A stretch of DNA of 64,000 bases, taken from a virus. The translations under genes were made by a program, and so were the position numbers. Shown here in pieces: positions 1 to 64,000 of this stretch. Positions within the stretch are counted from its first letter, which is position 1, and every line of letters begins with the position of its first letter. Location: the IMG/VR virus record IMGVR_UViG_3300046167_000453, positions 7,694-71,693 of that record; one strand, 5' to 3'. The notes under the pieces were generated by a model, which saw only the letters and a program-made list of their open reading frames with translations, searched no databases and was not told the origin of the DNA.

Positions 1-421
1 TCTTTATCCATCAATGATGATTGCTCGCAATATTTCTTTTGAAACTAAAAGCGAAGAACCTACGGAGTTTGCAGTTAATATCGCTACTCCAAGAGACTTT
101 AGCCCTGTAACAAGAAAGCACATGTTGTATTACAAAACAGATAAATTGGGCTTATTGCCAAGAGCAGTTCTCGAATTGAAAGAGTTGCGAAATGAATATA
201 AGCGTCTTATGAGAGATGCGAGAGAAGCAGGAAACGATTCGGAAGTAGTTAAGTGGAATAACAATCAAATGGCTGTAAAGCGTTTAATGGCATCTTTTTA
301 TGGCATTGTTGCATTTCAAGGATTTGGTTGGGCTGATGTTAATTTGGCCGCAAGTATTACTGCAAGTGCAAGAGAAGCAATTAGATTAGCAGCATTCAAA
401 GCAAAGGAGATGAAAATATGA
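1..421 (+). CDS. polB: Family B DNA polymerase, N-terminal part (5' truncated by window; ends after motif B)
   Basis: Tail of motif A (LYPSMMIARNIS from base 3), GLLPRAVLELKELR, motif B QMAVKRLMASFYG and ASITASAR; stops before motif C. Confidence 0.92.
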   Translation, partial: LYPSMMIARNISFETKSEEPTEFAVNIATPRDFSPVTRKHMLYYKTDKLGLLPRAVLELKELRNEYKRLMRDAREAGNDSEVVKWNNNQMAVKRLMASFYGIVAFQGFGWADVNLAASITASAREAIRLAAFKAKEMKI

Positions 422-531
422 AATGTAAAAAACCATTAGCACACAACCCTCAATTTGAAGGAAAGCACCATTGTAAATTATGTGAAGGAGAGAAAAAAAA
501 TGGAGAAGGAAAAGAAAGAAACAATTTGTGA
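418..531 (+). CDS. 37-aa Cys/His micro-protein (MKCKKPLAHNPQFEGKHHCKLCEG...)
   Basis: Hand-translated; ATGA overlap with polB stop, GGAG upstream. Confidence 0.5.
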   Translation: MKCKKPLAHNPQFEGKHHCKLCEGEKKNGEGKERNNL

Positions 532-751
532 CATAACTGAAAGATGTGGTAAAATAATTTATCCTGATGCTAATAAGGTTCATGGACTTGTAATGGAGAA
601 GAGAAAAGAAGGTATTAAGTTAAATTATTATTACTGCGAGTATTGTTTGGGTTTTCATACAACGAGTATGACTATGAAGCAACAGAGGCAATACTTGTTC
701 AGCATTGAAAAGTCACACAGATACAGAAGAAAGAAGGAGGAATCAAAATGA
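500..751 (+). CDS. Small Zn-finger protein
   Basis: C..C and YYCEYCLGFH motif; ATG at 500 preceded by AGGAG. Confidence 0.6.
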   Translation: MEKEKKETICDITERCGKIIYPDANKVHGLVMEKRKEGIKLNYYYCEYCLGFHTTSMTMKQQRQYLFSIEKSHRYRRKKEESK

Positions 752-945
752 AATTAATAGAAAAGTGGGTCATGGAATCAATCAATAGCCTTAATACAAC
801 ATTTACAGTAGAAGAAGTAAGAGATAATATTATATCCAAAAAAGGTAATAGTCTTATTATTGGAAGTAATACCCAACTTGCATCTTATTGTAGAAGGCAT
901 GGTTATAGGATTGGCCCAATGACATATAGGAGGAAAAGAATATGA
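748..945 (+). CDS. Small putative winged-helix DNA-binding protein
   Basis: W...I....FTVEEV pattern shared with the next ORF; AGGAGG SD. Confidence 0.55.
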   Translation: MKLIEKWVMESINSLNTTFTVEEVRDNIISKKGNSLIIGSNTQLASYCRRHGYRIGPMTYRRKRI

Positions 946-1154
946 CTAAAATGAATTCTAGAATGAGAGGATGGATTGATAAAGCAATAGTGGGTCAAGA
1001 AGAACCATTTACTGCTAGAGAAATATATGAAAAGATACTTAGGGATAGACCTAATTCAAACTACATAACGAGTGTATATTCAGTGGGTTCATACTTAAGT
1101 AGAATTTGTATCAAGCAAAGAAATAAAGAATATAATATATATTGGAGGAAATAA
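942..1154 (+). CDS. Small putative winged-helix DNA-binding protein (paralog of 748-945)
   Basis: WIDKAI...EPFTAREIYEKI...SVGSYL; coupled ATGA junction. Confidence 0.55.
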   Translation: MTKMNSRMRGWIDKAIVGQEEPFTAREIYEKILRDRPNSNYITSVYSVGSYLSRICIKQRNKEYNIYWRK

Positions 1155-1155
1155 C

Positions 1156-1326
1156 ATGAGAACAAAAATAGTAACAGTTAAAGTATCGTATGATACAGAA
1201 GAAACATGGGATATTACCATGCAAGAAATAAAAGAAATATTTCAAATGATGAATAACTTGAAGCGTCATGCTATTATTTTAGAAGTTGAGCAGGGTGTCA
1301 ATTATGATGATGGACAGAACGAATGA
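1156..1326 (+). CDS. 56-aa hypothetical protein (MRTKIVTVKVSYD...)
   Basis: Hand-translated; GGAGG SD; fills the gap in the operon. Confidence 0.55.
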   Translation: MRTKIVTVKVSYDTEETWDITMQEIKEIFQMMNNLKRHAIILEVEQGVNYDDGQNE

Positions 1327-1435
1327 GTTATTAGAAGAATTGCTGGCTATGATAGCAAGAAGTAATAAGATATTGATGATGGTAAATATCGTGAACATAG
1401 CGACCATTATAACAATAATTACGGTGGTAATATGA
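1304..1435 (+). CDS. 43-aa membrane micro-protein with a C-terminal TM helix
   Basis: MMMDRTNELLEELL...ILMMVNIVNIATIITIITVVI. Confidence 0.5.
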   Translation: MMMDRTNELLEELLAMIARSNKILMMVNIVNIATIITIITVVI

Positions 1436-1596
1436 ACGAATTGAAAGAAATGAAAAAGAAAATTAAGATGCTAGAAGACGAATTGGCTGAATTGTATAAA
1501 GACAATAAGGCACTTACTAAGATGTATAAGGCAATTCAAGAATTACAAGAACAACATGACGCACCTGCGGCCAAGTTTACATATTATTTGGGATGA
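1432..1596 (+). CDS. 54-aa coiled-coil protein
   Basis: MNELKEMKKKIKMLEDELAELYK...; GGTGG SD, ATGA overlap. Confidence 0.55.
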   Translation: MNELKEMKKKIKMLEDELAELYKDNKALTKMYKAIQELQEQHDAPAAKFTYYLG

Positions 1597-1600
1597 TTAG

Positions 1601-1789
1601 ATGAGAAAAAACATCGAGAAAATTGTTTATTTTATTAAAGAATACATTAGGGAACAAAAGAGAATAGACTGGGAAAGAAGATACAATATTTACTGGAAAG
1701 TTGATGAACAAGAAGAAAAGAGACTTAAAGAAATGTTTGGTGAAAACCCCTACAATAAAAAGAAAAATTTTTGGGATGATTATGTATGA
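1601..1789 (+). CDS. Hypothetical protein
   Basis: ORF track; overlaps the start of polB part 2 (ATGA). Confidence 0.55.
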   Translation: MRKNIEKIVYFIKEYIREQKRIDWERRYNIYWKVDEQEEKRLKEMFGENPYNKKKNFWDDYV

Positions 1790-2670
1790 AGGTAGTATAT
1801 GGACACACTGATTCAATCTATGTTCAAATAGATTCAGTAGAAGAAGCACAAGTAGCAATTAAAGAAATAGAAGCATCAGTGAGAGAACACTTTCCTAATG
1901 TAATGCAACTTGAACAACACCCCGTTGTATTAGAATTCGAGAAATACTATTCGGCATTGGGCGTTGGAACAACTAAAAATAGAAATGCAGGTATGATTAC
2001 TTGGGATGATGGAGAATGGTTAAAAGAACCCAAGTTTACTATGACTGGCTTTACTGCTAAAAGGGTAAGCGAAACTCCCTTTGCGAAAGAAATTCAAACG
2101 AGCGCACTAAAACAATGGGTAAATCAAGAACCGTTGGGCAGAATAAATATTAGGTTATTTAACTTATATTCTTCTGTATTGAAAGGAGAGATACCCGTAT
2201 CTTCTCTAATTAAGAGAAGTCGGTTAAAAAGTGAAAGATTTAGCGTTAAGTGTAACGAATGCAATTCTAAGTATAACTTGCATGAATGTTTAGATATTAA
2301 GTGGTGTCTAAAATGTGGAACAGATACAAGACAATTTGTTACATTACAAAATAAAAGACCTAGTGTTGGGTCAGGAATTGCAGGGGTTCTTTACGCTAAA
2401 CAAAAACATGATATGAGTTTTGATGATTCATATTTATTTATGAAGGTAAAGCATAACGATACCTTCATAAACCCATTGACTAAGGAAGAAAAAGTCGTAG
2501 AGTATATGTCCGGCACAACCTATGAGGACTTTAATGATTATGAGCCGGATTGGGAACACTACGCACAACAGGTCTTGAAAAAGGCCGAACCAATTTATCG
2601 AGCGATGGATTGGGACTTATCAAGTATAAGAACAGGAAAATTACAAACAAAATTAGAGGATTGGTTTTAA
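1786..2670 (+). CDS. polB: Family B DNA polymerase, C-terminal part (motif C, thumb with Zn-finger insertion)
   Basis: Motif C variant VVYGHTDSIYV, LEFEKYY, KNRNAG, CNEC...CLKC insertion, C-terminal PIP-box-like QTKLEDWF. Confidence 0.92.
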   Translation: MKVVYGHTDSIYVQIDSVEEAQVAIKEIEASVREHFPNVMQLEQHPVVLEFEKYYSALGVGTTKNRNAGMITWDDGEWLKEPKFTMTGFTAKRVSETPFAKEIQTSALKQWVNQEPLGRINIRLFNLYSSVLKGEIPVSSLIKRSRLKSERFSVKCNECNSKYNLHECLDIKWCLKCGTDTRQFVTLQNKRPSVGSGIAGVLYAKQKHDMSFDDSYLFMKVKHNDTFINPLTKEEKVVEYMSGTTYEDFNDYEPDWEHYAQQVLKKAEPIYRAMDWDLSSIRTGKLQTKLEDWF

Positions 2671-2671
2671 C

Positions 2672-3601
2672 ATGGAACAAGATGAAAAATATAATGCGGT
2701 AATTTCCGCTATGAGCGAATATACCTATGACTGGAAGCCGGAGAATTACGATGACCCGTCTATGCCAATATTAAAAATAACCAAGTCTTCGCTTGGTTCT
2801 TTTGGTTGGTGTAATAAAAAGTATGACTTTTCATACATTCAACGATTGCCACAAGACCAAAGCGAGGCTATGCGTAAAGGAACTGTGCTTCACAATCATA
2901 GAGAAGACTATTTTAACGAGTTTGATATTAAGAAAGTAGATTCAATGACTGCTGATGAGGTGGGGGAATACATAACAGGAATAACACCTATTGATGAATA
3001 CTATGATATTTCATTAAACATAGCATCGTTTGAAACAAACCGATATTTACAAGCAAGAGCAGAAAATAAGACTGATGAATACTTACCTGTATGTAACGAA
3101 GGAAAGTTTGATGCTGAAATAGTTATACCTAAAGGCCCATACAAGGGTGATGCCTCACTTAATTACCAACCGTTTACTTTACAGCGTGATTATAAGATTC
3201 ATATTCAAGGAATCATTGATAGAATATTTATGGAAGATGGGGGATATGTTCCCTTTGAGTTCAAAACTGGGCCGTGGAAGGATTACAAGGCCGGTGATAT
3301 GAGGAAAGAAATGGCGTTTTATCAATTGCTAATTGAAAATGCTGATGATGAAGTCTTGATTAAGAACGGCCTACGCCCTAATGTGCCTGTTACTCATTGG
3401 GGTTGGTATTATCCTGTTTCAAACTATGTCTTTGCTCAACCTGTTAAGACTCGTTCTATGACTTCTGTTATGTTTGGTATTGCTAAACTTCTTAGAGCGT
3501 ATGAAATGAAACAGTTTCCGACTAAGTTTTATTATAAGACCTGTTCTTTTTGTAGTTTCTTTGGAATATGTGATGCCGCACAAGAAGATACATGGGTGTG
3601 A
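2672..3601 (+). CDS. Cas4/AddB-like PD-(D/E)xK nuclease with Fe-S cysteines
   Basis: SSLGSFGWC, GTVLH, GIIDR...EFKTG, C-terminal CSFCSFFGIC. Confidence 0.85.
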   Translation: MEQDEKYNAVISAMSEYTYDWKPENYDDPSMPILKITKSSLGSFGWCNKKYDFSYIQRLPQDQSEAMRKGTVLHNHREDYFNEFDIKKVDSMTADEVGEYITGITPIDEYYDISLNIASFETNRYLQARAENKTDEYLPVCNEGKFDAEIVIPKGPYKGDASLNYQPFTLQRDYKIHIQGIIDRIFMEDGGYVPFEFKTGPWKDYKAGDMRKEMAFYQLLIENADDEVLIKNGLRPNVPVTHWGWYYPVSNYVFAQPVKTRSMTSVMFGIAKLLRAYEMKQFPTKFYYKTCSFCSFFGICDAAQEDTWV

Positions 3602-3605
3602 TATT

Positions 3606-3746
3606 ATGGATGATATGCAAAAAATAGCCTTTGATGCAATAACTATTCTATCTCACTTAGGTAAATACGATGAAGATACATTGGGATATGCGAGAGCATT
3701 ACTAAATAGATATGAAGGTGTGATAAATGGACAACGAAATGATTAA
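3606..3746 (+). CDS. Small hypothetical protein
   Basis: ORF in tight operon; likely start MDDMQK after a GGGTGTGA SD. Confidence 0.5.
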   Translation: MDDMQKIAFDAITILSHLGKYDEDTLGYARALLNRYEGVINGQRND

Positions 3747-4101
3747 ACTGAAAGTATTAGCAAGGTCTTGGACATTCTCGGAAATATCTAATCTCAAAAA
3801 GACAATAGATGTTCTTTGTAGCGAGATATATAACGAGTCTAAACTAAGTGAAAGATTTAACTTAGTTAGAGAAGTTAAAATAAATGAAGGGTTTGTTGGA
3901 CACACATTTGAAGATGTAATGAGACAGGCTATAAAAATAAAACTATCTGGTGAAATAGCCGGAGTAATTAGAGAAATGCTAGATACAGCAACCGTAGATT
4001 TTGGAGGGAATAAAAATGAAATATCCGAGGGAAGTATGGGCGGGAAGCCACATAAAGAACGCACCACAAATGAAAAGAAGAGTAGTCTTATCGAAGATTG
4101 A
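3727..4101 (+). CDS. Hypothetical protein
   Basis: ORF track; GGTGTGA SD; in replication operon. Confidence 0.6.
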   Translation: MDNEMIKLKVLARSWTFSEISNLKKTIDVLCSEIYNESKLSERFNLVREVKINEGFVGHTFEDVMRQAIKIKLSGEIAGVIREMLDTATVDFGGNKNEISEGSMGGKPHKERTTNEKKSSLIED

Positions 4102-5068
4102 ATACATTAATTTTGTCAATGCACAAAACAATAGAACTAATGTATATACAACAGTATATGATTTCGAGCATTTTTCAGAAACTGCAAAAATAGATTCTTC
4201 TGTAATACTAGATAGAATTTTTCTTGACTTTGACGCACATGGAGAAAGAATCGAAAAAGCATTTAGGGATGTTAAAGTAATAATGGAATTGGTATTAGAA
4301 CAAGAATTTGAATATACTTTATTTTTCTCAGGTCGGGGTTTTCATATGTTTATTTTTGGTGAATTGGTAGAAGACATGAGAAGTATTCAATATTTCTTTA
4401 GGGAAATTAAAAAGTATTTAATTTCAAAGGTGGGTGATGACATTACTCTTGATGATAGAGTGGGTCAAAAGACCCGACTAAGAAGAGTTCCCAATACTGT
4501 AAATATGGCTTCTGCTGATAGTAACGGTAATCCGTATTATTGCATCCCTTTGCTAGAAGAAGACCTTTCTAAAGACATAAGCGAAATACTTTCTTTAGCA
4601 TCAAACATGCGCCTTATCCCCTTCCGTAAGGGTGGTAAAAACAAGGCCAAGTTTCCCGATGCACCCCCCATTGAAGAGGTTGGAGGCGAGGTTTCTGTGC
4701 CTAAGCATACGGGTAAATTGCCAATGTTGCCATGTTTACACAATGCTATTATGGTAGAGAATCCTTCACATATGGCGAGAGCATACCTCGTTTCATGGTA
4801 TAGAGATTTATTGACGCAAAGAAGAAAATTAACAACGACAGAACAAAAGCAACAAGTTTTAGAAATTATAGTAGAAGAAATAAAAAACCTAGTAGAAACT
4901 AATGAAGGAATATGGCTAGACTGGAATGAATACGAAACAAGAAAACACGCTCGATTTACAGTGTTTGGTAATTATAAAACACCATTCTGTAAGACTGTGC
5001 TAATCCCCGATGGGTATTGTGTGGGGAAGTGTTGGCGATACCCGACCTTTTTAGATAAGGAGGACTAA
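4016..5068 (+). CDS. Archaeo-eukaryotic primase, catalytic domain fused to a PriL-like Fe-S C-terminal domain
   Basis: FLDFD, FSGRGFH, RLRRVPNT motifs; C-terminal LPCL...HMAR...PFC...GYCVGKC. Confidence 0.88.
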   Translation: MKYPREVWAGSHIKNAPQMKRRVVLSKIEYINFVNAQNNRTNVYTTVYDFEHFSETAKIDSSVILDRIFLDFDAHGERIEKAFRDVKVIMELVLEQEFEYTLFFSGRGFHMFIFGELVEDMRSIQYFFREIKKYLISKVGDDITLDDRVGQKTRLRRVPNTVNMASADSNGNPYYCIPLLEEDLSKDISEILSLASNMRLIPFRKGGKNKAKFPDAPPIEEVGGEVSVPKHTGKLPMLPCLHNAIMVENPSHMARAYLVSWYRDLLTQRRKLTTTEQKQQVLEIIVEEIKNLVETNEGIWLDWNEYETRKHARFTVFGNYKTPFCKTVLIPDGYCVGKCWRYPTFLDKED

Positions 5069-5069
5069 T

Positions 5070-5765
5070 ATGTTAATTATAGATAGTAGAGAAAAAGAAG
5101 GCTCGAAACTAGTAAAATTAGTTGAGAGTAAGGCGAAAGCACTTAATATCCAAACGGAAAAGAAGTGGCTTGAAATAGGAGATTATGTTTTTGATGATGT
5201 TTGTTTTGAAGCCAAATCAACAACAGATTTTTTAGGTTCTGTAATAAGTAAAAGACTTTGGACACAAATAGATAATATGGATAGACACTACAAGACAAAT
5301 GTAGTTATTATCTATGGCACAATCGAGGAAGCCATATTCAATGTGAAGAAATACTCAAAGGCAAACATACAAGAACCTGCTAGAAGTATTATGTTAAATA
5401 ATAAATTTCTAGGTGCAATAGGTAGAATTACATTAGATACTGATGTAAAGGCTTTTTGGACTCCAACCGAAGAAGAAGCCTCATTGATAATTACAGCAAT
5501 TTGTAAAATGAAACCAATAAAAAGAGATGTTATACGCCCCGAAGTATTCAAGCGTGTAACTACTGATGATTTAAGACTTGATGTTCTCACAAGTATTAAA
5601 GGAGTATCTATCAAAAAAGCCAAACTTCTTATTAAAGAGTTTGGTTCAGTGATGGAAATAGGAGAACAAACAGAAGAGGAATTACAGTTCCTTGAAGGCA
5701 TTGGCTTAGTATTAGCCTCTCGCATTCTAAATACTTTAAATTCAGAAAAGAAGGTGAAAATATGA
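5070..5765 (+). CDS. ERCC4/XPF-family nuclease with HhH motifs
   Basis: IIDSRE, LEIGDY, FEAKSTTDF, and two HhH motifs (IKGVS, LEGIG). Confidence 0.9.
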   Translation: MLIIDSREKEGSKLVKLVESKAKALNIQTEKKWLEIGDYVFDDVCFEAKSTTDFLGSVISKRLWTQIDNMDRHYKTNVVIIYGTIEEAIFNVKKYSKANIQEPARSIMLNNKFLGAIGRITLDTDVKAFWTPTEEEASLIITAICKMKPIKRDVIRPEVFKRVTTDDLRLDVLTSIKGVSIKKAKLLIKEFGSVMEIGEQTEEELQFLEGIGLVLASRILNTLNSEKKVKI

Positions 5766-7336
5766 GTGATGAATATGATGAAGAATATGAAAATGAAATC
5801 TTTGAAGACTATAAACAAGTGAGTGCCGTTTTTAAACAAAGCCTTCCGGCTATTGTTCAACAGTTTCAAATGTCAGCGGCGAATATATCGCACTACAATG
5901 AAACTCCTGCGGTTATGAGTTTCTTTACAATACTTGGACAGATATGTAAAGATTTTATTGCAATTCCGTTTGAAGAGGAATATGAAGATACTAGAATACA
6001 TATGTTACAAATACAAACATCTGGAACAGGTAAAACAGTATTGTCTAATTTTGTTCAACCTATTGCAAGAAGTGTTTTTGAAAAGATAAATGCTAAACAA
6101 AAGCACCCCTTTAACTTAAATGTCGAAGTGCCACTAAAAGATGCAAATGGTAATATTGAAAAAGACGCTGATGGTAATGCCATTATGCACTATGCAAGAA
6201 AACACTTTGATGTATTTTCTGTTCAAGTAGCAACATCAGCCGCACTTGTTGGGCATTATGCGCTACAAGACGAAATGGAAACAGATGATAATGGAAACTC
6301 CCGTTTAACTGGAAAGAAGATTTCAGTTAAAATGAACGGTGCTTTAGAAGGAAGTGGTTTAGCCCATTGGGATGAGTTTGAAAGGTCTGGTATTTTTAGC
6401 CCTAATTCTCATCAAGTGGATATGGTTGTATTTTTGAATACAATGCTAAATACATTACATGGTGATTCTTGGGTAATGAAAAAGCAACTGAAAGAAGGAG
6501 ATATTGTTGAGACATTTGGAGAGCGTTCTGTATTGGCTATGACTTATCCACCAACTGAATTAAGTAGAATTATGACAGAAACCGGACTACTACAAAGAAT
6601 GCTTTGTTATATTCGAGAAGTTCCCGAAGCAATTCAGCATAACATACGAAAGAAAAAGATTGCTAAGTTTGGTAAGTTCAAAGACAGACAAGGCCCAATG
6701 GATAAGTTTTCAGATGAGTTTATGAAAATGTATGATTTGGTATTAGAAAGATATGAAGAAGAATTGAAAGAAGGCAAATCAGAAATAGAAACTAAATGTA
6801 ATATGATGACTTATACTGATTCAGCAAACGATGTATTGGATTTGGAATATGAGAACATGGTAGGTTACATTAATGACTGTGGATTGTTTGTAAGAGAGGT
6901 AGCAAACTTGTTTATTAACCGATTGTATATCACTACCTCTAAATTAGCAGTATTGTGTTCAATTGCTCAAGCACCTTATATTAAGGATAAATCAAAGATG
7001 TTTCATGTTACGGGGCAAAATGTTAGACAGGCAGGGGCTATCACCCGACAATGTTATATGTCATTGGTAGAATGGCTTGAACGAAGCCTAAAGGAGAAGC
7101 GAATGACCTCTCCGGTTTTCAATTCAAAGCCATTCAAGGAAAAATACGAAGAGATGGCTAAAAAGACAGAAGACGGGTGGGTTAATCGAAAGTTGTATAT
7201 CTCTCAAATGTGCAAAGTTGTTAAAAAATCTAATGCTCAGGTAAATAGAGATTTTAAAGATAAAGTCCAAATGAATTTTGAACTCAAAAAACAAGGTAGG
7301 CAAAACTACATTAAACTAAAGGAAGTGAAAGTATGA
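5762..7336 (+). CDS. MCM-like AAA+ replicative helicase
   Basis: Walker A QTSGTGKT, TSAALVG, Walker B HWDEFE, Arg finger GLLQR, C-terminal wHTH-like region. Confidence 0.75.
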   Translation: MSDEYDEEYENEIFEDYKQVSAVFKQSLPAIVQQFQMSAANISHYNETPAVMSFFTILGQICKDFIAIPFEEEYEDTRIHMLQIQTSGTGKTVLSNFVQPIARSVFEKINAKQKHPFNLNVEVPLKDANGNIEKDADGNAIMHYARKHFDVFSVQVATSAALVGHYALQDEMETDDNGNSRLTGKKISVKMNGALEGSGLAHWDEFERSGIFSPNSHQVDMVVFLNTMLNTLHGDSWVMKKQLKEGDIVETFGERSVLAMTYPPTELSRIMTETGLLQRMLCYIREVPEAIQHNIRKKKIAKFGKFKDRQGPMDKFSDEFMKMYDLVLERYEEELKEGKSEIETKCNMMTYTDSANDVLDLEYENMVGYINDCGLFVREVANLFINRLYITTSKLAVLCSIAQAPYIKDKSKMFHVTGQNVRQAGAITRQCYMSLVEWLERSLKEKRMTSPVFNSKPFKEKYEEMAKKTEDGWVNRKLYISQMCKVVKKSNAQVNRDFKDKVQMNFELKKQGRQNYIKLKEVKV

Positions 7337-7554
7337 AATACGAAAATATATATGTCGTTTTTGACATAACAAAAGGGCCAAAAGTAATAATTGAAACACT
7401 GGACACATACGGTGATGAAGGTTGGGAATGTTGTAGTATGCTATCAGTTGGCAATATAAACATCGTTGCTTTCTTAAAGCGAAGGATTGGCGGAGAAGAA
7501 CCCGTTGATGAAGAAAGTGCGAAGATTTCAAAACTTTGGTCTAATGGTTCGTGA
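7333..7554 (+). CDS. DUF4177-like small protein
   Basis: LDTYGDEGWE...AFLKR pattern. Confidence 0.6.
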   Translation: MKYENIYVVFDITKGPKVIIETLDTYGDEGWECCSMLSVGNINIVAFLKRRIGGEEPVDEESAKISKLWSNGS

Positions 7555-7558
7555 TGCT

Positions 7559-8152
7559 ATGTCTGTATTAGCATTAGATATTGAGACTAAGAATATGTCT
7601 CACGAAATAGGGGGATTTGGTAATACTCATATGTTTCAAGTATCAACAGTGGCAACATGGGATGGGAATACAGGAACAGTCTATGTGGATGAAACCGTTG
7701 ATACTTTCGCAAAAAGCGGCCATGTTATTAAATCACTACAACAGTTAAAGTATGACTTAGACGACCATTTTCAAAAAGGTGGCAAGTTATTAGGACACAA
7801 CATTGTGGCGTTTGATTTGCCTATACTTAGAGACTCTATGGATATTTATTGTATTCACAAGTATTTGAACAACGAACAATACATTGACACAAGTAAAGAA
7901 TTACTTAAGGGTCATGGTGAAAGATTTCAACTCAAAAACTTAGTTAAATGCACTATGGATGACTCAAAGTTAATGGATAGTGCAGATGCACCTAAGTTAT
8001 GGAAAATGGGAAAATATGATGAAGTAGTAGAGTATTGCATGAAAGACACACAGTTAGTATATGACTTGTGGGGATATGGAAAAGAGAATGGTATTGTAAA
8101 AGCCTTCTCTATTGAAAAAGAAGAATTTATAGATTTAGGAGTTGATTGGTAA
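7559..8152 (+). CDS. DEDD / RNase H-fold 3'-5' exonuclease
   Basis: ALDIET, GHNIVAFDLP, YCMKDT (Exo I/II/III). Confidence 0.85.
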   Translation: MSVLALDIETKNMSHEIGGFGNTHMFQVSTVATWDGNTGTVYVDETVDTFAKSGHVIKSLQQLKYDLDDHFQKGGKLLGHNIVAFDLPILRDSMDIYCIHKYLNNEQYIDTSKELLKGHGERFQLKNLVKCTMDDSKLMDSADAPKLWKMGKYDEVVEYCMKDTQLVYDLWGYGKENGIVKAFSIEKEEFIDLGVDW

Positions 8153-8307
8153 TGTCCACAGCAGAATGGTTTGGCCTATTTATTTTCTTGATAGTAGTTT
8201 CGCTATTATTCTTTGCAGCGTTTGGTGGTTCTAATATCACTGAACACAGCGTAGATGAATACATTAAGCGACTACTTGGGGATAATAACGAAGGCGAGCA
8301 AAAATGA
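8152..8307 (+). CDS. 51-aa membrane protein
   Basis: Hand-translated MSTAEWFGLFIFLIVVSLLFFAAFGG...; TAATG coupling. Confidence 0.6.
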   Translation: MSTAEWFGLFIFLIVVSLLFFAAFGGSNITEHSVDEYIKRLLGDNNEGEQK

Positions 8308-8447
8308 GTTTAAAGCAAACTTGTAAGTATTGCGGAGAGAAAACTCTTGCGAAGCGTATATTGGGTTTCTATGTCGGGTCTAGCGACCAAAAGAAACTTT
8401 GGGAATGTAGAGAGTGTTTTGGTATTTGGAGTGTAACTACAAAGTAA
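8304..8447 (+). CDS. 47-aa Zn-ribbon protein with TFIIS/TFS-like spacing
   Basis: Hand-translated CKYC-x24-CREC-x3-W. Confidence 0.6.
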   Translation: MSLKQTCKYCGEKTLAKRILGFYVGSSDQKKLWECRECFGIWSVTTK

Positions 8448-8456
8448 AAAATATTT

Positions 8457-8495
8457 AGGATAGGTTGGCCTTCGGGTCAGCCTGTCCTTTTTTTT
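8457..8495 (+). terminator. Stem-loop with C(UUCG)G tetraloop plus T-tract ending the replication operon
   Basis: AGGATAGGTTGGCC-TTCG-GGTCAGCCTGTCCT followed by a T run. Confidence 0.75.
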
Positions 8496-8545
8496 ATGGA
8501 TTTTTTTTTCAAAAACTAAGTTAATAGTTTCTTCGTTTTTTAATT

Positions 8546-8620
8546 GAGCGTGTGGTGTAATGGATAGCATTTTGGCCTTCTAAGCCGAAGATACGGGTTC
8601 GATTCCTGTCACGCTCGCCA
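8546..8620 (+). tRNA. tRNA-Arg (anticodon TCT) with encoded CCA
   Basis: Acceptor GAGCGTG/CACGCTC + G + CCA; anticodon arm TTGGC-CTTCTAA-GCCGA; T-arm GGTTCGATTCC. Confidence 0.95.
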
Positions 8621-8621
8621 A

Positions 8622-8708
8622 TTAATTGAATAAATCTTCAGATAAAAACCAAAGCATCATAAACCCAAAAATAAAACTAATAGTAAAAGCAAAAAATAAA
8701 GGAATCAT
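8622..8708 (-). CDS. 28-aa single-TM micro-protein
   Basis: Hand-translated MIPLFFAFTISFIFGFMMLWFLSEDLFN; GAGGTG upstream. Confidence 0.45.
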   Translation of the reverse strand: MIPLFFAFTISFIFGFMMLWFLSEDLFN

Positions 8709-8815
8709 TAACCACACACCTCGCACATTAAATAATGAATGCTTGTCATAGCAATAGGAAAAGAAACTACTATTAATAATAATAGTGTTTTTGAAATCAT
8801 TTCATTAATATTCAT
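8708..8815 (-). CDS. 35-aa single-TM micro-protein
   Basis: Hand-translated MNINEMISKTLLLLIVVSFPIAMTSIHYLMCEVCG. Confidence 0.4.
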   Translation of the reverse strand: MNINEMISKTLLLLIVVSFPIAMTSIHYLMCEVCG

Positions 8816-8841
8816 AGTATCACATCAACCGTCTTTAGTTA

Positions 8842-9853
8842 TTATTGCACTCTAAGTTCAATAACCGGCATAGTATTGGTTCTTGTTCCGCCATCTCCGG
8901 TAACTGTGGCAGGATTAACAGTTCCATTAACTTTAGATTGTAAAGTAGAAGCATATATATTACTTACATATAATTTACTACCATCAGCATTCCAAGATAT
9001 ACCGGAAAGGAAAAAATCCGTTTCCAGTGTTACTACTCGGCCACCACGGAGATGAACCGATAGTGCCATAGAAAGAAGTCAAATCAAGTGTAGTAACGAG
9101 CGTTCCACTTGTAATATCGTAAGCAGTTGATAGGTCGTATTCGTGAATATATCCATCGTGTTCAGCAAGATACATCTTAGTGCCATCGGAATTGAAAATT
9201 AAGTCAGAAATAATGTCATGTGGTAAATCAACGCTACCAAGTAATGTATCGCTGTTTTGAACTACATAATTTGTTGATGTTGAATATTGTTTAATTTTCG
9301 ATTTACCATTAAGCGGAACATTTTGGTAGCCGAAGTAATACTTAGAACCATCATCATTCCAACGAGCGTATCTAATTCCACCACCTGCGTATAAAGAACT
9401 ACCATTAAGAGTTACTGTTAAACTACTACCACTTTGAGAGAGAGTCCCACTTCTTACTCTATTTGCGTGATGGTCGGCAATAATTATTTTTGTTGCGGTG
9501 CTATCCAAACCAAAACCCTCACAACTGTTTATACTTAATCCCGTAGGGTTTTGTCTTACAACTGCCCCGTTTCCAGTAGAACTAATTGGTAACTTTGAAA
9601 ATAATACATGTGTGCTATCAAAGTTATTATTATTACCTCTATTTGAAATATACATGTCTGTGCCTATTACTTGCATACCAGTTAGCCATGCCGAATTAGC
9701 CGCACCTGCGTTAAAGTTAATTCCTACTGCATTGTTTCCGGCAGTTTCATGTATGGCTTTAACAGAAGCCAAATTGTATAAGTCTGTATTAACAGTAACA
9801 GCATTAGCCTTTTGTTCAGCGCAAGAACCAGCAATAGCGAGATACAAACTCAT
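8842..9853 (-). CDS. Beta-propeller tail-associated / receptor-binding protein (one frameshift near 9012 joins ORFs 8984-9853 and 8842-9069)
   Basis: Repeated WNDDGSKYY / FNSDGTKMY / WNADGSKLY blades continue across the frame break in a T6 run. Confidence 0.7.
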
Positions 9854-12093
9854 ACCCCCAAAACAACATAATCAGTTCCGGTTGAAATACAAGTAACACC
9901 ATTACGAGCCGCTACTGCAATATCAGTTTGTGCGCCATTCATGTTATCACCCGCACCACTACCACTATTAGTTCTTAATGTAAAACCATTACCGTCATTA
10001 TTGATAATAGTGAAATGAACACCTGCACCTTGATTGTCGGGGATTGTAATAACAATGCTACTCCCTGTAACAAAAACATATCTACCTGCGTGGTCTGATT
10101 CGGTTAAAGTAGTAGAAGCGGTTAAAGCAACAACAGGTAGTCTTGTTGCAAGAAGGGTTTTAGTTGGGGCTACTACTAAATCATCATTTAAAATAGTAGT
10201 TCCTGTTACTTCCAATGTTGACGCAATAATAATATCATCTGCTAATTTATCACTATTAACTGCATCATCGGCAATATGTTGTGTTCCAATTCCATTATTT
10301 TTAACCCGCAGGGTATCGCTATTTGTTTCAATAGTAGAATCATCTACATTTACTGCTATTACTGCACTTGAAGCAGTAAGACCATCACCCGCAAACAAAG
10401 TTGCTATGTCATCAATTGACTCTTTATGTATGCCATTGTCTCCACTGTCATTAAATGCTATTGTATCTCCACTCGCAATTGCTTCAGCAGTTAAATTATT
10501 TATATCTAAACTTAGGCTTGGTGTTCCAGTTGTAGCACCACCCGCCAAACCACTATTAGAAGCAGTTGTAATTCCTTCAATATCACCACTACTTGAAGAA
10601 ACAGCCGCCCAAGTTAAACCACCTGCCGCACCACTTTGGGCTTGTAGAAAATATCCGTTTGTTGGTGTATTAGAAACTTTAAGGTTGTCTTCATCAACAA
10701 CATTAGAAGCAATAACAGTAGCACCATCGGCACTAGAAGTAACTTCGCCTGTATGGTTGGGGTGTTCATATTCTCTATCAATAATTAAATATCCATTAGT
10801 CAAGGAACTTCCATCCACTGAAAAAGAATCACTTATTGCATATAACATTACAGATTCTAGAGGTCTTAATTTTAAGTTGTTTACATCGGTTTGTCTATAA
10901 TCCTCACCAACACGGTTATCCTCAAATTTATCCGAGGATTGAGTAGTTACTGTTAAATTAGAAGTATCTACATTTTTAATTATAATAACTCTACTTTCAA
11001 TAGATACCGCCGCAGGTAGAGTAATGGTGTTACTATTACTAGAAGCATCCACTACAAGCAAAGAAGTGCTTCCATCATATTGCGTTACTCCCGAAGCACC
11101 TAAAGCCAATGCATTTTCTATTGAAACCAAACCCTCCACTACTAATAATTCTGGTTGAGCAGTTAATGTTCCGTCTCCATCGGAAGTTAGAACTCTATTA
11201 GCACCATCATTAGCAATAACTTCTGTTAAATCTAAATTAAGAGTAGTGGCGGCGGGATTATCCAAACCAGCACTTACGGTAATTTCTGTCAAATCTAAAT
11301 TAATAGTAGCGGAATATGCTCCACTAGCAGTATTCGCTTCCGAAGCAATACCAATACCTGTTCCATCGGTTAAATCAACGCCAGTAATATCTCCTTGAGG
11401 TGCTAATGCGTTAATTTGAGCAACTGTAACTGATTTAATTACATCGGAAGCATTTGCGTCTTGAATAATAACTTTATCTGAACCATTTGCGGCGGGAGTA
11501 ACACTCCCTATGCCGGAAATAAATAAACCGTCACTAGTTCCAGTAATTGAACTTACTTCAGTGTAAGCATTAGAGTTTTCATAAGCAATACTTACACTAT
11601 TTTCTGTTTTATCTGTTGTCAAATATTGAACATTTCTTGCGCCACTACTTGTAGTTGATGAGTATTCAACAATAGCAATAATAGTATCTCCCGAAGTATA
11701 GTCGGGAACTTTATTTGCGGCTGTTGGTTTTCTTATTAGAATGAAATTATTTTCATCAACTACAACAAGATGATAACCTTTATCGTATGTTGTAATTAAT
11801 TCACTTGCATTAAATGTAAATGATGCAGAAGTTGTTCCTGTTTTATATTGAGCAACATATTTCTTTCCATCTCTAAGGTATGTTCCTGCTGATACTGCGA
11901 CTGTTCCACCATTAGCCGTTGATTGAGTAATATCAAAATCATTTGAGTTGTTCTTAACTACTAGGTTTTGTCTTGCCATTTGAGAAAGACCTTTGATTAA
12001 ACCAGTATGAGGAAAATCAGAAGCGTCAGTAATTCCGGCTAAAGAACCACCTTGTCCCATTGTTGAAATTTTGTGCGGGTTATTTTCTACCAT
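9850..12093 (-). CDS. Tail fibre / spike protein
   Basis: G/T/S/D-rich with GDITGV/GDIEGI repeats; position at the end of the tail module. Confidence 0.75.
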   Translation of the reverse strand: MVENNPHKISTMGQGGSLAGITDASDFPHTGLIKGLSQMARQNLVVKNNSNDFDITQSTANGGTVAVSAGTYLRDGKKYVAQYKTGTTSASFTFNASELITTYDKGYHLVVVDENNFILIRKPTAANKVPDYTSGDTIIAIVEYSSTTSSGARNVQYLTTDKTENSVSIAYENSNAYTEVSSITGTSDGLFISGIGSVTPAANGSDKVIIQDANASDVIKSVTVAQINALAPQGDITGVDLTDGTGIGIASEANTASGAYSATINLDLTEITVSAGLDNPAATTLNLDLTEVIANDGANRVLTSDGDGTLTAQPELLVVEGLVSIENALALGASGVTQYDGSTSLLVVDASSNSNTITLPAAVSIESRVIIIKNVDTSNLTVTTQSSDKFEDNRVGEDYRQTDVNNLKLRPLESVMLYAISDSFSVDGSSLTNGYLIIDREYEHPNHTGEVTSSADGATVIASNVVDEDNLKVSNTPTNGYFLQAQSGAAGGLTWAAVSSSSGDIEGITTASNSGLAGGATTGTPSLSLDINNLTAEAIASGDTIAFNDSGDNGIHKESIDDIATLFAGDGLTASSAVIAVNVDDSTIETNSDTLRVKNNGIGTQHIADDAVNSDKLADDIIIASTLEVTGTTILNDDLVVAPTKTLLATRLPVVALTASTTLTESDHAGRYVFVTGSSIVITIPDNQGAGVHFTIINNDGNGFTLRTNSGSGAGDNMNGAQTDIAVAARNGVTCISTGTDYVVLGV

Positions 12094-12094
12094 T

Positions 12095-12478
12095 TTATTC
12101 CACCTCTAATACTAAAAATATTTCTATTTGTTCATTTGCTGCAAACGGGCCAACTCCTTCAAATGCTACTCTTGATAACATAAATGCTGCGGCATCGTCA
12201 AAAGAATCTCCCGAATCATCTGCGCCAAAACTTGCTTCTCGAATAACCTTACCTGTGATATTTGAACCTTCAACGGATAGTTTTATCTCAACAACATTAT
12301 CATCGGAACGAGTTGCTACATATTGAGAAGGAGTAATATTTAAGGGAACATCTAAAGCAGTTGCGGCAGGACTTGTTGAATTGCCACCTAATCCTAAATC
12401 AGCAGAACCTTGATTTGTTCCATCAATTAATTCAACAATGTAAGCCGCAAGTTTGTTTCGTAATAAGTCAGTTATCAA
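12095..12478 (-). CDS. Tail fibre-base / baseplate-associated protein
   Basis: ATALD...IREASF...SRVAF...IEIFL pattern typical of fibre-attachment domains; position. Confidence 0.55.
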   Translation of the reverse strand: MITDLLRNKLAAYIVELIDGTNQGSADLGLGGNSTSPAATALDVPLNITPSQYVATRSDDNVVEIKLSVEGSNITGKVIREASFGADDSGDSFDDAAAFMLSRVAFEGVGPFAANEQIEIFLVLEVE

Positions 12479-15400
12479 AATTCTTCCTCCACTAAGTCAG
12501 TATAGGTGATTGATGCGCCACTTGTAAATCCAAGTGGGGTGCTTCCGGTATTTAACGCTGTCGTGAAACCAAGTGTAACTCCGCCAGTAGTGGTTCTTTT
12601 ACGAACTAATAGGCGCATTGGTTTAATTTTAATCGAATCTAAGAACCCAAGACCGATGTTTGATTCATTAGATTTAGCATTTTGTTGAGTTTGGGCGGTG
12701 TTTATATCAATAGCCAATTCTGAAAATCTATCTTCCATCTGAGTATTATATTTTCCTAGTTCCAATTCCATTAAACCTGTAAGAGCATGGGTTATTTCTA
12801 GAACTAAATATTGGTTTCTAGGAATGTTTTCTTGTTTTATTTCCACTTCTACTATATCTCCGACCTTAAGTTGGCTTATATTAGCATGGCCTACTGTTAC
12901 TCTAAGTTTGGTATTATCTCCAGAATGTAGTCTAAGAAGTTCCTTTGCTCTTGTATCTACTTCTTCTTGAGTGGTTAATTTTCTTTCAAACACTTTTAGT
13001 GATTTTCTACCTATTTTGTTAATGCTTCTCATATCTCTTCTTTTAGACTTATGTGATTTTCCGTGAACTATAATTTCATTGTATTCTTCAAAGGTGCTAT
13101 CTAATAAATCGTATTCATATATTCTAATGTCTCCATTATCACTAATGAGTAGATTAGTATAAAAGTCAGAACTCTCTTTGTTTTTAATTGTGAATGTATC
13201 TTCTGTTTGAACTAAAGTTTTATCTTTCTTTTGCAATAAGAAGTTGATTGCTTCAAACAAACTCACCCCATCAAAATTAGGTGCTAAAAATAAAGGATAG
13301 TCCTCTCTTGTTATATCAAAAGAAGTGTTTTGTTCTTCAAATAACTCTTCTATTATATCTTCAGTTTCATTACAAATACTTACAACAGAACCAATCATAG
13401 CCCTTTTAGCATTAGTATCAATAGGAGATTCTCCACCAACTGTAATTGAAGTAATTTCGGAAACAGAAACTACTCCGAGAGTTTCTTGTATAGTATCAAA
13501 TGAAATAGTATTCCCTATTACATTCCCTCCTTTTTTAACAAAGGAAAAATTAGTAGAGTAAGTATTATTTCCATCACTTACGCAAAAATTACCATTTTTG
13601 TTTTCTAACATATCGTCTAAACTTGCGGCTGGAACGATGTTTCTTTTTTGCCCAGAAGCATTTTCAATATCAATGACAACATACATTGAAAGAATACCCT
13701 CATTATTGCCTTGTAAAGTTCTATCTCCCGTTGCTTTATGTAAAGCATAATTATTAGTTTGCTTATAAACATCATTAGCATAAGGCATTTTAGTGTAAGA
13801 GGAAGAAAGAGTATTCAATTCTATTTCCTTTGGGCTAAAATCATATGTGCAAGTGTGATTAGGTTGTAATATTCTATACCACGCGTTTGCTGTCAATTGT
13901 AAGTCAGTTACTATAATATGGGTTTCTGTTCCGTTACTATGGTCTATTTCATGTGAAATAACATAAGGTATATTTGCTTGTGCATTATTATTTAAACCGT
14001 AAGTTTCGGATAATGCAGCAGATATGCTAGCACTACTTCCTGTTGAGTCAATGTAAAACCCACCAGTTGCTAAATATGTTCCCGTCAAATTAACAAACTT
14101 TAGCCAAGAATATTCATCAGAAGCGGCTATATTATATCTAAAAATATCTTGATTTCCAATTGTTTTAGCAGTAGAAGAATAAGATGAAGGTGATTTTAGT
14201 CTTGGTTTAAATCCTAAAAATACTCCATCGGCTAGTTTATCTAAATCAGAACCACTTATTGCCGTTCCCCCTTGTGTTTCCACATTTGCGAAATTAGTGT
14301 TCAATGAATGTCCTATTATTCCATAAGTTTCACTTTCACTAGTAGCACTATCCTTGTGTTTAGTCGTTGCTTTAATGTGAGAACCAACCATTCCAGAAGA
14401 AACTAATTGAGTTCCGTCTTCTATTGAATACCTATCTAAGAAAATAGGTAGCCAATATTGCATAAATAAAGCATTACCATCAGCAGCCCCACTTCCATCA
14501 ATGATTGGTATACCATCAAATAATTCTAGTAATTTAGAACTGTGAACATTGTCAGTGCCAGCAGAATCTATTAGTTCAAAATCTCCACCTATATTTACAG
14601 GATTAATTAAGTTGTGTTTTTTATTTGCATTAGAACTAGAAACTCCTAAATGTGTTCCAAAAGTGGCTTCCCATTCATTTTGTGAATATCCATTACCAGC
14701 ACCATCCGAACTTGAAACACTATTTAAAACGACTCCTTTGTGCATATGAATTTCTTCGTGTCTTTTAACAAATGAATCTTTAACTCCAACTCCTGTAAAT
14801 TTAGCCTCATTAGTATTAGTGATTTTATATATTGCATTAGTAGCAGTATTATGAGAAACTCCATCTGTATTATATCTATTTTCATGTAACAATACTATAT
14901 TATCATCTGTTCCATCACTAGCCCCATCACAAACCCCAATAAATCTACCGTGACTATCTAATAGTAAATCACCATCAGCAACAGAAACATCACCTGTAAA
15001 TGTCAAAAGTTTAAGGTTGCTATCTTGTGTTGCATGTAATGTTCCTAAATTTGAAGAATGGTCGTGTGAATAATAATAAAATATGGGTAGCGTTGTTTCT
15101 TTATCCGGTGGATTTTCTGGGTCAAATTGATTAAGAGTCCAGTCGAAACAAAGTTCAGTTAATCGCATCATACCAAATCTAGTTAAATCAGAAAGGTTTT
15201 TTTCGCTGGATAGTATCGAGGAAGAAGAATAGTCGCCATCCTTAAAAGAAATTCTATTTGTAACTACTCCTGAATTGTCCTTAGTTTCACTTGAATTGAT
15301 GCTAGAATTTTGACTTAGTGCAAATATATTATAGTTTGTTATTTTTCTAGTTTGACTAGGGTATAAAAGACTATCCTTTCTAGTAGAAGAATATGGCTCT

Positions 15401-16770
15401 AAATCCGAGTTAATAAACAAAAACATTCTAGAAACCTTTTGGTCTGGTTGTAGTAAGAAATCTTTTACTGCAAATGGTGTTTTTTCATGTGTAGTAGAGG
15501 TTGAACTTTCGTGCTCTCTTGGTTCAAAGTGAAAATTAGTAAATGGTAATGAACCGCCATCTTTTACAACTTTAACATCAAAAAAATTAGAACCGCTTGG
15601 AGGTAAGTTTCCTCGACTCTCAATAAGAGTGTGTTTCCAACTATTTATATCAAACTTATCTGTTCCTATTATTTCTCTTTCTAATACGCTGTCAATATAG
15701 TGAGCAGGATTAAATTTGTAAGAAGAGGCATAATATGGGATTTTACTTAATTTTTTATTGTAAATTGATTTAAGTCCACTTATAGTAGTGATATTTGGCC
15801 TAATATGTGACACATTTCCTTTTTCCATATTAATAATTCTATAATAAGGACTTCCGAATCTATCTGAATTAGTTAAAGCATATGTTCCTCCGTTGTATAA
15901 TAAAGGAAAATCTAAATGTAATGTTTCACTTGAGTTACCTCTTACTGAATTCAATAAGGCTATTACTTTACCACCATGTAAGTGTGCGCCATTGAGTAAT
16001 GATAATTCATGTGTTAATTTACTGCTTTCAAAAATGCTTGAACTATGATAATCCGTTAATACTGAAACAGTAGAACCTTGTGAAGTAGTTACTTCTCTAT
16101 CAAGATAAATATAAATGTCAGTTCCATTACTTTGTAAAACAGCAATAGTCATAAAACCAGCAAATATTTCATCTACATATATTGCGTTGCCATGATATTT
16201 TCTTGGTTTAGAATTTAAGGATAGAACTTTAGGAATAGAATTTAACAGTTCCGAAGTAGCAACAGTTGTTCTAATATACCTTTGTGATGTTATATCAGTT
16301 GAAACAGTTGCAAGTGAAGTGAAAGTAGTATCTTGGGTATTACCATAATTAATATCTACTCTTCCAAGAGCCAAAGGTATATGGGGGGCTATTTCTATAA
16401 CTTGGTTTCCATCTATTTCTTGAGTAGATAATATGTTAAAATCTATTAAAGTATTCACAGTATCAAAAGTAGCATAGGACTTACTAGAAGCATTATCATC
16501 TAATCTTGCTTGAAAAGGATTATCCGATTTTATGTTCTTTGCTTCACTTAAATAATATCCCCTCGCATTTGGATTGTCTGTATTTATTGATGAACCAACA
16601 AGGCTATCTCCCTCTACCCCTGCAACTAATTTATTTCCACTTTCAAAGAAAAGACCCTTATTTGCTGTTCCATAAAGGCTAGTTGCAGAAGAAACAAAGG
16701 AATTAGAAGAAAGGGCTTTGTTAAAAACAGTGTATTTTGTTGATGTCTTATATGCTGCTTTTGCAGCCAC
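12475..16770 (-). CDS. Giant tail-tip/hub protein, C-terminal fragment
   Basis: C-terminal RSINKIGRK...LKVGDIVEV...YLVLEITH hub-like region; frameshift-joined to the two upstream ORFs. Confidence 0.7.
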   Translation of the reverse strand: MAAKAAYKTSTKYTVFNKALSSNSFVSSATSLYGTANKGLFFESGNKLVAGVEGDSLVGSSINTDNPNARGYYLSEAKNIKSDNPFQARLDDNASSKSYATFDTVNTLIDFNILSTQEIDGNQVIEIAPHIPLALGRVDINYGNTQDTTFTSLATVSTDITSQRYIRTTVATSELLNSIPKVLSLNSKPRKYHGNAIYVDEIFAGFMTIAVLQSNGTDIYIYLDREVTTSQGSTVSVLTDYHSSSIFESSKLTHELSLLNGAHLHGGKVIALLNSVRGNSSETLHLDFPLLYNGGTYALTNSDRFGSPYYRIINMEKGNVSHIRPNITTISGLKSIYNKKLSKIPYYASSYKFNPAHYIDSVLEREIIGTDKFDINSWKHTLIESRGNLPPSGSNFFDVKVVKDGGSLPFTNFHFEPREHESSTSTTHEKTPFAVKDFLLQPDQKVSRMFLFINSDLEPYSSTRKDSLLYPSQTRKITNYNIFALSQNSSINSSETKDNSGVVTNRISFKDGDYSSSSILSSEKNLSDLTRFGMMRLTELCFDWTLNQFDPENPPDKETTLPIFYYYSHDHSSNLGTLHATQDSNLKLLTFTGDVSVADGDLLLDSHGRFIGVCDGASDGTDDNIVLLHENRYNTDGVSHNTATNAIYKITNTNEAKFTGVGVKDSFVKRHEEIHMHKGVVLNSVSSSDGAGNGYSQNEWEATFGTHLGVSSSNANKKHNLINPVNIGGDFELIDSAGTDNVHSSKLLELFDGIPIIDGSGAADGNALFMQYWLPIFLDRYSIEDGTQLVSSGMVGSHIKATTKHKDSATSESETYGIIGHSLNTNFANVETQGGTAISGSDLDKLADGVFLGFKPRLKSPSSYSSTAKTIGNQDIFRYNIAASDEYSWLKFVNLTGTYLATGGFYIDSTGSSASISAALSETYGLNNNAQANIPYVISHEIDHSNGTETHIIVTDLQLTANAWYRILQPNHTCTYDFSPKEIELNTLSSSYTKMPYANDVYKQTNNYALHKATGDRTLQGNNEGILSMYVVIDIENASGQKRNIVPAASLDDMLENKNGNFCVSDGNNTYSTNFSFVKKGGNVIGNTISFDTIQETLGVVSVSEITSITVGGESPIDTNAKRAMIGSVVSICNETEDIIEELFEEQNTSFDITREDYPLFLAPNFDGVSLFEAINFLLQKKDKTLVQTEDTFTIKNKESSDFYTNLLISDNGDIRIYEYDLLDSTFEEYNEIIVHGKSHKSKRRDMRSINKIGRKSLKVFERKLTTQEEVDTRAKELLRLHSGDNTKLRVTVGHANISQLKVGDIVEVEIKQENIPRNQYLVLEITHALTGLMELELGKYNTQMEDRFSELAIDINTAQTQQNAKSNESNIGLGFLDSIKIKPMRLLVRKRTTTGGVTLGFTTALNTGSTPLGFTSGASITYTDLVEEEF

Positions 16771-18140
16771 TTGAGCCTTTGAAAAATTAATGAACTCATT
16801 ACTGTTCCTGATACTCCAGAAAGGGTCTGGTAAACATATCCTAAATATACTATTGTTCCACTTGCCGTTTTAGCATAGATTTTATCTCCTATTGTTAATG
16901 ATACACTACCACTTAATGTTGCACTACGACTACCAAATGTAGTAGTTATATTTATTCCTAATGCTGTTAATTTATTATATGGGCTGTTGGTAGAATAAAC
17001 AATGTCCTTTGAGAATAATGTATTCTTTTCTATAATTGGGTCAAGTAGTTCTCTTAATTTATCAGCACCATCAACTATCATTATAGTTTGTCCATTTTCT
17101 TTTTCTTGTTTTAATCGAGTAATTCTACCATTTAATTTTTCATTATATATGATATATTGTCCTGTCATTTTATCTAAAGCACTTATGTTATCGTAGCCTT
17201 GATTTTCAAAAGAAAGAGTAAGTAGCCCAGTTTCTCCAATATAGGAAGTAACTCCTACTTCCAGTAAAGAAAACTCATTACTAATTAAAGAAAGATATAA
17301 AGAGTCTTGTCTGCTGTCTAGCATTCTCATTCCCGTTAAAAGAGTGCTATCTAGTCTATTCCATGCTCTTCTGTAAATAATAGTATCTGCCGAAATATCA
17401 TCTAAGTCAGTAGTTATACTAAAATTTAATTCTGATTCTAATCTACTATATCTACTAAATCTAATATCAGTTGCGCTTACTGCAACTATTACCATTACTC
17501 TTGAGTTTATTAAAACTTCATCATTGATATTTAAATAGGTAGTCAAATCAACTGGTGTGTTAATTGCATATTGTGATTGAGTGCTTACATTAGTGTCAGT
17601 AAATGAGCCAATACTAGCACCAAAAGAAACCCAGTCGTTAAAGTCACCCCTATGAACCATATGGCGAACTCTTAATGGGTCATAGGTATTTATTTTCTTA
17701 GAAAGTATTCTATAAGAATCTGCAATTTTAATTTCGGCATAACTGCTTTTTTTACCAATGGATTCTTCTAGTTCTAAATCTACAATATTGTTTGTTGAGT
17801 TATTTTTTGTTGGAGAATAATCGTAATGTAAGTATCTGATTGGGCCTTTAAACGAATAAGCAGCAGTATTATTTATTAAATCGTCAGTATCTCTTCTTGC
17901 GTTTGGTGCAAATAAATCATAATTTGTATCGTCTTGGGTTGCTAATGCAGGTGTAACTCCACTTCCACTTCCGCTTTGGCTTTCATTTAGAGTATAGGTT
18001 GCTATTGCATCTTGAGTTCTCAAATTATCTGAAATAGTCGCCTTTAAAGAATATTTACTGTAATCTACCACTGTTTGTTCATAATCAGTAACAGTAACAA
18101 AAGTTACTTTATGAGCAGCATTCAATGTAACAGCTCGCAC
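16626..18140 (-). CDS. Giant tail-tip protein, middle fragment (frameshifted)
   Basis: LNGRITRL...VDGADKLRELLD; aberrant C-terminal tail overlapping the next ORF. Confidence 0.6.
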   Translation of the reverse strand: MRAVTLNAAHKVTFVTVTDYEQTVVDYSKYSLKATISDNLRTQDAIATYTLNESQSGSGSGVTPALATQDDTNYDLFAPNARRDTDDLINNTAAYSFKGPIRYLHYDYSPTKNNSTNNIVDLELEESIGKKSSYAEIKIADSYRILSKKINTYDPLRVRHMVHRGDFNDWVSFGASIGSFTDTNVSTQSQYAINTPVDLTTYLNINDEVLINSRVMVIVAVSATDIRFSRYSRLESELNFSITTDLDDISADTIIYRRAWNRLDSTLLTGMRMLDSRQDSLYLSLISNEFSLLEVGVTSYIGETGLLTLSFENQGYDNISALDKMTGQYIIYNEKLNGRITRLKQEKENGQTIMIVDGADKLRELLDPIIEKNTLFSKDIVYSTNSPYNKLTALGINITTTFGSRSATLSGSVSLTIGDKIYAKTASGTIVYLGYVYQTLSGVSGTVMSSLIFQRLKWLQKQHIRHQQNTLFLTKPFLLIPLFLLQLAFMEQQIRVFSLKVEIN

Positions 18141-18756
18141 CCAAGCCTTCGTTCATTCGAGCAAAGTATTTTGTATTATGGTCTAATTGGTTTTTCTTAT
18201 CCAGTGTATTAACAAACCAAAAATGTGGCCTTGCAACATGTAAGTTGTTCTGTAAATCTGCTTTTATTCCGGCAGAAAAAGCAACTGCTTTTGAAGTAAT
18301 TGCTGGCCCTTTGAATAATTTAAATTTAGTTCCTTGAGCAATCTCGTTTCCTAATTTTGGCTCAAAGTCGAAAGAGTCACCCAATACATCGCTGTTTTTA
18401 ATTTCTGTAATTCTAGCAAAGTGATGTTTTAAGTGGTTGTCGGAGTGAACCAAAACAAAATAGTAGTAGTCGTTTATTGTAGAGGCTATGGATGCTAAGT
18501 CCTTACCAGTTGAAGAAACGGTATCAAAACAGCGTATATTATATCCCTTAGTTACGGATAAGTTTTCATATTCGCCTTGTAGTGTAGCACCACTTACTAT
18601 TTCCGAAATTACACTCTCTTCACTATCATCTGTATAAATAGCAGCAAATAAAATCTTATCACTACTAAATGTAGATTGAGTTGTCATTAGTGGATTAGTG
18701 GGAACATCAAAATTATATTCCGATGTTGAGCCAGTCTTAAATAAATCTAATGTCAT
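18109..18756 (-). CDS. Giant tail-tip protein, N-terminal fragment (frameshifted)
   Basis: GAGGTGGA SD and ATGA overlap; reading continues in another frame at about 18135. Confidence 0.6.
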   Translation of the reverse strand: MTLDLFKTGSTSEYNFDVPTNPLMTTQSTFSSDKILFAAIYTDDSEESVISEIVSGATLQGEYENLSVTKGYNIRCFDTVSSTGKDLASIASTINDYYYFVLVHSDNHLKHHFARITEIKNSDVLGDSFDFEPKLGNEIAQGTKFKLFKGPAITSKAVAFSAGIKADLQNNLHVARPHFWFVNTLDKKNQLDHNTKYFARMNEGLGASCYIECCS

Positions 18757-19875
18757 AAGTCCACCTCTTCAAATCTAAAGTAAAATAATGTATCGTTATA
18801 ATTTGGTAGTAAATTAGTAATAGACGGAAACCTTCTGCGAATAACAGAAGTTAAACACATTTCATGGATTTCGCCCATAAACTGCTTATTAGTGGTCGCA
18901 CTAAATCTACCGTCAGCCCCACTACCATTAGCCCCAATAAATAAATCCTCATCTTCAAATGAAAATGTTCCAGATTGTGCATGAGTTCCTGATTTAACTA
19001 ATAAACCATTAAAGTATATTTTTAATTCTTTAGGTGATTCAGCATAGGTGCAAGCAATATGAAATGAATTGTTAATGTATGTCGGGTCGGCATAAGTCTT
19101 ACGGAAAAGTTTAGTTGTGCTACTTAGAGTGCCACTGTATGCACTGGTGAGCGTGATGGTATTTAGACTTGCATCTATTGATTCTACCGCCCCTATCGAA
19201 GTAAAAATGCCTCCTTCAATGATGAATACTTCTTCTCCTGCTACCATCATGTTAGCAGTAATAGATGAACAGGTAATTACATCATTGTTATCATTGTCCG
19301 TTGGATTAACAGTGGTAAATTGGTCGTATTCAACTCTACCATCTGCATTAATGCCGTAATAATCACTATCGCTAGAATAGACCCAAGACCTAGTTCTAGA
19401 AGGTAAAATAACAGAACTGTCAGTTAAAAATTCTTGAACAGCCCCACTACTTAATTTAACACCCACTAATATTTTATATTCTGCGGGTTGATTAGCAGTT
19501 GTTGTAGTTGCGTTTTTTAATGAAATATAAAAATTGGTGCTAGAAAATATTCTCATTTCGTGGGTAATTCTATCAGCAACGGGTAAATATTTTTCACTTT
19601 GATAAGTTAGTTAATGTGGATTCATGTCCATTATTAGGCATAATTTTAGTTGATGCAGTAAGAGTCCTACCTCTTAAAGTAGTATCAAAAGCACCATTTA
19701 TGTCATAGGGAGTAACTATTGCTTCAAAAGTAAAGTCTCCACTATGCGACCAAATACCATATCCTACATCATCAGCAGAATCCGGCACATTTTCCGAGTA
19801 ATCTATTTTAACATGCCCATTACACATAACGGGGAAAACCAAAGCCCTTTGTTTTCCTGTTAAAATATCATACAT
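18753..19875 (-). CDS. LamG/concanavalin-like tail protein (ORFs 19594-19875 and 18753-19556 joined by one indel)
   Basis: DFTFEAIV, FHIACTY...LKIYFNG, LFIGA, FMGEIHE. Confidence 0.7.
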
Positions 19876-19885
19876 TTAAATCACC

Positions 19886-20586
19886 TCAAGGAACAACAAC
19901 TGCCACTTCAAAATCTAAATTAAAAGTTAATTCAAATGCTTCCGCTTCAAGATTAAAAGAAAAAGTTCTCACAAAACCAGTAAGGCCAGTATCTGTTTCA
20001 CTATCGGGAAACTTTGAAAATGGTGTTGGAACACCTAAATTATCCTTACTTTGCGAATTACCTCTAGAACCAAAAGTTAATGGTATATTAACACCATTAC
20101 TTCTTTCATTTGTATTTATTGCTGTCCAAGTTCCCCCTGCGGCTTCACAATCGGTTTTAGTTTTATGTGCAGTAATGTCACAAGTGCCACTTAGTTGATA
20201 ATCACTTCTTACAAAAGAAGGCATTAAAATAACTAATTCTGAAAATGCTTGATTTTTTGCAAATCCCGTTGAATCTACACCTGCGGCAATCATCTGTGCT
20301 ATTTCATGGGCAGTAAAAGTTACAAATGTATCATTGTTCACATTTGTTTTTTTAATTTGAGTATCTCTAATTATTCCCTTGTAGATGAAATACTTTTAGG
20401 TAGCCATTCCTAAATCTAATGCAGGCAGGTAATTGATTCTCCTGCCGCTACTCCAGATAAAGGCACTGGAAAAGAAGGAATTGTTTTAGTTACAGAAACA
20501 CCAACACTAGTAACTTCTAAGGGAATAGTATTTATTTGTAAATCAGTTCCACTAAATGCTTGTGTTTTAAGATATACATATGTCAT
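19886..20586 (-). CDS. Distal-tail-like protein (5' part disrupted by indels)
   Basis: GAGGTGA SD and ATG at 20586 (MTYVYLKTQ...), LDLGMA motif, joins ORF 19886-20341; follows the tape measure gene. Confidence 0.55.
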
Positions 20587-20590
20587 TTAA

Positions 20591-22728
20591 TCACCTCATT
20601 GTTCTAGAAGAACCTGTTCTGTTAATCTTTCATATTAATCATATTACTTAACTCATTAGCAATTCCTTTTCATTTCTTGTTTAGAAGTATCTCTTGCGTT
20701 GATAGTAATATAGTTATTGACAGTCGTTCCACCCATCATTCTATTTGTTTGATAGTTGGTCTTAACTTGCGCCCCTGCTGGTAAATTAACTAATTCCGGC
20801 CCTTGTTCTCCAACAAGAGTCATTCCGCCATGACTTGTTCCACCCATAGCCTTCTTAAAAGGATTTTTAGGTTTTATTGCTTTTGCTAAAGCCTTAATAG
20901 CACCACCCATGTAAATAAATTTAAACATTCTTACCCATAAATCTAGTCCTTTCTCCACATAAACTAAGAAACTATCAACTTTATTTTTAAATTGTATTGC
21001 CATTTTGGTAATTGGTTCAGCGAACCTAGCCCAAAGAACAACAAGCATAGCGGCAATACCTACTACAATTAAGGCAGGTAAGGCTAAGAATGAAAGTGCG
21101 GCTAAAGCCATGCCTACTAACATTTGGATAACAAGAACAGCAACAAGGAATAATCCTATTTTAAGTATAATATCTCCCACTTTCTTTCTAAAAACTTCGT
21201 CGTTTTTAAGTTTAACAAAGAAATCAACAATTAAATCAAATCCTGCTAAAAGTGCAACCCAAGCAACTTTCAATAAGACTTCGCTCGCTTTTAACGCAAA
21301 TGCTATGGCTTTATCTAATGCTATTGCTATATAGTCTAGCATAGCAGTATAATCGCCACCAATGAAACTCATAATCGCTTTGTATATTGTTCTTGCTATT
21401 TCAAAAGCGTCTTGTCCTAATTTTTTAATTTCTACAATTAATCCCATTTGTTCTAAAATGTCATAGAATTTTTTAAGATATGCGAATATGACTGCGGCTG
21501 CGACAATAAATAATATAGCGTATATAAAATACAGCATAGCCATTTTAAATATCGGGCCAACTACTTTAATTAGATTTGCAATTTTCCCTTGAAACTTAGC
21601 GGCAGTCATGCTTCTAATATCTAAAGATTTGAAACCAAGTTTAATAACAGCAAAGCCTTTAGTTATTGGCCCTAAAATTGGAAGAATATTCTTCATAGTG
21701 CCGACTAAATCTTTTCTCATTCCGGTAAGTGCATCGCTAAGGTCATCACTGGCAATTTCGCTCATTTCACCTGCCATTTGTCTTTGCATTCCCTTTTTTG
21801 CCGATTTTCGCCCTTTCCGAATTGATTTATTCATTTGGCGTTTAGTTAATCCCGCAATGTCCCTTGCTCGTTCTTCGGCCATCTCCATTGCTATTTTGAC
21901 TCTTTCTTCATCTAAAGCATAGGCTCTTTTAGCATCTCTTACTCTCAATGAATGTTCTTTATCTAGTATTTCTTTTTTACCATCTAAAACTCTTTTTGCT
22001 CTTTGGATAGCAAGAGTTTCATCATTTGTTGCTAAAAGAACTTTTTGGTAAACTTCTGTGTTTTTTAACGCGTCTAAAGTTTCATCACTTATTTGTTTCA
22101 AAAGACCAATAGTATTCCTCATAGACTCTTCTTTTCTTACCATCCTCGCAAGAGCATCTGTTTCTCTTTTTATTATTTTATTGTTGCTACCCTTTGCTAC
22201 TAAATCACCAAGCAATCTTTGTTGCTTAATTTGGTCTTTTGTAACATCATTTAAGTTATTTATTGTTCTAGCAACACTATTTTTTATACTCTCTGATTTT
22301 TCTGTCTTAGCATTATCATCTTGAACCAAAGCCAATCCATCAGCCATAGCCTGATTTGTGCTAATATATGTTCTTTCGACTTCATACATAATGTCATTTA
22401 ACTTAGCATATTCATCAGATAATTTCCTATATCCTCTTACCGAATCAACTAATATTTTTTGTTCCTTTAAAGCCCTTTCTGAATTTGCTTTTGAACGAGT
22501 TTCAAAACCTGCAATAATTGAGAGATATGCTCTCATTTTATTTTGAAAAGCCCATAAAGGCGTTCCCGAAACTAAACGACTAAATGTAGTCCAAGCCTTA
22601 CCCGCACCTTCCGTAGAAGCGGCAACTGATGTAATTGATTTAGTAAAACCCTTAAACTCGATACCTGAGCGTAAAGTGGCTTTGGTTAAACCATCCATAG
22701 AAGAAACAACATCATCTATTTCAGGCAC
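20591..22728 (-). CDS. Tail tape measure protein
   Basis: Helical Ala/Lys-rich body, hydrophobic segments, C-terminal AMGG...LVGEQGPELV; final about 25 aa in another frame. Confidence 0.85.
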
Positions 22729-22945
22729 GCATTTTCCTCTCCGATTCTTTTTGCATTCTGTCCATTTCTTCAGATTTTAATAATTCTACTTGCATATGAA
22801 CGGATAGTAATTCTTTAACTAAAGTTATTGGCATTTTATATACTTCTAAAGGACTTATTCCTAAAGCCTTAGATAGAGAATAAACGGTAATTAGAGATAT
22901 TAATTTAGGGTTTGATTCTTTACCCTTTAATGTATCTCTAATCAT
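22721..22945 (-). CDS. Tail assembly chaperone, gpT-like part
   Basis: LGISPLEVYKMP; directly upstream of the tape measure gene; reachable by a -1 shift. Confidence 0.7.
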   Translation of the reverse strand: MIRDTLKGKESNPKLISLITVYSLSKALGISPLEVYKMPITLVKELLSVHMQVELLKSEEMDRMQKESERKMRA

Positions 22946-23310
22946 TCGTTTTTTTCTTCATCCTCCTGCATCATAGACATAGGATTAGGAAGTATTTCTT
23001 TTAATTGATTCCCGACATATGGGCTTATTCTAAGCATATCGAGGGTTGAAAGTGATGGTTCAGTCTTTTCAATAAAGTTTTCAACCATATATCTATACAT
23101 GGCTTGTAAGTCAATATCAAAAGACTGTGTTCTTTGGTCTATCTTCATTACTGAATTAAGTGCTTTCTCGGCTTCAAGCCAAGTAGGTTCTTTAATCCAG
23201 ACTTTTAAATATTCATCTGATTCGGGAGACACTTTAATAAAGTGTTCCTTCGCTTCTACAAGTGCAAATAAAGCACTCTTATTCGTTACAATTTTCTTAT
23301 TATTTAACAT
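22942..23310 (-). CDS. Tail assembly chaperone, gpG-like
   Basis: Between tail tube and tape measure genes; ends in a slippery A AAA AAC. Confidence 0.7.
   Translation of the reverse strand: MLNNKKIVTNKSALFALVEAKEHFIKVSPESDEYLKVWIKEPTWLEAEKALNSVMKIDQRTQSFDIDLQAMYRYMVENFIEKTEPSLSTLDMLRISPYVGNQLKEILPNPMSMMQEDEEKNE
22948..22954 (-). other. Programmed -1 frameshift heptamer A AAA AAC
   Basis: GAA GAA AAA AAC GAA TGA; the -1 frame reads K-R-M-I-R-D into ORF 22721-22945. Confidence 0.7.
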
Positions 23311-23365
23311 ATTATCCACCTTCAAAAACCAACAAACAAACAAACGGTGTGTTGGTGGAATATGA

Positions 23366-23488
23366 TTACTCTAATTTAGATTCCTTTTTTGGAGTCACCT
23401 TTGGAGTATCTTTCTTAGCAGGTTTCTTTTTAGAAGCCGCCTTTAATCTTCCTTGAATTAAAATTCCCTTTTCTGCTTTTGAAACCAT
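23366..23488 (-). CDS. 40-aa Lys-rich peptide
   Basis: Hand-translated MVSKAEKG...KKKPAKKDTPK; GGGTGA SD. Confidence 0.55.
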   Translation of the reverse strand: MVSKAEKGILIQGRLKAASKKKPAKKDTPKVTPKKESKLE

Positions 23489-23492
23489 TTAA

Positions 23493-25115
23493 TCACCCCT
23501 GTAAAACCCAATGTGTTTTAACTGTGCAAGAGTTTAAGGTTCTTGGCATAACAGTTCCTTCTACGGTAATTGGGCCTTTATCATCAGGTATAGTAAAATT
23601 AGCAGCACTTAAATAGTAATCTTGTAATTTGATTAAAATTTGTTCACCGTTGGCTTTATCGAATTGTAAAGTAAGAAGGGTTGAAGAAGTGTCTCCTACT
23701 TCTGTTTGATTTAACAATTCTTCAAATAATTTGTCATCAGTTACCATAGCGGTAAAAGCAACTTCATAGTTTCTTTGTGCAGGAATTGCTTCTTTGATTG
23801 ACTTATTACCCACACCAATGAATCTCTTATCTTGTAGATTGTTATTAATAGTAAGAGTTAAGTTTGTAACCTTTAGGAACTGTTGCCCAAAGACACTAAA
23901 TAGCCCACTTGAAAAGAAGAAAGGTTCTAAAAGTTCAACATCTTTATCAGTAGTGCTTGAATCATTGGCTTGTTCAAAGTTAAACAACTGGCGATTATCA
24001 GAAATACCGCCTCTTGCTTCATAAGATTCATCTTGGTCTAATGTGTGAACTGCTCTTGTATTCAAATCCAAAGTCATTTTAACTTCTTCATTTTCATTAG
24101 CGGTCATTGTCAAAGTATTTACACGGTTTCCTCTAGCAATACGAACAAAGGTAGTATCTTCCGAAGCACCATCAGTTGCATTAGTAGTTAATGTTGTAGA
24201 CTTAGCCATAGTTTGTTCTAAAGCAAAGGAAGGTAATTTTTCTCCATTTGATTCTTCAAACTTATAAGTAATTGGGGTTGCTAATGCAGTAGCAGTTGAA
24301 GTGGTTCTATTTAATAATTCAGAAGTTGCCGCAGTATCAAAACCATGAAGTAAAGGCGGAACTAAAGTATCAGATGCTCTTGCGGTTTTATAAAAAATTG
24401 GCCCTTGTTCTAAGAAACTTGTAACTGTGTGTTCTCCTGTTGAATTAGATGATTCAAGATAAACATGTCTTCTATCATCAACAGTGGGTGTTCCATGAGC
24501 ATTTAGTAAATCAGTCGGAGAACGAGCAGAAGGATTTCCAAAAGTAGCAGTAATTTCCGAACACTTACCTAAAGCATAATATAAGAAAGCACCATGATTA
24601 ACTACTAATGCTAAGTTTCCACCAGAAGCAGTTTCAATACCCTTGTATTGATGAGTAAAGTTTCGAGAGCCGCCGAGAGAAAGATTCATTTGTTTCATTT
24701 CCACTTCGACATTCGGGAAAGAAGAAGTTTCAAGAAGACCAAGCCAATTATCAGCGTTTAATCTTTTAACTACCCCATTCGCTTCCCCGACACAAGGCGC
24801 ACCATATCCTCTAATGTGAATAAAGTCACCATCAGCCAAAGTATGCCCATGAGCAGGACTTATAATTAAATCCTTTTCAGTATTTGAAGTAACAGTATGA
24901 GTAGAAATAACAGTTGTTGCACCGCCAGCGTCATATAATTCAACTATACAACCTGTGTATAAATTAGTAACCATTAAAAAATGTGCTTCCCAATCATTAT
25001 GCGCTCTTAATGTGGTTGTAGTGCTGTTTGAGTGGTCTAATGGTATATACAAATCCACTTCGGGAATCATGGTTAAACTGGCTTGGCTTCCTAAAAATAT
25101 ATCTTCTGCTGACAT
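23493..25115 (-). CDS. Major tail tube protein
   Basis: LYYALG, LPSFALE, VNTLTM, LTINNNL motifs; position before the chaperones. Confidence 0.8.
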   Translation of the reverse strand: MSAEDIFLGSQASLTMIPEVDLYIPLDHSNSTTTTLRAHNDWEAHFLMVTNLYTGCIVELYDAGGATTVISTHTVTSNTEKDLIISPAHGHTLADGDFIHIRGYGAPCVGEANGVVKRLNADNWLGLLETSSFPNVEVEMKQMNLSLGGSRNFTHQYKGIETASGGNLALVVNHGAFLYYALGKCSEITATFGNPSARSPTDLLNAHGTPTVDDRRHVYLESSNSTGEHTVTSFLEQGPIFYKTARASDTLVPPLLHGFDTAATSELLNRTTSTATALATPITYKFEESNGEKLPSFALEQTMAKSTTLTTNATDGASEDTTFVRIARGNRVNTLTMTANENEEVKMTLDLNTRAVHTLDQDESYEARGGISDNRQLFNFEQANDSSTTDKDVELLEPFFFSSGLFSVFGQQFLKVTNLTLTINNNLQDKRFIGVGNKSIKEAIPAQRNYEVAFTAMVTDDKLFEELLNQTEVGDTSSTLLTLQFDKANGEQILIKLQDYYLSAANFTIPDDKGPITVEGTVMPRTLNSCTVKTHWVLQG

Positions 25116-25145
25116 GTTATCTCTCTCCTTTCCTTTACAAACTTA

Positions 25146-25655
25146 CTAAGGGAGTGTTAATGCGAATCTTTTTGCTTCTATTGTTAATTTATAGCCGAAT
25201 AAACGCTTACTACGGTCATTACTTTCACTTCTTGAACCAACAAATAATTGATTAAACTTAGACCCATCACTCGCAGTATATCCGGTTCGGCTACGCTCAA
25301 GTGCATGACGGGCGACCAAGTATAAAGCCCTTAGCCTATCCCTGCCAAAATTAGCATCTGTTCCTGCCCTTTCATCGTGAATCGTTCTTATGTGCATAGT
25401 AAATGAATATGTTTCATTTCTAACATCAAAGTGAACAGTGGGGTATTCTAGGCTTTGAGAGTCTTCAAAAAAGATAATGACATCTTTTGCAGTCAAATCG
25501 TAACGAACACCTTTATTCTTTTGTAGGGTTCTTACATCAACAAAGTTTGGAATAGCCACATGGTCGGCTGTAATCGTTCCGGCTTGCTGTAAAGTAGTAG
25601 CGGAAGAAGACCAATTGCTGCTTACTAAATCTATAAGGAGACTGACTTCATCCAT
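25146..25655 (-). CDS. Tail terminator / completion protein
   Basis: Size, beta-rich pattern and position before the tail tube gene. Confidence 0.55.
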   Translation of the reverse strand: MDEVSLLIDLVSSNWSSSATTLQQAGTITADHVAIPNFVDVRTLQKNKGVRYDLTAKDVIIFFEDSQSLEYPTVHFDVRNETYSFTMHIRTIHDERAGTDANFGRDRLRALYLVARHALERSRTGYTASDGSKFNQLFVGSRSESNDRSKRLFGYKLTIEAKRFALTLP

Positions 25656-25852
25656 TCATTCACTTCCTTTGCTATTTTTGCGTTTATTGCTTTAGAAAAA
25701 TTTTCTTCTGCGTTTCGCATAACTTCTTCATCGCTTAAAGATATATCTATTCCTAAAATTTCGGATAATTCTTGAGTTGCTTTTTGCCTTTCTTTTTCAA
25801 TATGTAAGAATCTTTTAAACTCTTTTATCTGAATAAGAGACATATCAAACAT
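25631..25852 (-). CDS. Hypothetical protein
   Basis: ORF track; GGTGA SD. Confidence 0.55.
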   Translation of the reverse strand: MFDMSLIQIKEFKRFLHIEKERQKATQELSEILGIDISLSDEEVMRNAEENFSKAINAKIAKEVNEWMKSVSL

Positions 25853-25856
25853 TTAA

Positions 25857-26402
25857 TCACCCATAAATGCTTTTCTCTCTCTGTCTTTTTGCATTTTGCA
25901 TTTTATTCCATTTATACTCGCTAATATGGTTTGGTCTTTCATGGATAAGTTTTTTTGGTATTGACGGAGGCGAATTACTTTGATTGGTGTTTCGTTGGGC
26001 TACCTCTTTTGCTTCTTCTAATGCTTGAGGGTTTGGCTTTAATACATTTTTCCACGCCGTTTTCTGTCTTACTTCTAAAGGTTCTTGTCTACCATATTGT
26101 GTTCTTTCCATCCTTCTAACAACATTCCCCGATTTAGGAATTGGTGGTGCAGTAGCACTTAATTTTTTATCCATAAGAGCATTAAGTTTATTAGTATAAA
26201 TTTTAATATTTCTTTGATTATTTGATTGTTGGGCTTCTTTCAACTTTGCTTTAATTTGTTCCATTTCTAAATCCGGTGCGGAAGGGATAGGTTTTGCATT
26301 CATATCAGGCTTAGGTGGTGGTTTTGGTGAGTTATTCTCTCCCCTTAGAGTTGCTAATAATTCTGCTTCGTTCACTTTTTTAATTATATCAAACCAATTC
26401 AT
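25857..26402 (-). CDS. WxxILK-tagged basic protein (MNWFDIIKK...)
   Basis: N-terminal tag; AAGGTGA SD. Confidence 0.65.
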   Translation of the reverse strand: MNWFDIIKKVNEAELLATLRGENNSPKPPPKPDMNAKPIPSAPDLEMEQIKAKLKEAQQSNNQRNIKIYTNKLNALMDKKLSATAPPIPKSGNVVRRMERTQYGRQEPLEVRQKTAWKNVLKPNPQALEEAKEVAQRNTNQSNSPPSIPKKLIHERPNHISEYKWNKMQNAKRQREKSIYG

Positions 26403-26413
26403 GTCATTCACCT

Positions 26414-27535
26414 TCAATCAATTAAGAAAACCAAATCCGCTTTGCCCTTGAGCGTGTCATACGCTTCTTTTGTGAGTATATCATACTTTTCCTTCGTGGT
26501 GATGTTGCCACCAGTTTCAGCGATTAAAATAGTTTGGTCGTCATGTCTAAGCAATTCTGCCGCAACTAACATAGTTGTTGCTCTATGAATACTTGACGGA
26601 ACTCGACCATCTCCTGCAATATAAGTGCAAATAATTGAATTTTGAGTATGGTATGGATAGTCTCTTAAAAAGAAAATACGCCCTTCATCCCCTATTGCCC
26701 AGAATGAACCAAGTCTCTTCATATCCTGCATGTCGGTGAACGCAACTGACGAAGTATTCGATGTTTCACCCGCTTTGTCGGTGAGGGTAAGGGTGCATTC
26801 CGAGCCATCTTCACCCGCTAAAAGGCTAGAAATGTTTATTTTGTTGCCGTTATCGGGGTCTGTTGAAGCATAGAAGAAATCCGAGATAGCAAAAGAAGAA
26901 GATTCTTCTGAATTTTTAAACTTTTCAGCATTAGCCCCTGTAAATTGAGCAGTCTTAGATGGGTATTCTTCGTTAATTAAATGACAAATTTCTTGTGCTG
27001 TGGTCTTTGAACCATAAGAAGAATCAAAAGTATTTACAGCATTTGTTCCTCCTTCTCCAGTAAAAAATAAATTAAAGGTCTTACCATTATTCGGTAATTG
27101 TAATGTAATTTTTCTTAGGTGTTTATATCCAGTAGTATCAAGTGTAATGCTCGCTTGTGCTGATGCTAATTCTTGATAACTGTTTCCTTGCCAAACTTGA
27201 AGAGAAATTACTTTTTTAAGTTTTAAAGTATCTAATTGAACAAAGCCAACATAGCCTCCATAGTATGCTTGCATAGGGTGTCGAATAAACTCAAAGTTAT
27301 GAAACTCATTCTTATAGATAATAGGGCGATAGGAACGCTTAACCTTCTCATCTACAATTCCTTCAATATTTTTAATTATTGCGCCTACTTGCGCTTGAGT
27401 TGGATATGTAGAAGTAGAAAAAGCAGGTATTTGCAATAAATCAGAAACTGCATTTTTGTCAGTATAATACCCACTACCTGTTGAATAATCAACATTGATT
27501 GCTGTATAGTCGCTTGGGGAGGATGCAATTGCCAT
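26414..27535 (-). CDS. Head-tail adaptor/connector protein with insertion
   Basis: Y.....V...L N-terminus and TYIAG..VPSSIHRATTMLVA C-terminus typical of gp6/gp15-like adaptors. Confidence 0.7.
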   Translation of the reverse strand: MAIASSPSDYTAINVDYSTGSGYYTDKNAVSDLLQIPAFSTSTYPTQAQVGAIIKNIEGIVDEKVKRSYRPIIYKNEFHNFEFIRHPMQAYYGGYVGFVQLDTLKLKKVISLQVWQGNSYQELASAQASITLDTTGYKHLRKITLQLPNNGKTFNLFFTGEGGTNAVNTFDSSYGSKTTAQEICHLINEEYPSKTAQFTGANAEKFKNSEESSSFAISDFFYASTDPDNGNKINISSLLAGEDGSECTLTLTDKAGETSNTSSVAFTDMQDMKRLGSFWAIGDEGRIFFLRDYPYHTQNSIICTYIAGDGRVPSSIHRATTMLVAAELLRHDDQTILIAETGGNITTKEKYDILTKEAYDTLKGKADLVFLID

Positions 27536-27546
27536 TCTTATTCACC

Positions 27547-29484
27547 TTATGCCAATGAGTTTTCTAAAGTTTTAAATGCTCTTTTAGTTGAGTCTATAAA
27601 TGATTTTGCTGATTTAATATCGCCGCTATCGTATCTTTGTCCATAAGTAGACCTTTGTTTATCTTTAGTGTCAAGTCCAATATTTGCGGCTTTTGTTTCT
27701 ATTCTATGAGTAGCATTGACTAATGAAGGAGATTGAAAAGTATAAGTAGTTGTCGCCTTTATATCCTGTTTATCCATTATGTCATTTCCCTTTTCGTCTT
27801 TCTTTCCAGTTTTATATTTTACATATTTAGTTATAATTTTTTCTATTATTATTTCTATTTCGTATAAAGCCCCATAGTCTCTAAGGGCTTCTGAAAAAGT
27901 AGATTTGATATACGGTTTCAACTTCATTTTAAATGCTTCTTTTGCATCTTTATTGGTAAAGGCAGTCGAAGTAACAGTAACATTAGTTTTTTCTTTTAAA
28001 TCTTCTAGTTTTGCTTGCACATATTCCTTCATTGGGTCAGTAATAGTATCTTTACGCCATTCTTTAAGTTTTCCTATTTCTAATTTCAGCCATGATTTGA
28101 GGCGTTTTACCTCCTTAATATATGTTTTATAAAAGGCTTTACCTTTTTTCTTAGAATCGCTTAACGCTTTAATTCTTTTTACTACTTTTTTCATCTCGGT
28201 ATCAATAATCGAATTAAGAAGAGTTATTTTTTTCCCATCTACTATTCCTATATAATTAATACGATTAAAATTAGGAAGAATGTATTCTCCCCTACTGACT
28301 ATTTTTTTTCTTGTGCCTTTTGGTTTTTCAATTGTCTTTTTTTCACCAGTTTTAGTTTTATAAGTAACTTTATTTTCTGTCCATTTTGGATTTTTGGGTT
28401 TTCCGTATGGAGAGAAGAATTGATTTATTATTTTTTGTTCTTCTTCAGTATATTGAGTTTCAAATTTATCTGCTGTTTGTATTTTTCCAACCATTAATTC
28501 GGCATCTATCGTTTCTATTTTATTAGAATATGACATAATGTATGAAGATATTATGTCATTTACTCCAGAGTTGGTTAAAGTGGTAAATTTTGTAGTATCG
28601 AGAGACAATCCACCGCTAAACTTACCACTTAACGCTTCTTTATTTGCAGTTTTGTTTAAAAATTGAGTTTCAAATATAGCGGAGGTTTGATTTCCAGAAT
28701 TATAATTTTCAGAAGTTAAAGAACCCCCCGATATTTCCTGTCCTCTATAACTATCTTCTTTTTTATCTTTAGCAGAAGTAGTTGTAATACCACCTCTTCC
28801 TTTTCTTTTAATAGAACGAGATTCCATCAAAGAAATAGGGGCATATCCTAATTCTTTAAGGTAAGCAATCTTGCTATTAGGCATAGGATTTTCAGGATTA
28901 TTAAAATCTATTTCTTTAAATCTTATAGAGCGTAACTCCACAATAGTTCTTTTTCCCTTCTTTCCCTTCCTTTCATCTGGGCCTACAACATTTAATTTAG
29001 TGCTACGCCCTTTTTCTTTACCGATATATTTTGTATATTCATCGAATTTTTTATCGGGCATACCTTTTCTTTTTTCTTCTCTTGCTTTTTTATTAGTATC
29101 AGGATTATTTAAAGTAAGAGAAAGGTTACTATTTAAATCTTTAACAGTAAATTTTTCTTTAGTGTTTTTTAGACGCTCTAAGGCTTTTTTTCCAGAAGGG
29201 CTTAATTCTATATTGTGAGTAGTAATCAATTCTTGAATAGGGGTGTTTTCTATCGAAGTTATTGCAGAATTATATACTTTAATGTATTGGTTTTTAATTT
29301 TACCTTCCCAATTCATTATATTAACTTGTTCCATTTCATCTAAAGATAAATCTCTCGCTATTTTTCTATGTGACTTATCTTTATTTGCTAAATACCCACT
29401 AAGTAAAAACAGAACCATTTCTTTTTCAATAGTTATTTTATCTAAAGAAATTTCTTGGCCCGTTCTTGAGTATTTGATTTGCAA
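27547..29484 (-). CDS. Large Lys-rich hypothetical protein
   Basis: 645-aa ORF. Confidence 0.65.
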   Translation of the reverse strand: MQIKYSRTGQEISLDKITIEKEMVLFLLSGYLANKDKSHRKIARDLSLDEMEQVNIMNWEGKIKNQYIKVYNSAITSIENTPIQELITTHNIELSPSGKKALERLKNTKEKFTVKDLNSNLSLTLNNPDTNKKAREEKRKGMPDKKFDEYTKYIGKEKGRSTKLNVVGPDERKGKKGKRTIVELRSIRFKEIDFNNPENPMPNSKIAYLKELGYAPISLMESRSIKRKGRGGITTTSAKDKKEDSYRGQEISGGSLTSENYNSGNQTSAIFETQFLNKTANKEALSGKFSGGLSLDTTKFTTLTNSGVNDIISSYIMSYSNKIETIDAELMVGKIQTADKFETQYTEEEQKIINQFFSPYGKPKNPKWTENKVTYKTKTGEKKTIEKPKGTRKKIVSRGEYILPNFNRINYIGIVDGKKITLLNSIIDTEMKKVVKRIKALSDSKKKGKAFYKTYIKEVKRLKSWLKLEIGKLKEWRKDTITDPMKEYVQAKLEDLKEKTNVTVTSTAFTNKDAKEAFKMKLKPYIKSTFSEALRDYGALYEIEIIIEKIITKYVKYKTGKKDEKGNDIMDKQDIKATTTYTFQSPSLVNATHRIETKAANIGLDTKDKQRSTYGQRYDSGDIKSAKSFIDSTKRAFKTLENSLA

Positions 29485-29495
29485 AGTTAATCAAC

Positions 29496-30161
29496 TCACA
29501 TTAACCATTTAGCCCAAGCCGCACCTTTTTGAATGGCTGAACCTAAATGTAATCCACTTGAAGGAGGTTCATAACTCATTTGATTTTGGGCATCAATCCA
29601 ATATGGCCTTCCATATCCGTCTGTTCCCGATGGAGGAATAGGATAGCCCGAACCATTATTCACAGCACCCTGCATTTGTTGATATTGTTGCGTTTGTCCC
29701 GTCAATCCGGCTACTGCCATACCTGCTGTTGGCCCTGCGGGGTTCATTCCTCCCATGTTTCCACTACCTCCGAATCCTTGAGATTCGAGATATTGTTGCT
29801 TCGCAAGTTTGCGTTGATTTACTACTTCTGAGTTAATTGCCGATTGAAGAATCCTTTGAATATCTAAGTCAATATTTTCTTGAGTAATTCTTTCATACTC
29901 TCTCATAGCATCAGCATCAATGCTTATTTTTGAACCAGTAGTAGTAAAAGATAATTTTGCTAGCATTTGGCTAACTACTCTCTCTACTACATCTTCCATT
30001 AATTTTTCAAATGTGCTTAAAAATTGCTCACCATGATATTGAAAAAATTCTTCTACATGGTTGTCTTGTAAAGAAAGTAAGTTATTTACATTCTTAAATT
30101 GTTGGTCGTTTTGTGCGTGAACTGCACCCATTACTGCTTTGTTACTTGTTCCAAATACCAT
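29496..30161 (-). CDS. Helical protein with a Gly/Gln/Pro-rich tail (GTPase operon)
   Basis: ORF track; C-terminal amphipathic GAAWAKWLM. Confidence 0.7.
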   Translation of the reverse strand: MVFGTSNKAVMGAVHAQNDQQFKNVNNLLSLQDNHVEEFFQYHGEQFLSTFEKLMEDVVERVVSQMLAKLSFTTTGSKISIDADAMREYERITQENIDLDIQRILQSAINSEVVNQRKLAKQQYLESQGFGGSGNMGGMNPAGPTAGMAVAGLTGQTQQYQQMQGAVNNGSGYPIPPSGTDGYGRPYWIDAQNQMSYEPPSSGLHLGSAIQKGAAWAKWLM

Positions 30162-30163
30162 GA

Positions 30164-30792
30164 TTATTCCTCTCCTTTGTTATTAGTTACCATTGATTGT
30201 AGTCTTTTGGTATTAGTTTCTATCTCGGCTATTAGCCGAATTACTTCCGCCATCTCGCTCTCATTATCCTTGACAACGGGGGGCGTTATAATCCATCCGG
30301 TTGATGTCAGCGACAAGACATCATCTCTCGATAAAGTCTTCAATGGGCCACCCTTTAGCATTTGTGGCACTTTAGGTCTAGGAATGAATGCTTTAAAATC
30401 TAATCCATGTTCGTCTGCTAAAATCTGTTGCTGTAACATCTCCATCTGTTTATGAATATTTGCGTGTTTAGGGCAATAAGTTCCTCTTAAGGGTCTTCCC
30501 TTAGTGACATTATCTAAAGGAATAGGAGGGCGCATATAATCACCCGATTCCCAAATGTGGTGCATTCCACAAACCACACACCTATCCTTGAGATTAAACT
30601 TATATCCATACTTAATAATGAATTTTTTCTTCTCCGGCAAAAGAACTTTTTGATTTCTTTTAATTGCTTCTTAGGTTTTAATGCCGTAAAAGTATATTCT
30701 TCGATAGAACCCGCACTCCTAAACTGTTGTAGTTTAGGTAAAAATAAATTCTTTGTTTGCGGGCTGTTTATTAAATTCGGTTGTTGATACAT
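30164..30792 (-). CDS. Zn-finger protein with C-terminal coiled coil (GTPase operon; one indel near 30650)
   Basis: CVVCG...YCPKH; ORF 30514-30792 joins 30164-30640 if one A is restored. Confidence 0.65.
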
Positions 30793-30801
30793 GTTAATTC
30801 C

Positions 30802-31470
30802 TCAGTAATCTTTTATTAGCGTAGTAATTCCTTTATAGACCATTTCGGGGTCAGACTTTGCCGATACTATATATTTGAATGTTGGTATTCCTTTATCATT
30901 TAATTGTCGCATACCATACTTAAACGGTTCATAAATATCGTGCTTGTCAATTGATTGCCCTTCTCTTAATGGATATTTGTCTCCCCATATGTCATACTTA
31001 TTTGCCCAAATACTTACAGCCATAGGGTAATCTGCTTCTTTTTTTCTTTTTCCATTCGGCCAAATATTAGAGGTAATTGTATCTACTAAAAATTTCCATG
31101 CTAATTGATGGTCTAAGTTAGATGTTGAATCCAAATGCCTATGGTCTATCATAAAAATAATATATTTAACCTTTCTAGATTTCATGTCTTCGACCCATTG
31201 TTTCCAATACATCGCTTCTCCGCCAATATCTGCACTTTTCAATGTATGAGAGTCTCCGTCAAACTTAACTACTTTTCTACTCGCTCTTTCCAAACCAACT
31301 GTTCTTTTATTGATTTGTTGGACTTCGCCTCTTGTTCTTAATTGGTAACTTAATGTTGTTTTACCAACCATAGTAGCACCATAAACTCCAAAATTAATAG
31401 CGTGGACTCTTTTATAAAAAGCCACTACTGCTTCTGTAATTAGAATCGCAAAGCCCGCCATTACTGACAT
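30802..31470 (-). CDS. Arf/Sar-like small GTPase with a hydrophobic N-terminal helix
   Basis: G1 GATMVGKT, G2 RTVG, G3 DIGG, IIFMID, G4 ANKYD, G5 SAK. Confidence 0.88.
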   Translation of the reverse strand: MSVMAGFAILITEAVVAFYKRVHAINFGVYGATMVGKTTLSYQLRTRGEVQQINKRTVGLERASRKVVKFDGDSHTLKSADIGGEAMYWKQWVEDMKSRKVKYIIFMIDHRHLDSTSNLDHQLAWKFLVDTITSNIWPNGKRKKEADYPMAVSIWANKYDIWGDKYPLREGQSIDKHDIYEPFKYGMRQLNDKGIPTFKYIVSAKSDPEMVYKGITTLIKDY

Positions 31471-31692
31471 CTAATGACCCCCAAATACTGACTTAATAGT
31501 TTCAATTATCCAACCCATAATGTTTATGTCAAAAACACCCATTATGTTTCCTATAAGAAACATAGATAAAGTAGCACAAGACCCCCAAAACCACGCTCGC
31601 ATTTTAATAAAAAACAAATCCGCAGAATGCGCTCTTTGTTGATTATATGCGTAGTCGGAGTCGGAGAATCCCATTAAGTCACCAAGAACCAA
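31471..31692 (-). CDS. Small membrane protein (GTPase operon)
   Basis: Hydrophobic C-terminal half; GAGGTGA SD. Confidence 0.7.
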   Translation of the reverse strand: MVLGDLMGFSDSDYAYNQQRAHSADLFFIKMRAWFWGSCATLSMFLIGNIMGVFDINIMGWIIETIKSVFGGH

Positions 31693-31702
31693 CTAATTCA
31701 CC

Positions 31703-32116
31703 TCATGGTTGAAGAGTAGCCAAAAACTCATTAGGCACTTGACTTTCTTCAAACGAAGCGATTTGTGTTTCAGGATAAACATTGTTCCATGAATCCCGCT
31801 TATTAACTCCGTATTGTTTCATACTTTCACGAAGTTTCTGTTTAATTTGTTGTTCTCTAGCAACCCTTTGAAAGTGTGCTTCAATTTGCCTATCTAGCAA
31901 CCTAATCTCAATTCTATCATTAAGAGATAAGTCGAATAGTGCTTTCATAACCATAATGCCACCAACTGTAATCAGCCCAAATAAGACCGAGTGTGCTAAT
32001 GGGCCATAAGGAAAATTAAGACCGTATGCTGAATAGAAATAAACATTTGCCCCACTGACTGTTCCGACAAATAAAATTGTCATAACTAATCGAGTATCGT
32101 TATTTAATGCCGCCAT
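31703..32116 (-). CDS. Two-TM protein with a coiled-coil tail (GTPase operon)
   Basis: Two hydrophobic helices followed by RLLDRQIE...QQIKQKLRE. Confidence 0.7.
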   Translation of the reverse strand: MAALNNDTRLVMTILFVGTVSGANVYFYSAYGLNFPYGPLAHSVLFGLITVGGIMVMKALFDLSLNDRIEIRLLDRQIEAHFQRVAREQQIKQKLRESMKQYGVNKRDSWNNVYPETQIASFEESQVPNEFLATLQP

Positions 32117-32125
32117 TAAATCACC

Positions 32126-32404
32126 TCAAGCAAACTCAATAGACACGGCTACTGCACCACTGACTTCTTCAAAGTATAAACCATTAGTGCATAATACACC
32201 ATGCATGTCAAATTCAATTGTTTGGTTAGCGGCTAAAGTAATCCTTGCGATTTCTTTACCACTAGCGGCTGTATTGTCATATACTTTAATTACTGCCGCA
32301 GCATTATTTACTTCTGTCGCATGAATGCTAATCAATTTCACTTGTCCGGTAACTACTAAAGCATTACCTGTTAATACGCCGCTACTTCTACAACCCGCTA
32401 CCAT
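32126..32404 (-). CDS. Small beta-rich virion protein
   Basis: IKVYDNTAASG...GLY pattern; head module. Confidence 0.6.
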   Translation of the reverse strand: MVAGCRSSGVLTGNALVVTGQVKLISIHATEVNNAAAVIKVYDNTAASGKEIARITLAANQTIEFDMHGVLCTNGLYFEEVSGAVAVSIEFA

Positions 32405-32461
32405 AATATCACTTCTCTAATTGGTGGAGACAAGCCCCTCCTATTTAATGTGTCGGTTCAA

Positions 32462-32809
32462 TTACTTCTTTAATGAAGTCTTAGGCTTTGTTTGGGCCTT
32501 TGTCTTCTTAAGGGAGGGTTTTGGTAGAATTTTCTTCTTAGGAACAGGAAGTAATTCTTCAAGTAACTTCTTACCTGATGAGATTTCTTTACCCATTTCC
32601 GTAGAAAAGACTTGTAAAAATCTTTCGTTCAATCCTAACAACTCGTCTTTATCTTCTTCACCAAAAACAAAAAAGTAATTAGGGTCAGAAAGACGGATAG
32701 CCGCCCATTTTACCGGAACGGCTACCCCTTCTTCCCTCGTAATTTCTTGTTTTGGGTTGATATAAAGCCGACGAATTGATGAATTATCACTTAATCGAAC
32801 TGTTACCAT
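32462..32809 (-). CDS. Hypothetical protein with a Lys-rich tail
   Basis: ORF track; GAGGCGA SD. Confidence 0.6.
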   Translation of the reverse strand: MVTVRLSDNSSIRRLYINPKQEITREEGVAVPVKWAAIRLSDPNYFFVFGEEDKDELLGLNERFLQVFSTEMGKEISSGKKLLEELLPVPKKKILPKPSLKKTKAQTKPKTSLKK

Positions 32810-32818
32810 GTTATCGCC

Positions 32819-33172
32819 TCAAAGGTTGCCCCAAACTCGCAATCTAACTGAATTACCGTTTGCATCATTAGCCAATGTAGCGTTTGTTCCATCCATAGCG
32901 GTAAAAACAAGGGCTAATGAAGTATTAGATTCATATGCTCCTGTTGCCGATATTTCAATAGAAGGTCTTGCTGTGTGCGCTAAATCATAGCCTGTAATTG
33001 TTGCACAATGGATTGTAGATAGCCCAAAGTCAGAAGCAGGAATAACTGAACCTGCGGCCAATACAGAAGTAACATCTACTACTGCATCAACAACATATTC
33101 GTCACCGCAAACTTTAGGTCGTGTAATTCCCTTATGGTCTGCCAATAAAACGGTTGTGTGTTCTTGTGCCAA
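32819..33172 (-). CDS. Putative capsid decoration protein
   Basis: Beta-rich, ends VRLRVWG; downstream of MCP. Confidence 0.55.
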   Translation of the reverse strand: MAQEHTTVLLADHKGITRPKVCGDEYVVDAVVDVTSVLAAGSVIPASDFGLSTIHCATITGYDLAHTARPSIEISATGAYESNTSLALVFTAMDGTNATLANDANGNSVRLRVWGNL

Positions 33173-33182
33173 TTAAAACACC

Positions 33183-33446
33183 TCACTGTCCGATTGCTAG
33201 GAAATAAACTACATCTCCGCTTACACAGTGAATTGTTACATCTCCACTTTCAAGCGGTAAATCGGCGTTAATTACTGCGGCGGCGGCTTCTTCGGCAGTC
33301 CCCTTATGTGTAAACATAAGGCTTTCTGTTCGAGTAAGGCCGGTTTCAATATCTCCGTCTGTGCTGTCTGTTGTGGTTTGTCCACACACTAATTTTCTGT
33401 TTCCTTCTAAATTCATTTCTAAATGTATTACTGTTGCAAATGCCAT
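33183..33446 (-). CDS. Putative capsid decoration / minor head protein
   Basis: GDIETGL...YFLAIG; directly after MCP. Confidence 0.55.
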   Translation of the reverse strand: MAFATVIHLEMNLEGNRKLVCGQTTTDSTDGDIETGLTRTESLMFTHKGTAEEAAAAVINADLPLESGDVTIHCVSGDVVYFLAIGQ

Positions 33447-33457
33447 TCTTAATCACC

Positions 33458-34795
33458 TCATTGTATGTTTGTTATCTTTCCTTGTCCTTTGAAGAATGAA
33501 CAGCCGACTTCACCAATTGTTCGGTAAAGCGCACGATTGCCCAATGTTCCAACACCAAATGGATTTCCGTTTGCGATACCATCCTCAAAGTATTGAGTTG
33601 GTTTCATAACGGACAACCAAAGGTGGTCTGTATCAAGGAAAAGCATATCACTTAGTTTGGATGAAGCCGCACCAGTAGCGGTCATATCCTTAACAGGAAT
33701 CAAAGGAATATCGTAGTATGTTGCCACACGGAATCCGATTTCTTGTCCTTTTGTTCCACGAACACCATTAACTGTCGGGACAATTTCCTTTCTATCCATA
33801 AATCGCTCTTGGCTTTGCAATAGGTCAGCCAATGCTTGAATAGTGTCATATCCAGTAAGGATAACCTTTGGAGAGCCACCTGCAAGTCGCAAGTTACGAA
33901 TCATGTTATTTAGGAGAGTTAAAGTCAATTGACGAACATTTCCAGCAGTATAATCAGTTCCGAAATCAACTTCTGCATCAAGGAAAGAAGCGGCAGTAAA
34001 TCGCTCACTACCGTAAATTTTTCCTAAATTGTTAGAAGCACTAGTAGTATCAGTTGCGAGAACTCCACCATCAATTAGGAGTAATTCTGCTCTTGATGTA
34101 ATAACCTTCAACAATGATGAATAATTGTTACCAATGTTAGGCATAGCGGCAACTTCACCGTAATGTTCTAATGGCATAACTAGCATCTTGTTTTGAACTT
34201 CAGCGTGGTGCTTACCCATATCTTCACGCATTTGCGCTCGAATATCTCCGATTCCATCGTCAATTTGAGCCATTTCCATAGCCAATTCACTGAAATCGAA
34301 TTGATGTGCAACAACTTTTGGACTCATGTTTAATTGAGCATAAGTTGGAGCAATTGGGCCTAATCCATCTTGAGCAGTTGAAAGTGCGGCATTCTCAGGA
34401 ACACCACCAATCATATCTGCTCTTGGTGAATCCGAACCTAATTCAGCAAGGTTTTCTGTTCCGCTTGCATCAACGGTAAATAGATTTCCACTACCACCGG
34501 CAGGTCGGCTCTTTAATACTCTCCAACCACTTGAAGAATAAGGTCGCTTTGCAATCATTGAAAGTGCATTGACTTCTCGGTTTAGCATAGACCAAACCTT
34601 TTGTCCGTAAACGATGTTGTATAATGCTGAAACATCGGAAACTCCACTACCAGACAATGATGGAGAACCATCGTGTCCTGTGTGAATACCGCCGACCATA
34701 CCGGCTTGCTTCAATAAAGCATTACCGGCAGGTAAGTTGTTAATTCCGTATGTTTGCGCTTCTAAGTCTCTAATTGTGTTAATATATCCTGTCAT
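33458..34795 (-). CDS. Major capsid protein (HK97 fold)
   Basis: YGQKVWSMLN, GGVPENA, PKVILTG, IPLIP, FLDTDHL; follows the protease gene. Confidence 0.88.
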   Translation of the reverse strand: MTGYINTIRDLEAQTYGINNLPAGNALLKQAGMVGGIHTGHDGSPSLSGSGVSDVSALYNIVYGQKVWSMLNREVNALSMIAKRPYSSSGWRVLKSRPAGGSGNLFTVDASGTENLAELGSDSPRADMIGGVPENAALSTAQDGLGPIAPTYAQLNMSPKVVAHQFDFSELAMEMAQIDDGIGDIRAQMREDMGKHHAEVQNKMLVMPLEHYGEVAAMPNIGNNYSSLLKVITSRAELLLIDGGVLATDTTSASNNLGKIYGSERFTAASFLDAEVDFGTDYTAGNVRQLTLTLLNNMIRNLRLAGGSPKVILTGYDTIQALADLLQSQERFMDRKEIVPTVNGVRGTKGQEIGFRVATYYDIPLIPVKDMTATGAASSKLSDMLFLDTDHLWLSVMKPTQYFEDGIANGNPFGVGTLGNRALYRTIGEVGCSFFKGQGKITNIQ

Positions 34796-34807
34796 CTTAA
34801 ATCACCT

Positions 34808-36043
34808 TCAAATGTTGTTCACCATCTTATGAATATCCGACCAATCCATTTCGGCAAGGTCATCTAATGATGGGAGGGTAACTGTTGCTTCTTTTTGAGC
34901 CTTAATGATTGAATCCTTTTCAGCAGTCAAAGACTTTCGCAATTGAGTAAATTCTTCCTTTAGAGAAGAAATTTCACTTGCTGCGTCATATTGAGACTTT
35001 GCTAGAATATTCTCACGGTTTGCTCTTTCGGAGTTAAATCGTGTTTCAAAAGACTTTCGGAGGTTATCGTAAGCAAGTGCTTCGAGTTGTTCTTCACGGA
35101 AAGCAGCATAAGCCTTTTCAATGTTTGAATTGCTCAAATCAAGAGAATCAAACTCATTGTTTGAGAATGCCTTAACAACAGGCATGTCCGAAGAAGTCGG
35201 CTTACCGTTGTTAATTACGATTCGGTCAGCAGGTTCGCCAATTTGGTTTCCTGCGCCATCGAGAGTGCGAAGGTATGCTTTATCTGCTTCTTCATAAGAA
35301 GAGTATTCTGCATTTTCTTCCATTGATTCTTCTTCATCATCAGCCATTTCCATGTCTTCTTCTTCATCAGCCATTTCTGCGGTTTCTGACATAGAAGCCC
35401 GTTCCATCATGTTTTCATCCTCTTCTTCCTCTTTGCGAAGCATATTAACTTCTTCCAAAAGGGTGTCCAATTCGCTCAGTGCTTTTTCTAGTTTTTCACT
35501 CATTTTTTCACTTCCTATATCTTGTTTTAAAATATCGAATTTCGCTTCGGGGTTAATTCCTTTTTCACATATTGTTACTTCATGGAGTTCTAACTTGCTT
35601 ATTTCGTTATATTCCCCTAATTCATTGTGGCTTTTCTTTACTTTTTGTAATGCTTGTCCACCAATACTAAATGACCTTAATGACCCTTTGCGAATGTTTC
35701 TTCCTACTTCCTTTGCTTTTTCAATGTCATCTCTTAGTTTAATTACTACAAAGAATCCCACATCATCTACTTCGGATTTCCATAATTTACCAGTTTTATC
35801 TCTATATGAATCTACGACTTCTCCAACTTGAACATTTGAATGATTAGTCATTACATTTCTAAACTTTGAGTCTCCCATGAATTTTTTAACTGATTCTTGT
35901 AATGCTTTTAATGTAATCAAATCGTTTTGTTTATCTACAATTTCAATGCTCGCATATCCACCAATCATTAAATCGTCGTTGCTTTTGAGAATGTTGAACT
36001 CATCATTCCTTGTAGCCATGACGCTTATACTCATGTTGCTCAA
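34808..36043 (-). CDS. Prohead protease fused to an acidic/coiled-coil scaffold
   Basis: IGGYAS...VDKQND, NHSNVQVG, SFSIGG, LHEVTICEKGINPEA; Glu-rich linker. Confidence 0.9.
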   Translation of the reverse strand: MSNMSISVMATRNDEFNILKSNDDLMIGGYASIEIVDKQNDLITLKALQESVKKFMGDSKFRNVMTNHSNVQVGEVVDSYRDKTGKLWKSEVDDVGFFVVIKLRDDIEKAKEVGRNIRKGSLRSFSIGGQALQKVKKSHNELGEYNEISKLELHEVTICEKGINPEAKFDILKQDIGSEKMSEKLEKALSELDTLLEEVNMLRKEEEEDENMMERASMSETAEMADEEEDMEMADDEEESMEENAEYSSYEEADKAYLRTLDGAGNQIGEPADRIVINNGKPTSSDMPVVKAFSNNEFDSLDLSNSNIEKAYAAFREEQLEALAYDNLRKSFETRFNSERANRENILAKSQYDAASEISSLKEEFTQLRKSLTAEKDSIIKAQKEATVTLPSLDDLAEMDWSDIHKMVNNI

Positions 36044-36063
36044 ACCTTCCTATTCTCTTTGAG

Positions 36064-36072
36064 TATATAATA
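36064..36072 (-). promoter_or_regulatory. Putative TATA box for the head operon
   Basis: TATTATATA in the intergenic gap upstream of the protease gene. Confidence 0.45.
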
Positions 36073-36081
36073 GACACGGCT

Positions 36082-37380
36082 CTATTTGGTAGGGAGGGTC
36101 AATTCTTTATACCTATCCTCATAAATATTCCACACTCCTGCATCTGATTCGTCATCAGCAGGAGTTTGTTTATATCCAGACCATGCTAGCCACATTTCCT
36201 TATTATCTACCTTAAGTCTTCTAATATTGAATTTAGTTTCAAACTTATTTCCTTCTAAGAAATATTCATGATAACCGTGCTTTTGTATTCCTAGTCTTAT
36301 ACTACCTTCATCTAAAAGTTTTCTTTTAGAAATGTTATTAGCAATCATAGCAGGGAATTTACCTGCTTTACCAAACAACTCAAATATATCGCCATCATCT
36401 TCTAAATCAATAAGCCAATTTAATGTTTCGTCTTTAAGTTTAATAACTAAGTTTAAATTATCATCATCTCTAAGGTATAATTTAAACTTACCATCCCTAT
36501 ATTCCTTTGGAGTTTTATATTCCTTAAGAATATTTTCTTCTTGTAATATTTTATCATCTTCCGAATAGAGTTTATTGGTCTTCTCATCATATGAAATACC
36601 ATCTCTTTGTTTCATCCAGTCTTTAAGTTTATCTAATTTACTTTCTAGAATATCTTCATAAATGTCTTTATGATTCTTAACTAAATAATTATGTAGTGCT
36701 TTAATAGTTTGCGGGCCTTTCGTTTTCATAAACTGAAAACCTGCCACTGTTAAACGAGATTGTTTAGTTTTCATAATTTCTTCCGCTTGATGCTTCCATA
36801 AGTCTAAATCTACTAAAGCATTTTTAGCCATCAAATTATCTTCCTCGAAACCATAGATAGTAAATCCATCCATGTCTCCCTTAATTAGAATAGAGGCTTC
36901 TCCGTGAATATGGTCGGTTATTGTAATACCTTTCTTAAGGGCTTCAACATTATAATTTAATGATTTTTCTCCGTCATTGGATAGCATCTCAAGAGTAATC
37001 AATTTGTCGGGGTGTCTTGCTTCGGGTAATTCTATTACCTTAGCGGAGTGAACGCTGTATATGTCGCCCTTCTTCTTAACATGGTCTATTTTGACTCTCA
37101 CTATGCTTCCTAAGTCAGCACTGATTTTAGTGTTAAGAGCCTTACCGACAAGCATATAGGTTTTACCTTCGATTTCTTGATAGTGCTTTCCTTCTCCTTC
37201 TGTTGGCCCTGCACCCAAAGAATAAGCGTAGTTACCACCGGATGATTTCTTATCTAGAACAATCAAATCTAAATCAACAAAACTCTTCCACTTAATCCAT
37301 TTAGGATTTTTCTTAGCCCCAACATAATAAGTAGATGTTGAGTCTTTAATAACCACTCCCTCGGCTGTTGGCATTTCCAT
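36082..37380 (-). CDS. lig: ATP-dependent DNA ligase, C-terminal fragment (motifs IV-V, OB fold, extension)
   Basis: EGVVIKD, KWIKWK, DLIVL. Confidence 0.8.
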   Translation of the reverse strand: MEMPTAEGVVIKDSTSTYYVGAKKNPKWIKWKSFVDLDLIVLDKKSSGGNYAYSLGAGPTEGEGKHYQEIEGKTYMLVGKALNTKISADLGSIVRVKIDHVKKKGDIYSVHSAKVIELPEARHPDKLITLEMLSNDGEKSLNYNVEALKKGITITDHIHGEASILIKGDMDGFTIYGFEEDNLMAKNALVDLDLWKHQAEEIMKTKQSRLTVAGFQFMKTKGPQTIKALHNYLVKNHKDIYEDILESKLDKLKDWMKQRDGISYDEKTNKLYSEDDKILQEENILKEYKTPKEYRDGKFKLYLRDDDNLNLVIKLKDETLNWLIDLEDDGDIFELFGKAGKFPAMIANNISKRKLLDEGSIRLGIQKHGYHEYFLEGNKFETKFNIRRLKVDNKEMWLAWSGYKQTPADDESDAGVWNIYEDRYKELTLPTK

Positions 37381-37957
37381 AATTGTCCTTAGAGTATTCC
37401 TCTATATCTTTAATAGAATCTGCTAAACGAGTATCTTTCTTAGAAGGGAAAGTTAAATCTTCACTGGAATGAATGGAGTAATTATTAAACATCAGTTGCA
37501 TTCTTTGAGTCAAGGTATCTTCTAATAATGACTTTTCATTGTGCCTTAATAAATCAAACATGTGCATTCTTAATCTACCGTCTGAGTTTTTATCATTAAA
37601 AACATGGGAAATGGTTTCTGCTCTATTAAGTGCTTCATCTCCTTTGAATAGTAACAAAGAACCATCTAATATACAGTCACCAAAATGTTTCTTTTCTAAT
37701 TCTTCTACTTGTTTTTTACACTTAGAAGTAATGTCTTTACCATCAAAAGAGAACACTTTAACCTTCTTGTCTATTTTTTGCATTTGAATACGAAGTCCGT
37801 CATATTTTTCTTGGACATAATATTCTCCACTAAATCCTTTAAGTTCTTTTATGTCGTCTATTTCAAATATACGATACATTGGCTTATTTGGCACTATAAA
37901 ATCAGACTGAGATTTTTCTTCACTAGATTTCTTTTCATCTGCTTTCTTAACAGGCAA
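37346..37957 (-). CDS. lig: ATP-dependent DNA ligase, adenylation fragment
   Basis: QEKYDGLR (motif I), CILDG, MFDLL; joined to the next part by removing one G near 37387. Confidence 0.82.
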   Translation of the reverse strand: MPVKKADEKKSSEEKSQSDFIVPNKPMYRIFEIDDIKELKGFSGEYYVQEKYDGLRIQMQKIDKKVKVFSFDGKDITSKCKKQVEELEKKHFGDCILDGSLLLFKGDEALNRAETISHVFNDKNSDGRLRMHMFDLLRHNEKSLLEDTLTQRMQLMFNNYSIHSSEDLTFPSKKDTRLADSIKDIEEYSKDNYGNANSRGSGY

Positions 37958-38000
37958 GCCATCAATTTCTTCTAATTCACTCCATTCGCCCTTATCATTC

Positions 38001-38606
38001 TTAGATAAGAATATTAACTCTAATAGGACTCATCGCTGCCTTTACTTTCGATTTGACTTTATTTGAGTCTTTTCCATCCCCATAATGCTCTATAATATAC
38101 AGGTCTATATCATCCGCTTGTAGGTCAAGTCCTTGAAGACCCTCCGTAATATCGTCAGGTTCGATGTCTTTAACGGCGTAAATGTCGGGAGATAGTGCTT
38201 TACTGTCTTCTCTAATAGCATAGTGAACAAATTTAACCATGTTACCCGTTGAAGATAACAATGCTTCTAAGACTTCACCTTTGAATCTCTTAGCGAAAGG
38301 GTCGTCTATGGATTCGGAAGAATAACGAAGTTTCTTAATTCCTTCGTATATTTTTTCTGCATTTTGTGATTGTGGGTCTTTGACATCATCTGCTTCTAAA
38401 TCAGAAATTTCTATAAAGTTCTTTAACTCATTAGACATTTCATTAGAATCTTCATATTTTCCTTTGATGTTATCTACCGCACTTCTCCACTTTGACCCGT
38501 ATTCTTTAGGGTCAGTGCGAGCCGATAGATAAGCCACTCTTACTTTTTCAAATAAGCGAACAATTTCATCCGATGTGGACTTATCCTTTTCAAGAAGATA
38601 AGCCAT
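38001..38606 (-). CDS. N-terminal extension of the ligase (frameshifted)
   Basis: Removing one base near 38027 gives SLLELIFLSKNDKGEWSELEEIDGLPVKKAD, in frame with ORF 37346-37957. Confidence 0.6.
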   Translation of the reverse strand: MAYLLEKDKSTSDEIVRLFEKVRVAYLSARTDPKEYGSKWRSAVDNIKGKYEDSNEMSNELKNFIEISDLEADDVKDPQSQNAEKIYEGIKKLRYSSESIDDPFAKRFKGEVLEALLSSTGNMVKFVHYAIREDSKALSPDIYAVKDIEPDDITEGLQGLDLQADDIDLYIIEHYGDGKDSNKVKSKVKAAMSPIRVNILI

Positions 38607-38615
38607 TTATTTCAC

Positions 38616-39257
38616 CTATGAACTTCTACCAAAATACATCGTAAGTTCTTTTAAGTCAGAAACGATTTCTTTTAAATCTCTTTCTAATTTCGGTATCTGC
38701 TTAATATTCGCAGTAAGTAGTTTGGAATTTATTTTTTTCATGGTATCTGATAGAGTATTAAAAGTATTATCAGCCATTTGTTGCTGTTGGTCTGTAAATT
38801 CGACATCTCTATCGTCTTTCTTGAAATCTCCGAATCCACCTTTGCTTTTACTAAGCATAGTCATTTGCTTTGTTAATACTTGGTAAACGGCATCTACTTG
38901 CTGTTTAAGTGCTTTTAGTGCTTTTGTTTCTTCTTCGTTTAAAACACCCTTAGCAAGTTCCTTTTCAATTTTTCTATCCCCTTCAATAACAAACGCTCTT
39001 GCTGAACGGACAGCAGTAATCATCTTTGCCTTATCAAAACCTTTCTTAATTTTACCACTAGTAAACTCTTCTCCACCGGAATTAGCATGAACCTTGTCTT
39101 GCTTAATACCATGCTTGGATGCTTTAGCCTTTGGTCGCTTAACCTTTTCAATAATAGGCTTAGTATCTTCACCATCTCGTAGTGCTTCTAATGTTTCTCT
39201 TGCCTTTAATATCGCTAATTCAATAATTTTTTCTTCTCTTGTTACTTTTTCCGGCAT
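38616..39257 (-). CDS. Coiled-coil hypothetical head-module protein
   Basis: ORF track. Confidence 0.6.
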   Translation of the reverse strand: MPEKVTREEKIIELAILKARETLEALRDGEDTKPIIEKVKRPKAKASKHGIKQDKVHANSGGEEFTSGKIKKGFDKAKMITAVRSARAFVIEGDRKIEKELAKGVLNEEETKALKALKQQVDAVYQVLTKQMTMLSKSKGGFGDFKKDDRDVEFTDQQQQMADNTFNTLSDTMKKINSKLLTANIKQIPKLERDLKEIVSDLKELTMYFGRSS

Positions 39258-39496
39258 TATTGTCCACCTACCTTTTCGACCATTTTATGAATGTCAGACC
39301 AGTCCATACTTCCAACATCTCCCATAGGAGAAGAAATACCACTACCATTATTCATGTTTGGGCTTGGACTTTGAGAAACTACTAAACCGGACTTCATCAA
39401 TAGATTATCCTGATGATATACTGTTTTTTCTAGATTTTCTATCTTTTCTGTTAAAGCCTTAAGAATGGCTAATAACTCTACATTTTGTTCTGTCAC
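39257..39496 (-). CDS. Small scaffold-like protein ending in MDWSDIHKMV
   Basis: N-terminal coiled coil; C-terminal 10-mer identical to that of the protease-scaffold. Confidence 0.7.
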   Translation of the reverse strand: MTEQNVELLAILKALTEKIENLEKTVYHQDNLLMKSGLVVSQSPSPNMNNGSGISSPMGDVGSMDWSDIHKMVEKVGGQ

Positions 39497-39858
39497 TTTT
39501 CATCACCTTTTTTCTTTGGATAAACTAAATCTCTTAATTGCCGATACAGCAACTCGTAGTCCTTACGAAGTTCAGTAGCAGTAGCCACTATGTCAATGTT
39601 CCTATCATCCATTGACTTCATTTTTTTCTTGAGTTTATTATCGGACTTAACTAGGTCTAAGTCCTTAAGAACATCAATTAACTCACCCATTTGAGTAAAG
39701 TCCTTTCCGAAAAATTCTGTCGGTTGTGCCGATTGTAGAACCTTTTTAAGACGCTTTCTTTGTTTAGCATCTAATCCGTCAAGTAGTTCTTTTGGCGTGT
39801 CTTTCTTATTCTCTTTGAGAATAATTTCTTTTCCTTCTTCATAAAAATCCCATGTCAT
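39493..39858 (-). CDS. Hypothetical helical protein
   Basis: ORF track; ATGA coupling. Confidence 0.6.
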   Translation of the reverse strand: MTWDFYEEGKEIILKENKKDTPKELLDGLDAKQRKRLKKVLQSAQPTEFFGKDFTQMGELIDVLKDLDLVKSDNKLKKKMKSMDDRNIDIVATATELRKDYELLYRQLRDLVYPKKKGDEK

Positions 39859-42734
39859 TGTTCTTCCCCCTCTAATCTTTCATTTAAATCCTTGAGTCTT
39901 TTTCCTTCTTCTTTTGAATGCTCTTTCCAAGAAGTAATAAAGTCTTCTAAGTCATCATCATCTAAGTCTATTACTTTTTCATATTTCTTTTCTAAATACT
40001 TAGCGATATCAGAAATTGAAGATATTTCTTTTCCCTCATCATCAAAAATAGGATTGGCTCTAAATCTTTGAGTCAAAACATCAAGCATCTTTGGCTTTTC
40101 TTTAATTTTTTCTCCTGTCATTTTTGCTCTTTTAATCTCAAAGAATTGTTGAAGCAAAGAAACTTCTTCTCTTTCTTGAGTAGCAGTTTTTAGGTATTCT
40201 TCTATTTCTTTACTCTTGGCGAAAAGCCTTCTACTTTTAGTTTCAAACATTTTAATATTAACATATAAATCCATAACCGCAATAACTTTATTGTCATCAA
40301 ATGCTTCAAACAATATATCAAACTCAAATTCCCTCATTCGGCCAATAAATTCTTCTCCTACCGATTCAAAATCTAAGTCTATTTCTTTAATAAACTCATT
40401 ATAGTCTTCATTTGCTTCCGTTCTAATACTATATTTACTTAACATTTCTTCTTCTTTAAATTTCTGTAACAATTCTATTACCGCATTTTCTAAATCTCGT
40501 TTAGCAAGTAAAGCCTTTTTGACTCTTTTTATAAGGCCGCCATACGGTCGTATAGGTTCATTTGAAATCACTTTACCTGAACGGTCAGTTTTTCTACCCC
40601 CCATAAAATCTTTTCTTTTTTGTGGTGGTCTAAGAGATATAGGAACAGTTTTATCCCCTTTGTATGGTTCAAAACTTTCTGGTATTACTTGTTTAATTTT
40701 TTGTTTAGCAGATTGATATTTTTTCTTCATACTATTCATTTCATACACAAATTCTGAGATTCTTTTAAACTCAGTAACATATTCTTTATTTTTCCCGAAA
40801 CCATCTACTATTTTATCTAATAACTTATTTGTTTCGAATAACATTTCTTTATTTTCGGAATACTCCTTTAGTTCTTCCTCTGTAACAGCCAACATTCTTT
40901 TTTCTTCTGCCTCTTTAGCAGAATCAATTGCTTCTTGTAACAATTTACCATGAGACTTACCAGTAACTCTTTGAAACATCTTATTTGGATTTAGTTTTTG
41001 TTTAGATGGTTTAGTGTCCATAGTAAAAGAATAATACTTACTTAAATCATCAGCAATCTCTTCGGTTAATTCATCATACTCTTTAAGTAAAACCTTTGGA
41101 ATCTTCTTAACTTTCTTTTTAAGTTTAAGACCCTGCATAATTTCTTTTTTCCTATTAGCCATGTAATTTTGAATTTCTTTTTTATCTGATTTTAGTTTTG
41201 CCCTTGGGGTAATACCATCTCCCCTTTCAGCAAACTGTTTAATAACATCTAATAAATTAACATCTTTGAATTTCTTCAATCCAAATGTTCTAGATATAGC
41301 ATTAGCACTACTAAGGATTTCGGAATAACCTTCAGATTGTGAATTGTAAGGTTTATTTCTAATTATGATTTTATAATCTCCTTTACCTTTTGAAATGTCA
41401 ATCATTCTAAGAGTTCTAATATATTCGCTCGCTTTTTTAAGTTTTCCGTTTTCTTTAATCGAATCCCTTTCTCTCCATCTTTTAATTTCTTCTGCCACTT
41501 TAGGAGAATTTACATTAGAAATCCTGCTAGTCCTAAGAGTTGAGTCTCGGTCTAATACCTGAACCTTAGTATCTTTTTCCTTCCTGTCTTTCATCCATTC
41601 GGGAGTTGTTCTTGTTGGCGTTGTTCCTCTTGGCTGTTTTTCTTTAGTTGGTTTTTCCATAAGAACCATACTTTCTGGTATTCCTAAAGTCTTTGGATTA
41701 ACTCCACCAACTTTTCTCTTTTCTCCTACTAAACTCAAAATGGCAACAATAAAATCTCCACCATATGAAAGTAGTCCACTAAGAACCTTTGCATTATGTT
41801 CTTCATTTCCTTTTAAAGGAAGTCTTACAAGAGAAACATTGTCTTTAAACTCTTTTTCTAGTTTAGCCCAGAAAGCCTTAGTAACTTTATTAACCTTACT
41901 ACTATCGTCAGTTGAGCCGAATAATCTATTCCTCTTCCTTTCTGCTTCTTTAGTTGCCTCAATCAGTTCCTCATTTCTATTATTAATTAATCTAATAATG
42001 TTAGTTGCATTTCTTTTAACCTTAACATCTTTGCTGTCATCCTTTAATTTATTAAGTGCTTCTAGTAAATAGGTATTAACTTCTCTAGTTGCACCCATGC
42101 CTTTAGCACCAGCACCACCCTTTTGTCTAGTATTTCTACCAGAAGTTTTCAAAAAATCTTTAAGTCTATTCTTATAATCATCACTGTTTTTATCTACTTT
42201 ACCACCTTTCATTGGCAAGTCTTCATAAGGAAACTTTACAGCCACTTGTTTTAATCTACTTAAGTATTTTTTTGTCTCAGGTTTATTTAAAATAGTTTTA
42301 AGTTCTCTCAGTGCAGTTTTATTATTTAATGTAAGAAAGAGTTCTTCTCCAGTAATATCAATACTTTTAGTATTTTTATCTCGGCTAAAATCACTAAGTC
42401 TAGAATCCATCTCTTTTCGACTTTGACGAAATTGTCCCTTATAATTAGAATCCTGTCTTGTTTTTTCTTCCTTCTTATGTTGTTTGATTTTTGCCATAGA
42501 TTCCCTTACTTTAAGTTCAAAACTCTTATAAGGTTTGTTATTTTTCTTTCTTTGCGCTATAATTTTTTTATTCTTTTTAACTTCCTTTAAATACCTGTCT
42601 AATTCGGCTTGGTCTGTTTTAGAAGATGTTGCATATTCTTTTCTAATATCACTTTCAATATACTCAATAAGACACTTAATTAAAAATTCTGGGTCGTTCA
42701 TACGACCTGCTAATTGTGCCTTTAGGAAGACCAT
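39855..42734 (-). CDS. 959-aa Lys/Glu-rich protein (possible internal virion protein)
   Basis: Long ORF downstream of the portal gene. Confidence 0.65.
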   Translation of the reverse strand: MVFLKAQLAGRMNDPEFLIKCLIEYIESDIRKEYATSSKTDQAELDRYLKEVKKNKKIIAQRKKNNKPYKSFELKVRESMAKIKQHKKEEKTRQDSNYKGQFRQSRKEMDSRLSDFSRDKNTKSIDITGEELFLTLNNKTALRELKTILNKPETKKYLSRLKQVAVKFPYEDLPMKGGKVDKNSDDYKNRLKDFLKTSGRNTRQKGGAGAKGMGATREVNTYLLEALNKLKDDSKDVKVKRNATNIIRLINNRNEELIEATKEAERKRNRLFGSTDDSSKVNKVTKAFWAKLEKEFKDNVSLVRLPLKGNEEHNAKVLSGLLSYGGDFIVAILSLVGEKRKVGGVNPKTLGIPESMVLMEKPTKEKQPRGTTPTRTTPEWMKDRKEKDTKVQVLDRDSTLRTSRISNVNSPKVAEEIKRWRERDSIKENGKLKKASEYIRTLRMIDISKGKGDYKIIIRNKPYNSQSEGYSEILSSANAISRTFGLKKFKDVNLLDVIKQFAERGDGITPRAKLKSDKKEIQNYMANRKKEIMQGLKLKKKVKKIPKVLLKEYDELTEEIADDLSKYYSFTMDTKPSKQKLNPNKMFQRVTGKSHGKLLQEAIDSAKEAEEKRMLAVTEEELKEYSENKEMLFETNKLLDKIVDGFGKNKEYVTEFKRISEFVYEMNSMKKKYQSAKQKIKQVIPESFEPYKGDKTVPISLRPPQKRKDFMGGRKTDRSGKVISNEPIRPYGGLIKRVKKALLAKRDLENAVIELLQKFKEEEMLSKYSIRTEANEDYNEFIKEIDLDFESVGEEFIGRMREFEFDILFEAFDDNKVIAVMDLYVNIKMFETKSRRLFAKSKEIEEYLKTATQEREEVSLLQQFFEIKRAKMTGEKIKEKPKMLDVLTQRFRANPIFDDEGKEISSISDIAKYLEKKYEKVIDLDDDDLEDFITSWKEHSKEEGKRLKDLNERLEGEEQ

Positions 42735-42745
42735 ATTAAATCAAC

Positions 42746-42973
42746 TCAAAAAGGAATGTTTTCTTTCTTTCCACGACGCTTTGAAGGTGGTAAAATAACA
42801 TCGGGAACATCATTAGAAGTTCTCATGCTTTTATGTGAAGTATCAGGAGGTAATCCACCAACTGAAAAATCTCGATTCTTTCTAAGGGTTCTTCCATCGG
42901 CTGAGTTTTGAGACTTAACCTTAGCCAATTCTTTCTTCAATCGTATTTCTTTTTGCTTTAAATCTTCTGTCAT
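42746..42973 (-). CDS. Small basic protein
   Basis: Likely start MTEDLKQK just after the portal stop. Confidence 0.55.
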   Translation of the reverse strand: MTEDLKQKEIRLKKELAKVKSQNSADGRTLRKNRDFSVGGLPPDTSHKSMRTSNDVPDVILPPSKRRGKKENIPF

Positions 42974-42974
42974 A

Positions 42975-44618
42975 TTAACCAACTCTTCTTTCTGTTCTTG
43001 AATCAACATTTTGATTTCCTGCTTCAGCAGGTAATCCAGTCATGCGCTTATCCGGCCCTACTTCGTTCCTCGCTTTATTCCTTGTGGCCGGTGGGTTCTC
43101 TTGGGGTTTAGAACCACCACCTTCTGCAAACATTCTAGTTTGTTCATCTAAATCTCTTTGGTCTAAATTAGAACCTGCTAATGGGTCTTTACCCTGTTGT
43201 TGTTCTCCTTCTGCCGGTTGTTCGGGCTGTTCCGGTTCAGGCTTTTTGAAAGTAAATTGCCCGTCTTCATCCATATCAACTTCAAATCCTAAATTTTTAA
43301 TTGAAGCAGCAATATTAACTTCTATTTCTCTTTTACGAAGACCTGCAATTTCGTCTTCTTCTTCCGATGGAGGGAGTTTTAATTCCCAATCAGTAATACC
43401 AAATTGCTTTGTTAAGTAGGGGAAAACATAATTATTGTAAACATTCTGTGCCATTTGAACTGCACGATTAGTAACAAGTATTTGCATACCTTCATTATTT
43501 AATCCACCACTGGTAGTGTTATCAGCCATAAATACTTTACTTACTCCGTAGAATGCTGAGATTCTATCTCTTAAATCATCCTTGACTGAAATATAGTCCA
43601 TTTCTTTAAGAGAATCCATAAACTTAATCCACTCTACTGCACCCTTTCCACCTTCGGCTTCAATTCCCATAACAGGAATAAAGTGTGGGTCGGCTTCCAT
43701 TTTTTCTTTAACGCCTCTCCAAAAGGCTCTCATCGAATCCATGTTTCTTGTTTGAACCGCCAAAAGACCTCTTGGCATTCTACTCTTAGTGTATGCTGAA
43801 TTGACATAATTCTCCATAGCAATAAGAGTCATAATGTGATTATATAGAGTAATAACAGGAGAAAATCCATAAAGACGACTTGGGCTGTATTTGCTAAAGT
43901 GTAGCACTTCGCCTTCTAAGAAGTATTGGTCTTCACCATTTGCTCTATTAACAAAGTGAACTGGTTTCATATTAGAACCACAGGTTTCACAAGTAGCATA
44001 AGGTTCAGTAGATAACATACTTCTATGGTTAATGCAAGTAAATCCTTTTGTTCCCTTTACTCCGTTCTCATCAGCATAAATAAACATAGTTACTGGGTCG
44101 CCTCGGTAAATCTCCTTAATGCGGTGCATTCTAATTTTACCATTACCGTCTAAGAAATATTCCTTAACCAAAACAATGTAAGCATCATCCATAGTATTCA
44201 AATCATCTTCTAATTCTTTCAATACATCAATAAATAATTGTTCAGATGGATTAACATATCCTTCCAAAAACTTTTCAGCGAATTGTAATTGCTTAACATC
44301 GGGAACTCTCAAATCATCAGATTCACAACGAGAACACTGTTGAACTGGCCTTTTGTGTTTTTTTCCACAGTTATTACAGATAGCCTCGAAAGCCTTTTCC
44401 CAAACATACCCTCTACGGTAAACTTCTTGTTTTAATTGAGTAATACAGGTTCTTACAATTACTGATTGTTGCACCATAGAATAAATAATTGGTGCAGTCA
44501 TCATGTAGTTGTTTTGCCTTTCCTGAATACCCATGTTGTATATCTGTCTATCCGCAGGTTTAGGAGTAGAACGCCTAAACAAGTTAGTAAAGGAAAATCT
44601 TCTTCTTTCTTCAGCCAT
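42975..44618 (-). CDS. Portal protein with Zn-ribbon insertions
   Basis: EVLHF...LYGFSP, PRGLL, RISAFYGV; CNNCG/CSRC and CETCG insertions. Confidence 0.9.
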   Translation of the reverse strand: MAEERRRFSFTNLFRRSTPKPADRQIYNMGIQERQNNYMMTAPIIYSMVQQSVIVRTCITQLKQEVYRRGYVWEKAFEAICNNCGKKHKRPVQQCSRCESDDLRVPDVKQLQFAEKFLEGYVNPSEQLFIDVLKELEDDLNTMDDAYIVLVKEYFLDGNGKIRMHRIKEIYRGDPVTMFIYADENGVKGTKGFTCINHRSMLSTEPYATCETCGSNMKPVHFVNRANGEDQYFLEGEVLHFSKYSPSRLYGFSPVITLYNHIMTLIAMENYVNSAYTKSRMPRGLLAVQTRNMDSMRAFWRGVKEKMEADPHFIPVMGIEAEGGKGAVEWIKFMDSLKEMDYISVKDDLRDRISAFYGVSKVFMADNTTSGGLNNEGMQILVTNRAVQMAQNVYNNYVFPYLTKQFGITDWELKLPPSEEEDEIAGLRKREIEVNIAASIKNLGFEVDMDEDGQFTFKKPEPEQPEQPAEGEQQQGKDPLAGSNLDQRDLDEQTRMFAEGGGSKPQENPPATRNKARNEVGPDKRMTGLPAEAGNQNVDSRTERRVG

Positions 44619-44629
44619 CCCTTACACCC

Positions 44630-44782
44630 CTACTTGTTTGCAGGTTTCCCATCCTCTATATACTCTTCGACCTTCATTATTGATGGTTTGCCTTGTTTTT
44701 CCCAACACTCCTTACAAAAACCAAAAGGTATGACTTTTCTATATGATTGAGTGTAACAACGAGTGCAATAAGTATATGCCAT
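44630..44782 (-). CDS. 50-aa Zn-finger protein
   Basis: Hand-translated MAYTYCTRC...GFCKECW. Confidence 0.6.
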   Translation of the reverse strand: MAYTYCTRCYTQSYRKVIPFGFCKECWEKQGKPSIMKVEEYIEDGKPANK

Positions 44783-46150
44783 CTATTCCACTCCACCAAT
44801 CTGTTCCATAGAATCCATCAAAGACATTTTATTATTACCTTGAAGTTTAGCAATATCATCCAAGTATATTCCTTCTTTAGCCCAATCAAAACCTACATGG
44901 TCTTTATGATTCTCCCACTTCATAAGTTTGAATATTTCATCACAGCGACCTTTATACCAGTCTTGTTTTTTATATGATTTTTTCATTCTTATTAACTCAA
45001 GAAGCAATTCGGCATTACCTTTCTTTAATCTAAAGTGAGGTAGGCATTTAGTTAATAAGTCAGTAACATGGTCTTGTGAATAAAAATTAAGTCTTTGGAC
45101 AGGCCGTGTGTCTTGTGGAGACTTTTGATTTAAATGCAATTTACCAAAACCAATTGACTTGTGCATTTCTTCCATAAAAGCACGACCCCTATCACCAGTA
45201 GCAATTAAGCCTACTCTTGGGTTATGGTTTCTATCCATTGTAATATATCCATCAGAGTCTATAAAAGCCGCAGTATAAGCCCAAATGTTCTTTTTGATTT
45301 CATTTGGCATTTTATAATAACCACCATTAACAACGGCAACATCTAATTTCTTTACCATTTTAGAAATCATATTAGAAGTGGTGTTCTTATGTAATACAGA
45401 AGGCATTTTATCATGAAGTTGTTTTGCTCCAATTCCGGGTTGTTTTCGTATTTCACTTTCAATAAAAGAAAGGACTCTCTCTTTCTTTGATTTAACAAGA
45501 GACTGGTCGGAGATGTTTTTAATTTCTGCTCTAAAGTCCTTCTTTGCTAAACGGCAAGTTTTCTCAAGGGAAGAGTATTCACTACCATAAACCATATCGG
45601 TTTTCTTCAAGTCATGTTCCCAAAACTTACACAATGAATCTACAACTTTCCTTCTCGATTTAACATCGCCCATCTTGTTTAATTTCATTAAATCTTTCTC
45701 GTTGAATCTCATTTTAAGCAAAGGTTCTTTGTATGGCTTTAACCAATAAATAGAATCAATGCACTTTGAAATATGGTCGGAGTAGCCATCAATAACTGTA
45801 TCAATTGCTTTAGCCATTCTTAGTCTATCTTCGCCCTTTAGTTTTCTTCTTGCTTTACGCATTTTTTTTACTAAATCTGGAATATTTTCTCCATCAACAA
45901 CATATTCATTAGGGAAAGAAGAAAGTTGTTTTCTTGCTTCACTAGCATTAATGTTTAAATTTTTAGATAAAGTATTAACTGCTTCGTAATCCGACATAAC
46001 ATAATCGGAAATACCTTTGTCTATGTCTAATTCAATACCCAAATCACTAAGGGCTTGAACGACAGGTTTCTTTTCCTCTCGTAAATCTTCCAATTCTTCA
46101 ATCTTGGGCTTTGATTCTATTAAGTTGTCTTCATTAACCATCATAACCAC
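44783..46150 (-). CDS. Protein with a C-terminal LAGLIDADG endonuclease-like domain
   Basis: YTAAFIDSDGYI, IGFGKL, CLPHFRLKK. Confidence 0.8.
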   Translation of the reverse strand: MVMMVNEDNLIESKPKIEELEDLREEKKPVVQALSDLGIELDIDKGISDYVMSDYEAVNTLSKNLNINASEARKQLSSFPNEYVVDGENIPDLVKKMRKARRKLKGEDRLRMAKAIDTVIDGYSDHISKCIDSIYWLKPYKEPLLKMRFNEKDLMKLNKMGDVKSRRKVVDSLCKFWEHDLKKTDMVYGSEYSSLEKTCRLAKKDFRAEIKNISDQSLVKSKKERVLSFIESEIRKQPGIGAKQLHDKMPSVLHKNTTSNMISKMVKKLDVAVVNGGYYKMPNEIKKNIWAYTAAFIDSDGYITMDRNHNPRVGLIATGDRGRAFMEEMHKSIGFGKLHLNQKSPQDTRPVQRLNFYSQDHVTDLLTKCLPHFRLKKGNAELLLELIRMKKSYKKQDWYKGRCDEIFKLMKWENHKDHVGFDWAKEGIYLDDIAKLQGNNKMSLMDSMEQIGGVE

Positions 46151-46151
46151 C

Positions 46152-47585
46152 TCAAAAGTTCACACCTATGACTCCATTACTATGCCGCTTATACTTGTTG
46201 GTAGTGGGCGGTTCAAATATGCCTAAGTCGTCAAGGAGTATGAATGTTTCACTCATTGTATGTGTTGCCGCATTCGCTAAGGCAAGGCTCATCACCATAT
46301 CGTCATGCGCCCCAATGCCCTCAAACTTACCTTTTTCAGTGATAGCAAACATTGATAATTCTTCAAGCAAAGTCATTGAGACTCTTCTGCTTTCTTCGTT
46401 ACCATAAGGCAAGTTAATCTTTTGATTTTCAAAATTCATTTGTAGGCTCAAAATAATCTCTTCCTTTTTCTTTCGAGTAGTATTGAAGTCGTGAACATTT
46501 AAGTCGCTGACATTTCTTAATTCTTGAGTAAAAGATTTAGCGAATGTATTTGTTTCAAATAACACAACTTCAGGATGAAACATCTTTCCAATCAACCTAA
46601 CCTTTTCTATGTTTTCTCTAAACTCTACATTCTTAGAACGGTCAATGAATACAATTGTTTTATTGTCGTGTTCATCTACTTCTAATACAGTAATAACATT
46701 GTAGTCACCATCAGTAGAAATAGCAGGGTCTACTCCAACATAATACTTAAATCCTTCACGGCGATGTGGCTTAAGAATATGTTCTTTACTCTTTGCTTTC
46801 TCTAAATACTCAGGATTAAACAAAGAAGTTCCAGTAGAGATAGGAACACACAAGTATTCTCTTGTAAACATTAAAGAACCTACTTCAGCCTTTCTTGCCA
46901 TTAGTGCATCATAATCCCATCTCTCCGGCCATAAGGGTTCATTGAGAGCATTGAAACAAGGATATGTTCGGACAGTATAAGCAGGATTTTCCTCAAGTTG
47001 TTGGTAAATATCTGTATAACTGAAAGGCGTTCCAATTACTCTCAATGAAGCGGTGTGGTGAAGTGTTGGTATCATGTCACCATAAAACCAATCTGTAACT
47101 TTTTGAATACCAGTCATACTGAACTCTTTCAAAGGGTCGTCAATAATAATCTCTTGAGGGTGGAGTCCACGAATCTGTGAACCAACGGAACGCTCTAAGA
47201 TTTGGTTTCCGTTTGTTAATGTAATATTACCAATAGCCCAACCCCTTGCAGGTTTAAATTGTTTAAGCATTGGGTGAGTAAACATCTTATCAATGTCTCT
47301 CATGTGAACCATTGTCTGCTTTTGGTTAGAAGATATATACAGCATTTGGTATGGGGGTTCTTGAAAGACTAAGTTCCAAACAACCCAACTGTGCATAAAT
47401 ACAGATTTTCCGTGGTCTCTCGAACAAACAATAACGGTTCTTTGTGTATCATTCATTAATTCAAGCCACTCTTGTTGGTATTTAGGAAACATGAAACCTA
47501 GAACATTTTGAAAGAAATAGGGGAAGGAGTTTTTAGATAACTCCATATCCATTTGATGTTCAAAGTTAAAGGTTTCTATTTCCAC
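46152..47585 (-). CDS. terL: Terminase large subunit
   Basis: Walker A SRDHGKS, IRGLH, Walker B IIIDD, IGTP, GVDPA, HDDMVMSLALA. Confidence 0.95.
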   Translation of the reverse strand: MEIETFNFEHQMDMELSKNSFPYFFQNVLGFMFPKYQQEWLELMNDTQRTVIVCSRDHGKSVFMHSWVVWNLVFQEPPYQMLYISSNQKQTMVHMRDIDKMFTHPMLKQFKPARGWAIGNITLTNGNQILERSVGSQIRGLHPQEIIIDDPLKEFSMTGIQKVTDWFYGDMIPTLHHTASLRVIGTPFSYTDIYQQLEENPAYTVRTYPCFNALNEPLWPERWDYDALMARKAEVGSLMFTREYLCVPISTGTSLFNPEYLEKAKSKEHILKPHRREGFKYYVGVDPAISTDGDYNVITVLEVDEHDNKTIVFIDRSKNVEFRENIEKVRLIGKMFHPEVVLFETNTFAKSFTQELRNVSDLNVHDFNTTRKKKEEIILSLQMNFENQKINLPYGNEESRRVSMTLLEELSMFAITEKGKFEGIGAHDDMVMSLALANAATHTMSETFILLDDLGIFEPPTTNKYKRHSNGVIGVNF

Positions 47586-47589
47586 AATA

Positions 47590-48039
47590 TCACCATTTTA
47601 CTTTATTTGCCCAATAAGCGGCACTTGTTTTGCCTCTCTTGATGTTCTTAGCGTGTCGGCTCTTAAATGATTTGCGCTTGGCTTTCATTCTTTTGCTTTC
47701 ACCCTTCTTTGGTTTTCCGGCTACACTTGCGCCCTGTTCACCAAATCGAATTGTTTTTGTTTTCTTACCGTCTTTAACAACAACAACATGAGATTTCTTA
47801 GGATGCTTTGGTGTTCTCTTTGGCTTACTAAAACCGGAAACCCCCGCCCTCTTTAATGCAGGGTGTTTCTTTCTAAGTATTCTAAAATCTTCAGCATCCA
47901 ACTTTCCGTTCTTATTTTTATCAAGTTTCTTTTGCTTAGGACTTAAAGCCTTATTTGTTTTCTCTCTACAAGTTGCACAATCGCAATCCATTTTTTCAGT
48001 GCCACAATGGGCTTTTAAAACTTCTTTCCATTTACTCAT
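47590..48039 (-). CDS. Tagged basic protein with an EF-hand-like loop and an IRFG...SF..RH...AAYWA domain
   Basis: MSKWKEVLK; DKNKNGKLDAED; TIRFGEQG...SAAYWANKVKW. Confidence 0.7.
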   Translation of the reverse strand: MSKWKEVLKAHCGTEKMDCDCATCREKTNKALSPKQKKLDKNKNGKLDAEDFRILRKKHPALKRAGVSGFSKPKRTPKHPKKSHVVVVKDGKKTKTIRFGEQGASVAGKPKKGESKRMKAKRKSFKSRHAKNIKRGKTSAAYWANKVKW

Positions 48040-48437
48040 TTTTCTCGCCTCATTTGATTCTCTTTAGACTTTACATCATCATCAATTGGGCCACCTTTGG
48101 CCCAAGTATAACAAGTTCTTGCCGAATGGCATTTGAAATCGTGCATCCAACAATAACCTAAACGACCGTCTTTATCAGTAGATAGTGGCATACATTCATC
48201 CATTCTAGGAGATATGTCAAATGCAACACAGTTACTACAATTGGATTTCTTAGCAACCTTAGCAGTAGTATTCCATCGTTTAGCATATTCTTCCCAATAC
48301 TTTTCATCATTTAGATTAAGAGGCCCATATTGAATATGTTTTTCTTTAACAGCCCTATCTCGGTTTTTAGTATTTAATTTTAAGTTCTGCGTTGGCATAG
48401 GACAAGAGAGTTCCTTTATAATTATTTTCCAACTCAT
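48036..48437 (-). CDS. Tagged Cys-rich protein with a HiPIP-like Cys pattern
   Basis: MSWKIIIK; NCSNC...GYC...TCYTW. Confidence 0.7.
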   Translation of the reverse strand: MSWKIIIKELSCPMPTQNLKLNTKNRDRAVKEKHIQYGPLNLNDEKYWEEYAKRWNTTAKVAKKSNCSNCVAFDISPRMDECMPLSTDKDGRLGYCWMHDFKCHSARTCYTWAKGGPIDDDVKSKENQMRREK

Positions 48438-48658
48438 CTTGTAAACGCCCCTCTTCTTTTAGGCTTATGAGTATAAATGTCTCCATCTCGGTGCATAAAT
48501 ATTTTTCCTTTCTTTTGTAAATTAGATAGTGCTGCTTTAATTTCAGATTCTTCTCCAAACTGTTTTAGGTTCTTCATACCCAATGCACCGCCTTCTTTCT
48601 TAATTTCAGCAAGTATTTTTGCTTCAATGTCCATTTTTAATATATCTTCCCAATTCAT
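48434..48658 (-). CDS. Tagged small wHTH-like protein
   Basis: MNWEDILK; EAKILAEIKK...IKAALSNLQKKGKI. Confidence 0.65.
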   Translation of the reverse strand: MNWEDILKMDIEAKILAEIKKEGGALGMKNLKQFGEESEIKAALSNLQKKGKIFMHRDGDIYTHKPKRRGAFTR

Positions 48659-49038
48659 GCACCTTTCCTCCTTTTATAAGTTTTACAAGCACCACAAGTC
48701 GGCCTACATCTTTGTTTAGTTCCTTTAGAAGCATCTTTACGACCACAAGGTTTTGTTCCTTTCTTATCATCTTCACATGATTGACAAGAAACCCAACCCT
48801 TTTGTCCACCTCCACCTTTTCTTGAAAACCAACCGTGTAGTCCCGATTCTTTTTCTCTTTTGAAATTATCTCCGCCTTTCTTTACAGAATTGCCCCAATT
48901 CTTTGCACCAACTTTACGGCATTGAACCAAAGCACCGGAAGCATAAGCAGAAGGCCATTTCTTATATCGGCTTCTTACTTTGGTATAACAAGCATCCTTT
49001 TTCTTTTTCAATTCTTCAAACCAAAGTTCCGTCATCAC
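48655..49038 (-). CDS. Tagged basic Cys-containing protein (WPSAYASGA domain)
   Basis: LWFEELK; KKDACY...WPSAYASGALVQCRK; GLHGWF...KPCGR...CRP. Confidence 0.7.
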   Translation of the reverse strand: MMTELWFEELKKKKDACYTKVRSRYKKWPSAYASGALVQCRKVGAKNWGNSVKKGGDNFKREKESGLHGWFSRKGGGGQKGWVSCQSCEDDKKGTKPCGRKDASKGTKQRCRPTCGACKTYKRRKGA

Positions 49039-50309
49039 TTACCACCTCGGCTTTGGTCTTCGACATCATACCTTTCAGTGCTTGAACGAAGCATTTCATC
49101 TTGAATACCTAATAAACATTTATATCTTCGTTCTGGGAACTTAAGACCAATATTTAAATACATATCCACCATGTTCTTATTAATCTTTCCTAAATTAGAA
49201 TACCTAACAAACTTTTGCTTGTCGCCCATTAAATACTTGTCATCTCGAATAACTTTAATTAGGCCCTTCCACATACCCTTAGTGATTTTTTTATTGGACA
49301 TTCTAATTTTATTCTTTCGGGCCTTAACCAAATCAAACCAACTCCCTGTATTAGACTTAATCCACTTTTGCACTTGGTCTGCATATTTAGTATCTTTAAG
49401 TTCTTCTTGGATTTCTTCGGGAAGTTCTTCCACTTTCATATCCGTGAATCCTCTTTTTCTAAATGAACCCTGTTCTGCTAATTTTTCATTAGCAACATTG
49501 ATATACAAAGTTTTACTACCTTTCTCGGATAGAACCTTTTGAACACATAGCCCAAATAGGCCTTTTCCTTTGTAGTCTTCCCTTGTATGAATACCTGCGC
49601 CAAGTAGGACACTCTTATACTTTGCTATTCCACAAACTGCTACGGGAGTTTCACCATCAAATGCAACAAACATTGTTGCCGGTGCAGTAGCCCAAATAGA
49701 ATCCCTTGAAAGGTTTGGGCCATAGCGCATACTTCTTTTTACATAATCAAAGTAGCCATCATCATTAAATGCTTTAACTGCGGCATCCTCGGACATCTCC
49801 TTGAAAGTAATATCGCTTTCAGTATAGTTTTGCTTCTTGAAAGTAAGCCTTTGTCCTGTCGGATAATCAGTAGAATAAAGAGCCTTAGCATCCATTACCA
49901 TTTTCTTATACTCATCCGTAACCTTTCCATCAGGAGTAACGAAACTTGCACCCGATTCATTCTTTTTAGAAACGGCAATTGAATCCTGCTTATACTTCTT
50001 TGCTAATTTAAATATGTCTTTCATGTAATCTTCCGGAACATTCGTAAGCATAAAAGAAGGTTCTAATTCCCATTCAGCATTACCAGTAGCACTTGTAATA
50101 GTAAATGGAGTTTTGTCACCCTTTTTTATTTTATTATTTAATTCAGTTAAATCTTTGAGCATGGCATCGCTTAAGCGAGAGAGTTCTTTACTAGAAGTAG
50201 GTCTATTACCTTCCTTCGCAGCAATAAAAACATTACTGTTTTTCTTGCTAAGGTTTCTTCTAATCTGCTTCTTATTATAGGCAGGAAGAGTAGTCTGTCG
50301 TTTCTTCAT
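49035..50309 (-). CDS. Multidomain protein: DUF3293/SAM-lyase-like domain + GNAT acetyltransferase + basic tail
   Basis: EPSF...LAKKYKQDSI; HTREDYKGKGLF and FRKRGF GNAT motifs. Confidence 0.65.
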   Translation of the reverse strand: MKKRQTTLPAYNKKQIRRNLSKKNSNVFIAAKEGNRPTSSKELSRLSDAMLKDLTELNNKIKKGDKTPFTITSATGNAEWELEPSFMLTNVPEDYMKDIFKLAKKYKQDSIAVSKKNESGASFVTPDGKVTDEYKKMVMDAKALYSTDYPTGQRLTFKKQNYTESDITFKEMSEDAAVKAFNDDGYFDYVKRSMRYGPNLSRDSIWATAPATMFVAFDGETPVAVCGIAKYKSVLLGAGIHTREDYKGKGLFGLCVQKVLSEKGSKTLYINVANEKLAEQGSFRKRGFTDMKVEELPEEIQEELKDTKYADQVQKWIKSNTGSWFDLVKARKNKIRMSNKKITKGMWKGLIKVIRDDKYLMGDKQKFVRYSNLGKINKNMVDMYLNIGLKFPERRYKCLLGIQDEMLRSSTERYDVEDQSRGGK

Positions 50310-50313
50310 ACAA

Positions 50314-52899
50314 TCACCTAAAGTTCGCTTTCAAAACATATACATGCTCTGCATCAATTCCGTATTCCTTAGCAATACCTTCAAAAGAATCTACTGCTTT
50401 AACTACTCCAATAATCTCACTAGCACTCATATCAATGCTGAAATCTGTTTCCATCTTGGTAATCATGTTTTCCATATCATCATAACTATTTTCATTCTTC
50501 ATTGAATGAATAACTGATTTAGATTTTAATATTCGTAATGTATCATGTGCTTCAAGTAACTTTCGCTGTATTACACTCTTAGTAACTTTATCCAACAAAC
50601 CTAATAGCCTTTTAGCCTTTTCATTAGAAAAGGTTTCATTTTCTCCTTTTTCAGTTCTAATTTCTAAATTAGTTCCTCTCGTTTTAATAACATCTACTAG
50701 GGCTTGAATAGGATATATGTCAGTTGGGTCATTAGCATTCCTAGCATCATACAAATCACTCACCAATTCTTTATTTTTTGGAAATCTATTTTCTTTTTTA
50801 CCATCTATTTCTTTTTTCCCATCTTTAGGTATTAAGCGATAAATAGAACCCAATATTGAGCCGATGTCCTTACTTAAGTTTTTAGTGACAACATCATCAT
50901 CAAAAACATTTTTTAAAGTAAATAATAAAGTTCTAGACTTTTCGTATAGTTCAGAATAATTAGTAATATTATTTGCACCGGCTAAAGTCTGTAAATACTC
51001 AATAATATCTTCAATATCTTCTTCTTGTAAAAATGCAGTATCTCGTTCTAGCAATACTTTATTTATAGCAGTAATTGCTTGGTATTTTTCACCTATTGGC
51101 CTTGTTGCTGAAATCAACCTAATAGTAAAGTCTCCCTCGAATGGTAAACGAATACCTGCCCTGTATGGAGAAAATTGAGGGGCTAAGAAACAATTAGCCA
51201 TAGTCTTTGAGATTAGATTAACAATTACACTTATTTTTTCATCTAAGTCTTTTGCTTCCTTCATATCAGTCTTATCACTATCATATCTTTGAGAACCCTT
51301 TGAACCGGCCACATATTGCCCATAACTAAACCATATGAACGGCTTTCCTGAACCCCTACTTACCATTCTATCTTCGGGGTCTTTTGATGCTCGCTCAGTT
51401 CCTAAACCTGTCATATCTACATTTACTTGACTAGAAAGAGTAGTTTTATCTTTTTCTATAAATTCTTTAAATAACATTAAAAAATTATTTATTGTATCTT
51501 CTATTTCTCTCGCTTGTCCAGATAAAGTTCGATATTCATTTGCTAAAGCAGAATCATTAGCCATAAATATAGGCAAGTATAATTCATCTCCAACATCCTC
51601 AACAGATTCCAAATTTTCTAAAAAATTCTCAAATGTCGCTTTTACATCTTCTTCTTTGAGAGTAGGGTAATTTTCATTATTGTCAGAAAGGTCATCAAAA
51701 TATTCTTTCAACTCTTCTTTTAGTTCTTGTAAGTTAGTATTTACCATACCAATTCCTTTAAGTTGATTTCGGAAATATATTAAACCTAATGGGTCTAATG
51801 GTTGCTTCTCATCAAGAGTTTCAGAAAATTCTTCTATTTGAGCAGGCAAAGAATCTTCTTCTATCTTCTCATCTATATCGCTTGACTGTTGCATTTCTCC
51901 TTCTTGGTTATAGTATTTACTATAATCAATATTTTCATACAATCCTACATCTTGAACTTCCATAATACCTCCGATATAATTTAAGAAACTTTCAAATGCT
52001 TCATAGGCAACTACATCTATATCTTTCGTTGCTACTTCTGTTCTATCGAATTTATGTATATAGTTTAGACTCTTTCTGTTTTCTCCATCTGAGATGAATT
52101 GATATAGGGCTTGCATTTCCTTATCCTTTTTTGGTATTTCATCTAACAGTTTAGATAATTCTAGCAATTCATTGTTTAATTGCTCAAACGAATTATTTCC
52201 CTTGCCAACGCTTATATTTTCCCAATATTTGTAAGTATCTTCTCTTTTTTCGAAGTTTTTCATGCTTTTTGCATTAAAAACACTCTTAACATCGAAGCCA
52301 ATACCCATTCTAGCACTGACTCGTTGGCTTTCTTTGGACTCGCTACGGTTACTATAAGAGTCTTTTATTCTCTCAAATAGCCTACGCATGTTCCTTTTAA
52401 TGACAGAAGTTGCTTGCGTATCAGCAGTAAACTCGCTTTTTTTGAGAAGATTCTGCCATTTTCGCTTAATTTCATCCAAATCTATGGCTTTTTTACGCCT
52501 ATCTTGCTTCATTCCACCATTAACTAACTTTATTTCATCAGTGTCAAAATCATCTCGTATCATGTCACTAGCATTTAACTTTCTGCCCATATATCTAATT
52601 GCAGGTATGCTTCTAATTAGACCATTAAGTAAATTCTCATAAAGAGTAGCAGGAGTGGAGGCTCTACCAACGCCTCCCTTTGCTTTAAAGTAATCTTTTA
52701 TTTCTGCTATGATTTTTTTTCTTGTTTGGGGTTTGTCATCTCTATCTAAATCAATATATTTTTGGTTAAACATTGGCTCATATTCATTTCTTATTCTTTT
52801 TACCAATCCAGCCTTAACTTTAGTCAATTCTCTATATTTATCATAATCTAGAACAGATTCATAATTATCTATATAATGGGGTAAATACTCATATTTCAT
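50314..52899 (-). CDS. 861-aa helical hypothetical protein
   Basis: Long ORF. Confidence 0.7.
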   Translation of the reverse strand: MKYEYLPHYIDNYESVLDYDKYRELTKVKAGLVKRIRNEYEPMFNQKYIDLDRDDKPQTRKKIIAEIKDYFKAKGGVGRASTPATLYENLLNGLIRSIPAIRYMGRKLNASDMIRDDFDTDEIKLVNGGMKQDRRKKAIDLDEIKRKWQNLLKKSEFTADTQATSVIKRNMRRLFERIKDSYSNRSESKESQRVSARMGIGFDVKSVFNAKSMKNFEKREDTYKYWENISVGKGNNSFEQLNNELLELSKLLDEIPKKDKEMQALYQFISDGENRKSLNYIHKFDRTEVATKDIDVVAYEAFESFLNYIGGIMEVQDVGLYENIDYSKYYNQEGEMQQSSDIDEKIEEDSLPAQIEEFSETLDEKQPLDPLGLIYFRNQLKGIGMVNTNLQELKEELKEYFDDLSDNNENYPTLKEEDVKATFENFLENLESVEDVGDELYLPIFMANDSALANEYRTLSGQAREIEDTINNFLMLFKEFIEKDKTTLSSQVNVDMTGLGTERASKDPEDRMVSRGSGKPFIWFSYGQYVAGSKGSQRYDSDKTDMKEAKDLDEKISVIVNLISKTMANCFLAPQFSPYRAGIRLPFEGDFTIRLISATRPIGEKYQAITAINKVLLERDTAFLQEEDIEDIIEYLQTLAGANNITNYSELYEKSRTLLFTLKNVFDDDVVTKNLSKDIGSILGSIYRLIPKDGKKEIDGKKENRFPKNKELVSDLYDARNANDPTDIYPIQALVDVIKTRGTNLEIRTEKGENETFSNEKAKRLLGLLDKVTKSVIQRKLLEAHDTLRILKSKSVIHSMKNENSYDDMENMITKMETDFSIDMSASEIIGVVKAVDSFEGIAKEYGIDAEHVYVLKANFR

Positions 52900-52901
52900 A
52901 A

Positions 52902-54875
52902 CTATTCACTCTCTTGTTTTTTTTCTTTAAATATCCCAGCATTTTTTAATAAGTTAAATGTTTCTCCTGAGAAAATACCAGAATAGGATTCTTTGTTTTT
53001 AATTAAGTAGTTTAAGTGCAGTTTCAGTTCTTTCTTAAATAAAGTATTGACTTTTTTAAGCCCAATTAAGAGTTTTTTCGACAAGTCACTTACTGCTTGT
53101 TCCAAGGTTGGGTCTGTAAGTGATAAGGCTTCTCCTTCCTCTTCCATAATAGAGTCAATTTTTTCAACCTCACTATCTAAATTGGACTGTGCCACTTTAA
53201 CTACTAAGTAATAAGCCATAATAAAACAATCAATGATATCATACTGTTTAGAGAGTTTACTATAATACCTATCTAGATTACCATATTCAAAAACCAAATC
53301 AGAAAGAGGTTTTTTTGTCAATATTGCCCTTTCAATTGCAAATTTTATTGAATTTGGTGTAATTTCTGCTTTTTCAGCCGAACCTAAGTCTTCAGGCTTT
53401 ATTTCTTCTGGATTTTCTTTAATAAATTGTTTAAAGTTTCGCTCTATACGCCTAATAGTATTTATTCCTTTTTCATCAACTGCATGGTAAGCATCTCCAA
53501 CTTTAGAAAGGTCTTCTAAATCCTTTTCTACCGCAATTTCATCGTAATCGAGATAAATGTCCATCATTGACTGAGATATTCTCTTGTTATTTAAATATCT
53601 TTCATAATCTCTATCCAATGCTTCTTTAGTCCCTTCTTTATCTGCATCAAAGTTTTTACTTCGTTGAGAATATGCCGCCGTAAATTGTTTTTTACCCATA
53701 GCAGGTATGACTTGGACTCCTTCGGCAGCGTTTTCAAAAATAGAATCGTTATTTGGTGAAGTCAAAACCCCTTTAACGAATCTAATTGAGGCAACTTTCT
53801 TCCCCCCCGCAGGAAAGTGTATAACTTTTGAAATTCTTTGGTTATTTAAGGTTCTCATATACAAATCTTTACTACCTTTATTGTTTACCTTTCCTGCAAG
53901 CATTAAAATATTAAAATATTCTTCAATTTGTTTGGCTGTTAAAGACTTAACTGTATCAACATTTTGAGAAGAAGCAGTTTCCATTTCATCTACTTCTAAT
54001 CTAGCAGTAAATGGTTTTCTTCCGAGCAATATTCTTGGTAATAAGGGAGGAATACGGCTACTTATAGTTTCATCATCAGAAATATTACCTATTTTTTCAA
54101 CTAATTGTATAAATTGACTACTTTCTGTTTTACTTGAGCCACTTGGAGAATATTTTTCACTATCGCTACTAGGAAAAACCTTTCTCCAAGTCTCAAAATT
54201 TCTGCCGGATATATTTTTTTCTCCTTTTTCCCAACCTTCTATGGTTTCTTTACCAGAAGGTTCTGCTAAAGACAGTTCCGCCAACCCAAAATTGTAGATT
54301 GGTCTTGAATTTTCTAAAAAATCATTGACCGTAGGTTCACCTTCTTCGGGAATGTTATTAACATATAACTTATAAAGAGGTTTTCTTTTTTCTTTAGGTA
54401 TATCCCTAAGAATATGGTGCATTAAAGTTCCCCTTTTAAACTTATTAGTTAAATAAACAAATAATTTATTTAAATTAGACTCTATTTCTTTATTAGCAAA
54501 AATGTTTTCCAAAGTAGAACCTGCTGTTGAAACAGAAGAAGAAGAGAGTTTAGATATGTGTTCCCTAATTTTAACAAAATTATTAAAAATAGTGCTATTA
54601 ATTTCTTCTCTACCTTTACCTTCATTATTTTCTCTATCTTTTTTGAGTTGAGTTACCCAATCATCATACAATTTTCGATATTTGCTCGATTTTTTAAATG
54701 CTCTTTTTAATGACTGATAGGAATTAATATCTTTAAACTCCTGAACTAATTCCATTACTGCTTCAATGTTCTTACTTCTTTTACTTTTACCAGTAGTTAA
54801 TGCTATCTGAGCATCAGTAGAAACATCCGAAATTAGAACTAAATTAACTAATTCAGAAATAGGGGGTAAACTCAT
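52902..54875 (-). CDS. 657-aa hypothetical protein
   Basis: Long ORF; GGAGAGG SD. Confidence 0.7.
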   Translation of the reverse strand: MSLPPISELVNLVLISDVSTDAQIALTTGKSKRSKNIEAVMELVQEFKDINSYQSLKRAFKKSSKYRKLYDDWVTQLKKDRENNEGKGREEINSTIFNNFVKIREHISKLSSSSVSTAGSTLENIFANKEIESNLNKLFVYLTNKFKRGTLMHHILRDIPKEKRKPLYKLYVNNIPEEGEPTVNDFLENSRPIYNFGLAELSLAEPSGKETIEGWEKGEKNISGRNFETWRKVFPSSDSEKYSPSGSSKTESSQFIQLVEKIGNISDDETISSRIPPLLPRILLGRKPFTARLEVDEMETASSQNVDTVKSLTAKQIEEYFNILMLAGKVNNKGSKDLYMRTLNNQRISKVIHFPAGGKKVASIRFVKGVLTSPNNDSIFENAAEGVQVIPAMGKKQFTAAYSQRSKNFDADKEGTKEALDRDYERYLNNKRISQSMMDIYLDYDEIAVEKDLEDLSKVGDAYHAVDEKGINTIRRIERNFKQFIKENPEEIKPEDLGSAEKAEITPNSIKFAIERAILTKKPLSDLVFEYGNLDRYYSKLSKQYDIIDCFIMAYYLVVKVAQSNLDSEVEKIDSIMEEEGEALSLTDPTLEQAVSDLSKKLLIGLKKVNTLFKKELKLHLNYLIKNKESYSGIFSGETFNLLKNAGIFKEKKQESE

Positions 54876-54888
54876 TGTAACCTCTCCT

Positions 54889-55188
54889 TTATTTAGTTTC
54901 TAGCCATCGTAAAAATGCTTTATGTTTCTTAGTGTAATCACCCAAATTCACAATACCAGATTTTTCGCCCTTTTCATCTCTAGGAATAATCCTATCCATT
55001 TCTTCTTCTAAATCCTTTCCAAATTTAGCAACTGCTTCCTTGACTAATTTAGGAATATCTTTCATAGGTAGATTAGGGTTTTGAGAGACATGATAATCTA
55101 CTTGAAGGTAAATTTCGGGAAATTCCCTTTCTAATTCTTCATCGTAAGACCATATAGTTTCCTTTTTCAATATATTTTCCCAACTCAT
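54889..55188 (-). CDS. Tagged hypothetical protein (MSWENILK)
   Basis: N-terminal tag. Confidence 0.65.
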   Translation of the reverse strand: MSWENILKKETIWSYDEELEREFPEIYLQVDYHVSQNPNLPMKDIPKLVKEAVAKFGKDLEEEMDRIIPRDEKGEKSGIVNLGDYTKKHKAFLRWLETK

Positions 55189-55193
55189 ATTAA

Positions 55194-55640
55194 TCATTCC
55201 TGTTTTCTCCTATACCACATTGATAGGCGATTGTTTCTCTTTTTTACCAATTCTTCTTCTATTCCGTTAATTTGACTAATTGCTAAACTAATTTTAGTAA
55301 GGGCTTTCTCGACTAAAGGTTCATCCTCTTGGTTGTAATCCAAGTCAATTACTTCACCGTTCAAATCCCGTAGTTTTCTAAAAATGTATGATAAGTGAGA
55401 TGTAGTGTTATCGTATGTTGGATTATTTAAGTATCTTTCTTTATCTTCGTTTAGTCTATCCATAATGTCTTCAAATTCTTCTTCGCCGGAATCAAATGGG
55501 GGCTTATCAAAAATAGCAAGTGATTTAAGAGGGGATAAGGCTTCTATTACTTTATTATATAGATTTACTCCGGCGTAGTGTTTTCCATAGATGAAGTCTT
55601 CACGCTCATCATCTACTTTCAATATACTTTTCCAACTCAT
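55194..55640 (-). CDS. Tagged acidic hypothetical protein (MSWKSILK)
   Basis: N-terminal tag; GGAGAG SD. Confidence 0.65.
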   Translation of the reverse strand: MSWKSILKVDDEREDFIYGKHYAGVNLYNKVIEALSPLKSLAIFDKPPFDSGEEEFEDIMDRLNEDKERYLNNPTYDNTTSHLSYIFRKLRDLNGEVIDLDYNQEDEPLVEKALTKISLAISQINGIEEELVKKRNNRLSMWYRRKQE

Positions 55641-55656
55641 TTTAATCTCTCCTTTA

Positions 55657-56379
55657 TCAAAAAGTATCAAGAAGACCCTTTTCCATTAATATATACATTA
55701 GTCCTTCAAGTGCCTCTCTATCATATTTATTTTCTAAATCCTCAATAGCGTAGTTTACCTGTTCTTTAGTAAATTCATCAAACTTATTCATATTATCTTG
55801 TGCTAATTTAATTATCTTAGGAACGCTTTTTTTCCTGTTCTTTTCCTTGCTTGCTAGTTGCTTATTCCTAAGTCCTGAAAGGTCGAAATCTATACTGATA
55901 GTTTCGTCACCAACATTAACAATAAAAGGTTCACGCAAGTCCTCCATTTCCAAATAATGATAGTGGGGTGGATTGACATACTTCATTAGTCCGTGAACTA
56001 ATTCCTTAAATTTTTCCAAAGTGTATAGGTCTACTCTTCCACTCCATTTTAACTCAATTGGTTTATTTTGTTTGAGCCCTTTTTTTAGCGTATTTAAAAT
56101 TTCTAAAAACCACTCATTTAGCAGCCTACCGCCTAGTTTATTCATATCAAAATACACATTATACACATTATATTTAGGTTGTTGATAGGTTTGTCCGTCA
56201 CTACCTTCAGTATGGCTGACGCTTTCTACAACTCCTATCATCTCATCAATATACTCTACTTTAATATCATTATCTGTTTTAATTTTAGGTTTAGACCATC
56301 CGGTATTTACAGAACCTGTCTTTTTCCTTTTGGCATCTATTCTTCGGCCACTCCGCTTTAGTATGTCTTCCCAACTCAT
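55657..56379 (-). CDS. Tagged hypothetical protein (MSWEDILK)
   Basis: N-terminal tag. Confidence 0.65.
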   Translation of the reverse strand: MSWEDILKRSGRRIDAKRKKTGSVNTGWSKPKIKTDNDIKVEYIDEMIGVVESVSHTEGSDGQTYQQPKYNVYNVYFDMNKLGGRLLNEWFLEILNTLKKGLKQNKPIELKWSGRVDLYTLEKFKELVHGLMKYVNPPHYHYLEMEDLREPFIVNVGDETISIDFDLSGLRNKQLASKEKNRKKSVPKIIKLAQDNMNKFDEFTKEQVNYAIEDLENKYDREALEGLMYILMEKGLLDTF

Positions 56380-56615
56380 TTTAATCTCTCTTTAGATATA
56401 TTATTAACTCGTCGTATAGCATCATTGATAACTTCTATGATACTTTTTTTAAGAGGTAGGTCTTCTAGCGATACTTCACTTCGGTTCTTAACCAAAGTTA
56501 AAATTTCATATACTGCGTAATCGAGCATTGACTCTCTAGTATCACCTGCCTGTTCATCAAATCTTTTCAGCCTTTTTATAGATTTTGTCTTATTAATTTC
56601 ATCTTTCCAACTCAT
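56376..56615 (-). CDS. Tagged small protein (MSWKDEINK)
   Basis: Variant tag; ATGA coupling. Confidence 0.6.
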   Translation of the reverse strand: MSWKDEINKTKSIKRLKRFDEQAGDTRESMLDYAVYEILTLVKNRSEVSLEDLPLKKSIIEVINDAIRRVNNISKERLK

Positions 56616-57280
56616 TGTAATCTCTCCTGCATCTTTTTCTTAATGTCAAGCCAAATCTCAGGATTGTTCTGTGCTAACACTTCTTGAACAACCTGCATCT
56701 GTGCGACAATAATTGTATCTTGTCTCTTGTGAACAAGTTTGCCTTTGAACTCAAGTAGATACTTTAATGACTCTCGAACTTCTTTTGCAAGTTTAGTAAG
56801 ACTATCAATCTCTCTTGGTTCTAAATCTGTATTAAGGAACAAGTCATTCAATTTATCATCTAAGCGTTGAACATTCGCACTAAGCAAATCAATCTCATTA
56901 ACTTCCTTTTTCGCTATGATAGCGGCTGCGGATTGCTGCACCAAAGGTGCTAAGTGGTGCTTCATGTGTCGTTGCACCTGTGTTTTTGTGATGTCTAAGG
57001 CTTGAGAAATACCCTCACTTGTTATATTACCATTAGAAAGGGCTTCCTCGTAGTGTTTACGCATAGGGTCAATACATAACTTGCATTTGGGGTTACTGCT
57101 GTTTGTATATTCACCCATGTGATTTCTTTGATGTTGGGCCGCAGTCCCACTTCTCCAATCATTTCTTGAATCTAAATCGTCGCAACTTGTCATGCCTTGT
57201 TCAATTGCGGCTTCCATACTTTCCCTGTCGCCATGCTGACAAAAGGCACATCTCTTTCTTGTTATCATTCTTTCACCCAC
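56612..57280 (-). CDS. Tandem Zn-finger/HTH plus coiled-coil protein; candidate terminase small subunit
   Basis: Two CxxC...HxxxH repeats with HTH-like cores; oligomerisation-type helices. Confidence 0.55.
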   Translation of the reverse strand: MGERMITRKRCAFCQHGDRESMEAAIEQGMTSCDDLDSRNDWRSGTAAQHQRNHMGEYTNSSNPKCKLCIDPMRKHYEEALSNGNITSEGISQALDITKTQVQRHMKHHLAPLVQQSAAAIIAKKEVNEIDLLSANVQRLDDKLNDLFLNTDLEPREIDSLTKLAKEVRESLKYLLEFKGKLVHKRQDTIIVAQMQVVQEVLAQNNPEIWLDIKKKMQERLQ

Positions 57281-57578
57281 ATTGTTGTTTTTAAGTCACT
57301 AGTATTTGCACTCATTTCTTTTGTAGTATAACCATAGTTTCTTAGTAATTTAGAATATGCTCTCAAACTTTCTTGTTTACCTTTTAGCCTATTAAGTCCT
57401 GCTTTTTCTTCTCTAGTTCCCAATTCATTAACTACTTCAGTATAAGTTGATATTAGTTTTTCATCCAAATCTTTAGTGTTGATTCCTTTACCGTCTAATT
57501 CCTCTACAATTCTTCTAATTGTTTCTTTGACTAATTGAAAATTAAATTTCTTTCTTTTCAAGATACTGAACCAAACAT
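57265..57578 (-). CDS. Tagged hypothetical protein (probable true start M-V-W-F-S-I-L-K)
   Basis: TGG TTC AGT ATC TTG AAA in frame upstream of the called start; nearby ATG is one base out of frame. Confidence 0.55.
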
Positions 57579-58687
57579 CAATCCCTCCAAAGTTGTTCCA
57601 TCCAAGATTTCTTTACTGGTTCAGGGACTTTAGTTTTACCTTTAATATCTAAGTAATTACCATTCTTAAGTTTGTAAGTTTCTTTACCAATCACCTTCAT
57701 AATTAGAGAAACCATAGCGGCTTTTCCAAATGGTAGTAATTGAAATGTTTCTATTGGGCTAGCCAAATTAGGTAAATTACCTACATATTGAATAATTAAC
57801 TGCGGCTTTGCAGACCTAGCACCAAAAGACTTTGTTCCAACGGCAAACTGCATACCTTGTAATATAGTAGCCATTTGTTGCAATTTAGGTTTACCTCCAG
57901 AAAATAAATCATTTCTCTTTAACAAAGCAAAAACTTGTTTTCTTACCGAAGGAATTAGAGCCAAAGAACCTGCACTTCTTTGCACCTTGAGTTGGATATT
58001 AGGAATGGGCTTTTTCTTTATTTCTTCTATTGCTTCTGATATTATATCATATAGCCCCACCTTTACTAATTTACCTTTTCCATAAATGGCCTGTGCTAAT
58101 GGAGGGTTAGCAGTATTAGGAGTTTTACTCCACCAATCATTTTTTTCCTCAAGGCCGTATTTATCTTCAAAGTAATTATCTCGATAATGACCGTAAATTG
58201 TTTCTTTTTTATCATCTAATATTTCTATTTTATTTTTTGCCCGACTACCTTTTCTTGGTTTTCCCTTACCCACTTTCCATCGTGTTGGTCTGGTAAAGAC
58301 AGTATTTCTAGGATTAAGAGTAGGGCTTTTCGTAATGCCATCAAGTTTTTCTTTTAGTTCCAAAAAATCTTCTAAGTCATCTACATCAAATATGCTTTTA
58401 TTTGCTATCAGTTCATCAATATCATCTAATGTTTCAAATATGCCATCATTACCACTATTCTTAGAATTGTCTCTAAGATACTTTCTTACATGTTGTTGCA
58501 ATTGTAAATACAATGTTTTGGGGTAAGTTTGCCTCCCAACTTTAGCATAAGGACTTCCAGTGCTTGCTATATCTTCCGAACTGATGCCATTACATGTTTT
58601 TTTCCAGTCCAAAAACTTTTTCTTGAAATTGTAAGTGGGTGCTTGTAATTTATTACCGTTAATATCAATCGTCGCTTTCTTCGTCAT
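57578..58687 (-). CDS. Lys-rich hypothetical protein
   Basis: GGAGGTGA SD before MTKK; ends KKSWMEQLWRD. Confidence 0.65.
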   Translation of the reverse strand: MTKKATIDINGNKLQAPTYNFKKKFLDWKKTCNGISSEDIASTGSPYAKVGRQTYPKTLYLQLQQHVRKYLRDNSKNSGNDGIFETLDDIDELIANKSIFDVDDLEDFLELKEKLDGITKSPTLNPRNTVFTRPTRWKVGKGKPRKGSRAKNKIEILDDKKETIYGHYRDNYFEDKYGLEEKNDWWSKTPNTANPPLAQAIYGKGKLVKVGLYDIISEAIEEIKKKPIPNIQLKVQRSAGSLALIPSVRKQVFALLKRNDLFSGGKPKLQQMATILQGMQFAVGTKSFGARSAKPQLIIQYVGNLPNLASPIETFQLLPFGKAAMVSLIMKVIGKETYKLKNGNYLDIKGKTKVPEPVKKSWMEQLWRD

Positions 58688-58826
58688 CTTCATCACCTCC
58701 GTATTTAATATTAAACTTTGAAGGGTCGTTGCCATGACCCCCAAACGCTACACCTCCGGCTTCCTTATTCAAGTTGCCGCAGGATTCGCAACAAGAGCCT
58801 TTGATTATGTCCCACCAAGTTACCAT
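58665..58826 (-). CDS. 53-aa tagged micro-protein (MVTWWDIIKGSCCESCG...), below the ORF-track size cutoff
   Basis: Hand-translated; fills the intergenic gap and carries the tag. Confidence 0.65.
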   Translation of the reverse strand: MVTWWDIIKGSCCESCGNLNKEAGGVAFGGHGNDPSKFNIKYGGDEDDEESDD

Positions 58827-59377
58827 TTGAACACCAACTTCTTCAAATATTTGCTAATGTGTTTTTTTCCATCGTTGTAATCCTTAGACTTAAAACTTAA
58901 ATTTCGCAGTATGGCTACACTTGTGCCATTTTTGGTCTTAACGAACACCACCACATACATACCAATTTCGTCATTTGCATACATATCTAAAGCAAGTTTA
59001 ATATTTCCTTTTTGACTTTCAAAAGGAATATAAGTGTAGCGTGATTCACCTGCCTCAATAATCTCCCGAAGTGTCATAGTTAAACCACTTTCCAAAACAG
59101 GGGGGAAAGGCTGTTTAATAAAATCTAAAAATTCACAATATTCTTTTTCCGTAGCCTTCATACCAGACAAAGAATCATTGACAACCTGTTGAAGTTCGAC
59201 TTCAATAGGAAAAGTGAATGCCATTTCGTTAAGTTCGCTTTGTTCCATAAGCCAATTACGAAAATCTTTTTCGCAAGAATTATCCTCAACATTAACCTTA
59301 AGTCGAGAAGTATCTAGTTTACCACCAGTTTTTCCTTTGCCTCTAATTTTGGCATTCTTAAGAATATCCCACCACAT
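58820..59377 (-). CDS. Tagged paralog family member 1 (MWWDILKNAK...LDTSRLKVNV)
   Basis: Shared approx. 35-aa N-terminus. Confidence 0.7.
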   Translation of the reverse strand: MWWDILKNAKIRGKGKTGGKLDTSRLKVNVEDNSCEKDFRNWLMEQSELNEMAFTFPIEVELQQVVNDSLSGMKATEKEYCEFLDFIKQPFPPVLESGLTMTLREIIEAGESRYTYIPFESQKGNIKLALDMYANDEIGMYVVVFVKTKNGTSVAILRNLSFKSKDYNDGKKHISKYLKKLVFKW

Positions 59378-60039
59378 TATTTCCACCAACTTAAACCAAA
59401 CTCTTTCGATTCATAATATCCAGAAACTCGATAAATTAAATCAGGTGTTATATACTTTAAATCCTCATTAACAGAATCCTTTCGTGCTCTTACATTTCCT
59501 CCATTAGTCCAAAAAAGACTAATGGCATCCAATCCTTCATTTGAAATGACGAGGCCATTGCCATTAGATTCATTGTTACGAAGCAATTTTCTATGATTAT
59601 AAACAACTATCTCATATTTGCCAATCTTTTCCCTGTCTTCACTACCATAGTCGCCAGTTGTAGATTTTTTAAGCATATCAATTGCTTTACATGCTACATT
59701 CTCAGGAACAGGGTTATAGAGATAAGAAACATATTCAAATATAGACCCGCCAGTAAGAGGCGAAGCAAATTTTTTAGAAATTGGTTTGTAAGTAATTTGA
59801 AAATCTTTACTAGTATCATCTATATCGGCTGTGCTAATTATAAAGTGCGTTTTTAAGAAGTTATTATCATCATAGCGTTTTGTCAAAAGTAAATTATAAT
59901 TCTTTAATTTATTCGCCCACTCTTGTAGTTGTTTATTACACTCATTGTCTTGGACATTAACCTTTAATCTAGAAGTATCTAAAGTCTTGCCTTTGCCCCT
60001 TGCAGACAACTTGGCATTTTTTAGAATATCCCACCACAT
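59377..60039 (-). CDS. Tagged paralog family member 2
   Basis: MWWDILKNAK...LDTSRLKVNVQDNEC. Confidence 0.7.
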   Translation of the reverse strand: MWWDILKNAKLSARGKGKTLDTSRLKVNVQDNECNKQLQEWANKLKNYNLLLTKRYDDNNFLKTHFIISTADIDDTSKDFQITYKPISKKFASPLTGGSIFEYVSYLYNPVPENVACKAIDMLKKSTTGDYGSEDREKIGKYEIVVYNHRKLLRNNESNGNGLVISNEGLDAISLFWTNGGNVRARKDSVNEDLKYITPDLIYRVSGYYESKEFGLSWWK

Positions 60040-60044
60040 TATAA

Positions 60045-60713
60045 TCACCTTAAAATAGAATTTAATTTTTGCTGTGCGTCAGAAAATCGGATAGCATCCC
60101 ATATTTGTTTAACATGTTCGTCTTGGTTGTCATATGGGGTAAAGAAGCCACGACTCATAGAAATACCTATATTGACTTTTTTAGGATAAGCACCAGCCGC
60201 TACATAATTAAAAGGATAATCATAACCTAATTCTGGGCTACCTTTTTTGTTTGAAGTTTCTAATCTTGGGTCAATATCATATTCGTAAAGGTTGGTGCTC
60301 TTTGCTTTTTCTGAATTGAACATATCTATTAACTTACATGCGGCTTCTTCATCAATAGGTTCATATTTACGATATACATATATAGACAAATTGCCTCGAT
60401 TGATTCTAGTTGGTAGTCTGTATGTTGTAGTAGATATTGATGACGAAACTACCAAATCCAGTGGTGCTGTTCCTTCACGGCCATCAGTATGACTTTTAGC
60501 ATTCGTTGGAGGATTATTCTCGTTTATTTTTTTAATAGTTTCGCTTATTACTGTCTGTATTTTTTTAGCGTAAGCCTCACAAAAATCATGAGCCTCTTTT
60601 AATTTCCTATTACAGTTATCATCCTCGACATTGACTTTTAGTCGAGAAGTATCTAATGCTTTACTTTTAGGTTTAGAACCCAGTCTAGCATTTTTTAAAA
60701 TATCCAACCACAT
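60045..60713 (-). CDS. Tagged paralog family member 3
   Basis: MWLDILKNAR...LDTSRLKVNVEDDNC. Confidence 0.7.
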   Translation of the reverse strand: MWLDILKNARLGSKPKSKALDTSRLKVNVEDDNCNRKLKEAHDFCEAYAKKIQTVISETIKKINENNPPTNAKSHTDGREGTAPLDLVVSSSISTTTYRLPTRINRGNLSIYVYRKYEPIDEEAACKLIDMFNSEKAKSTNLYEYDIDPRLETSNKKGSPELGYDYPFNYVAAGAYPKKVNIGISMSRGFFTPYDNQDEHVKQIWDAIRFSDAQQKLNSILR

Positions 60714-60717
60714 TTAA

Positions 60718-61482
60718 TCACTTCCTTTTACCTTCAAACATTTTATCTTTGTTTTTGGGTTCAATCATCTTAATTGACTTAGGGACAGAAGCACCACGCA
60801 TATTACAGCGTCTAAGGATAACTTCTCCTTTAACATTACACTTAGTAAAATCAACACCTCTTAGGTCACAATCTTCAAATGTAACATTTCCAAGAGTAGC
60901 ATTCTTAAAATCTGCTCTACTAAAGTTACATAGTTTAATTACTCCGGCAGGGTCTTGCTTTCGATAAAAAGCGAAAAGAGCGTTCTTAAAACTACAACGC
61001 TTAAATGATATTTTCTTGAGTCGAATAGGTGTGGTTTTCTTTCCGGTCTTTCTTGTAAACTTACCTTTTCCGCTTGGTTTTGGTTCGGGCTTAGATAAGT
61101 CTAATTCATACTTACCTTTCTTCTTTTGTCCCGCTTGTGCAACACCTTCAAACTTAGAACGACCAGTGCGACCTGTCTTATTGCTTTCTTTTGCTTCTTT
61201 TCGACTGACTCTTTCTTCTACTAAGCGACCTCTTTCATCTCGCTTAGGTGGATATTTCATTTCAGTATATTTAACAGACTTTCTTTTATCTATCAGTTTA
61301 CCATTGAATTTTTCACCATCGAAGGATTTACCATCCATAATCAAATATTGACCGGCAGGTAATGTGCTACTGAACTTTTCTTTTCTATCAACGAATCCTT
61401 CAACATGGCCTTCATCAGTAACCTTTCTTTTCTTGGCCTCTATTTTATCCCACTTTCGCTTTAGAATACTTTGCCAACTCAT
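60718..61482 (-). CDS. Tagged basic protein with C-terminal pentapeptide repeats
   Basis: MSWQSILK; ISFKR CSFKN; CNFSR ADFKN ATLGN VTFED CDLRG VDFTK. Confidence 0.8.
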   Translation of the reverse strand: MSWQSILKRKWDKIEAKKRKVTDEGHVEGFVDRKEKFSSTLPAGQYLIMDGKSFDGEKFNGKLIDKRKSVKYTEMKYPPKRDERGRLVEERVSRKEAKESNKTGRTGRSKFEGVAQAGQKKKGKYELDLSKPEPKPSGKGKFTRKTGKKTTPIRLKKISFKRCSFKNALFAFYRKQDPAGVIKLCNFSRADFKNATLGNVTFEDCDLRGVDFTKCNVKGEVILRRCNMRGASVPKSIKMIEPKNKDKMFEGKRK

Positions 61483-61491
61483 ATAATCAAC

Positions 61492-62178
61492 TCACTCTTT
61501 AAGAATACCCTTCCAATCCATTTTGTTTGCCTGTTGAAAGGCTTCCGAAAACTTATCGTCAGTAATGTCAATATCTGGTTCTGTTTCCAGTGAAAGTTTC
61601 TTAGAATCATCTGTCATCTTACGAATAAGCGCACTTGTGATAATAGCAATATAATCAACAAACGCCCCACTTTTAATAACTGGCATAATTGCTTGAGTAA
61701 GTTCGTGCTTTTTCTGACTAGAAATTTCCGGCATTTTCTTATCAACTATTTCAGTTATTTCATTTCTAAACTCACTCATGACTTTTGCTGCGGAATCGTC
61801 AATTACTTTTTGTAGGGCTTGAATCAATTCTTCAGAATTAGAATCAGAACTATCTTTTTCGTCTTTTGGCCCAATGTCCGAAACAGTGTCTCTTTCGATA
61901 ACATTAATTCGGTCTTCCATTTCTGGGTCATTCATCATATCTAATCCAATAAGCATAGGTTCTAATAGAACAACTTCTGCTATTTTTCTTTTATTTGTAA
62001 CTGTAAGACCTTCTTCTCCCTCAAGTGACTTAAGAGCATCACCTAAAAGATTACCACCTAATTCTGTTAATTGAGGAGTAATTTGAATTCTTCCAAGAAC
62101 TTTACTATAAATGCCTCTAGAATCTTTGATAATATCTCTAAACGAGAAGTCTGCTTTTATTATATTTTTCCAAGTCAT
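61492..62178 (-). CDS. Helical protein tagged at both termini
   Basis: MTWKNIIK ... MDWKGILKE-stop. Confidence 0.7.
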   Translation of the reverse strand: MTWKNIIKADFSFRDIIKDSRGIYSKVLGRIQITPQLTELGGNLLGDALKSLEGEEGLTVTNKRKIAEVVLLEPMLIGLDMMNDPEMEDRINVIERDTVSDIGPKDEKDSSDSNSEELIQALQKVIDDSAAKVMSEFRNEITEIVDKKMPEISSQKKHELTQAIMPVIKSGAFVDYIAIITSALIRKMTDDSKKLSLETEPDIDITDDKFSEAFQQANKMDWKGILKE

Positions 62179-62188
62179 ATCATTCACC

Positions 62189-62680
62189 TTAGTATTTACC
62201 AAAATTAAAGCCCGTAGATTTTCGACTTCCAGTGAATTCTGATTTTTCAGGCTTTTTAAATTTATTTATTGAATCTTTGATGGCTTGCTTAATCCTATTT
62301 CTTAAACCATCTTTCCCATTAACTTTATCTTTTGGTTTTAAATCAAGTTCATTACCTTTGACAAATCCAATTTGACCCATAGTTTTATCTCTATTAGTAT
62401 ATCGAACTCGCAAGTCATATCGAACCTTTTCTTCACCAAGATTTCTTGCAATAATTTTAATGCCGCAACCTACTTCGGAATCAATGGGTGGATTTGTTAG
62501 CCTACCACTAATTTTTGCTACTTCAAATCTAGCCTTTCTTTTAGAATCAACTAATCCTTCATAGCCTAATGCTGCTTCTTTTAACTTAGATTTCAATTCA
62601 GTAATATATTCTTCAATATCTACTTCTAATTGTTCTCCAGTATTCATATCTTCAACTTTTAAAATATCTTTCCAATTCAT
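62189..62680 (-). CDS. Tagged hypothetical protein (MNWKDILK)
   Basis: N-terminal tag; GGAAGTGA SD. Confidence 0.65.
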   Translation of the reverse strand: MNWKDILKVEDMNTGEQLEVDIEEYITELKSKLKEAALGYEGLVDSKRKARFEVAKISGRLTNPPIDSEVGCGIKIIARNLGEEKVRYDLRVRYTNRDKTMGQIGFVKGNELDLKPKDKVNGKDGLRNRIKQAIKDSINKFKKPEKSEFTGSRKSTGFNFGKY

Positions 62681-62693
62681 GTTATTCACTTCC

Positions 62694-63005
62694 TTAGAAT
62701 TCTCCGCCGGAATCATCATAGGGCTGGTATGTTTTCCTTTTAGGGAAAGTTTCATCCCATGATTCTTCTACTATTTTTAAAAGAAGTTGCTTTGCTTCTG
62801 TTAATGACTGTTCTCTATCAGTAGTTCTATTATATGTATATCCTTCTGGGTGCTTATAACCCTCACTATCATAATCTACAATTAAATTATCTTTTAAGAA
62901 CTTCTTCATTTTTTTCTTAAAAGAAGCATCTTTCATTCTTTTGATTAATGCCTTTACTTTATCTTTTATTCCTTTTTCAAGTTTAAGTTGTTCTTCCCAA
63001 GTCAT
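62694..63005 (-). CDS. Tagged hypothetical protein (MTWEEQLK)
   Basis: Variant tag. Confidence 0.6.
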   Translation of the reverse strand: MTWEEQLKLEKGIKDKVKALIKRMKDASFKKKMKKFLKDNLIVDYDSEGYKHPEGYTYNRTTDREQSLTEAKQLLLKIVEESWDETFPKRKTYQPYDDSGGEF

Positions 63006-63018
63006 GTTATTATCCCCT

Positions 63019-63270
63019 TTATTCTATTATATCTAGGCTAGTTGCTTCCATCTTAGAAGCCTTTACTAAAATGCTCGATATATGCTCATCCAGTTGTTCT
63101 ATAATTTGAGCCATTGTTTCTCTATCCTCAAACATGCTTTTTTTATATTTAAATATTAGTTTATCTGTTATCACATCTAATTTTCTCATATTATCTTTTA
63201 TTCTTTTAATCTCATCATACTTATCTGTAAAATGTTTTTCATCTTCTTTTATTATATCTTCCCAATTCAT
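63019..63270 (-). CDS. Tagged coiled-coil protein (MNWEDIIK)
   Basis: N-terminal tag. Confidence 0.65.
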   Translation of the reverse strand: MNWEDIIKEDEKHFTDKYDEIKRIKDNMRKLDVITDKLIFKYKKSMFEDRETMAQIIEQLDEHISSILVKASKMEATSLDIIE

Positions 63271-63480
63271 GTTATTATCCCCTATTAAATACAATAATCA
63301 TTAAATCCATAATAAATTGTCGAAGTTTCTCATTTTCCTTAGCAGTAAATGTCTTTCCTACAAGACTATCCCTATATTCGCCAATTGCCTTTAATTTTCT
63401 TCTAATAGATGCTGAATCAAATCTCGGCTCTTCTTTTTTAATACTGTCTTTCCAATTCATGTGATTATCTCCTATTAAAT
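63257..63480. repeat. Direct repeat of gene-junction sequence (63257-63290 vs 63447-63480, 31/34 identical)
   Basis: tcttYccaattcatgtKattatcYcctattaaat. Confidence 0.75.
63275..63460 (-). CDS. Tagged small protein (MNWKDSIK)
   Basis: Variant tag; AGGAG SD. Confidence 0.6.
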   Translation of the reverse strand: MNWKDSIKKEEPRFDSASIRRKLKAIGEYRDSLVGKTFTAKENEKLRQFIMDLMIIVFNRG

Positions 63481-63595
63481 TTAATGAATATTGCTTTTTG
63501 AAAAAATGTGGCGGAATTTTTGTGGCACTAGCAAAATTTTTTAATTGATTTATTATGTATTCCCAGTTTAAAAATAGTTATTTTAATAATAATAT

Positions 63596-63817
63596 TTAGA
63601 ATAGTTTTGTTTGTTTAGTTTTATTAGGATGCATTAGTGTTATAATATCTTCTTTTAATAGTTTTAGTTTTAATGCTATTTGTTGTAATTGCTTCTTATT
63701 AACGCTATTAGTCTGTATATTACGCTTTGATGTAGATTGCCTTATATCTATTAGTATAGGAGTAATGAGTTCAATGATGCGGTTTAATTCGTTTAATACT
63801 TCATTATCGTTAGTCAT
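63596..63817 (-). CDS. Hypothetical protein with a PIP-box-like C-terminus (QTKLF)
   Basis: GGGGAGG SD; ORF track. Confidence 0.5.
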   Translation of the reverse strand: MTNDNEVLNELNRIIELITPILIDIRQSTSKRNIQTNSVNKKQLQQIALKLKLLKEDIITLMHPNKTKQTKLF

Positions 63818-64000
63818 ATGCCTCCCCTGCTAATGCCTACATGTATTGGGTATTAAGCGTATCGTTTTTAGGGGTAATATCTTGACCTATGCGGCGTTTA
63901 TATTAATAATAATATCTTTAATTAAGTTATATTCATTAAAATAGCCTTATAATATGTTATTTTAATAATAAATCAATAAATAAAAAATTTAGACAAAGCC

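Follow-up and report, generated by a model that had tools for sequence, protein, structure and literature searches.

A conserved five-gene block around a very divergent Arf-like small GTPase in magroviruses, with a plausible role in egress or membrane remodelling

Why a tailed virus of archaea carries an Arf-like small GTPase between its head and tail genes, and what this protein could do with the four genes packed around it, is the question raised by a locus of a magrovirus. Magroviruses are tailed viruses associated with Marine Group II (Poseidoniales) archaea. The window analysed here is a stretch of 64,000 nucleotides (positions 7,694 to 71,693) from the 71.7-kb virus record IMGVR_UViG_3300046167_000453, and the block occupies positions 29496-32116 of this window. 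Its five genes, all on the - strand, were confirmed as open reading frames at the coordinates below, with the exception of the Cys/His gene, for which the start was revised and which is split in this record. In the order of transcription, they are:

31703..32116, - strand: TMa, a 137-aa protein with two transmembrane (TM) segments predicted from hydrophobicity
31471..31692, - strand: TMb, a 73-aa protein with one TM segment predicted from hydrophobicity
30802..31470, - strand: Arf-like small GTPase of 222 aa, assigned from motifs, profile and predicted fold
30164..30792, - strand: gene of a Cys/His protein, 209 aa if intact, delimited by comparison with relatives
29496..30161, - strand: LC, a 221-aa Gln/Gly/Met/Pro-rich protein, described from composition and relatives

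The stop codon of TMb abuts the start codon of the GTPase, and the whole block is embedded in a gene array that extends from a protease gene to a gene of 186 aa with gaps of 0-12 nt, as calculated from coordinates. In this clade, the capsid protease and capsid protein genes precede the block, which is followed downstream by tail protein, tail chaperone and tape-measure-like genes. A reading of the sequence alone had described a five-gene operon inside the head module. The tight packing and the synteny of the block were retained, but it forms part of a longer array rather than a separately delimited operon. Likewise, its position between head and tail genes is a feature of this clade and not of the others, where it neighbours a giant protein, an HNH-like gene or a GroEL gene and where no recognisable head genes adjoin it.

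The motifs that define a Ras-superfamily (TRAFAC) small GTPase are intact in the protein, including G1 (GATMVGKT), the switch-I Thr in KRTVG, G3 (DIGGE), G4 (NKYD) and G5 (SAK). In a 16-sequence alignment reaching relatives down to 20% identity, residues G31, G36, K37, D81, G84, D109, N157, K158 and W162 were invariant and D160 nearly so, and across three clades G4 read NKYD in 78/78 and NKAD in 71/71 GTPases. Pfam matched the protein to Arf, MMR_HSR1, SRPRB and Ras, all at E 0.003-0.009. The score for Arf (PF00025; 17.7 bits) was below the curated cut-off of 22.3, for a model that is itself unspecific (matches in 14/14 control prokaryote genomes), that for SRPRB (16.8) was below its cut-off of 25, and MMR_HSR1, which covers ribosome-associated GTPases, matched at E 0.0036. 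The only NCBIfam match was TIGR00231 small_GTP (19.7 bits, cut-off 42.5). A phmmer search of PDB sequences with the single protein returned nothing significant (best E 0.33); with the family profile, the best match was the Asgard GTP-binding protein 8oun_A (2.7e-9), followed by Arl3 and Arl8. Among distant relatives retrieved by phmmer, P0160 (phmmer E 2.8e-9; Arf score 27.2 bits) and P0176 (5e-6; 57.2 bits) match Arf better than any other Pfam family, and they were the only ones above the Arf cut-off out of 10 scanned; P0133, P0184 and P0215 were not found in IMG/VR. P0215 lies on a 30.8-kb contig in a Euryarchaeota MAG.

The AF2 model of the protein (pLDDT 85.2) has a small-GTPase fold. Ranked by Z, its structural matches favour Arf, SRbeta and ArfR, i.e. 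membrane-linked GTPases, with Ras, Rab and Rho accounting for 0/50 of the top matches, whereas Rab and Ras equal Arf when the ranking relies on the Foldseek E-value alone. In the ESM Atlas, the nearest non-viral neighbours were clusters of bacterial proteins with the Arf Pfam family. Profile and predicted fold place the protein nearest to Arf/Arl/Sar, SRbeta and Asgard ArfR. We conclude that it belongs to the small GTPases of the Arf/Sar/SRbeta type, as a very divergent member in which every nucleotide-binding motif is intact, in line with the Arf/Sar-like assignment of the sequence-only reading. That reading also saw something special in a eukaryote-like GTPase outside Asgard archaea, a view that we abandoned because ArvA of Euryarchaeota and DPANN is Arf-like by HHpred, according to PMC10927574, and because bacterial Arf-family clusters are the nearest non-viral neighbours of the viral protein.

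Compared with its closest known family, which comprises Arf/Arl proteins (Arf1/Arf6, Arl1/2/3/6/8) and Asgard ArfR (GerdArfR1 8OUM, HodArfR1 8OUK; 8OUN), the viral GTPase is about 17-21% identical, virus-encoded and about 40 residues longer, including a basic loop (KRKKE) that precedes strand 5. The catalytic Gln that follows DxGG in Arf is replaced by Glu in 78/78 proteins of this clade, and in other clades this position is Q/E/D/H. G3 itself reads DIGG, with Gly at the third position of the DxGG pattern that PMC11914678 lists as Arf-specific, and DVPG replaces this pattern in the distant relatives P0143 and P0160. G1 (G-A-T-M-V-G-K-T) lacks the Leu-Asp at positions 2-3 of the Arf G-L-D-x-x-GKT given in the same feature list. 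From SRbeta (signal recognition particle receptor beta subunit), the viral protein differs by its viral context and by having no SRalpha-like partner.

A helix is predicted by AF2 at residues 3-22 of the GTPase, with a KD19 peak of 1.86 over residues 1-19, an Eisenberg <H> of 0.69 and a hydrophobic moment of 0.19. The hydrophobic character first noticed at this N-terminus therefore stands, but the helix is not amphipathic like that of Arf; from its composition, it looks like a uniformly hydrophobic, TM-like anchor. In other clades the helix is far less hydrophobic (KD about 0.9); a fixed membrane anchor is therefore not shared by the whole family.

The membrane proteins next to the GTPase were also recovered as initially described. 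KD19 peaks predict TM segments at residues 10-28 and 43-61 of TMa, followed by a helical/coiled-coil tail with 30% charged residues, and one segment at residues 45-63 of TMb. Both were found in 44/44 capsid-seeded relatives with at least 2.7 kb downstream of the capsid gene, with dN/dS of 0.10 (TMa) and 0.13 (TMb). TMa has no Pfam family at E<=0.1, TMb matches no Pfam or PHROG family, and neither has a holin family match (PHROG, Pfam, E<=0.1). In other clades, a protein with the architecture of TMa holds the same position (hhalign 3.9-8.8%), and across clades the hhalign values for TMa and TMb (2-15%) do not demonstrate homology. At the other end of the block, the low-complexity helical protein announced by the sequence-only reading combines an N-terminal helical part, a stretch (residues 131-200) made up of 79% Q/N/G/M/P/S/A/T, and a conserved, Trp-rich C-terminal helix (AIQKGAAWAKWLM). 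It was present in 38/38 capsid-seeded relatives with at least 4.1 kb downstream (dN/dS 0.12), its group-3 homologue matches 57 group-1 members (BLASTP, E<=1e-5), and the ESM Atlas returned a single viral cluster at 0.83, which we regard as a lead only. At E<=0.1, the PHROGs matched by block proteins carry no functional assignment, except for one 'virion structural protein' family (LC, E 0.012).

The Cys/His gene required the largest revision. It had been taken for a Zn-finger gene at 30164-30640, but in relatives it is a single ORF of 209-225 aa whose ATG corresponds to position 30792 of the window. The present record lacks one G beside position 30646, a 1-base deletion which splits the gene into 30514-30792 and 30164-30640; the intact gene (209 aa) occurs in a near-identical contig (L002:4328-4954). 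A programmed -1 frameshift at AAA AAG, restoring the full protein, was considered and rated unlikely because this contig carries the additional G, so that no shift is required. In one marine RNA library, near-identical contigs leave the frameshift site and most of the Cys/His gene uncovered. The putative zinc ligands C72, C75, C107 and H110 are kept in 40/40 proteins of this clade, but the set is lost in clade 4, where Leu or Phe occupies position 110 in 21/21 and C107 survives in only 12/21. At E<=1, 0/12 Cys/His proteins match the ArfGAP domain and 0/12 match ArvC/OapC. Its family profile had 0 matches among PDB sequences at E<=1, and the AF2 model of the intact protein (L002 copy, 12-row alignment; pLDDT 51.1, pTM 0.34) was too poor for a fold search. 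Prediction of a complex with the GTPase scored 0.00 twice, with controls that did not fold, and so speaks neither way on binding.

How constant is this association? GTPase homologues numbered 395 at E<=1e-3, and viral contigs with the GTPase fall into three clades of 338, 145 and 4 members, a fourth clade being found in metagenomes; the GTPases of the four clades share only about 30% identity. In capsid-seeded loci, which were picked without reference to the GTPase, it was present in 44/44 and all five genes occurred together in 38/38 of those with enough sequence, which answers the synteny check proposed at the outset. Among 149 loci with a complete GTPase ORF (groups 1-3: 78, 67 and 4), the Cys/His gene was recovered in 70/78, 67/67 and 4/4. 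For the LC gene the counts were 63/78, 67/67 and 4/4, and all loci missing either gene have 1.7 kb or less of contig remaining past the GTPase. Between clades, hhalign gave 99.9% for the GTPase, 96.8-99.9% for the Cys/His protein (96.8% between groups 1 and 2, 99.9% between groups 2 and 4) and 60-97.4% for LC, against mismatched-pair controls mostly at or below 1.1% (highest 7.2%) in one set and all at or below 0.9% in the other. As judged from these profile alignments, homology of the three proteins extends over at least four virus clades. In each of the four, the GTPase has TM genes as neighbours although the surroundings differ. The block moves as a unit from one genomic setting to another. 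The five genes are under purifying selection, with median dN/dS of 0.075-0.15 in this clade and a span of 0.05-0.33 for the block genes. The GTPase is a core gene of this virus group, always found in the block.

Outside this group, a tblastn search with two of the GTPases against 50,697 GenBank phage and archaeal-virus records found no relative, in a set from which entries close to the window may be missing; cultured tailed archaeal viruses, whose hosts are lysed as well, therefore manage without it. A scan of 185,579 species genomes gave one match (78% identity), on a 12.2-kb contig that had been assigned to a Maricaulis MAG, which we read as a mis-binned viral contig. No GTPase is mentioned in the main text of the magrovirus papers searched, and their supplementary tables may list it.

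A role of the block in egress or membrane remodelling is plausible. Through its hydrophobic N-terminal helix, an SRbeta-like anchor in this clade, the GTPase would stay attached to the cytoplasmic membrane of the host, and it would cycle between GTP and GDP, controlling or performing a membrane event jointly with TMa and TMb; the Cys/His protein and LC would serve as its regulator, effector or scaffold. The block is probably made late, because it is packed into the head-to-tail late array without room for a promoter of its own, a timing proposed for this clade only since other clades have no adjoining recognisable head genes. Late expression of a membrane cassette would make the opening or reshaping of the host membrane for virus release its most likely job, in which the holin-like TM proteins would do the damage and the anchored GTPase would be timer or organiser; that they do so, assisted by the Cys/His and LC proteins, has in our estimate somewhat less than an even chance. 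A more far-reaching version is offered tentatively: the block would be the magrovirus release machine, with a membrane-anchored Arf-type switch timing or organising the holin-like proteins and the Gln/Gly-rich protein as scaffold, leading to breach or budding of the host membrane. If true, this would be GTPase-controlled egress, without counterpart among bacteriophage lysis cassettes and new for tailed archaeal viruses. Poseidoniales hosts are uncultured, and we know of no established route by which tailed archaeal viruses leave their hosts.

The block resembles phage holin-based lysis cassettes by its small proteins with 1-2 TM segments, their charged tails and its late region. This likeness is one of architecture only, for the viral block differs from these cassettes by having neither a holin family match nor an endolysin, and no homology (Pfam, PHROG) ties any block protein to lysis, egress or vesicle formation. 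Phage_lysozyme and Amidase_2 had no match in the 71.7-kb record in a low-sensitivity family search, a weak negative because PF00025 likewise did not retrieve the GTPase at E<=1 in that search; an endolysin is not expected where the host has no murein. We know of no lysis cassette that contains a small GTPase.

Besides release, the block might alter the host membrane otherwise, through ArvA-like vesicles, a replication or assembly compartment, a division block or superinfection exclusion. We hold this to be unlikely. In its favour, the Haloferax ArvABC (OapABC) operon pairs an Arf-like GTPase bearing an N-terminal hydrophobic/amphipathic helix with an adjoining Cys-rich (Zn-ribbon) protein gene and drives vesicle formation (PMC10927574), and the viral GTPase gene likewise has a Cys/His gene directly downstream. 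GTP-dependent membrane binding is also described for Asgard Arfs that have N-terminal helices, one of which expands ER-like membranes in yeast (PMC11914678). Outside Asgard, ArvABC, which acts on the cell membrane, is the single archaeal precedent for a function of the kind proposed here. It lacks, however, the TM proteins and the Gln/Gly-rich protein of the viral block, in which no OapB or OapC domain was detected: OapC (PF09845) and OapB (PF09846) had no match in the record, in the same low-sensitivity search, and 0/12 Cys/His proteins match OapC at E<=1.

We consider equally unlikely that the block serves virion morphogenesis or entry, as a membrane assembly platform or a particle-borne channel with the GTPase as assembly checkpoint. 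Its position in this clade, between the capsid and small head genes and the neck/tail genes, would suit such a role, as would the LC match to a virion structural PHROG and a baseplate gp6 domain weakly matched by 3/12 Cys/His proteins (best E 0.0039). Both matches are nevertheless below significance, and in other clades the block lies outside recognisable structural genes. Moreover, capsids of tailed viruses assemble in the cytoplasm and free of membranes, and to our knowledge no tailed-virus particle has a GTPase component.

Finally, the GTPase might be a soluble switch whose target lies away from the membrane, in translation, DNA packaging or a host GTPase pathway, with the TM genes as mere neighbours. 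This would agree with an MMR_HSR1 match similar to that of Arf, the low specificity of the Arf model and an N-terminal helix only moderately hydrophobic in clades 2 and 3, but is improbable given the TM genes beside the GTPase in all four clades, the abutting TMb stop codon and a fold ranking that favours membrane-linked GTPases.

Under the preferred reading of membrane opening or reshaping for release, a core five-gene block around a membrane-linked GTP switch represents a concrete gene set for expression and testing. The recruitment of Arf-type switches by prokaryotic viruses also bears on the pre-eukaryote spread of membrane-remodelling GTPases.

As a minor observation on expression, parts of the GTPase, LC and TMa genes are represented among the near-identical contigs of the marine RNA library; DNA carry-over being possible, they give a weak hint that the block is transcribed.

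The virus record is linear, with 71,693 bases (64,000 of them in the window) and an estimated completeness of 77%, and we consider it a magrovirus because, among named relatives, its GTPase comes closest to a hypothetical protein from Poseidoniales virus YSH_150918 (76% identity). Its five-gene cassette belongs to an almost gapless minus-strand gene array extending from about 36043 down to 25857, with tail genes beyond it:

Array, minus strand: capsid maturation protease (Peptidase_S78, 6.9e-10)
Array, minus strand: major capsid protein (SU10_MCP, 8.8e-7; PHROG major head protein, 2.5e-21)
Array, minus strand: four small ORFs
31703-32116, minus strand: TMa, 137 aa, two predicted transmembrane (TM) segments, then a tail in which 30% of the residues are charged
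31471-31692, minus strand: TMb, 73 aa, one predicted TM segment, stop codon abutting the GTPase start
30802-31470, minus strand: GTPase, 222 aa
30164-30792, minus strand: Cys/His gene
29496-30161, minus strand: LC, 221 aa, a stretch of 79% Q/N/G/M/P/S/A/T and a conserved Trp-rich C-terminal helix
Array, minus strand: proteins of 645, 373 and 186 aa
Beyond the array: minor tail protein (phrog_290, 1.9e-15)
Beyond the array: tail assembly chaperone and tape-measure-like gene

This cassette is a conserved, selected and virus-only GTP-switch block with membrane proteins, located, in this clade (clade 1 of the four found to carry it), within the array of late genes. Purifying selection acts on each of the five genes: within the clade, pairwise dN/dS has a median of 0.10 (TMa), 0.13 (TMb), 0.075 (GTPase), 0.15 (Cys/His) and 0.12 (LC). 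The five-gene operon described by the sequence-only reading proved syntenic across relatives: when the capsid protein was used to fetch 80 loci without regard to the GTPase, TMa, TMb and the GTPase occurred in 44/44 with 2.7 kb or more downstream, and the full set of five in 38/38 with 4.1 kb or more. Similarly, in 166 GTPase-seeded loci (complete GTPase ORF in 149), the Cys/His and LC genes follow the GTPase wherever the contig is long enough.

Three further clades encode GTPases only 27-33% identical to that of the window, in the order 2-TM/coiled-coil protein, small TM protein, GTPase, Cys/His and Gln/Gly/Met-rich protein, with a further 2-TM protein usually coming after the block. Profile-profile comparison of clades 1 and 2 supported homology of the GTPase (99.9%), Cys/His (96.8%) and LC (60%) proteins, with none detectable for TMa and TMb (2-4%); mismatched control pairs reached at most 1.1%, except one clade-1 TMb versus clade-2 TMa pair (7.2%). 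Between clades 2 and 4 every component shows homology (97-99.9%), and the clade-3 LC matches 57 clade-1 LC proteins by BLASTP. The same block has different neighbours in different clades, among them an HNH-like gene and a protein of 941-2363 aa (clade 2) and a GroEL gene (clade 3), and therefore behaves as a unit. In the clade-3 locus L164, this GroEL-type chaperonin gene (4820-6478; phrog_5725, 4.2e-49) is located immediately upstream of the cassette.

The GTPase displays all five G motifs, as first noticed from the sequence, and G31, G36, K37, D81, G84, D109, N157, K158 and W162 are invariant across 16 relatives, down to 20% identity. Its Pfam scores (MMR_HSR1 17.9 bits, Arf 17.7, SRPRB 16.8, Ras 16.0) all fall just under the curated cut-offs. 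A phmmer search against 1.84 billion representative proteins returned only 66 at E<=0.001, and a word-indexed search 395, the best 120 of which are 69-92% identical; some are named 'GTPase SAR1 family protein' by JGI's pipeline. Against PDB sequences, the family profile best matched 8oun_A, a 'GTP-binding protein' (2.7e-9) whose sister entry 8OUM bears the title 'Arf GTPase from the asgard Gerdarchaea', followed by Arl3 (2e-8) and Arl8 (7e-8), and then closely by Rab33B and KRas (1e-7). In two bridging sequences, P0160 and P0176, Arf is the top Pfam family and exceeds the cut-off, and P0215, from a 'Euryarchaeota archaeon' MAG, shares 53% identity with P0176 and aligns with the window GTPase at 4e-15. 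Passing the Arf cut-off (PF00025) is nevertheless weak evidence of true Arf membership, since this model matched in 14/14 control prokaryotic genomes, over cut-off in 13. As the window protein misses the cut-off, lacks the Arf-specific Leu-Asp in G1 and replaces the Gln following DxGG (Glu in 78/78 of this clade; Q/E/D/H in the others), the Arf/Sar likeness initially proposed stands at the level of profile and predicted fold, without full Arf membership: we class the protein as an Arf/Sar/SRbeta-like member of a new, virus-restricted family. A single match among 185,579 species genomes, 78% identical, lies on a 12.2-kb contig of a Maricaulis alphaproteobacterial MAG (NZMJ01000024.1), most likely a mis-binned magrovirus sequence.

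The N-terminal helix (residues 1-19) is indeed hydrophobic (Kyte-Doolittle mean 1.86, Eisenberg <H> 0.69), but its hydrophobic moment is only 0.19, a signature predicted for an anchor that spans the membrane or lies deeply buried and not for the amphipathic helix of Arf. It brings SRbeta to mind. The corresponding helices of clades 2 and 3 reach a Kyte-Doolittle mean of about 0.9, only a moderate hydrophobicity. A basic loop absent from Arf, NGKRKKEADYP, precedes strand 5 (31045-31078, residues 131-152); this basic character recurs in all clades (e.g. RARLRARKYAP, RWRGKRYKP, RKMKKKGKSYKP), and the loop may form a lipid- or partner-binding surface.

The Cys/His gene is a single 209-225-aa ORF in relatives, starting 9 nt past the GTPase stop. 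The separate 'Zn-finger' ORF initially described here results from one G missing beside 30646 (within 30640-30650, minus strand, run ATCAAAAAG|TTC) relative to the near-identical contig L002, which breaks the frame after residue 51 and leaves the Cys/His part reachable only from a TTG at 30640. A programmed -1 shift on AAA AAG would yield exactly the L002 protein; the simpler explanation is an error in assembly or a recent mutation. All four ligands, C72/C75/C107/H110, are present in 40/40 of this clade, making zinc binding plausible here, yet probably no family constant, because in clade 2 the second Cys is shifted or absent (28/40) and position 110 is Leu or Phe in clade 4 (21/21; C107 kept in 12/21). 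ArfGAP and OapC gave no match at E<=1 among 12 Cys/His proteins scanned, nor did the family profile match PDB sequences; the AF2 model was unusable.

One marine RNA library contained contigs with 0-1 differences over 29440-29844 (LC), together with GTPase stretches (30892-31122, 31208-31477) and 32102-33484, from the TMa start through small head genes, and three others covered mainly the capsid region; such contigs may include DNA carry-over, and their depth cannot rank genes.

In the proposed mechanism, the cassette would be expressed late, and its GTPase, anchored in the membrane, would cycle GTP and act in virus release. A membrane-acting switch is quite probable, a role in egress considerably more tentative, and the two combined attract slightly less than even confidence. 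The nearest functional precedents, without homology link past the GTPase fold, are holin-type small TM proteins, ArvABC of Haloferax, whose Arf-like GTPase and Zn-ribbon protein drive the budding of vesicles (PMC10927574), and Asgard Arfs whose membrane binding occurs in the GTP state (PMC11914678). A related claim concerns Arf GTPases encoded by Asgard mobile elements (PMC11529989). Our literature search found no paper joining 'magrovirus' with 'GTPase', and the main texts searched on magroviruses or archaeal tailed viruses contain no mention of a GTPase.

Directly after the cassette, the 645-aa Lys-rich protein (27547-29484) matched neither a Pfam nor a PHROG family at E<=0.1 and was detected by tblastn in only 13/80 close relatives, so that it diverges quickly. 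Within the cassette itself, two relatives' loci carry extra ORFs of 99, 178 and 191 aa (L060:7666-7965; L080:6459-6995 and 7660-8235) in the TMb-GTPase or GTPase-Cys/His gap; two of the three share a similar start motif, MWF(N/D)I(I/L)K, and the inserts resemble small accessory or mobile genes. Clade 4 presents a seven-gene variant, with an extra ~250-aa protein between TMb and the GTPase (L171:6237-6995, L183:6195-6995, L195:6238-6984) that has a globular N-terminal part of ~130 aa; its long tail is rich in Asp/Glu and terminates in (I/V)T(D)WD.

What the first reader, a model, noticed from the sequence alone, without database searches (positions are those of the whole stretch)
34821..39307. 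The protease-scaffold C-terminus MDWSDIHKMV is repeated in a separate 79-aa protein and matches the cargo tag
Seen: the protease-scaffold ends ...EMDWSDIHKMVNNI and ORF 39257-39496 ends ...SMDWSDIHKMVEKVGGQ. The DNA copies (34821-34849 vs 39279-39307) differ at 4 positions, all synonymous, which points to selection on the peptide. M-D-W-S-D-I-H-K has the same register as M-S-W-E-D-I-L-K. Known: scaffold C-termini are the coat-binding elements in P22 and herpesviruses. Inference: the tag copies the scaffold's capsid-docking helix, and the 79-aa coiled-coil protein is a second mini-scaffold or adaptor. This supplies a mechanism for the tagged array.
Basis: partly seen in the sequence, partly recalled or inferred. 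Interest (0 to 1): 0.85.

Follow-up and report, generated by a model that had tools for sequence, protein, structure and literature searches.

The report
Shared docking tail, magrovirus head proteins
In this uncultured ocean archaeal virus, the capsid protease-scaffold and a separate 79-residue helical protein end in the same conserved tryptophan peptide, most likely a shared handle for entering the assembling capsid; the similar peptide that starts many other genes is a related but distinct signal.

Summary
The protease-scaffold (34808-36043, minus strand) and a 79-aa protein (39257-39496, minus strand) both carry MDWSDIHKMV near the C-terminus. The 30 coding bases differ at 5 sites, all synonymous third positions. 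It is the only 10-mer shared by non-paralogous ORFs of the genome; 1.75e-4 are expected.

The pair of tails is kept in three magrovirus lineages: both tails occur in 47 of 80, 39 of 80 and 39 of 74 loci, many of them short.

The small protein is modelled as a long helix, a disordered linker and a Trp helix. Best reading: a shared procapsid docking module, with the small protein as a second internal scaffold or adaptor, later freed at conserved [IL]-[LIM]-K sites. No binding was shown.

The claim that the tag copies the tail is only partly supported. The shared core M-x-W-x-[DE]-I is statistically real. However, tags always keep I-L-K while tails keep a polar residue at that position. One sister lineage keeps the tails but uses a different N-terminal leader.

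This scan had already noted the same feature on other DNA: 65 notes in at least 58 genomes. None of the papers I searched describes it.

The parts
34808..36043 (-). Protease-scaffold fusion, 411 aa. Layout: residues 1-22 disordered; protease domain 26-173; helix 179-222; acidic disordered region 217-301; helices 305-351 and 354-386; short helix 393-398; tail helix 401-410.
   Evidence: Pfam Peptidase_S78, 39.7 bits against a cut-off of 21, residues 22-176. PHROG head maturation protease. AF2 model. Foldseek finds herpesvirus assemblins and T4 gp21, prob about 1.0.
34811..34867 (-). Scaffold C-terminal module, residues 393-411 (LDDLAEMDWSDIHKMVNNI). The decapeptide lies at 34820-34849. W401 is the only invariant residue of the last 40 alignment columns.
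   Evidence: 76 of 80, 69 of 80 and 70 of 74 loci have a 380-600 aa ORF ending in the Trp motif.
39257..39496 (-). 79-aa protein: helix 3-35, conserved DNLLMKSG.VV..SP.P, disordered linker 36-60, Trp helix 66-77. Candidate second internal scaffold or adaptor.
   Evidence: 80 homologues. Alignment A1 invariants. AF2 model, pLDDT 68. No Pfam or PHROG family above threshold. No PDB fold match.
39260..39325 (-). C-terminal module of the 79-aa protein, residues 58-79 (MGDVGSMDWSDIHKMVEKVGGQ). The decapeptide lies at 39278-39307.
33458..34795 (-). Major capsid protein (HK97-type), 445 aa. It is the candidate receptor only. Its N-terminal YINTI.DLE..TYG (residues 4-17, 34745-34786) and LLK (residues 27-29, 34709-34717) are kept in all three lineages.
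   Evidence: Pfam SU10_MCP and phrog_24667. About 25% identity to halovirus MCPs. Alignment A2 invariants. N-termini across lineages.
35984..35998 (-). F16-N-I-L-K20, a candidate protease cut site in front of the protease domain.
   Evidence: K20 is invariant and L19 nearly so in 17 diverse homologues. The site lies in a segment with pLDDT about 30. Cleavage itself is inferred.
35525..35539 (-). F169-D-I-L-K173, a candidate cut site between the protease and scaffold domains.
   Evidence: F169, I171 and K173 are invariant. A low-confidence linker at 173-182 follows. Cleavage itself is inferred.
39392..39400 (-). L33-M34-K35 of the 79-aa protein, a candidate cut site between the N-terminal helix and the linker.
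   Evidence: Invariant in 24 sequences. The equivalent LL[RK]KAG is present in lineage 3. Cleavage itself is inferred.
47590..63460 (-). Array holding 16 of the 17 ORFs that start with M-x-W-x-x-[IV]-[LI]-K or a close variant. Coordinates are stop side first, then the A of the tag's ATG: 47590-48039, 48036-48437, 48434-48658, 54889-55188, 55194-55640, 55657-56379, 56376-56615, 58665-58826, 58820-59377, 59377-60039, 60045-60713, 60718-61482, 61492-62178, 62189-62680, 63019-63270, 63275-63460.
   Evidence: The proteins are 53-254 aa, 11 of 17 have pI of 8.4 or more, and none has a clear membrane segment. One is a pentapeptide-repeat protein.
25857..26402 (-). The seventeenth tagged ORF (MNWFDIIKK...), lying among the neck and tail genes.

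Best explanation
The last 19-25 residues of the protease-scaffold and of the 79-aa protein are one portable module: a short helix, a turn, then an amphipathic helix built around an invariant Trp. It most likely acts as a shared docking handle that brings both proteins to one receptor inside the assembling procapsid. By analogy, that receptor would be the inner face or N-arm of the major capsid protein. On this reading the 79-aa protein is a second, protease-less internal scaffold or adaptor, made of a long N-terminal helix (probably for self-association), a flexible linker and the docking helix. After assembly, the head protease would free both proteins, and trim the MCP, at conserved [IL]-[LIM]-K sites. 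The N-terminal M-x-W-x-[DE]-I-L-K tag is a related but separate class: it joins the Trp core to the I-L-K site motif and is not a plain copy of the tail. Shown here: the shared module, its selection as a peptide, its conservation with synteny, the predicted architecture, and the conserved Lys sites. Inferred: docking, the identity of the receptor, cleavage, and any loading of tagged proteins.
For: The decapeptide is identical although 5 of the 7 degenerate codons differ. 17 DNA versions encode the same peptide in scaffold homologues. It is the only 10-mer shared by non-paralogous ORFs in the genome. Both tails occur in 47 of 80, 39 of 80 and 39 of 74 loci of three lineages, and most misses are short contigs. 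Across these lineages the bodies of both proteins diverge (scaffold down to 37% identity) while the linker of the small protein varies freely. 23 of 150 representatives of the protease family carry [MLAT]-x-W-x-[DEQ]-[IVL] in the last 30 residues, against 4 occurrences in 68,057 other residues. The models show helix-linker-helix for the small protein and a terminal helix-turn-helix for the scaffold. Both genes lie in the head module between portal and MCP. In 80alpha/SaPI1, a scaffold and a 72-aa helical protein share a C-terminal helix-and-hook that binds the capsid protein N-arm (PMC5644958, passages read). The D3 paper generalises C-terminal scaffold contacts with an N-arm helix (PMC12749128, passages read). 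The MCP N-terminal helix motif is as conserved as the Trp core in all three lineages. Halovirus HVTV-1 lacks both the tail motif and that MCP motif (one genome only).
Against: No physical or reliable computational evidence of binding to any partner was obtained. The receptor is assigned only by analogy. The tail has no likeness to the 80alpha RIIK hook. Tail positions 7-10 differ between the two proteins in several lineages (for example scaffold IHK[AM] with small-protein IE[KR]F), so the two tails need not bind identically. The small-protein gene lies nearer the portal than the MCP, which fits a portal-linked role equally well. Cleavage at Lys sites rests on conservation and position only.
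Confidence: 0.55

Rival explanations
1. One reading: the N-terminal tag is a copy of the scaffold's docking helix, binds the same MCP site, and thereby loads the tagged proteins as capsid cargo.
For: A profile built only from 61 C-terminal tails of relatives was scanned over the window genome's proteome. After the two tails (37.5 bits), five of the next six hits are N-terminal tags (14.3, 13.6, 11.2, 11.2, 11.0). The fifth-best score in 200 shuffles averaged 2.8 with a maximum of 5.9. Some relatives' small-protein tails read MSWEDI..., identical to the tag over six residues. A large head-module protein of relatives ends in [ST]-W-[QR]-E-I-L-K-V, a tag-type motif at a C-terminus. The tagged ORFs are co-oriented with the head genes and directly upstream of them, and are mostly small and basic with no clear membrane segment. 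T4 internal proteins use a conserved capsid targeting sequence on otherwise diverse proteins (PMC3012670, passages read).
Against: The converse profile, built from 13 tags, gives the tails only 12.1 bits, against a shuffle mean maximum of 10.5 and a highest maximum of 18.3. Tails always have a polar residue (H/N/E/T/D) where tags always have L or I. The tags do not follow tail changes in five relatives. In lineage 3 the tails persist, but the tag is replaced by F-[DE]-x-A-W-x-[VIL]-[LI]-K, with different Trp-to-Lys spacing and no acidic residue. Packaging of any tagged protein is untested.
Confidence: 0.3
2. The tail is a handle for a partner other than the MCP. Candidates are the portal, the scaffold core itself (tail-mediated co-assembly of the small protein with the protease-scaffold), or the protease active-site region as a pseudo-substrate.
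For: The small-protein gene sits in the portal-proximal block (42975-44618 portal, 39257-39496 small protein). The scaffold has a strongly conserved helical region (A311, Y312, E321, F332, R335, E339) that could receive a helix. The window's tail ends I-H-K, loosely like the I-L-K sites.
Against: Many lineages have tails without Lys at that place (INALV, IHLAM), which argues against a substrate-like role. There is no evidence for any of these partners.
Confidence: 0.2
3. The Trp peptide has nothing to do with the capsid. It is a short linear motif for a host or viral factor, such as a chaperonin, a degradation system or a localisation system, and happens to be shared by head proteins and accessory proteins.
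For: The motif is short and helical, and in its tag form it occurs on many proteins of unknown function.
Against: The tail form is restricted to the C-termini of protease-scaffolds and one syntenic head-module protein across three lineages and many distant protease homologues. Scaffold termini are the known coat-contact elements in studied phages.
Confidence: 0.08

Closest known systems
Phage 80alpha scaffolding protein gp46 and SaPI1 CpmB (PMC5644958; passages read)
   Same: A full scaffold and a small helical protein of about 72-80 aa are otherwise unrelated but share a homologous C-terminal helix of about 16-20 residues. The small protein has an N-terminal self-association part and a flexible link to the docking end.
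   Different: CpmB belongs to a satellite that hijacks the phage and shrinks its capsid. Here the small protein is the virus's own gene, syntenic in three lineages. The motif is Trp-centred, not RIIK. The scaffold is fused to the protease. Binding to the capsid protein is not shown here.
Herpesvirus UL26/UL26.5, and phage lambda C/Nu3 and Mu I/Z: protease-scaffold plus a shorter scaffold with the same C-terminus (recalled, not read here)
   Same: Two head proteins, one carrying the protease, end in the same peptide. The protease fold here matches assemblin and T4 gp21. Conserved candidate cut sites flank the protease domain.
   Different: In those systems the shared end arises from nested in-frame genes, so the DNA is identical. 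Here the second gene lies 3.2 kb away, its DNA differs at 5 of 7 degenerate codons, and the rest of the protein is unrelated.
C-terminal capsid-targeting tail of the HK97 maturation protease gp4 (Duda, Oh and Hendrix 2013; only the title was seen, in a reference list; the paper is not held; content recalled)
   Same: Same protease family (Pfam S78). A C-terminal tail, rather than the catalytic domain, would direct encapsidation.
   Different: HK97 has its scaffold on the MCP (the delta domain) and no second protein with the tail. Sequence likeness of the tails was not tested.
Capsid targeting sequence (CTS) of T4 internal proteins (PMC3012670; passages read)
   Same: A short conserved N-terminal peptide on otherwise diverse small proteins of one virus. 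This is the closest analogue for the tag array, not for the tail.
   Different: No sequence likeness is claimed. Neither packaging nor clipping is shown here. The T4 CTS is said to act on the scaffolding core, not through mimicry of a scaffold tail.

Membership tests
HK97-type prohead serine protease (Pfam PF04586, Peptidase_S78) | Profile match above the curated cut-off | tested here: met
   39.7 bits against a cut-off of 21, residues 22-176. PHROG head maturation protease families, E 1.6e-15.
HK97-type prohead serine protease (Pfam PF04586, Peptidase_S78) | Assemblin/gp21-like fold | tested here: met
   Foldseek of the AF2 model finds EBV, HCMV, VZV and KSHV proteases and T4 gp21, prob 0.97-1.0, E 6e-4 to 5e-3. 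The model's pLDDT is about 80 in this domain.
HK97-type prohead serine protease (Pfam PF04586, Peptidase_S78) | Catalytic His/Ser residues | not tested
   Invariant H68, S69, S126, H154 and E155 exist in alignment A3, but they were not mapped onto a known active site.
Internal scaffolding protein with a C-terminal coat-binding helix (P22 gp8 / 80alpha gp46 type) | Helical C-terminal end that is the most conserved part of an otherwise variable, coiled-coil-rich protein | tested here: met
   Helices 393-398 and 401-410. W401 is invariant while the acidic region 217-301 is unalignable.
Internal scaffolding protein with a C-terminal coat-binding helix (P22 gp8 / 80alpha gp46 type) | Direct contact of that end with the capsid protein | not testable with these tools
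   Needs procapsid structures or binding assays.
Internal scaffolding protein with a C-terminal coat-binding helix (P22 gp8 / 80alpha gp46 type) | 80alpha-type RIIK hook | tested here: not met
   No RIIK or similar basic hook in either tail.
CpmB-like alternative scaffold | Small helical protein whose C-terminus is homologous to that of the main scaffold | tested here: met
   79 aa; 11 of 19 identical C-terminal residues; helix-linker-helix model.
CpmB-like alternative scaffold | Encoded by a satellite, and redirects capsid size | tested here: not met
   The gene lies in the virus's own head module and is syntenic, 3.2-7 kb upstream of the scaffold gene, in three lineages. A size effect is untestable here.
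Nested protease/scaffold gene pair (herpes UL26/UL26.5, lambda C/Nu3) | The shared C-terminus comes from one in-frame reading frame | tested here: not met
   Separate ORFs at 34808-36043 and 39257-39496 with different codons.
T4-type capsid targeting sequence (for the tag array) | Conserved N-terminal peptide on otherwise unrelated proteins of one virus | tested here: met
   17 ORFs in the window. 6-9 exact pattern matches per genome in 5 of 5 relatives, against 0-1 for the control.
T4-type capsid targeting sequence (for the tag array) | Tagged proteins are packaged and the tag is removed by the head protease | not testable with these tools
   No proteomic data on magrovirus particles were found. 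Supplements are closed.

The most novel reading that the evidence does not exclude
Magroviruses run a two-part peptide address code for the capsid interior. A Trp-centred docking core is shared by the scaffold, a second mini-scaffold and the N-termini of 6-17 fast-changing accessory proteins per genome. It is joined to an [IVL]-[LI]-K release site read by the head protease. The virus would thus load and then free a changeable set of proteins that enter the host with the DNA, and lineages can swap the leader (M-x-W-x-x-I-L-K versus F-[DE]-x-A-W-x-[VIL]-[LI]-K) without touching the scaffold tail.
Probability: 0.3. Interest if true: 0.8.

Novelty: new variant of a known kind. Interest (0 to 1): 0.55.

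Why it matters
Magroviruses are among the most abundant archaeal viruses of the surface ocean and have no cultured member, so their assembly is known only from sequence. A conserved, transferable docking tail on two head proteins gives a concrete handle for heterologous procapsid work. The tail and the two leader types are short enough to test directly as loading signals on reporter proteins. If the tags prove to be loading signals, the tagged genes would be a catalogue of proteins delivered with the DNA into Poseidoniales cells. The finding itself, two proteins sharing a scaffold end, follows a principle already known from 80alpha/SaPI1, herpesviruses and lambda. That limits the surprise.

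Tried and rejected
- Complex prediction, MCP (alignment A2) with the 79-aa protein (alignment A1): verdict 'no answer', score 0.00 in both runs, controls not run. It counts neither for nor against binding.
- PDB sequence search with the scaffold: no match at E up to 1.
- Foldseek of the 79-aa model: nothing meaningful, best E 3.9.
- Natural scaffold-MCP fusions carrying the motif, which could have shown intramolecular docking: sought among the 32 representatives of 600 aa or more, none found.
- Halovirus HVTV-1 as an outgroup: its protease-scaffold tail and MCP N-terminus lack both motifs. This is one genome only, so the co-occurrence argument is weak.
- Rejected: recent DNA duplication or gene conversion as the cause of the repeat, because synonymous sites are near saturation.
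- Rejected: a DNA-level signal for the tags, because synonymous codons vary among the 39 matches and all lie on the coding strand.
- Literature: two magrovirus papers were searched by terms with no mention of such a motif (PMC5434244 and PMC11706807, passages only). Searches for 'magrovirus' (22 papers), 'magrovirus'+'proteom' (8) and 'capsid targeting'+'N-terminal'+'archaeal virus'+'internal proteins' found nothing on it. Supplements are closed and might hold gene tables that bear on this. Duda et al. 2013 is not held, so what I say of HK97 gp4 and of Lys-Ser cutting is recalled.

Full report
**What the window is.** The window is 64 kb of a 71.7-kb viral contig with 34% G+C. Its head module lies on the minus strand:
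- large terminase, 46152-47585 (weak Pfam matches);
- portal, 42975-44618;
- a 959-aa protein;
- ORFs of 121, 79, 213 and 201 aa;
- an ATP-dependent DNA ligase in two overlapping ORFs;
- a protease-scaffold fusion, 34808-36043;
- the major capsid protein (MCP), 33458-34795.

The best matches of the MCP and protease among deposited phage genomes are haloarchaeal tailed viruses, at 24-30% identity. More than 570 relatives of the scaffold occur in IMG/VR. This fits the magroviruses of marine group II archaea as described in PMC5434244 (passages read).

- The scaffold ends ...LAEMDWSDIHKMVNNI and the 79-aa ORF ends ...GSMDWSDIHKMVEKVGGQ.
- The ten codons (34820-34849 and 39278-39307) differ at five bases. 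All are third positions and all are synonymous, which is five of the seven degenerate codons.
- BLASTP aligns only the last 19 residues (11 identical).
- No other 10-mer is shared by non-paralogous ORFs of the genome; 1.75e-4 are expected.

**Conservation in relatives.** I examined three sets of IMG/VR loci, found with the window's scaffold, with P0083 and with P0090. The table gives the number of loci with each feature.

| Locus set | Loci | 380-600 aa ORF ending in the Trp motif | Small ORF ending in the motif | Both |
|---|---|---|---|---|
| Window's scaffold | 80 | 76 | 50 | 47 |
| P0083 | 80 | 69 | 45 | 39 |
| P0090 | 74 | 70 | 42 | 39 |

- Many loci are contigs of 4-8 kb that cannot hold both genes.
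- The small gene always lies upstream of the scaffold gene, by about 3.2-3.5 kb in sets 1 and 2 and about 6.5-7 kb in set 3.
- The exact peptide MDWSDIHKMV is encoded by 17 DNA versions in scaffold homologues.
- In an alignment of 17 scaffolds down to 37% identity, W401 is the only invariant residue of the last 40 columns.
- In 24 small proteins, W66, S67, I69 and H70 are invariant while the linker 47-62 varies freely.
- Of the 150 best representatives in a search of 1.84 billion proteins, 23 carry [MLAT]-x-W-x-[DEQ]-[IVL] in their last 30 residues. The same pattern occurs 4 times in 68,057 other residues.
- The one named cluster among the ten I looked up comes from Methanosarcinales and Thorarchaeota metagenome bins.
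- Halovirus HVTV-1 lacks the tail.

**Anatomy.**
- The shared part is longer than ten residues: P-x-x-x-[DE]-hydrophobic-x-x-M-[DS]-W-x-[DE]-[IV]-[HN]-x-[LM]-[VA].
- AF2 models the 79-aa protein as helix 3-35 (pLDDT 81-92), a disordered stretch 36-60, and helix 66-77.
- AF2 models the scaffold as a disordered 1-22, the protease domain 26-173, helix 179-222, a disordered acidic stretch 217-301, two long helices 305-386, and then helices 393-398 and 401-410.
- The protease domain matches herpesvirus assemblins and T4 gp21 by fold.

**Tag against tail.** Seventeen minus-strand ORFs start with M-x-W-x-x-[IV]-[LI]-K or a close variant. The exact DNA pattern occurs 6-9 times per genome, always on the coding strand, in 5 of 5 near-complete relatives; the reversed control gives 0-1.

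Tests of likeness gave mixed strength:
- A profile built from 13 tags scores the tails at 12.1 bits, rank 17-18 of 21,811 positions. This is close to the shuffle mean maximum of 10.5 (highest 18.3), so it is marginal.
- A profile built from 61 tails of relatives places tags at five of the six best non-tail positions (14.3 to 11.0 bits). The fifth-best score in 200 shuffles never exceeded 5.9.
- The shared core M-[SDN]-W-x-[DE]-I is therefore real.

The two classes nevertheless stay distinct:
- Tails have H, N, E, T or D at position 7, where tags have L or I.
- Tags stay I-[LI]-K in genomes whose tails read INALV, IHNLV, ITEMV or IEKFV.
- In the P0090 lineage the tails remain M-S-W-[DE]-E-[IV]-H, yet the tag pattern has 0 matches in 5 genomes of 86-107 kb.
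- In that lineage, 2-8 ORFs per genome instead carry F-[DE]-x-A-W-x-[VIL]-[LI]-K near the start. This pattern is absent from the other five genomes.
- So the leader changed while the tail did not.

**Lys sites.**
- Alignment A3 shows invariant K20 (F-x-I-L-K-[SA]) and invariant F169, I171 and K173 (F-D-I-L-K-Q) on either side of the protease domain. Both lie next to low-confidence segments.
- The MCP keeps [LI]-L-K-[QSA]-x-G after a variable Gly-rich loop in all lineages.
- The small protein keeps L-L-M-K-S-G, or L-L-[RK]-K-A-G in lineage 3, after its helix. Lineage 3 has a further [IL]-[LI]-K in the linker.
- Both leader types end in [IVL]-[LI]-K.
- I read these as head-protease cut sites. 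This is inference from conservation and position only.

**Most likely mechanism.** The tail is a docking module that takes the protease-scaffold and the small protein to a common receptor in the procapsid. That receptor is most likely the MCP N-arm, whose YINTI.DLE..TYG motif is as constant as the Trp core. The small protein then acts as a second scaffold or adaptor, and both are released at the Lys sites. I give 0.55 to the docking module, and less to the MCP as the specific receptor.

The rivals are:
- the tag and the tail use the same site (0.3; this reading can hold together with the best explanation);
- the tail binds another partner, such as the portal, the scaffold core or the protease (0.2);
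- the motif has no link to the capsid (0.08).

**Comparison with known systems.**
- The closest case is 80alpha gp46 with SaPI1 CpmB, which share a C-terminal helix-and-hook that binds the capsid protein N-arm (PMC5644958; also PMC12749128). Here the small protein is the virus's own gene and the motif is different.
- Herpesvirus UL26/UL26.5 and lambda C/Nu3 share ends through nested genes (recalled). That is not the case here.
- The tag array is closest to the T4 capsid targeting sequence (PMC3012670).

**Novelty and limits.**
- No paper I searched describes the tail pair or the tags. Supplements were closed.
- Within this scan the same feature has been noted repeatedly on other magrovirus DNA: 65 notes in at least 58 genomes, with the same general reading.
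- Nothing here measures binding, packaging or cleavage.

Noticed in passing
window 61492-62202 (-): This ORF has the N-terminal tag (MTWKNIIK, after an upstream in-frame start) and also ends in a tag-like KMDWKGILKE just before the next tagged gene. It may be the remnant of a gene start captured by loss of a stop codon, which suggests a route by which C-terminal tails could arise.
   Followed up: partly
L240-L245 (G009) and G006-G010: A sister lineage of magroviruses lacks the M-x-W-x-x-I-L-K tag entirely. It uses the leader M-x-x-[AP]-F-[DE]-x-A-W-x-[VIL]-[LI]-K on 2-8 ORFs per genome, while keeping the scaffold and small-protein Trp tails.
   Followed up: yes
L095 3116-6388; L118 58-2322; L161 2269-5727: In relatives, the large head-module protein (754-1152 aa as called; the L118 ORF starts near the contig end), which lies where the window's 959-aa ORF does, ends in [ST]-W-[QR]-[DE]-I-L-K-V. 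This is a tag-type motif at a C-terminus. The window's 959-aa protein lacks it, but the next ORF (39493-39858) starts MTWDFYEEGKEIILKE.
   Followed up: no
window 36082-37380 and 37346-37957 (-): The ATP-dependent DNA ligase lies inside the head module, between the small proteins and the protease gene. It is split into two overlapping ORFs: the adenylation domain is in the upstream 203-aa ORF (Pfam DNA_ligase_A_M). Possible causes are a frameshift, a sequencing error or a genuine two-part enzyme.
   Followed up: no
window 60718-61482 (-): One tagged protein is a pentapeptide-repeat protein (Pfam E 3e-11). Members of that fold are known as DNA mimics (recalled), which would suit an anti-defence protein delivered with the DNA.
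   Followed up: no
window 49035-50309 (-): A 424-aa ORF has weak S-adenosylmethionine lyase and GNAT matches and two internal tag-like motifs, SWFDLVK and MWKGLIK. It may be several fused or mis-joined tagged units.
   Followed up: no
window 34808-36043 (-), residues 379-381: An I-I-K lies 30 residues before the scaffold C-terminus and is partly conserved as [IV]-[ILR]-K-[AK]-Q. If it is cut, it would detach the tail from the scaffold body, much like the herpesvirus maturational site (recalled).
   Followed up: partly
protein P0158: A 925-aa representative with the protease domain at its C-terminal end holds two internal L-W-W-E-[DE]-L-[RK]-V motifs. It may be several tagged genes read through as one ORF.
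   Followed up: no

Follow-up and report, generated by a model that had tools for sequence, protein, structure and literature searches.

A short peptide shared by unrelated proteins of an archaeal virus resembles the tails of its head-scaffold proteins and is a candidate capsid address

In encapsulins, short terminal peptides on unrelated cargo proteins bind the inner face of an HK97-fold shell, and the maturation protease of HK97, which cuts after Lys, reportedly enters the prohead via its own C-terminal end. Encapsulins are cellular compartments without portal, terminase or DNA, whereas the virus described here has both a terminase and a portal protein (42975..44618, minus strand); in HK97 the scaffold is the N-terminal domain of the capsid protein, and no family of cargo genes uses the protease tail. 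[quoted passage not shown] In T4 this sequence directs the internal proteins into the prohead, and the proteins are injected against host defences (passages of PMC3012670 and PMC9024508). The Dar proteins of P1, anti-restriction proteins of the head, protect the incoming DNA, and for one of them, DarB, the first 30 residues suffice to target a reporter to the capsid (passages of PMC9024508). Finally, the 80alpha scaffold and CpmB of SaPI1 have a common C-terminal helix-and-hook, whose RIIK motif binds the capsid protein (in the part of PMC5644958 consulted).

We analysed a window of 64,000 nt from a magrovirus of the ocean with an archaeal host (IMGVR_UViG_3300046167_000453, positions 7,694 to 71,693), about one in seven of whose genes begin with an eight-residue tag peptide of consensus M-[S/N/T]-W-x-[D/N/E]-I-L-K. 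The tag was absent from the literature that we searched. A pattern search of ORF starts with the strict form M-x(0-2)-W-x-x-[ILVM]-[ILVMN]-K at an ATG returned 15 starts, all on the minus strand, where the start is the higher coordinate of each ORF. Fourteen of these lie in an array and open ORFs at 47590..48039 (149 aa, MSKWKEVLK), 48036..48437 (133 aa, MSWKIIIK, Cys-rich), 48434..48658 (74 aa, MNWEDILK), 54889..55188 (99 aa, MSWENILK), 55194..55640 (148 aa, MSWKSILK), 55657..56379 (240 aa, MSWEDILK), 58665..58826 (53 aa, MVTWWDIIK, Cys-rich), 60718..61482 (254 aa, MSWQSILK), 61492..62178 (228 aa, MTWKNIIK), 62189..62680 (163 aa, MNWKDILK) and 63019..63270 (83 aa, MNWEDIIK), and a paralog trio at 58820-59377 (MWWDILK), 59377-60039 (MWWDILK) and 60045-60713 (MWLDILK). 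The fifteenth, an outlier within the tail-gene region (25857..26402, 181 aa, MNWFDIIK), is real; its product gave neither Pfam nor PHROG matches.

Four further array ORFs on the same strand begin with degenerate tags: 48655..49038 (MTELWFEELK, ATG at 49035), 56376..56615 (79 aa, MSWKDEINK), 62694..63005 (103 aa, MTWEEQLK) and 63275..63460 (61 aa, MNWKDSIK). Relatives of the first, whose product matches phrog_727 at 1e-18, read MTELWFEVLK and MTELWFDIIK. The minus-strand ORF 57265..57590 carries WFSILK at 57573, upstream of which we found no in-frame ATG, GTG or TTG, an adjacent ATG being off by one base; in its relatives WFSILK stands behind an ATG, with 11 ORF-start occurrences among 80 loci. 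All ORF starts named in the sequence-only reading of this DNA, which had proposed a capsid cargo-addressing system, were located where it had placed them. Across the whole window, six-frame scanning yielded 27 motif matches, 24 of them on the minus strand, and none of the plus-strand matches fell at an ORF start. As that reading had held, the tagged genes run straight into terL on the strand of terL and the head genes: from 63460 down to terL intergenic gaps do not exceed 16 nt, and the large terminase subunit (terL, 46152..47585, minus strand) lies 4 nt downstream of the last tagged ORF. The sole long gap of the array, 135 nt, lies upstream of the ORF 63275..63460.

Behind the tag the proteins are unrelated, again as first proposed, save for one trio: when 20 tag-stripped proteins were compared (E<1e-3; one entry was taken in the wrong frame), 3 of 190 pairs were similar, all within the paralogs 58820-60713. 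Among the domains named earlier, the pentapeptide repeat of 60718..61482 was borne out by Pfam (PF00805, 3.3e-11), whereas the winged helix of 48434..48658 was a weak match only, below the cutoff (E 0.019).

The tag is conserved in protein rather than in DNA, because its I, L and K positions use every synonymous codon, in proportions near those of the rest of the same ORFs. In the family of 48036..48437 we compared 30 sequences, the window protein with 29 distinct relatives: all have the same W, I and K, the second aliphatic residue hardly changes, and the x positions differ. Of 994 ORF starts that read M-x(0-2)-W, 78% carry K at W+5, although that position was left unconstrained; after the K conservation drops sharply, and we detected no residue preference. 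These observations support the tag as a real protein-level signal that is able to move between proteins. The least probable of the alternatives, which we consider barely credible, is that the conservation serves the nucleic acid, as a translation-initiation region or as short homology for cassette shuffling, with the peptide as a by-product. When the array was compared with 79 related loci, the ends of DNA homology blocks did lie no more than 30 nt from the ATG of a tagged gene in 46% of 345 cases, which are not independent, against 7% at random, and contigs from RNA libraries were joined at tag positions (60032-60707, 60041-60715 and 56390-56607). However, the codon usage, the fixation of W, I, L and K within orthologs whose x positions vary, and the retention of the motif at internal and C-terminal sites distant from any start all argue against it; shuffling at tags more plausibly follows from the tag than explains it.

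Away from N-termini, we counted 15 C-terminal tags and at least 23 internal ones, the latter lying exactly at the junction to a domain that is found elsewhere as a stand-alone tagged ORF; the signal thus appears to work at any position within a protein. We scored non-N-terminal 8-mers of five genomes with a position-weight matrix built from 202 tag families. The best-scoring one of this genome is MDWKGILKE, a second, C-terminal tag of the 61492..62178 product that directly precedes the stop codon (61495-61521); third in rank is RKWQNLLK (52441-52461, aa 147-153) inside an 861-aa ORF at 50314..52899 (minus strand), a motif that is kept in locus L001. A 424-aa ORF at 49035..50309 (minus strand), with borderline matches to S-adenosylmethionine lyase and GNAT, has no N-terminal tag and contains the tag-like motifs SWFDLVK (49323-49343) and MWKGLIK (49254-49274). 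These internal and C-terminal copies had gone unremarked in the sequence-only reading. The 47590..48039 product carries a basic domain at residues 57-149 (phrog_7595, 1.6e-37) that marine bacteriophages have as a separate protein without the tag, the homologs in Roseobacter phage CRP-1 and in Synechococcus phage S-CBS2 being 88 and 96 residues long. Judged from these homologs, the tag is an add-on.

We sorted the 580 tagged ORFs into 202 families, and only 4 of 150 family representatives gave Pfam matches. Tagged ORFs have a median pI of 8.7, untagged ones one of 6.0, and 51 of 78 tagged genes lack a homolog in four sister genomes, compared with 48 of the 226 untagged ORFs that share their strand. 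The families marked by the tag, some 200 and unrelated to one another, consist of proteins that are small, soluble, for the most part unannotated and of high turnover. One representative matches PAP2, a membrane phosphatase family, which counts against packaged cargo. That the tag starts an amphipathic, membrane-active or surface-binding helix placing proteins at the cell membrane is very improbable. W, I and L would fall on one helix face, the trio continues with a basic stretch, and the hexapeptide WKDILK, taken from the tags of this family, reportedly occurs in papers on frog-skin dermaseptin antimicrobial peptides. Nevertheless, eight residues are too few for a stable membrane helix, the residues that follow the Lys showed no conserved amphipathic pattern, only 5 of the 580 tagged ORFs have membrane-like segments, and the same motif is present on scaffold tails of a head-tailed virus.

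As a set, the tagged proteins resemble the T4 internal proteins: small, basic-biased and hypervariable. Like the CTS of IPI-III and Alt, the tag is a short N-terminal peptide that alone is common to diverse, fast-evolving, small and often basic proteins, and it would act like the CTS without homology to it. The two sequences are unrelated, and the tag, unlike the CTS, ends in Lys, resembles the scaffold's own tail, and occurs also inside and at the C-terminal end of proteins. It is borne by 11–23 genes per genome rather than by a handful, in a virus whose host is archaeal and whose protease is of HK97 type (Pfam S78) instead of T4 type. Packaging and cleavage are proven for T4; here they are predicted from sequence. 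The P1 DarB signal, of about 30 residues, is not a motif common to many genes, and P1 loading depends on a stepwise set of helper proteins.

Parts of the tag recur in the head proteins. The prohead protease (S78)-scaffold fusion (34808..36043, minus strand, 411 aa, Pfam S78 at aa 22-176) ends in the tail MDWSDIHKMVNNI (34811-34849), and 76 of 77 complete relatives retain it. The same tail, MDWSDIHKMVEKVGGQ (39260-39307), closes a 79-aa protein of the head module (39257..39496, minus strand, GTG start), in which it follows a helical N-terminal part and a Ser/Pro/Gly/Asn-rich linker; orthologs occur in G001-G004, and clade-2 tails were likewise found. Both conserved C-terminal tails match the tag over its first six residues (M-S-W-x-D/E-I), a likeness that rests on four positions (M, W, D/E and I), the M of the tag being the start codon. 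By the matrix, the protease-scaffold tail MDW[SN]DIHK ranks 2–4 among the 20,747–28,634 non-N-terminal 8-mers of each of the five genomes. The clade-2 tails, MSW-x-E-[IVL]-[NH]-[DE] and MDW-x-[DE]-[IL]-[HN]-x, are without Lys; their first six residues score within the top 0–67 of 132,674 positions. The likeness suggests capsid targeting. As in 80alpha and SaPI1, two otherwise different proteins have a short C-terminal peptide in common, there with the second borrowing the scaffold's address, here with cargo tags copying the first half of the common tail. The aliphatic-aliphatic-Lys ending is reminiscent of RIIK. The 80alpha borrower, however, is the size-redirecting scaffold of a satellite rather than cargo, and its peptide is strictly C-terminal; capsid binding is known there and putative here, read from the proteins' sequences.

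The final three residues of the tag (aliphatic-aliphatic-K) recur in motifs on either side of the protease domain and in one near the N-terminus of the capsid protein. In the protease-scaffold these are EFNILK (aa 15-20, 35984-36001) and KFDILK (aa 168-173, 35525-35542): F-x-[IV]-[LI]-K precedes the protease domain, and F-x-aliphatic-aliphatic-K stands at its end, each in 80 of 80 clade-1 loci and 5 of 5 clade-2 genomes. The major capsid protein (33458..34795, minus strand, 445 aa) has a conserved NALLK at aa 25-29 (34709-34723), a candidate maturation cut site; x-L-[LIM]-K is kept near its N-terminus in both clades behind a loop of varying length. NALLK itself is not tag-like (position-weight rank 553–2799), a point against the reading set out below. 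The Lys ending is specific to tags and protease-domain edges. The recurrence of aliphatic-aliphatic-Lys at these edges and near the capsid-protein N-terminus fits clipping after K.

We lean, by a little, towards reading the tag as a docking peptide derived from the scaffold tail and joined to a prohead-protease site. Since it reproduces the tail found on head-scaffold proteins of the same virus, it probably loads fast-changing small proteins into the capsid. The first half (M-x-W-x-D/E-I) would imitate the tail by which the protease-scaffold and the 79-aa protein presumably dock inside the assembling shell, so that the prohead would take up tagged proteins as it assembles. The second half would be a site of the HK97-type (S78) protease, which would cut after the Lys and release the cargo from the shell wall. 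Once free, these small, soluble, often basic proteins would remain beside the DNA and reach the host cell during infection. New genes could gain the tag or swap in behind it, because it is short and sits at gene boundaries, which would make the cargo set highly variable. We infer docking, cleavage, packaging, injection and any anti-host role alike. It is distinctly unlikely that the tag is a processing signal only, a short pro-peptide that would hold the proteins inactive or mark them for trimming, with any entry into the head left to another mechanism. The invariant Lys and the aliphatic pair do recur at protease-domain edges and near the capsid-protein N-terminus in two clades, internal tags sit at domain junctions as in a polyprotein, and conservation is lost sharply after K. 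But the putative protease sites are without the Trp and the M-x-W-x-D/E-I half, those at the protease edges having F at −4 and the capsid protein none, and this half is common to the tails, which in clade 2 have no Lys. Prohead proteases of the S78/HK97 type generally act within proheads, and cleavage would then imply head entry all the same.

A scan across magrovirus genomes found the enrichment at ORF starts and on the terL strand that the capsid-loading proposal had anticipated, in two clades: 563 tagged starts on the terL strand and none opposite in clade 1 (80 related loci), and 178 and none in clade 2 (terminase 59% identical). On the head-gene strand of five genomes, 81 of 320 called ORFs are tagged, against 1 of 295 on the opposite, replication strand. 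Tagged genes make up 9–18% of called genes per genome, a set far larger than the number of cargo species in any phage known to us, and this excess counts against packaging. So do a related capsid lineage (capsid protein 45–47% identical), near whose head genes we found no tagged ORFs, and the protease of haloarchaeal virus HVTV-1, in which we found no tag-like tail.

The same abundance would suit a tag that docks to a shared partner other than the shell, namely a viral or host chaperone, an unfoldase or proteasome activator, or a replication or assembly factory; the array would then encode unpackaged cytoplasmic host-takeover proteins, and the scaffold and 79-aa tails would use the same partner. 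The mostly unannotated cargo, the position of the array at the promoter-proximal start of an arm beside the strand switch, a frequent location of early genes, and the chaperonins encoded by magroviruses (in the part of PMC5434244 drawn on) favour such a partner. We nevertheless judge it rather unlikely: outside the cargo, the motif is carried only by the C-terminal ends of two head-assembly proteins, the scaffold C-terminus is a capsid-protein contact in 80alpha (same part of PMC5644958), the replication strand is nearly devoid of tags, and the array abuts terL.

Two further details of the head proteins weigh against the capsid-loading reading. KFDILK falls within the stretch that Pfam aligns as protease domain (22-176) and may belong to the fold instead of marking a cut. 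His stands at W+4 in the clade-1 tails always, and in the tags almost never.

Every tagged start that the sequence-only reading had listed, in the minus-strand array at 47590–63460 and at the outlier position 26402, was found at its coordinate. We performed a six-frame scan of the window for W-x-x-[ILVM]-[ILVMN]-K, which returned 27 matches, 24 of them on the minus strand. Fifteen strict tags, eight-residue peptides of the type M-x(0-2)-W-x-x-[IV]-[LI]-K, place the motif 1–3 codons past the ATG that opens an ORF of 53–254 aa, and degenerate tags occur at four further starts (49035, 56615, 63005 and 63460); the window thus holds the shared short N-terminal peptide that defines a capsid targeting sequence (CTS) of the T4 type. 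The description of the genes themselves also stands: (i) the sequences after the tag are unrelated save for the paralog trio at 58820–60713, with 3 of 190 pairs similar once the tag is removed (20 entries, one out of frame); (ii) the tagged genes run into the large terminase gene (terL), the ORFs from 63460 down overlapping or leaving gaps of ≤16 nt and the last one lying 4 nt before terL; and (iii) the pentapeptide repeat is represented by one clear domain (60718–61482). WFSILK at 57573 has no in-frame start, and the neighbouring ATG lies one base out of frame. Relatives keep this ORF start (57540–57620, minus strand) intact, and the shift by one base is due to a sequencing error or else to decay of the cargo gene. 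In the head module, a conserved ORF of 121 aa (39493–39858, minus strand) opens with MTWDFYEE and has EIILK at aa 11–15; its orthologs open with MTWDYY, and this start could represent a tag variant that contains an insertion.

The enrichment at N-termini and on the terL strand that the sequence-only reading had proposed to look for across magroviruses is present in two clades. In clade 1 (80 loci, terminase 80–100% identical to that of the window, 1.35 Mb), the terminase strand carries 563 tagged ORF starts and the other strand 0, and in clade 2, a second magrovirus clade (80 loci, terminase 59% identical, 0.97 Mb), the corresponding counts are 178 and 0. With I, L and K left free, 62% of the 994 M-x(0-2)-W starts in these 160 loci carry I at W+3, 61% carry L at W+4 and 78% carry K at W+5. 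Using a simple ORF caller with ATG starts only, we found 82 tagged ORFs among 615 in four complete sister genomes and this one, 81 of 320 on the head-gene strand versus 1 of 295 on the other; the equal frequency among replication genes that the same reading had named as fatal to its proposal is not seen. In these five genomes, most tagged ORFs fall in the stretch from the strand switch to the head genes. Each genome has 11–23 tagged genes, 9–18% of its total, a scale that to our knowledge lies well beyond any known cargo system. For a host-side control we used the narrow DNA pattern ATG-NNN-TGG-N6-ATH-YTN-AAR, which has 27 matches in four virus genomes (384 kb), all on the head-gene strand, and 163 matches, at most 5 per genome, in 301 cellular genomes from the phylum of a Thermoplasmatales-titled MAG, a set that may not contain the true host group. 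Five loci of a more distant capsid lineage have no tagged ORFs near the head genes. Keyword and tag-peptide literature searches found no description of the tag, and the main text of the magrovirus papers examined does not mention an N-terminal motif, which supplementary files might list.

The tag is conserved at the protein level. The 202 family representatives give the consensus M-[S/N/T]-W-[K/E/Q]-[D/N/E]-I-L-K. Counting one representative per family, Ile is encoded mainly by ATA (0.58) or ATT (0.39), Leu by all six codons (each 0.03–0.33) and Lys by AAA (0.79) or AAG (0.21); no synonym goes unused at the I, L and K positions, and the proportions are near those elsewhere in the same ORFs. 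This synonymous variation, whose absence would have spoken against the original proposal, rules out a motif held at the DNA level. A 133-aa Cys-rich family, made up of the window protein and 29 distinct relatives, keeps W, I and K in every member and the second aliphatic residue in nearly all, while the x positions are free. Past the Lys the residues are charged and conservation is lost, with no residue preference anywhere among the 202 representatives.

A DNA-level element has in its favour that homology blocks between genomes stop at tags. In a comparison of window 47586–64000 (minus strand) with the clade-1 loci L002–L080, 46% of DNA homology blocks end ≤30 nt from the tag of a tagged gene versus 7% at random (n = 345, cases not independent). 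As the primary cause of the tag such an element is excluded by the synonymous variation, and we give this explanation almost no credence. RNA-library contigs, which carry neither strand, level nor timing information, cover 44001–64000 in short patches that fall both in the array and in the terminase region, to which carry-over of DNA may contribute, and four RNA-library runs contain 5–7% of sampled words. Some of these contigs are joined at tags (60032–60707, 60041–60715 and 56390–56607), and what a joint leaves out is exactly one paralog or one small gene lying between two tags. Because both homology blocks and RNA-library joints end at tags, the tag-coding stretch may secondarily be a swap point for cassettes.

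The 580 tagged ORFs of the 80 loci and the window form 202 single-linkage families with a median length of 117 aa, and 4 of 150 family representatives have a Pfam match at 1e-3. An untagged neighbour with internal tags (49035–50309) gives borderline matches to S-adenosylmethionine lyase and GNAT families, and an AlphaFold2 model of the 133-aa tagged Cys-rich protein from 30 sequences was uninformative (mean pLDDT 42.5). Tagged ORFs have a median pI of 8.7 versus 6.0 for untagged ORFs, and they turn over rapidly: 51 of 78 tagged versus 48 of 226 untagged same-strand ORFs lack a homolog in any of the four sister genomes, and 5 of 78 versus 137 of 226 have one in every sister genome, the behaviour of a hypervariable cargo compartment as in a T4-type CTS system. 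A secretion signal or membrane anchor is not supported: the hydrophobic core of ~15–20 residues expected after the N-terminus is not seen, charged residues follow the Lys, and only 5 of the 580 tagged ORFs contain membrane-like segments. A membrane-active helix is brought to mind by the tag hexapeptide WKDILK, which is common in this virus family and occurs in papers on frog-skin dermaseptin antimicrobial peptides; the match is probably convergence of short amphipathic helices, a pattern after the Lys is absent, and we regard this explanation as highly improbable.

Residues 57–149 of the tagged protein at 47590–48039 are 60–75% identical to stand-alone, untagged proteins of 88 and 96 residues from Roseobacter and Synechococcus phages, and none of 42 phage records reaches 80% coverage of the query. 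Because these phage homologs stand alone without a tag, the tag is, on this comparison, an add-on. Small stand-alone proteins at the same level of identity are also found in Prochlorococcus and other marine bacteriophages (42 records in all), which suggests recent gene flow between bacterial and archaeal viruses, the window's virus being putatively archaeal.

The array adjoins a head–tail module that occupies the minus strand from 47585 down to ~9000 and comprises the large terminase (46152–47585), the portal (42975–44618), a prohead protease of the S78 type with a fused scaffold region (34808–36043; Pfam S78 and PHROG head maturation protease families), the major capsid protein (33458–34795) and a tail-tube-like gene. 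Genes for a family B polymerase and for PD-(D/E)XK and ERCC4 nucleases lie on the plus strand at the left end. The presence of terminase, portal, tail tube and replication module rules out an encapsulin cargo-loading peptide, which belongs to the shell of a DNA-free cellular compartment lacking portal and terminase. Inside the structural module we found an ATP-dependent DNA ligase domain (37346–37957, minus strand, 2.3e-17) and, between terminase and portal, a nuclease-like insert, a 455-aa ORF (44783–46150, minus strand) with a weak PHROG HNH endonuclease match (7.6e-6). On visual inspection, one segment of this ORF resembles a LAGLIDADG motif. The ORF fits the homing endonuclease insert that passages of PMC5434244 report for magrovirus groups A, B and D. 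For magroviruses, the tailed viruses of marine group II archaea, the same passages describe the head–tail module and place both features, ATP-dependent ligase and homing endonuclease, within the structural module of groups A and B (PMC5434244).

When the capsid protein is compared with 50,697 deposited phage records, the only ones to match are those of haloarchaeal tailed viruses and of one Methanofastidiosa virus. The sister genomes, closely related IMG/VR contigs rated 100% complete by CheckV, measure 94.9–96.5 kb; the source record of the window has 71,693 bases, of which the window is 7694–71693, and is rated 77% complete. The haloarchaeal-type head–tail module, the embedded ligase and nuclease-like ORF, and a genome of 65–100 kb with archaeal-type replication genes (the sister genomes serving for size) match the published magrovirus description, and an archaeal host is putative. 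A terminase search of cellular genomes yielded nothing that would assign a host: the matches are contigs titled Maricaulis and Altibacter that are mis-binned, a Thermoplasmatales MAG (31% identity) and, weakly, an Acidobacteriaceae MAG, 28% identical over part of the query.

Outside the tagged genes, the tag has its closest likeness at the ends of two head proteins. The protease-scaffold fusion ends in MDWSDIHKMVNNI, that is, MDWSDIHK followed by five residues, and 76 of the 77 complete relatives conserve the core of this tail. We built a position-weight matrix (PWM) from the 202 tag families and scored every non-N-terminal 8-mer in five genomes. The PWM ranks the protease-scaffold tail 2–4 of 20,747–28,634 per genome, below only other internal or C-terminal tags, and the scan revealed that tail on another head-module protein as well, ~80 aa in length. 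Its copy in the window is a 79-aa protein (39257–39496, minus strand, GTG start) with a helical N-terminal part and a Ser/Pro/Gly/Asn-rich linker followed by MDWSDIHKMVEKVGGQ, and its orthologs in the four sister genomes and its clade-2 counterparts bear the tail too. The clade-2 protease-scaffold is 46–50% identical and ends in E-M-S-W-x-E-[IVL]-[NH]-[DE]; the clade-2 small protein ends in M-D-W-x-[DE]-[IL]-[HN]-x-[FL]-V. These clade-2 tails are without Lys, and their first six residues still score in the top 0–67 of 132,674 positions, which points to M-x-W-x-[D/E]-I as the part that is common to tags and tails at the sequence level. A conserved C-terminal peptide on the scaffold and a second, different protein bearing it are two features of a scaffold tail of the 80alpha SP/CpmB type; a tag-like tail was not found in HVTV-1. 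Co-folding of the capsid protein (alignment of 73) with residues 1–40 of a tagged family gave a score of 0.00, which weighs neither way.

The remaining, aliphatic-aliphatic-Lys half of the tag recurs at the edges of the protease domain and near the N-terminus of the capsid protein, one copy lying inside the Pfam-aligned domain. Just before the catalytic domain, at aa 15–20, the protease-scaffold has F-x-I-[LI]-K in 80 of 80 clade-1 loci (E-F-x-[VI]-L-K in clade 2). At aa 168–173, ahead of a variable-length linker, it has K-F-D-I-L-K, again in 80 of 80 clade-1 loci (K-F-[EN]-[IL]-[VI]-K in clade 2). The KFDILK 8-mer ranks 6–9 proteome-wide by PWM, and it is the copy that falls inside the Pfam-aligned protease domain (aa 22–176), for which a search of solved structures gave nothing useful (best E-value 0.087, plant proteins). 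The capsid protein keeps x-L-L-K at aa 27–29 despite a variable-length loop before it, with N-x-L-[ILM]-K in clade 2 and, in distant homologs, a Lys retained ahead of a conserved D-A-P segment. As a tag-like sequence the putative capsid cut site was rejected (PWM rank 553–2799). Were the tag purely a processing signal, its invariant Trp half would be left unexplained, and we consider that reading improbable.

The tag is also found away from N-termini. Among called terminase-strand ORFs, 15 motifs lie ≤10 residues from the C-terminus and 62 lie inside ORFs, as in an 861-aa ORF of the window with an internal tag at aa 147–153; the window ORF at 61492–62178 has a tag at both ends. At least 23 of the internal motifs mark precisely the junction with a domain found in other places as a stand-alone tagged ORF, and the flanks of such junction-type tags are conserved in several divergent loci. 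Internal and C-terminal tags therefore rule out explanations that require a free N-terminus or a start codon.

We lean towards the view that the tag is a putative composite, in which the tail-like half would dock cargo where the scaffold tails dock and the aliphatic-aliphatic-Lys half would be a prohead-protease site that releases it. Such a composite would explain why tags always end in Lys and tails need not, why conservation stops sharply after the Lys, why internal tags lie at domain junctions, why the motif is otherwise common only to head proteins, and why tagged genes adjoin head genes. Docking to a shared partner outside the capsid fits the promoter-proximal position of the array and the number of genes; it leaves unexplained why the motif is otherwise borne by just two proteins, both of head assembly, and we find it unlikely. 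For the composite tag, the working principle would be like that of T4, whose CTS is, according to passages of PMC3012670, the sole common element of diverse injected defence-countering proteins. It is, however, not the same system, because the protease of the window belongs to Pfam S78, the caudovirus HK97-type prohead serine protease. Common descent with T4, which has its own type of prohead protease and core, is rejected on this ground and on the capsid matches to haloarchaeal viruses and one Methanofastidiosa virus. A borrowed scaffold address, as proposed here for the tags with putative capsid binding, is described in passages of PMC5644958, where SaPI1 CpmB borrows the C-terminal helix-and-hook of the 80alpha scaffold, with its RIIK motif, to bind capsid protein.

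Taken further, and with considerably more reserve, magroviruses may possess programmable protein delivery, in which a zip code taken from the scaffold tail and a prohead-protease site would bring hundreds of exchangeable effector families into the head, free them and send them out with the DNA, and in which cassettes would be swapped between genomes at the tag-coding joint. Magroviruses are among the most abundant viruses of ocean archaea. If true, archaeal viruses would here have their first virion cargo-addressing system, and no larger repertoire of virion-delivered effectors would be known. Should the composite reading be right, it would show that a cargo address can evolve by copying the docking tail of a scaffold. 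One eight-residue peptide would be the common trait of a large share of unannotated magrovirus genes and a simple route to listing the likely injected effectors of these viruses. The tagged set would then serve as a catalogue of candidate host-takeover or counter-defence proteins for uncultured marine group II archaea, individually testable in surrogate hosts, and the tag itself as a small, defined means of loading foreign proteins into an HK97-fold shell.

Several further genes of the window deserve mention. The ligase-containing gene (36082–38606, minus strand) is a single ORF of 822–841 aa in G001 and G004, two of the sister genomes; the window has it divided into three ORFs, 38001–38606, 37346–37957 (ligase domain) and 36082–37380, a split that could reflect frameshifts, assembly errors or a truly broken gene. 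At 14–2670 (plus strand), similarity to family B polymerase spans part of the profile in a 294-aa ORF (1786–2670), with more short ORFs upstream, and the polymerase gene may be split, like that of magrovirus group B1 in passages of PMC5434244. A 222-aa ORF on the structural strand (30802–31470, minus strand) gives weak, below-cutoff matches to small GTPase families (Arf, Ras, SRP receptor beta), which are unexpected for a region of tail genes.
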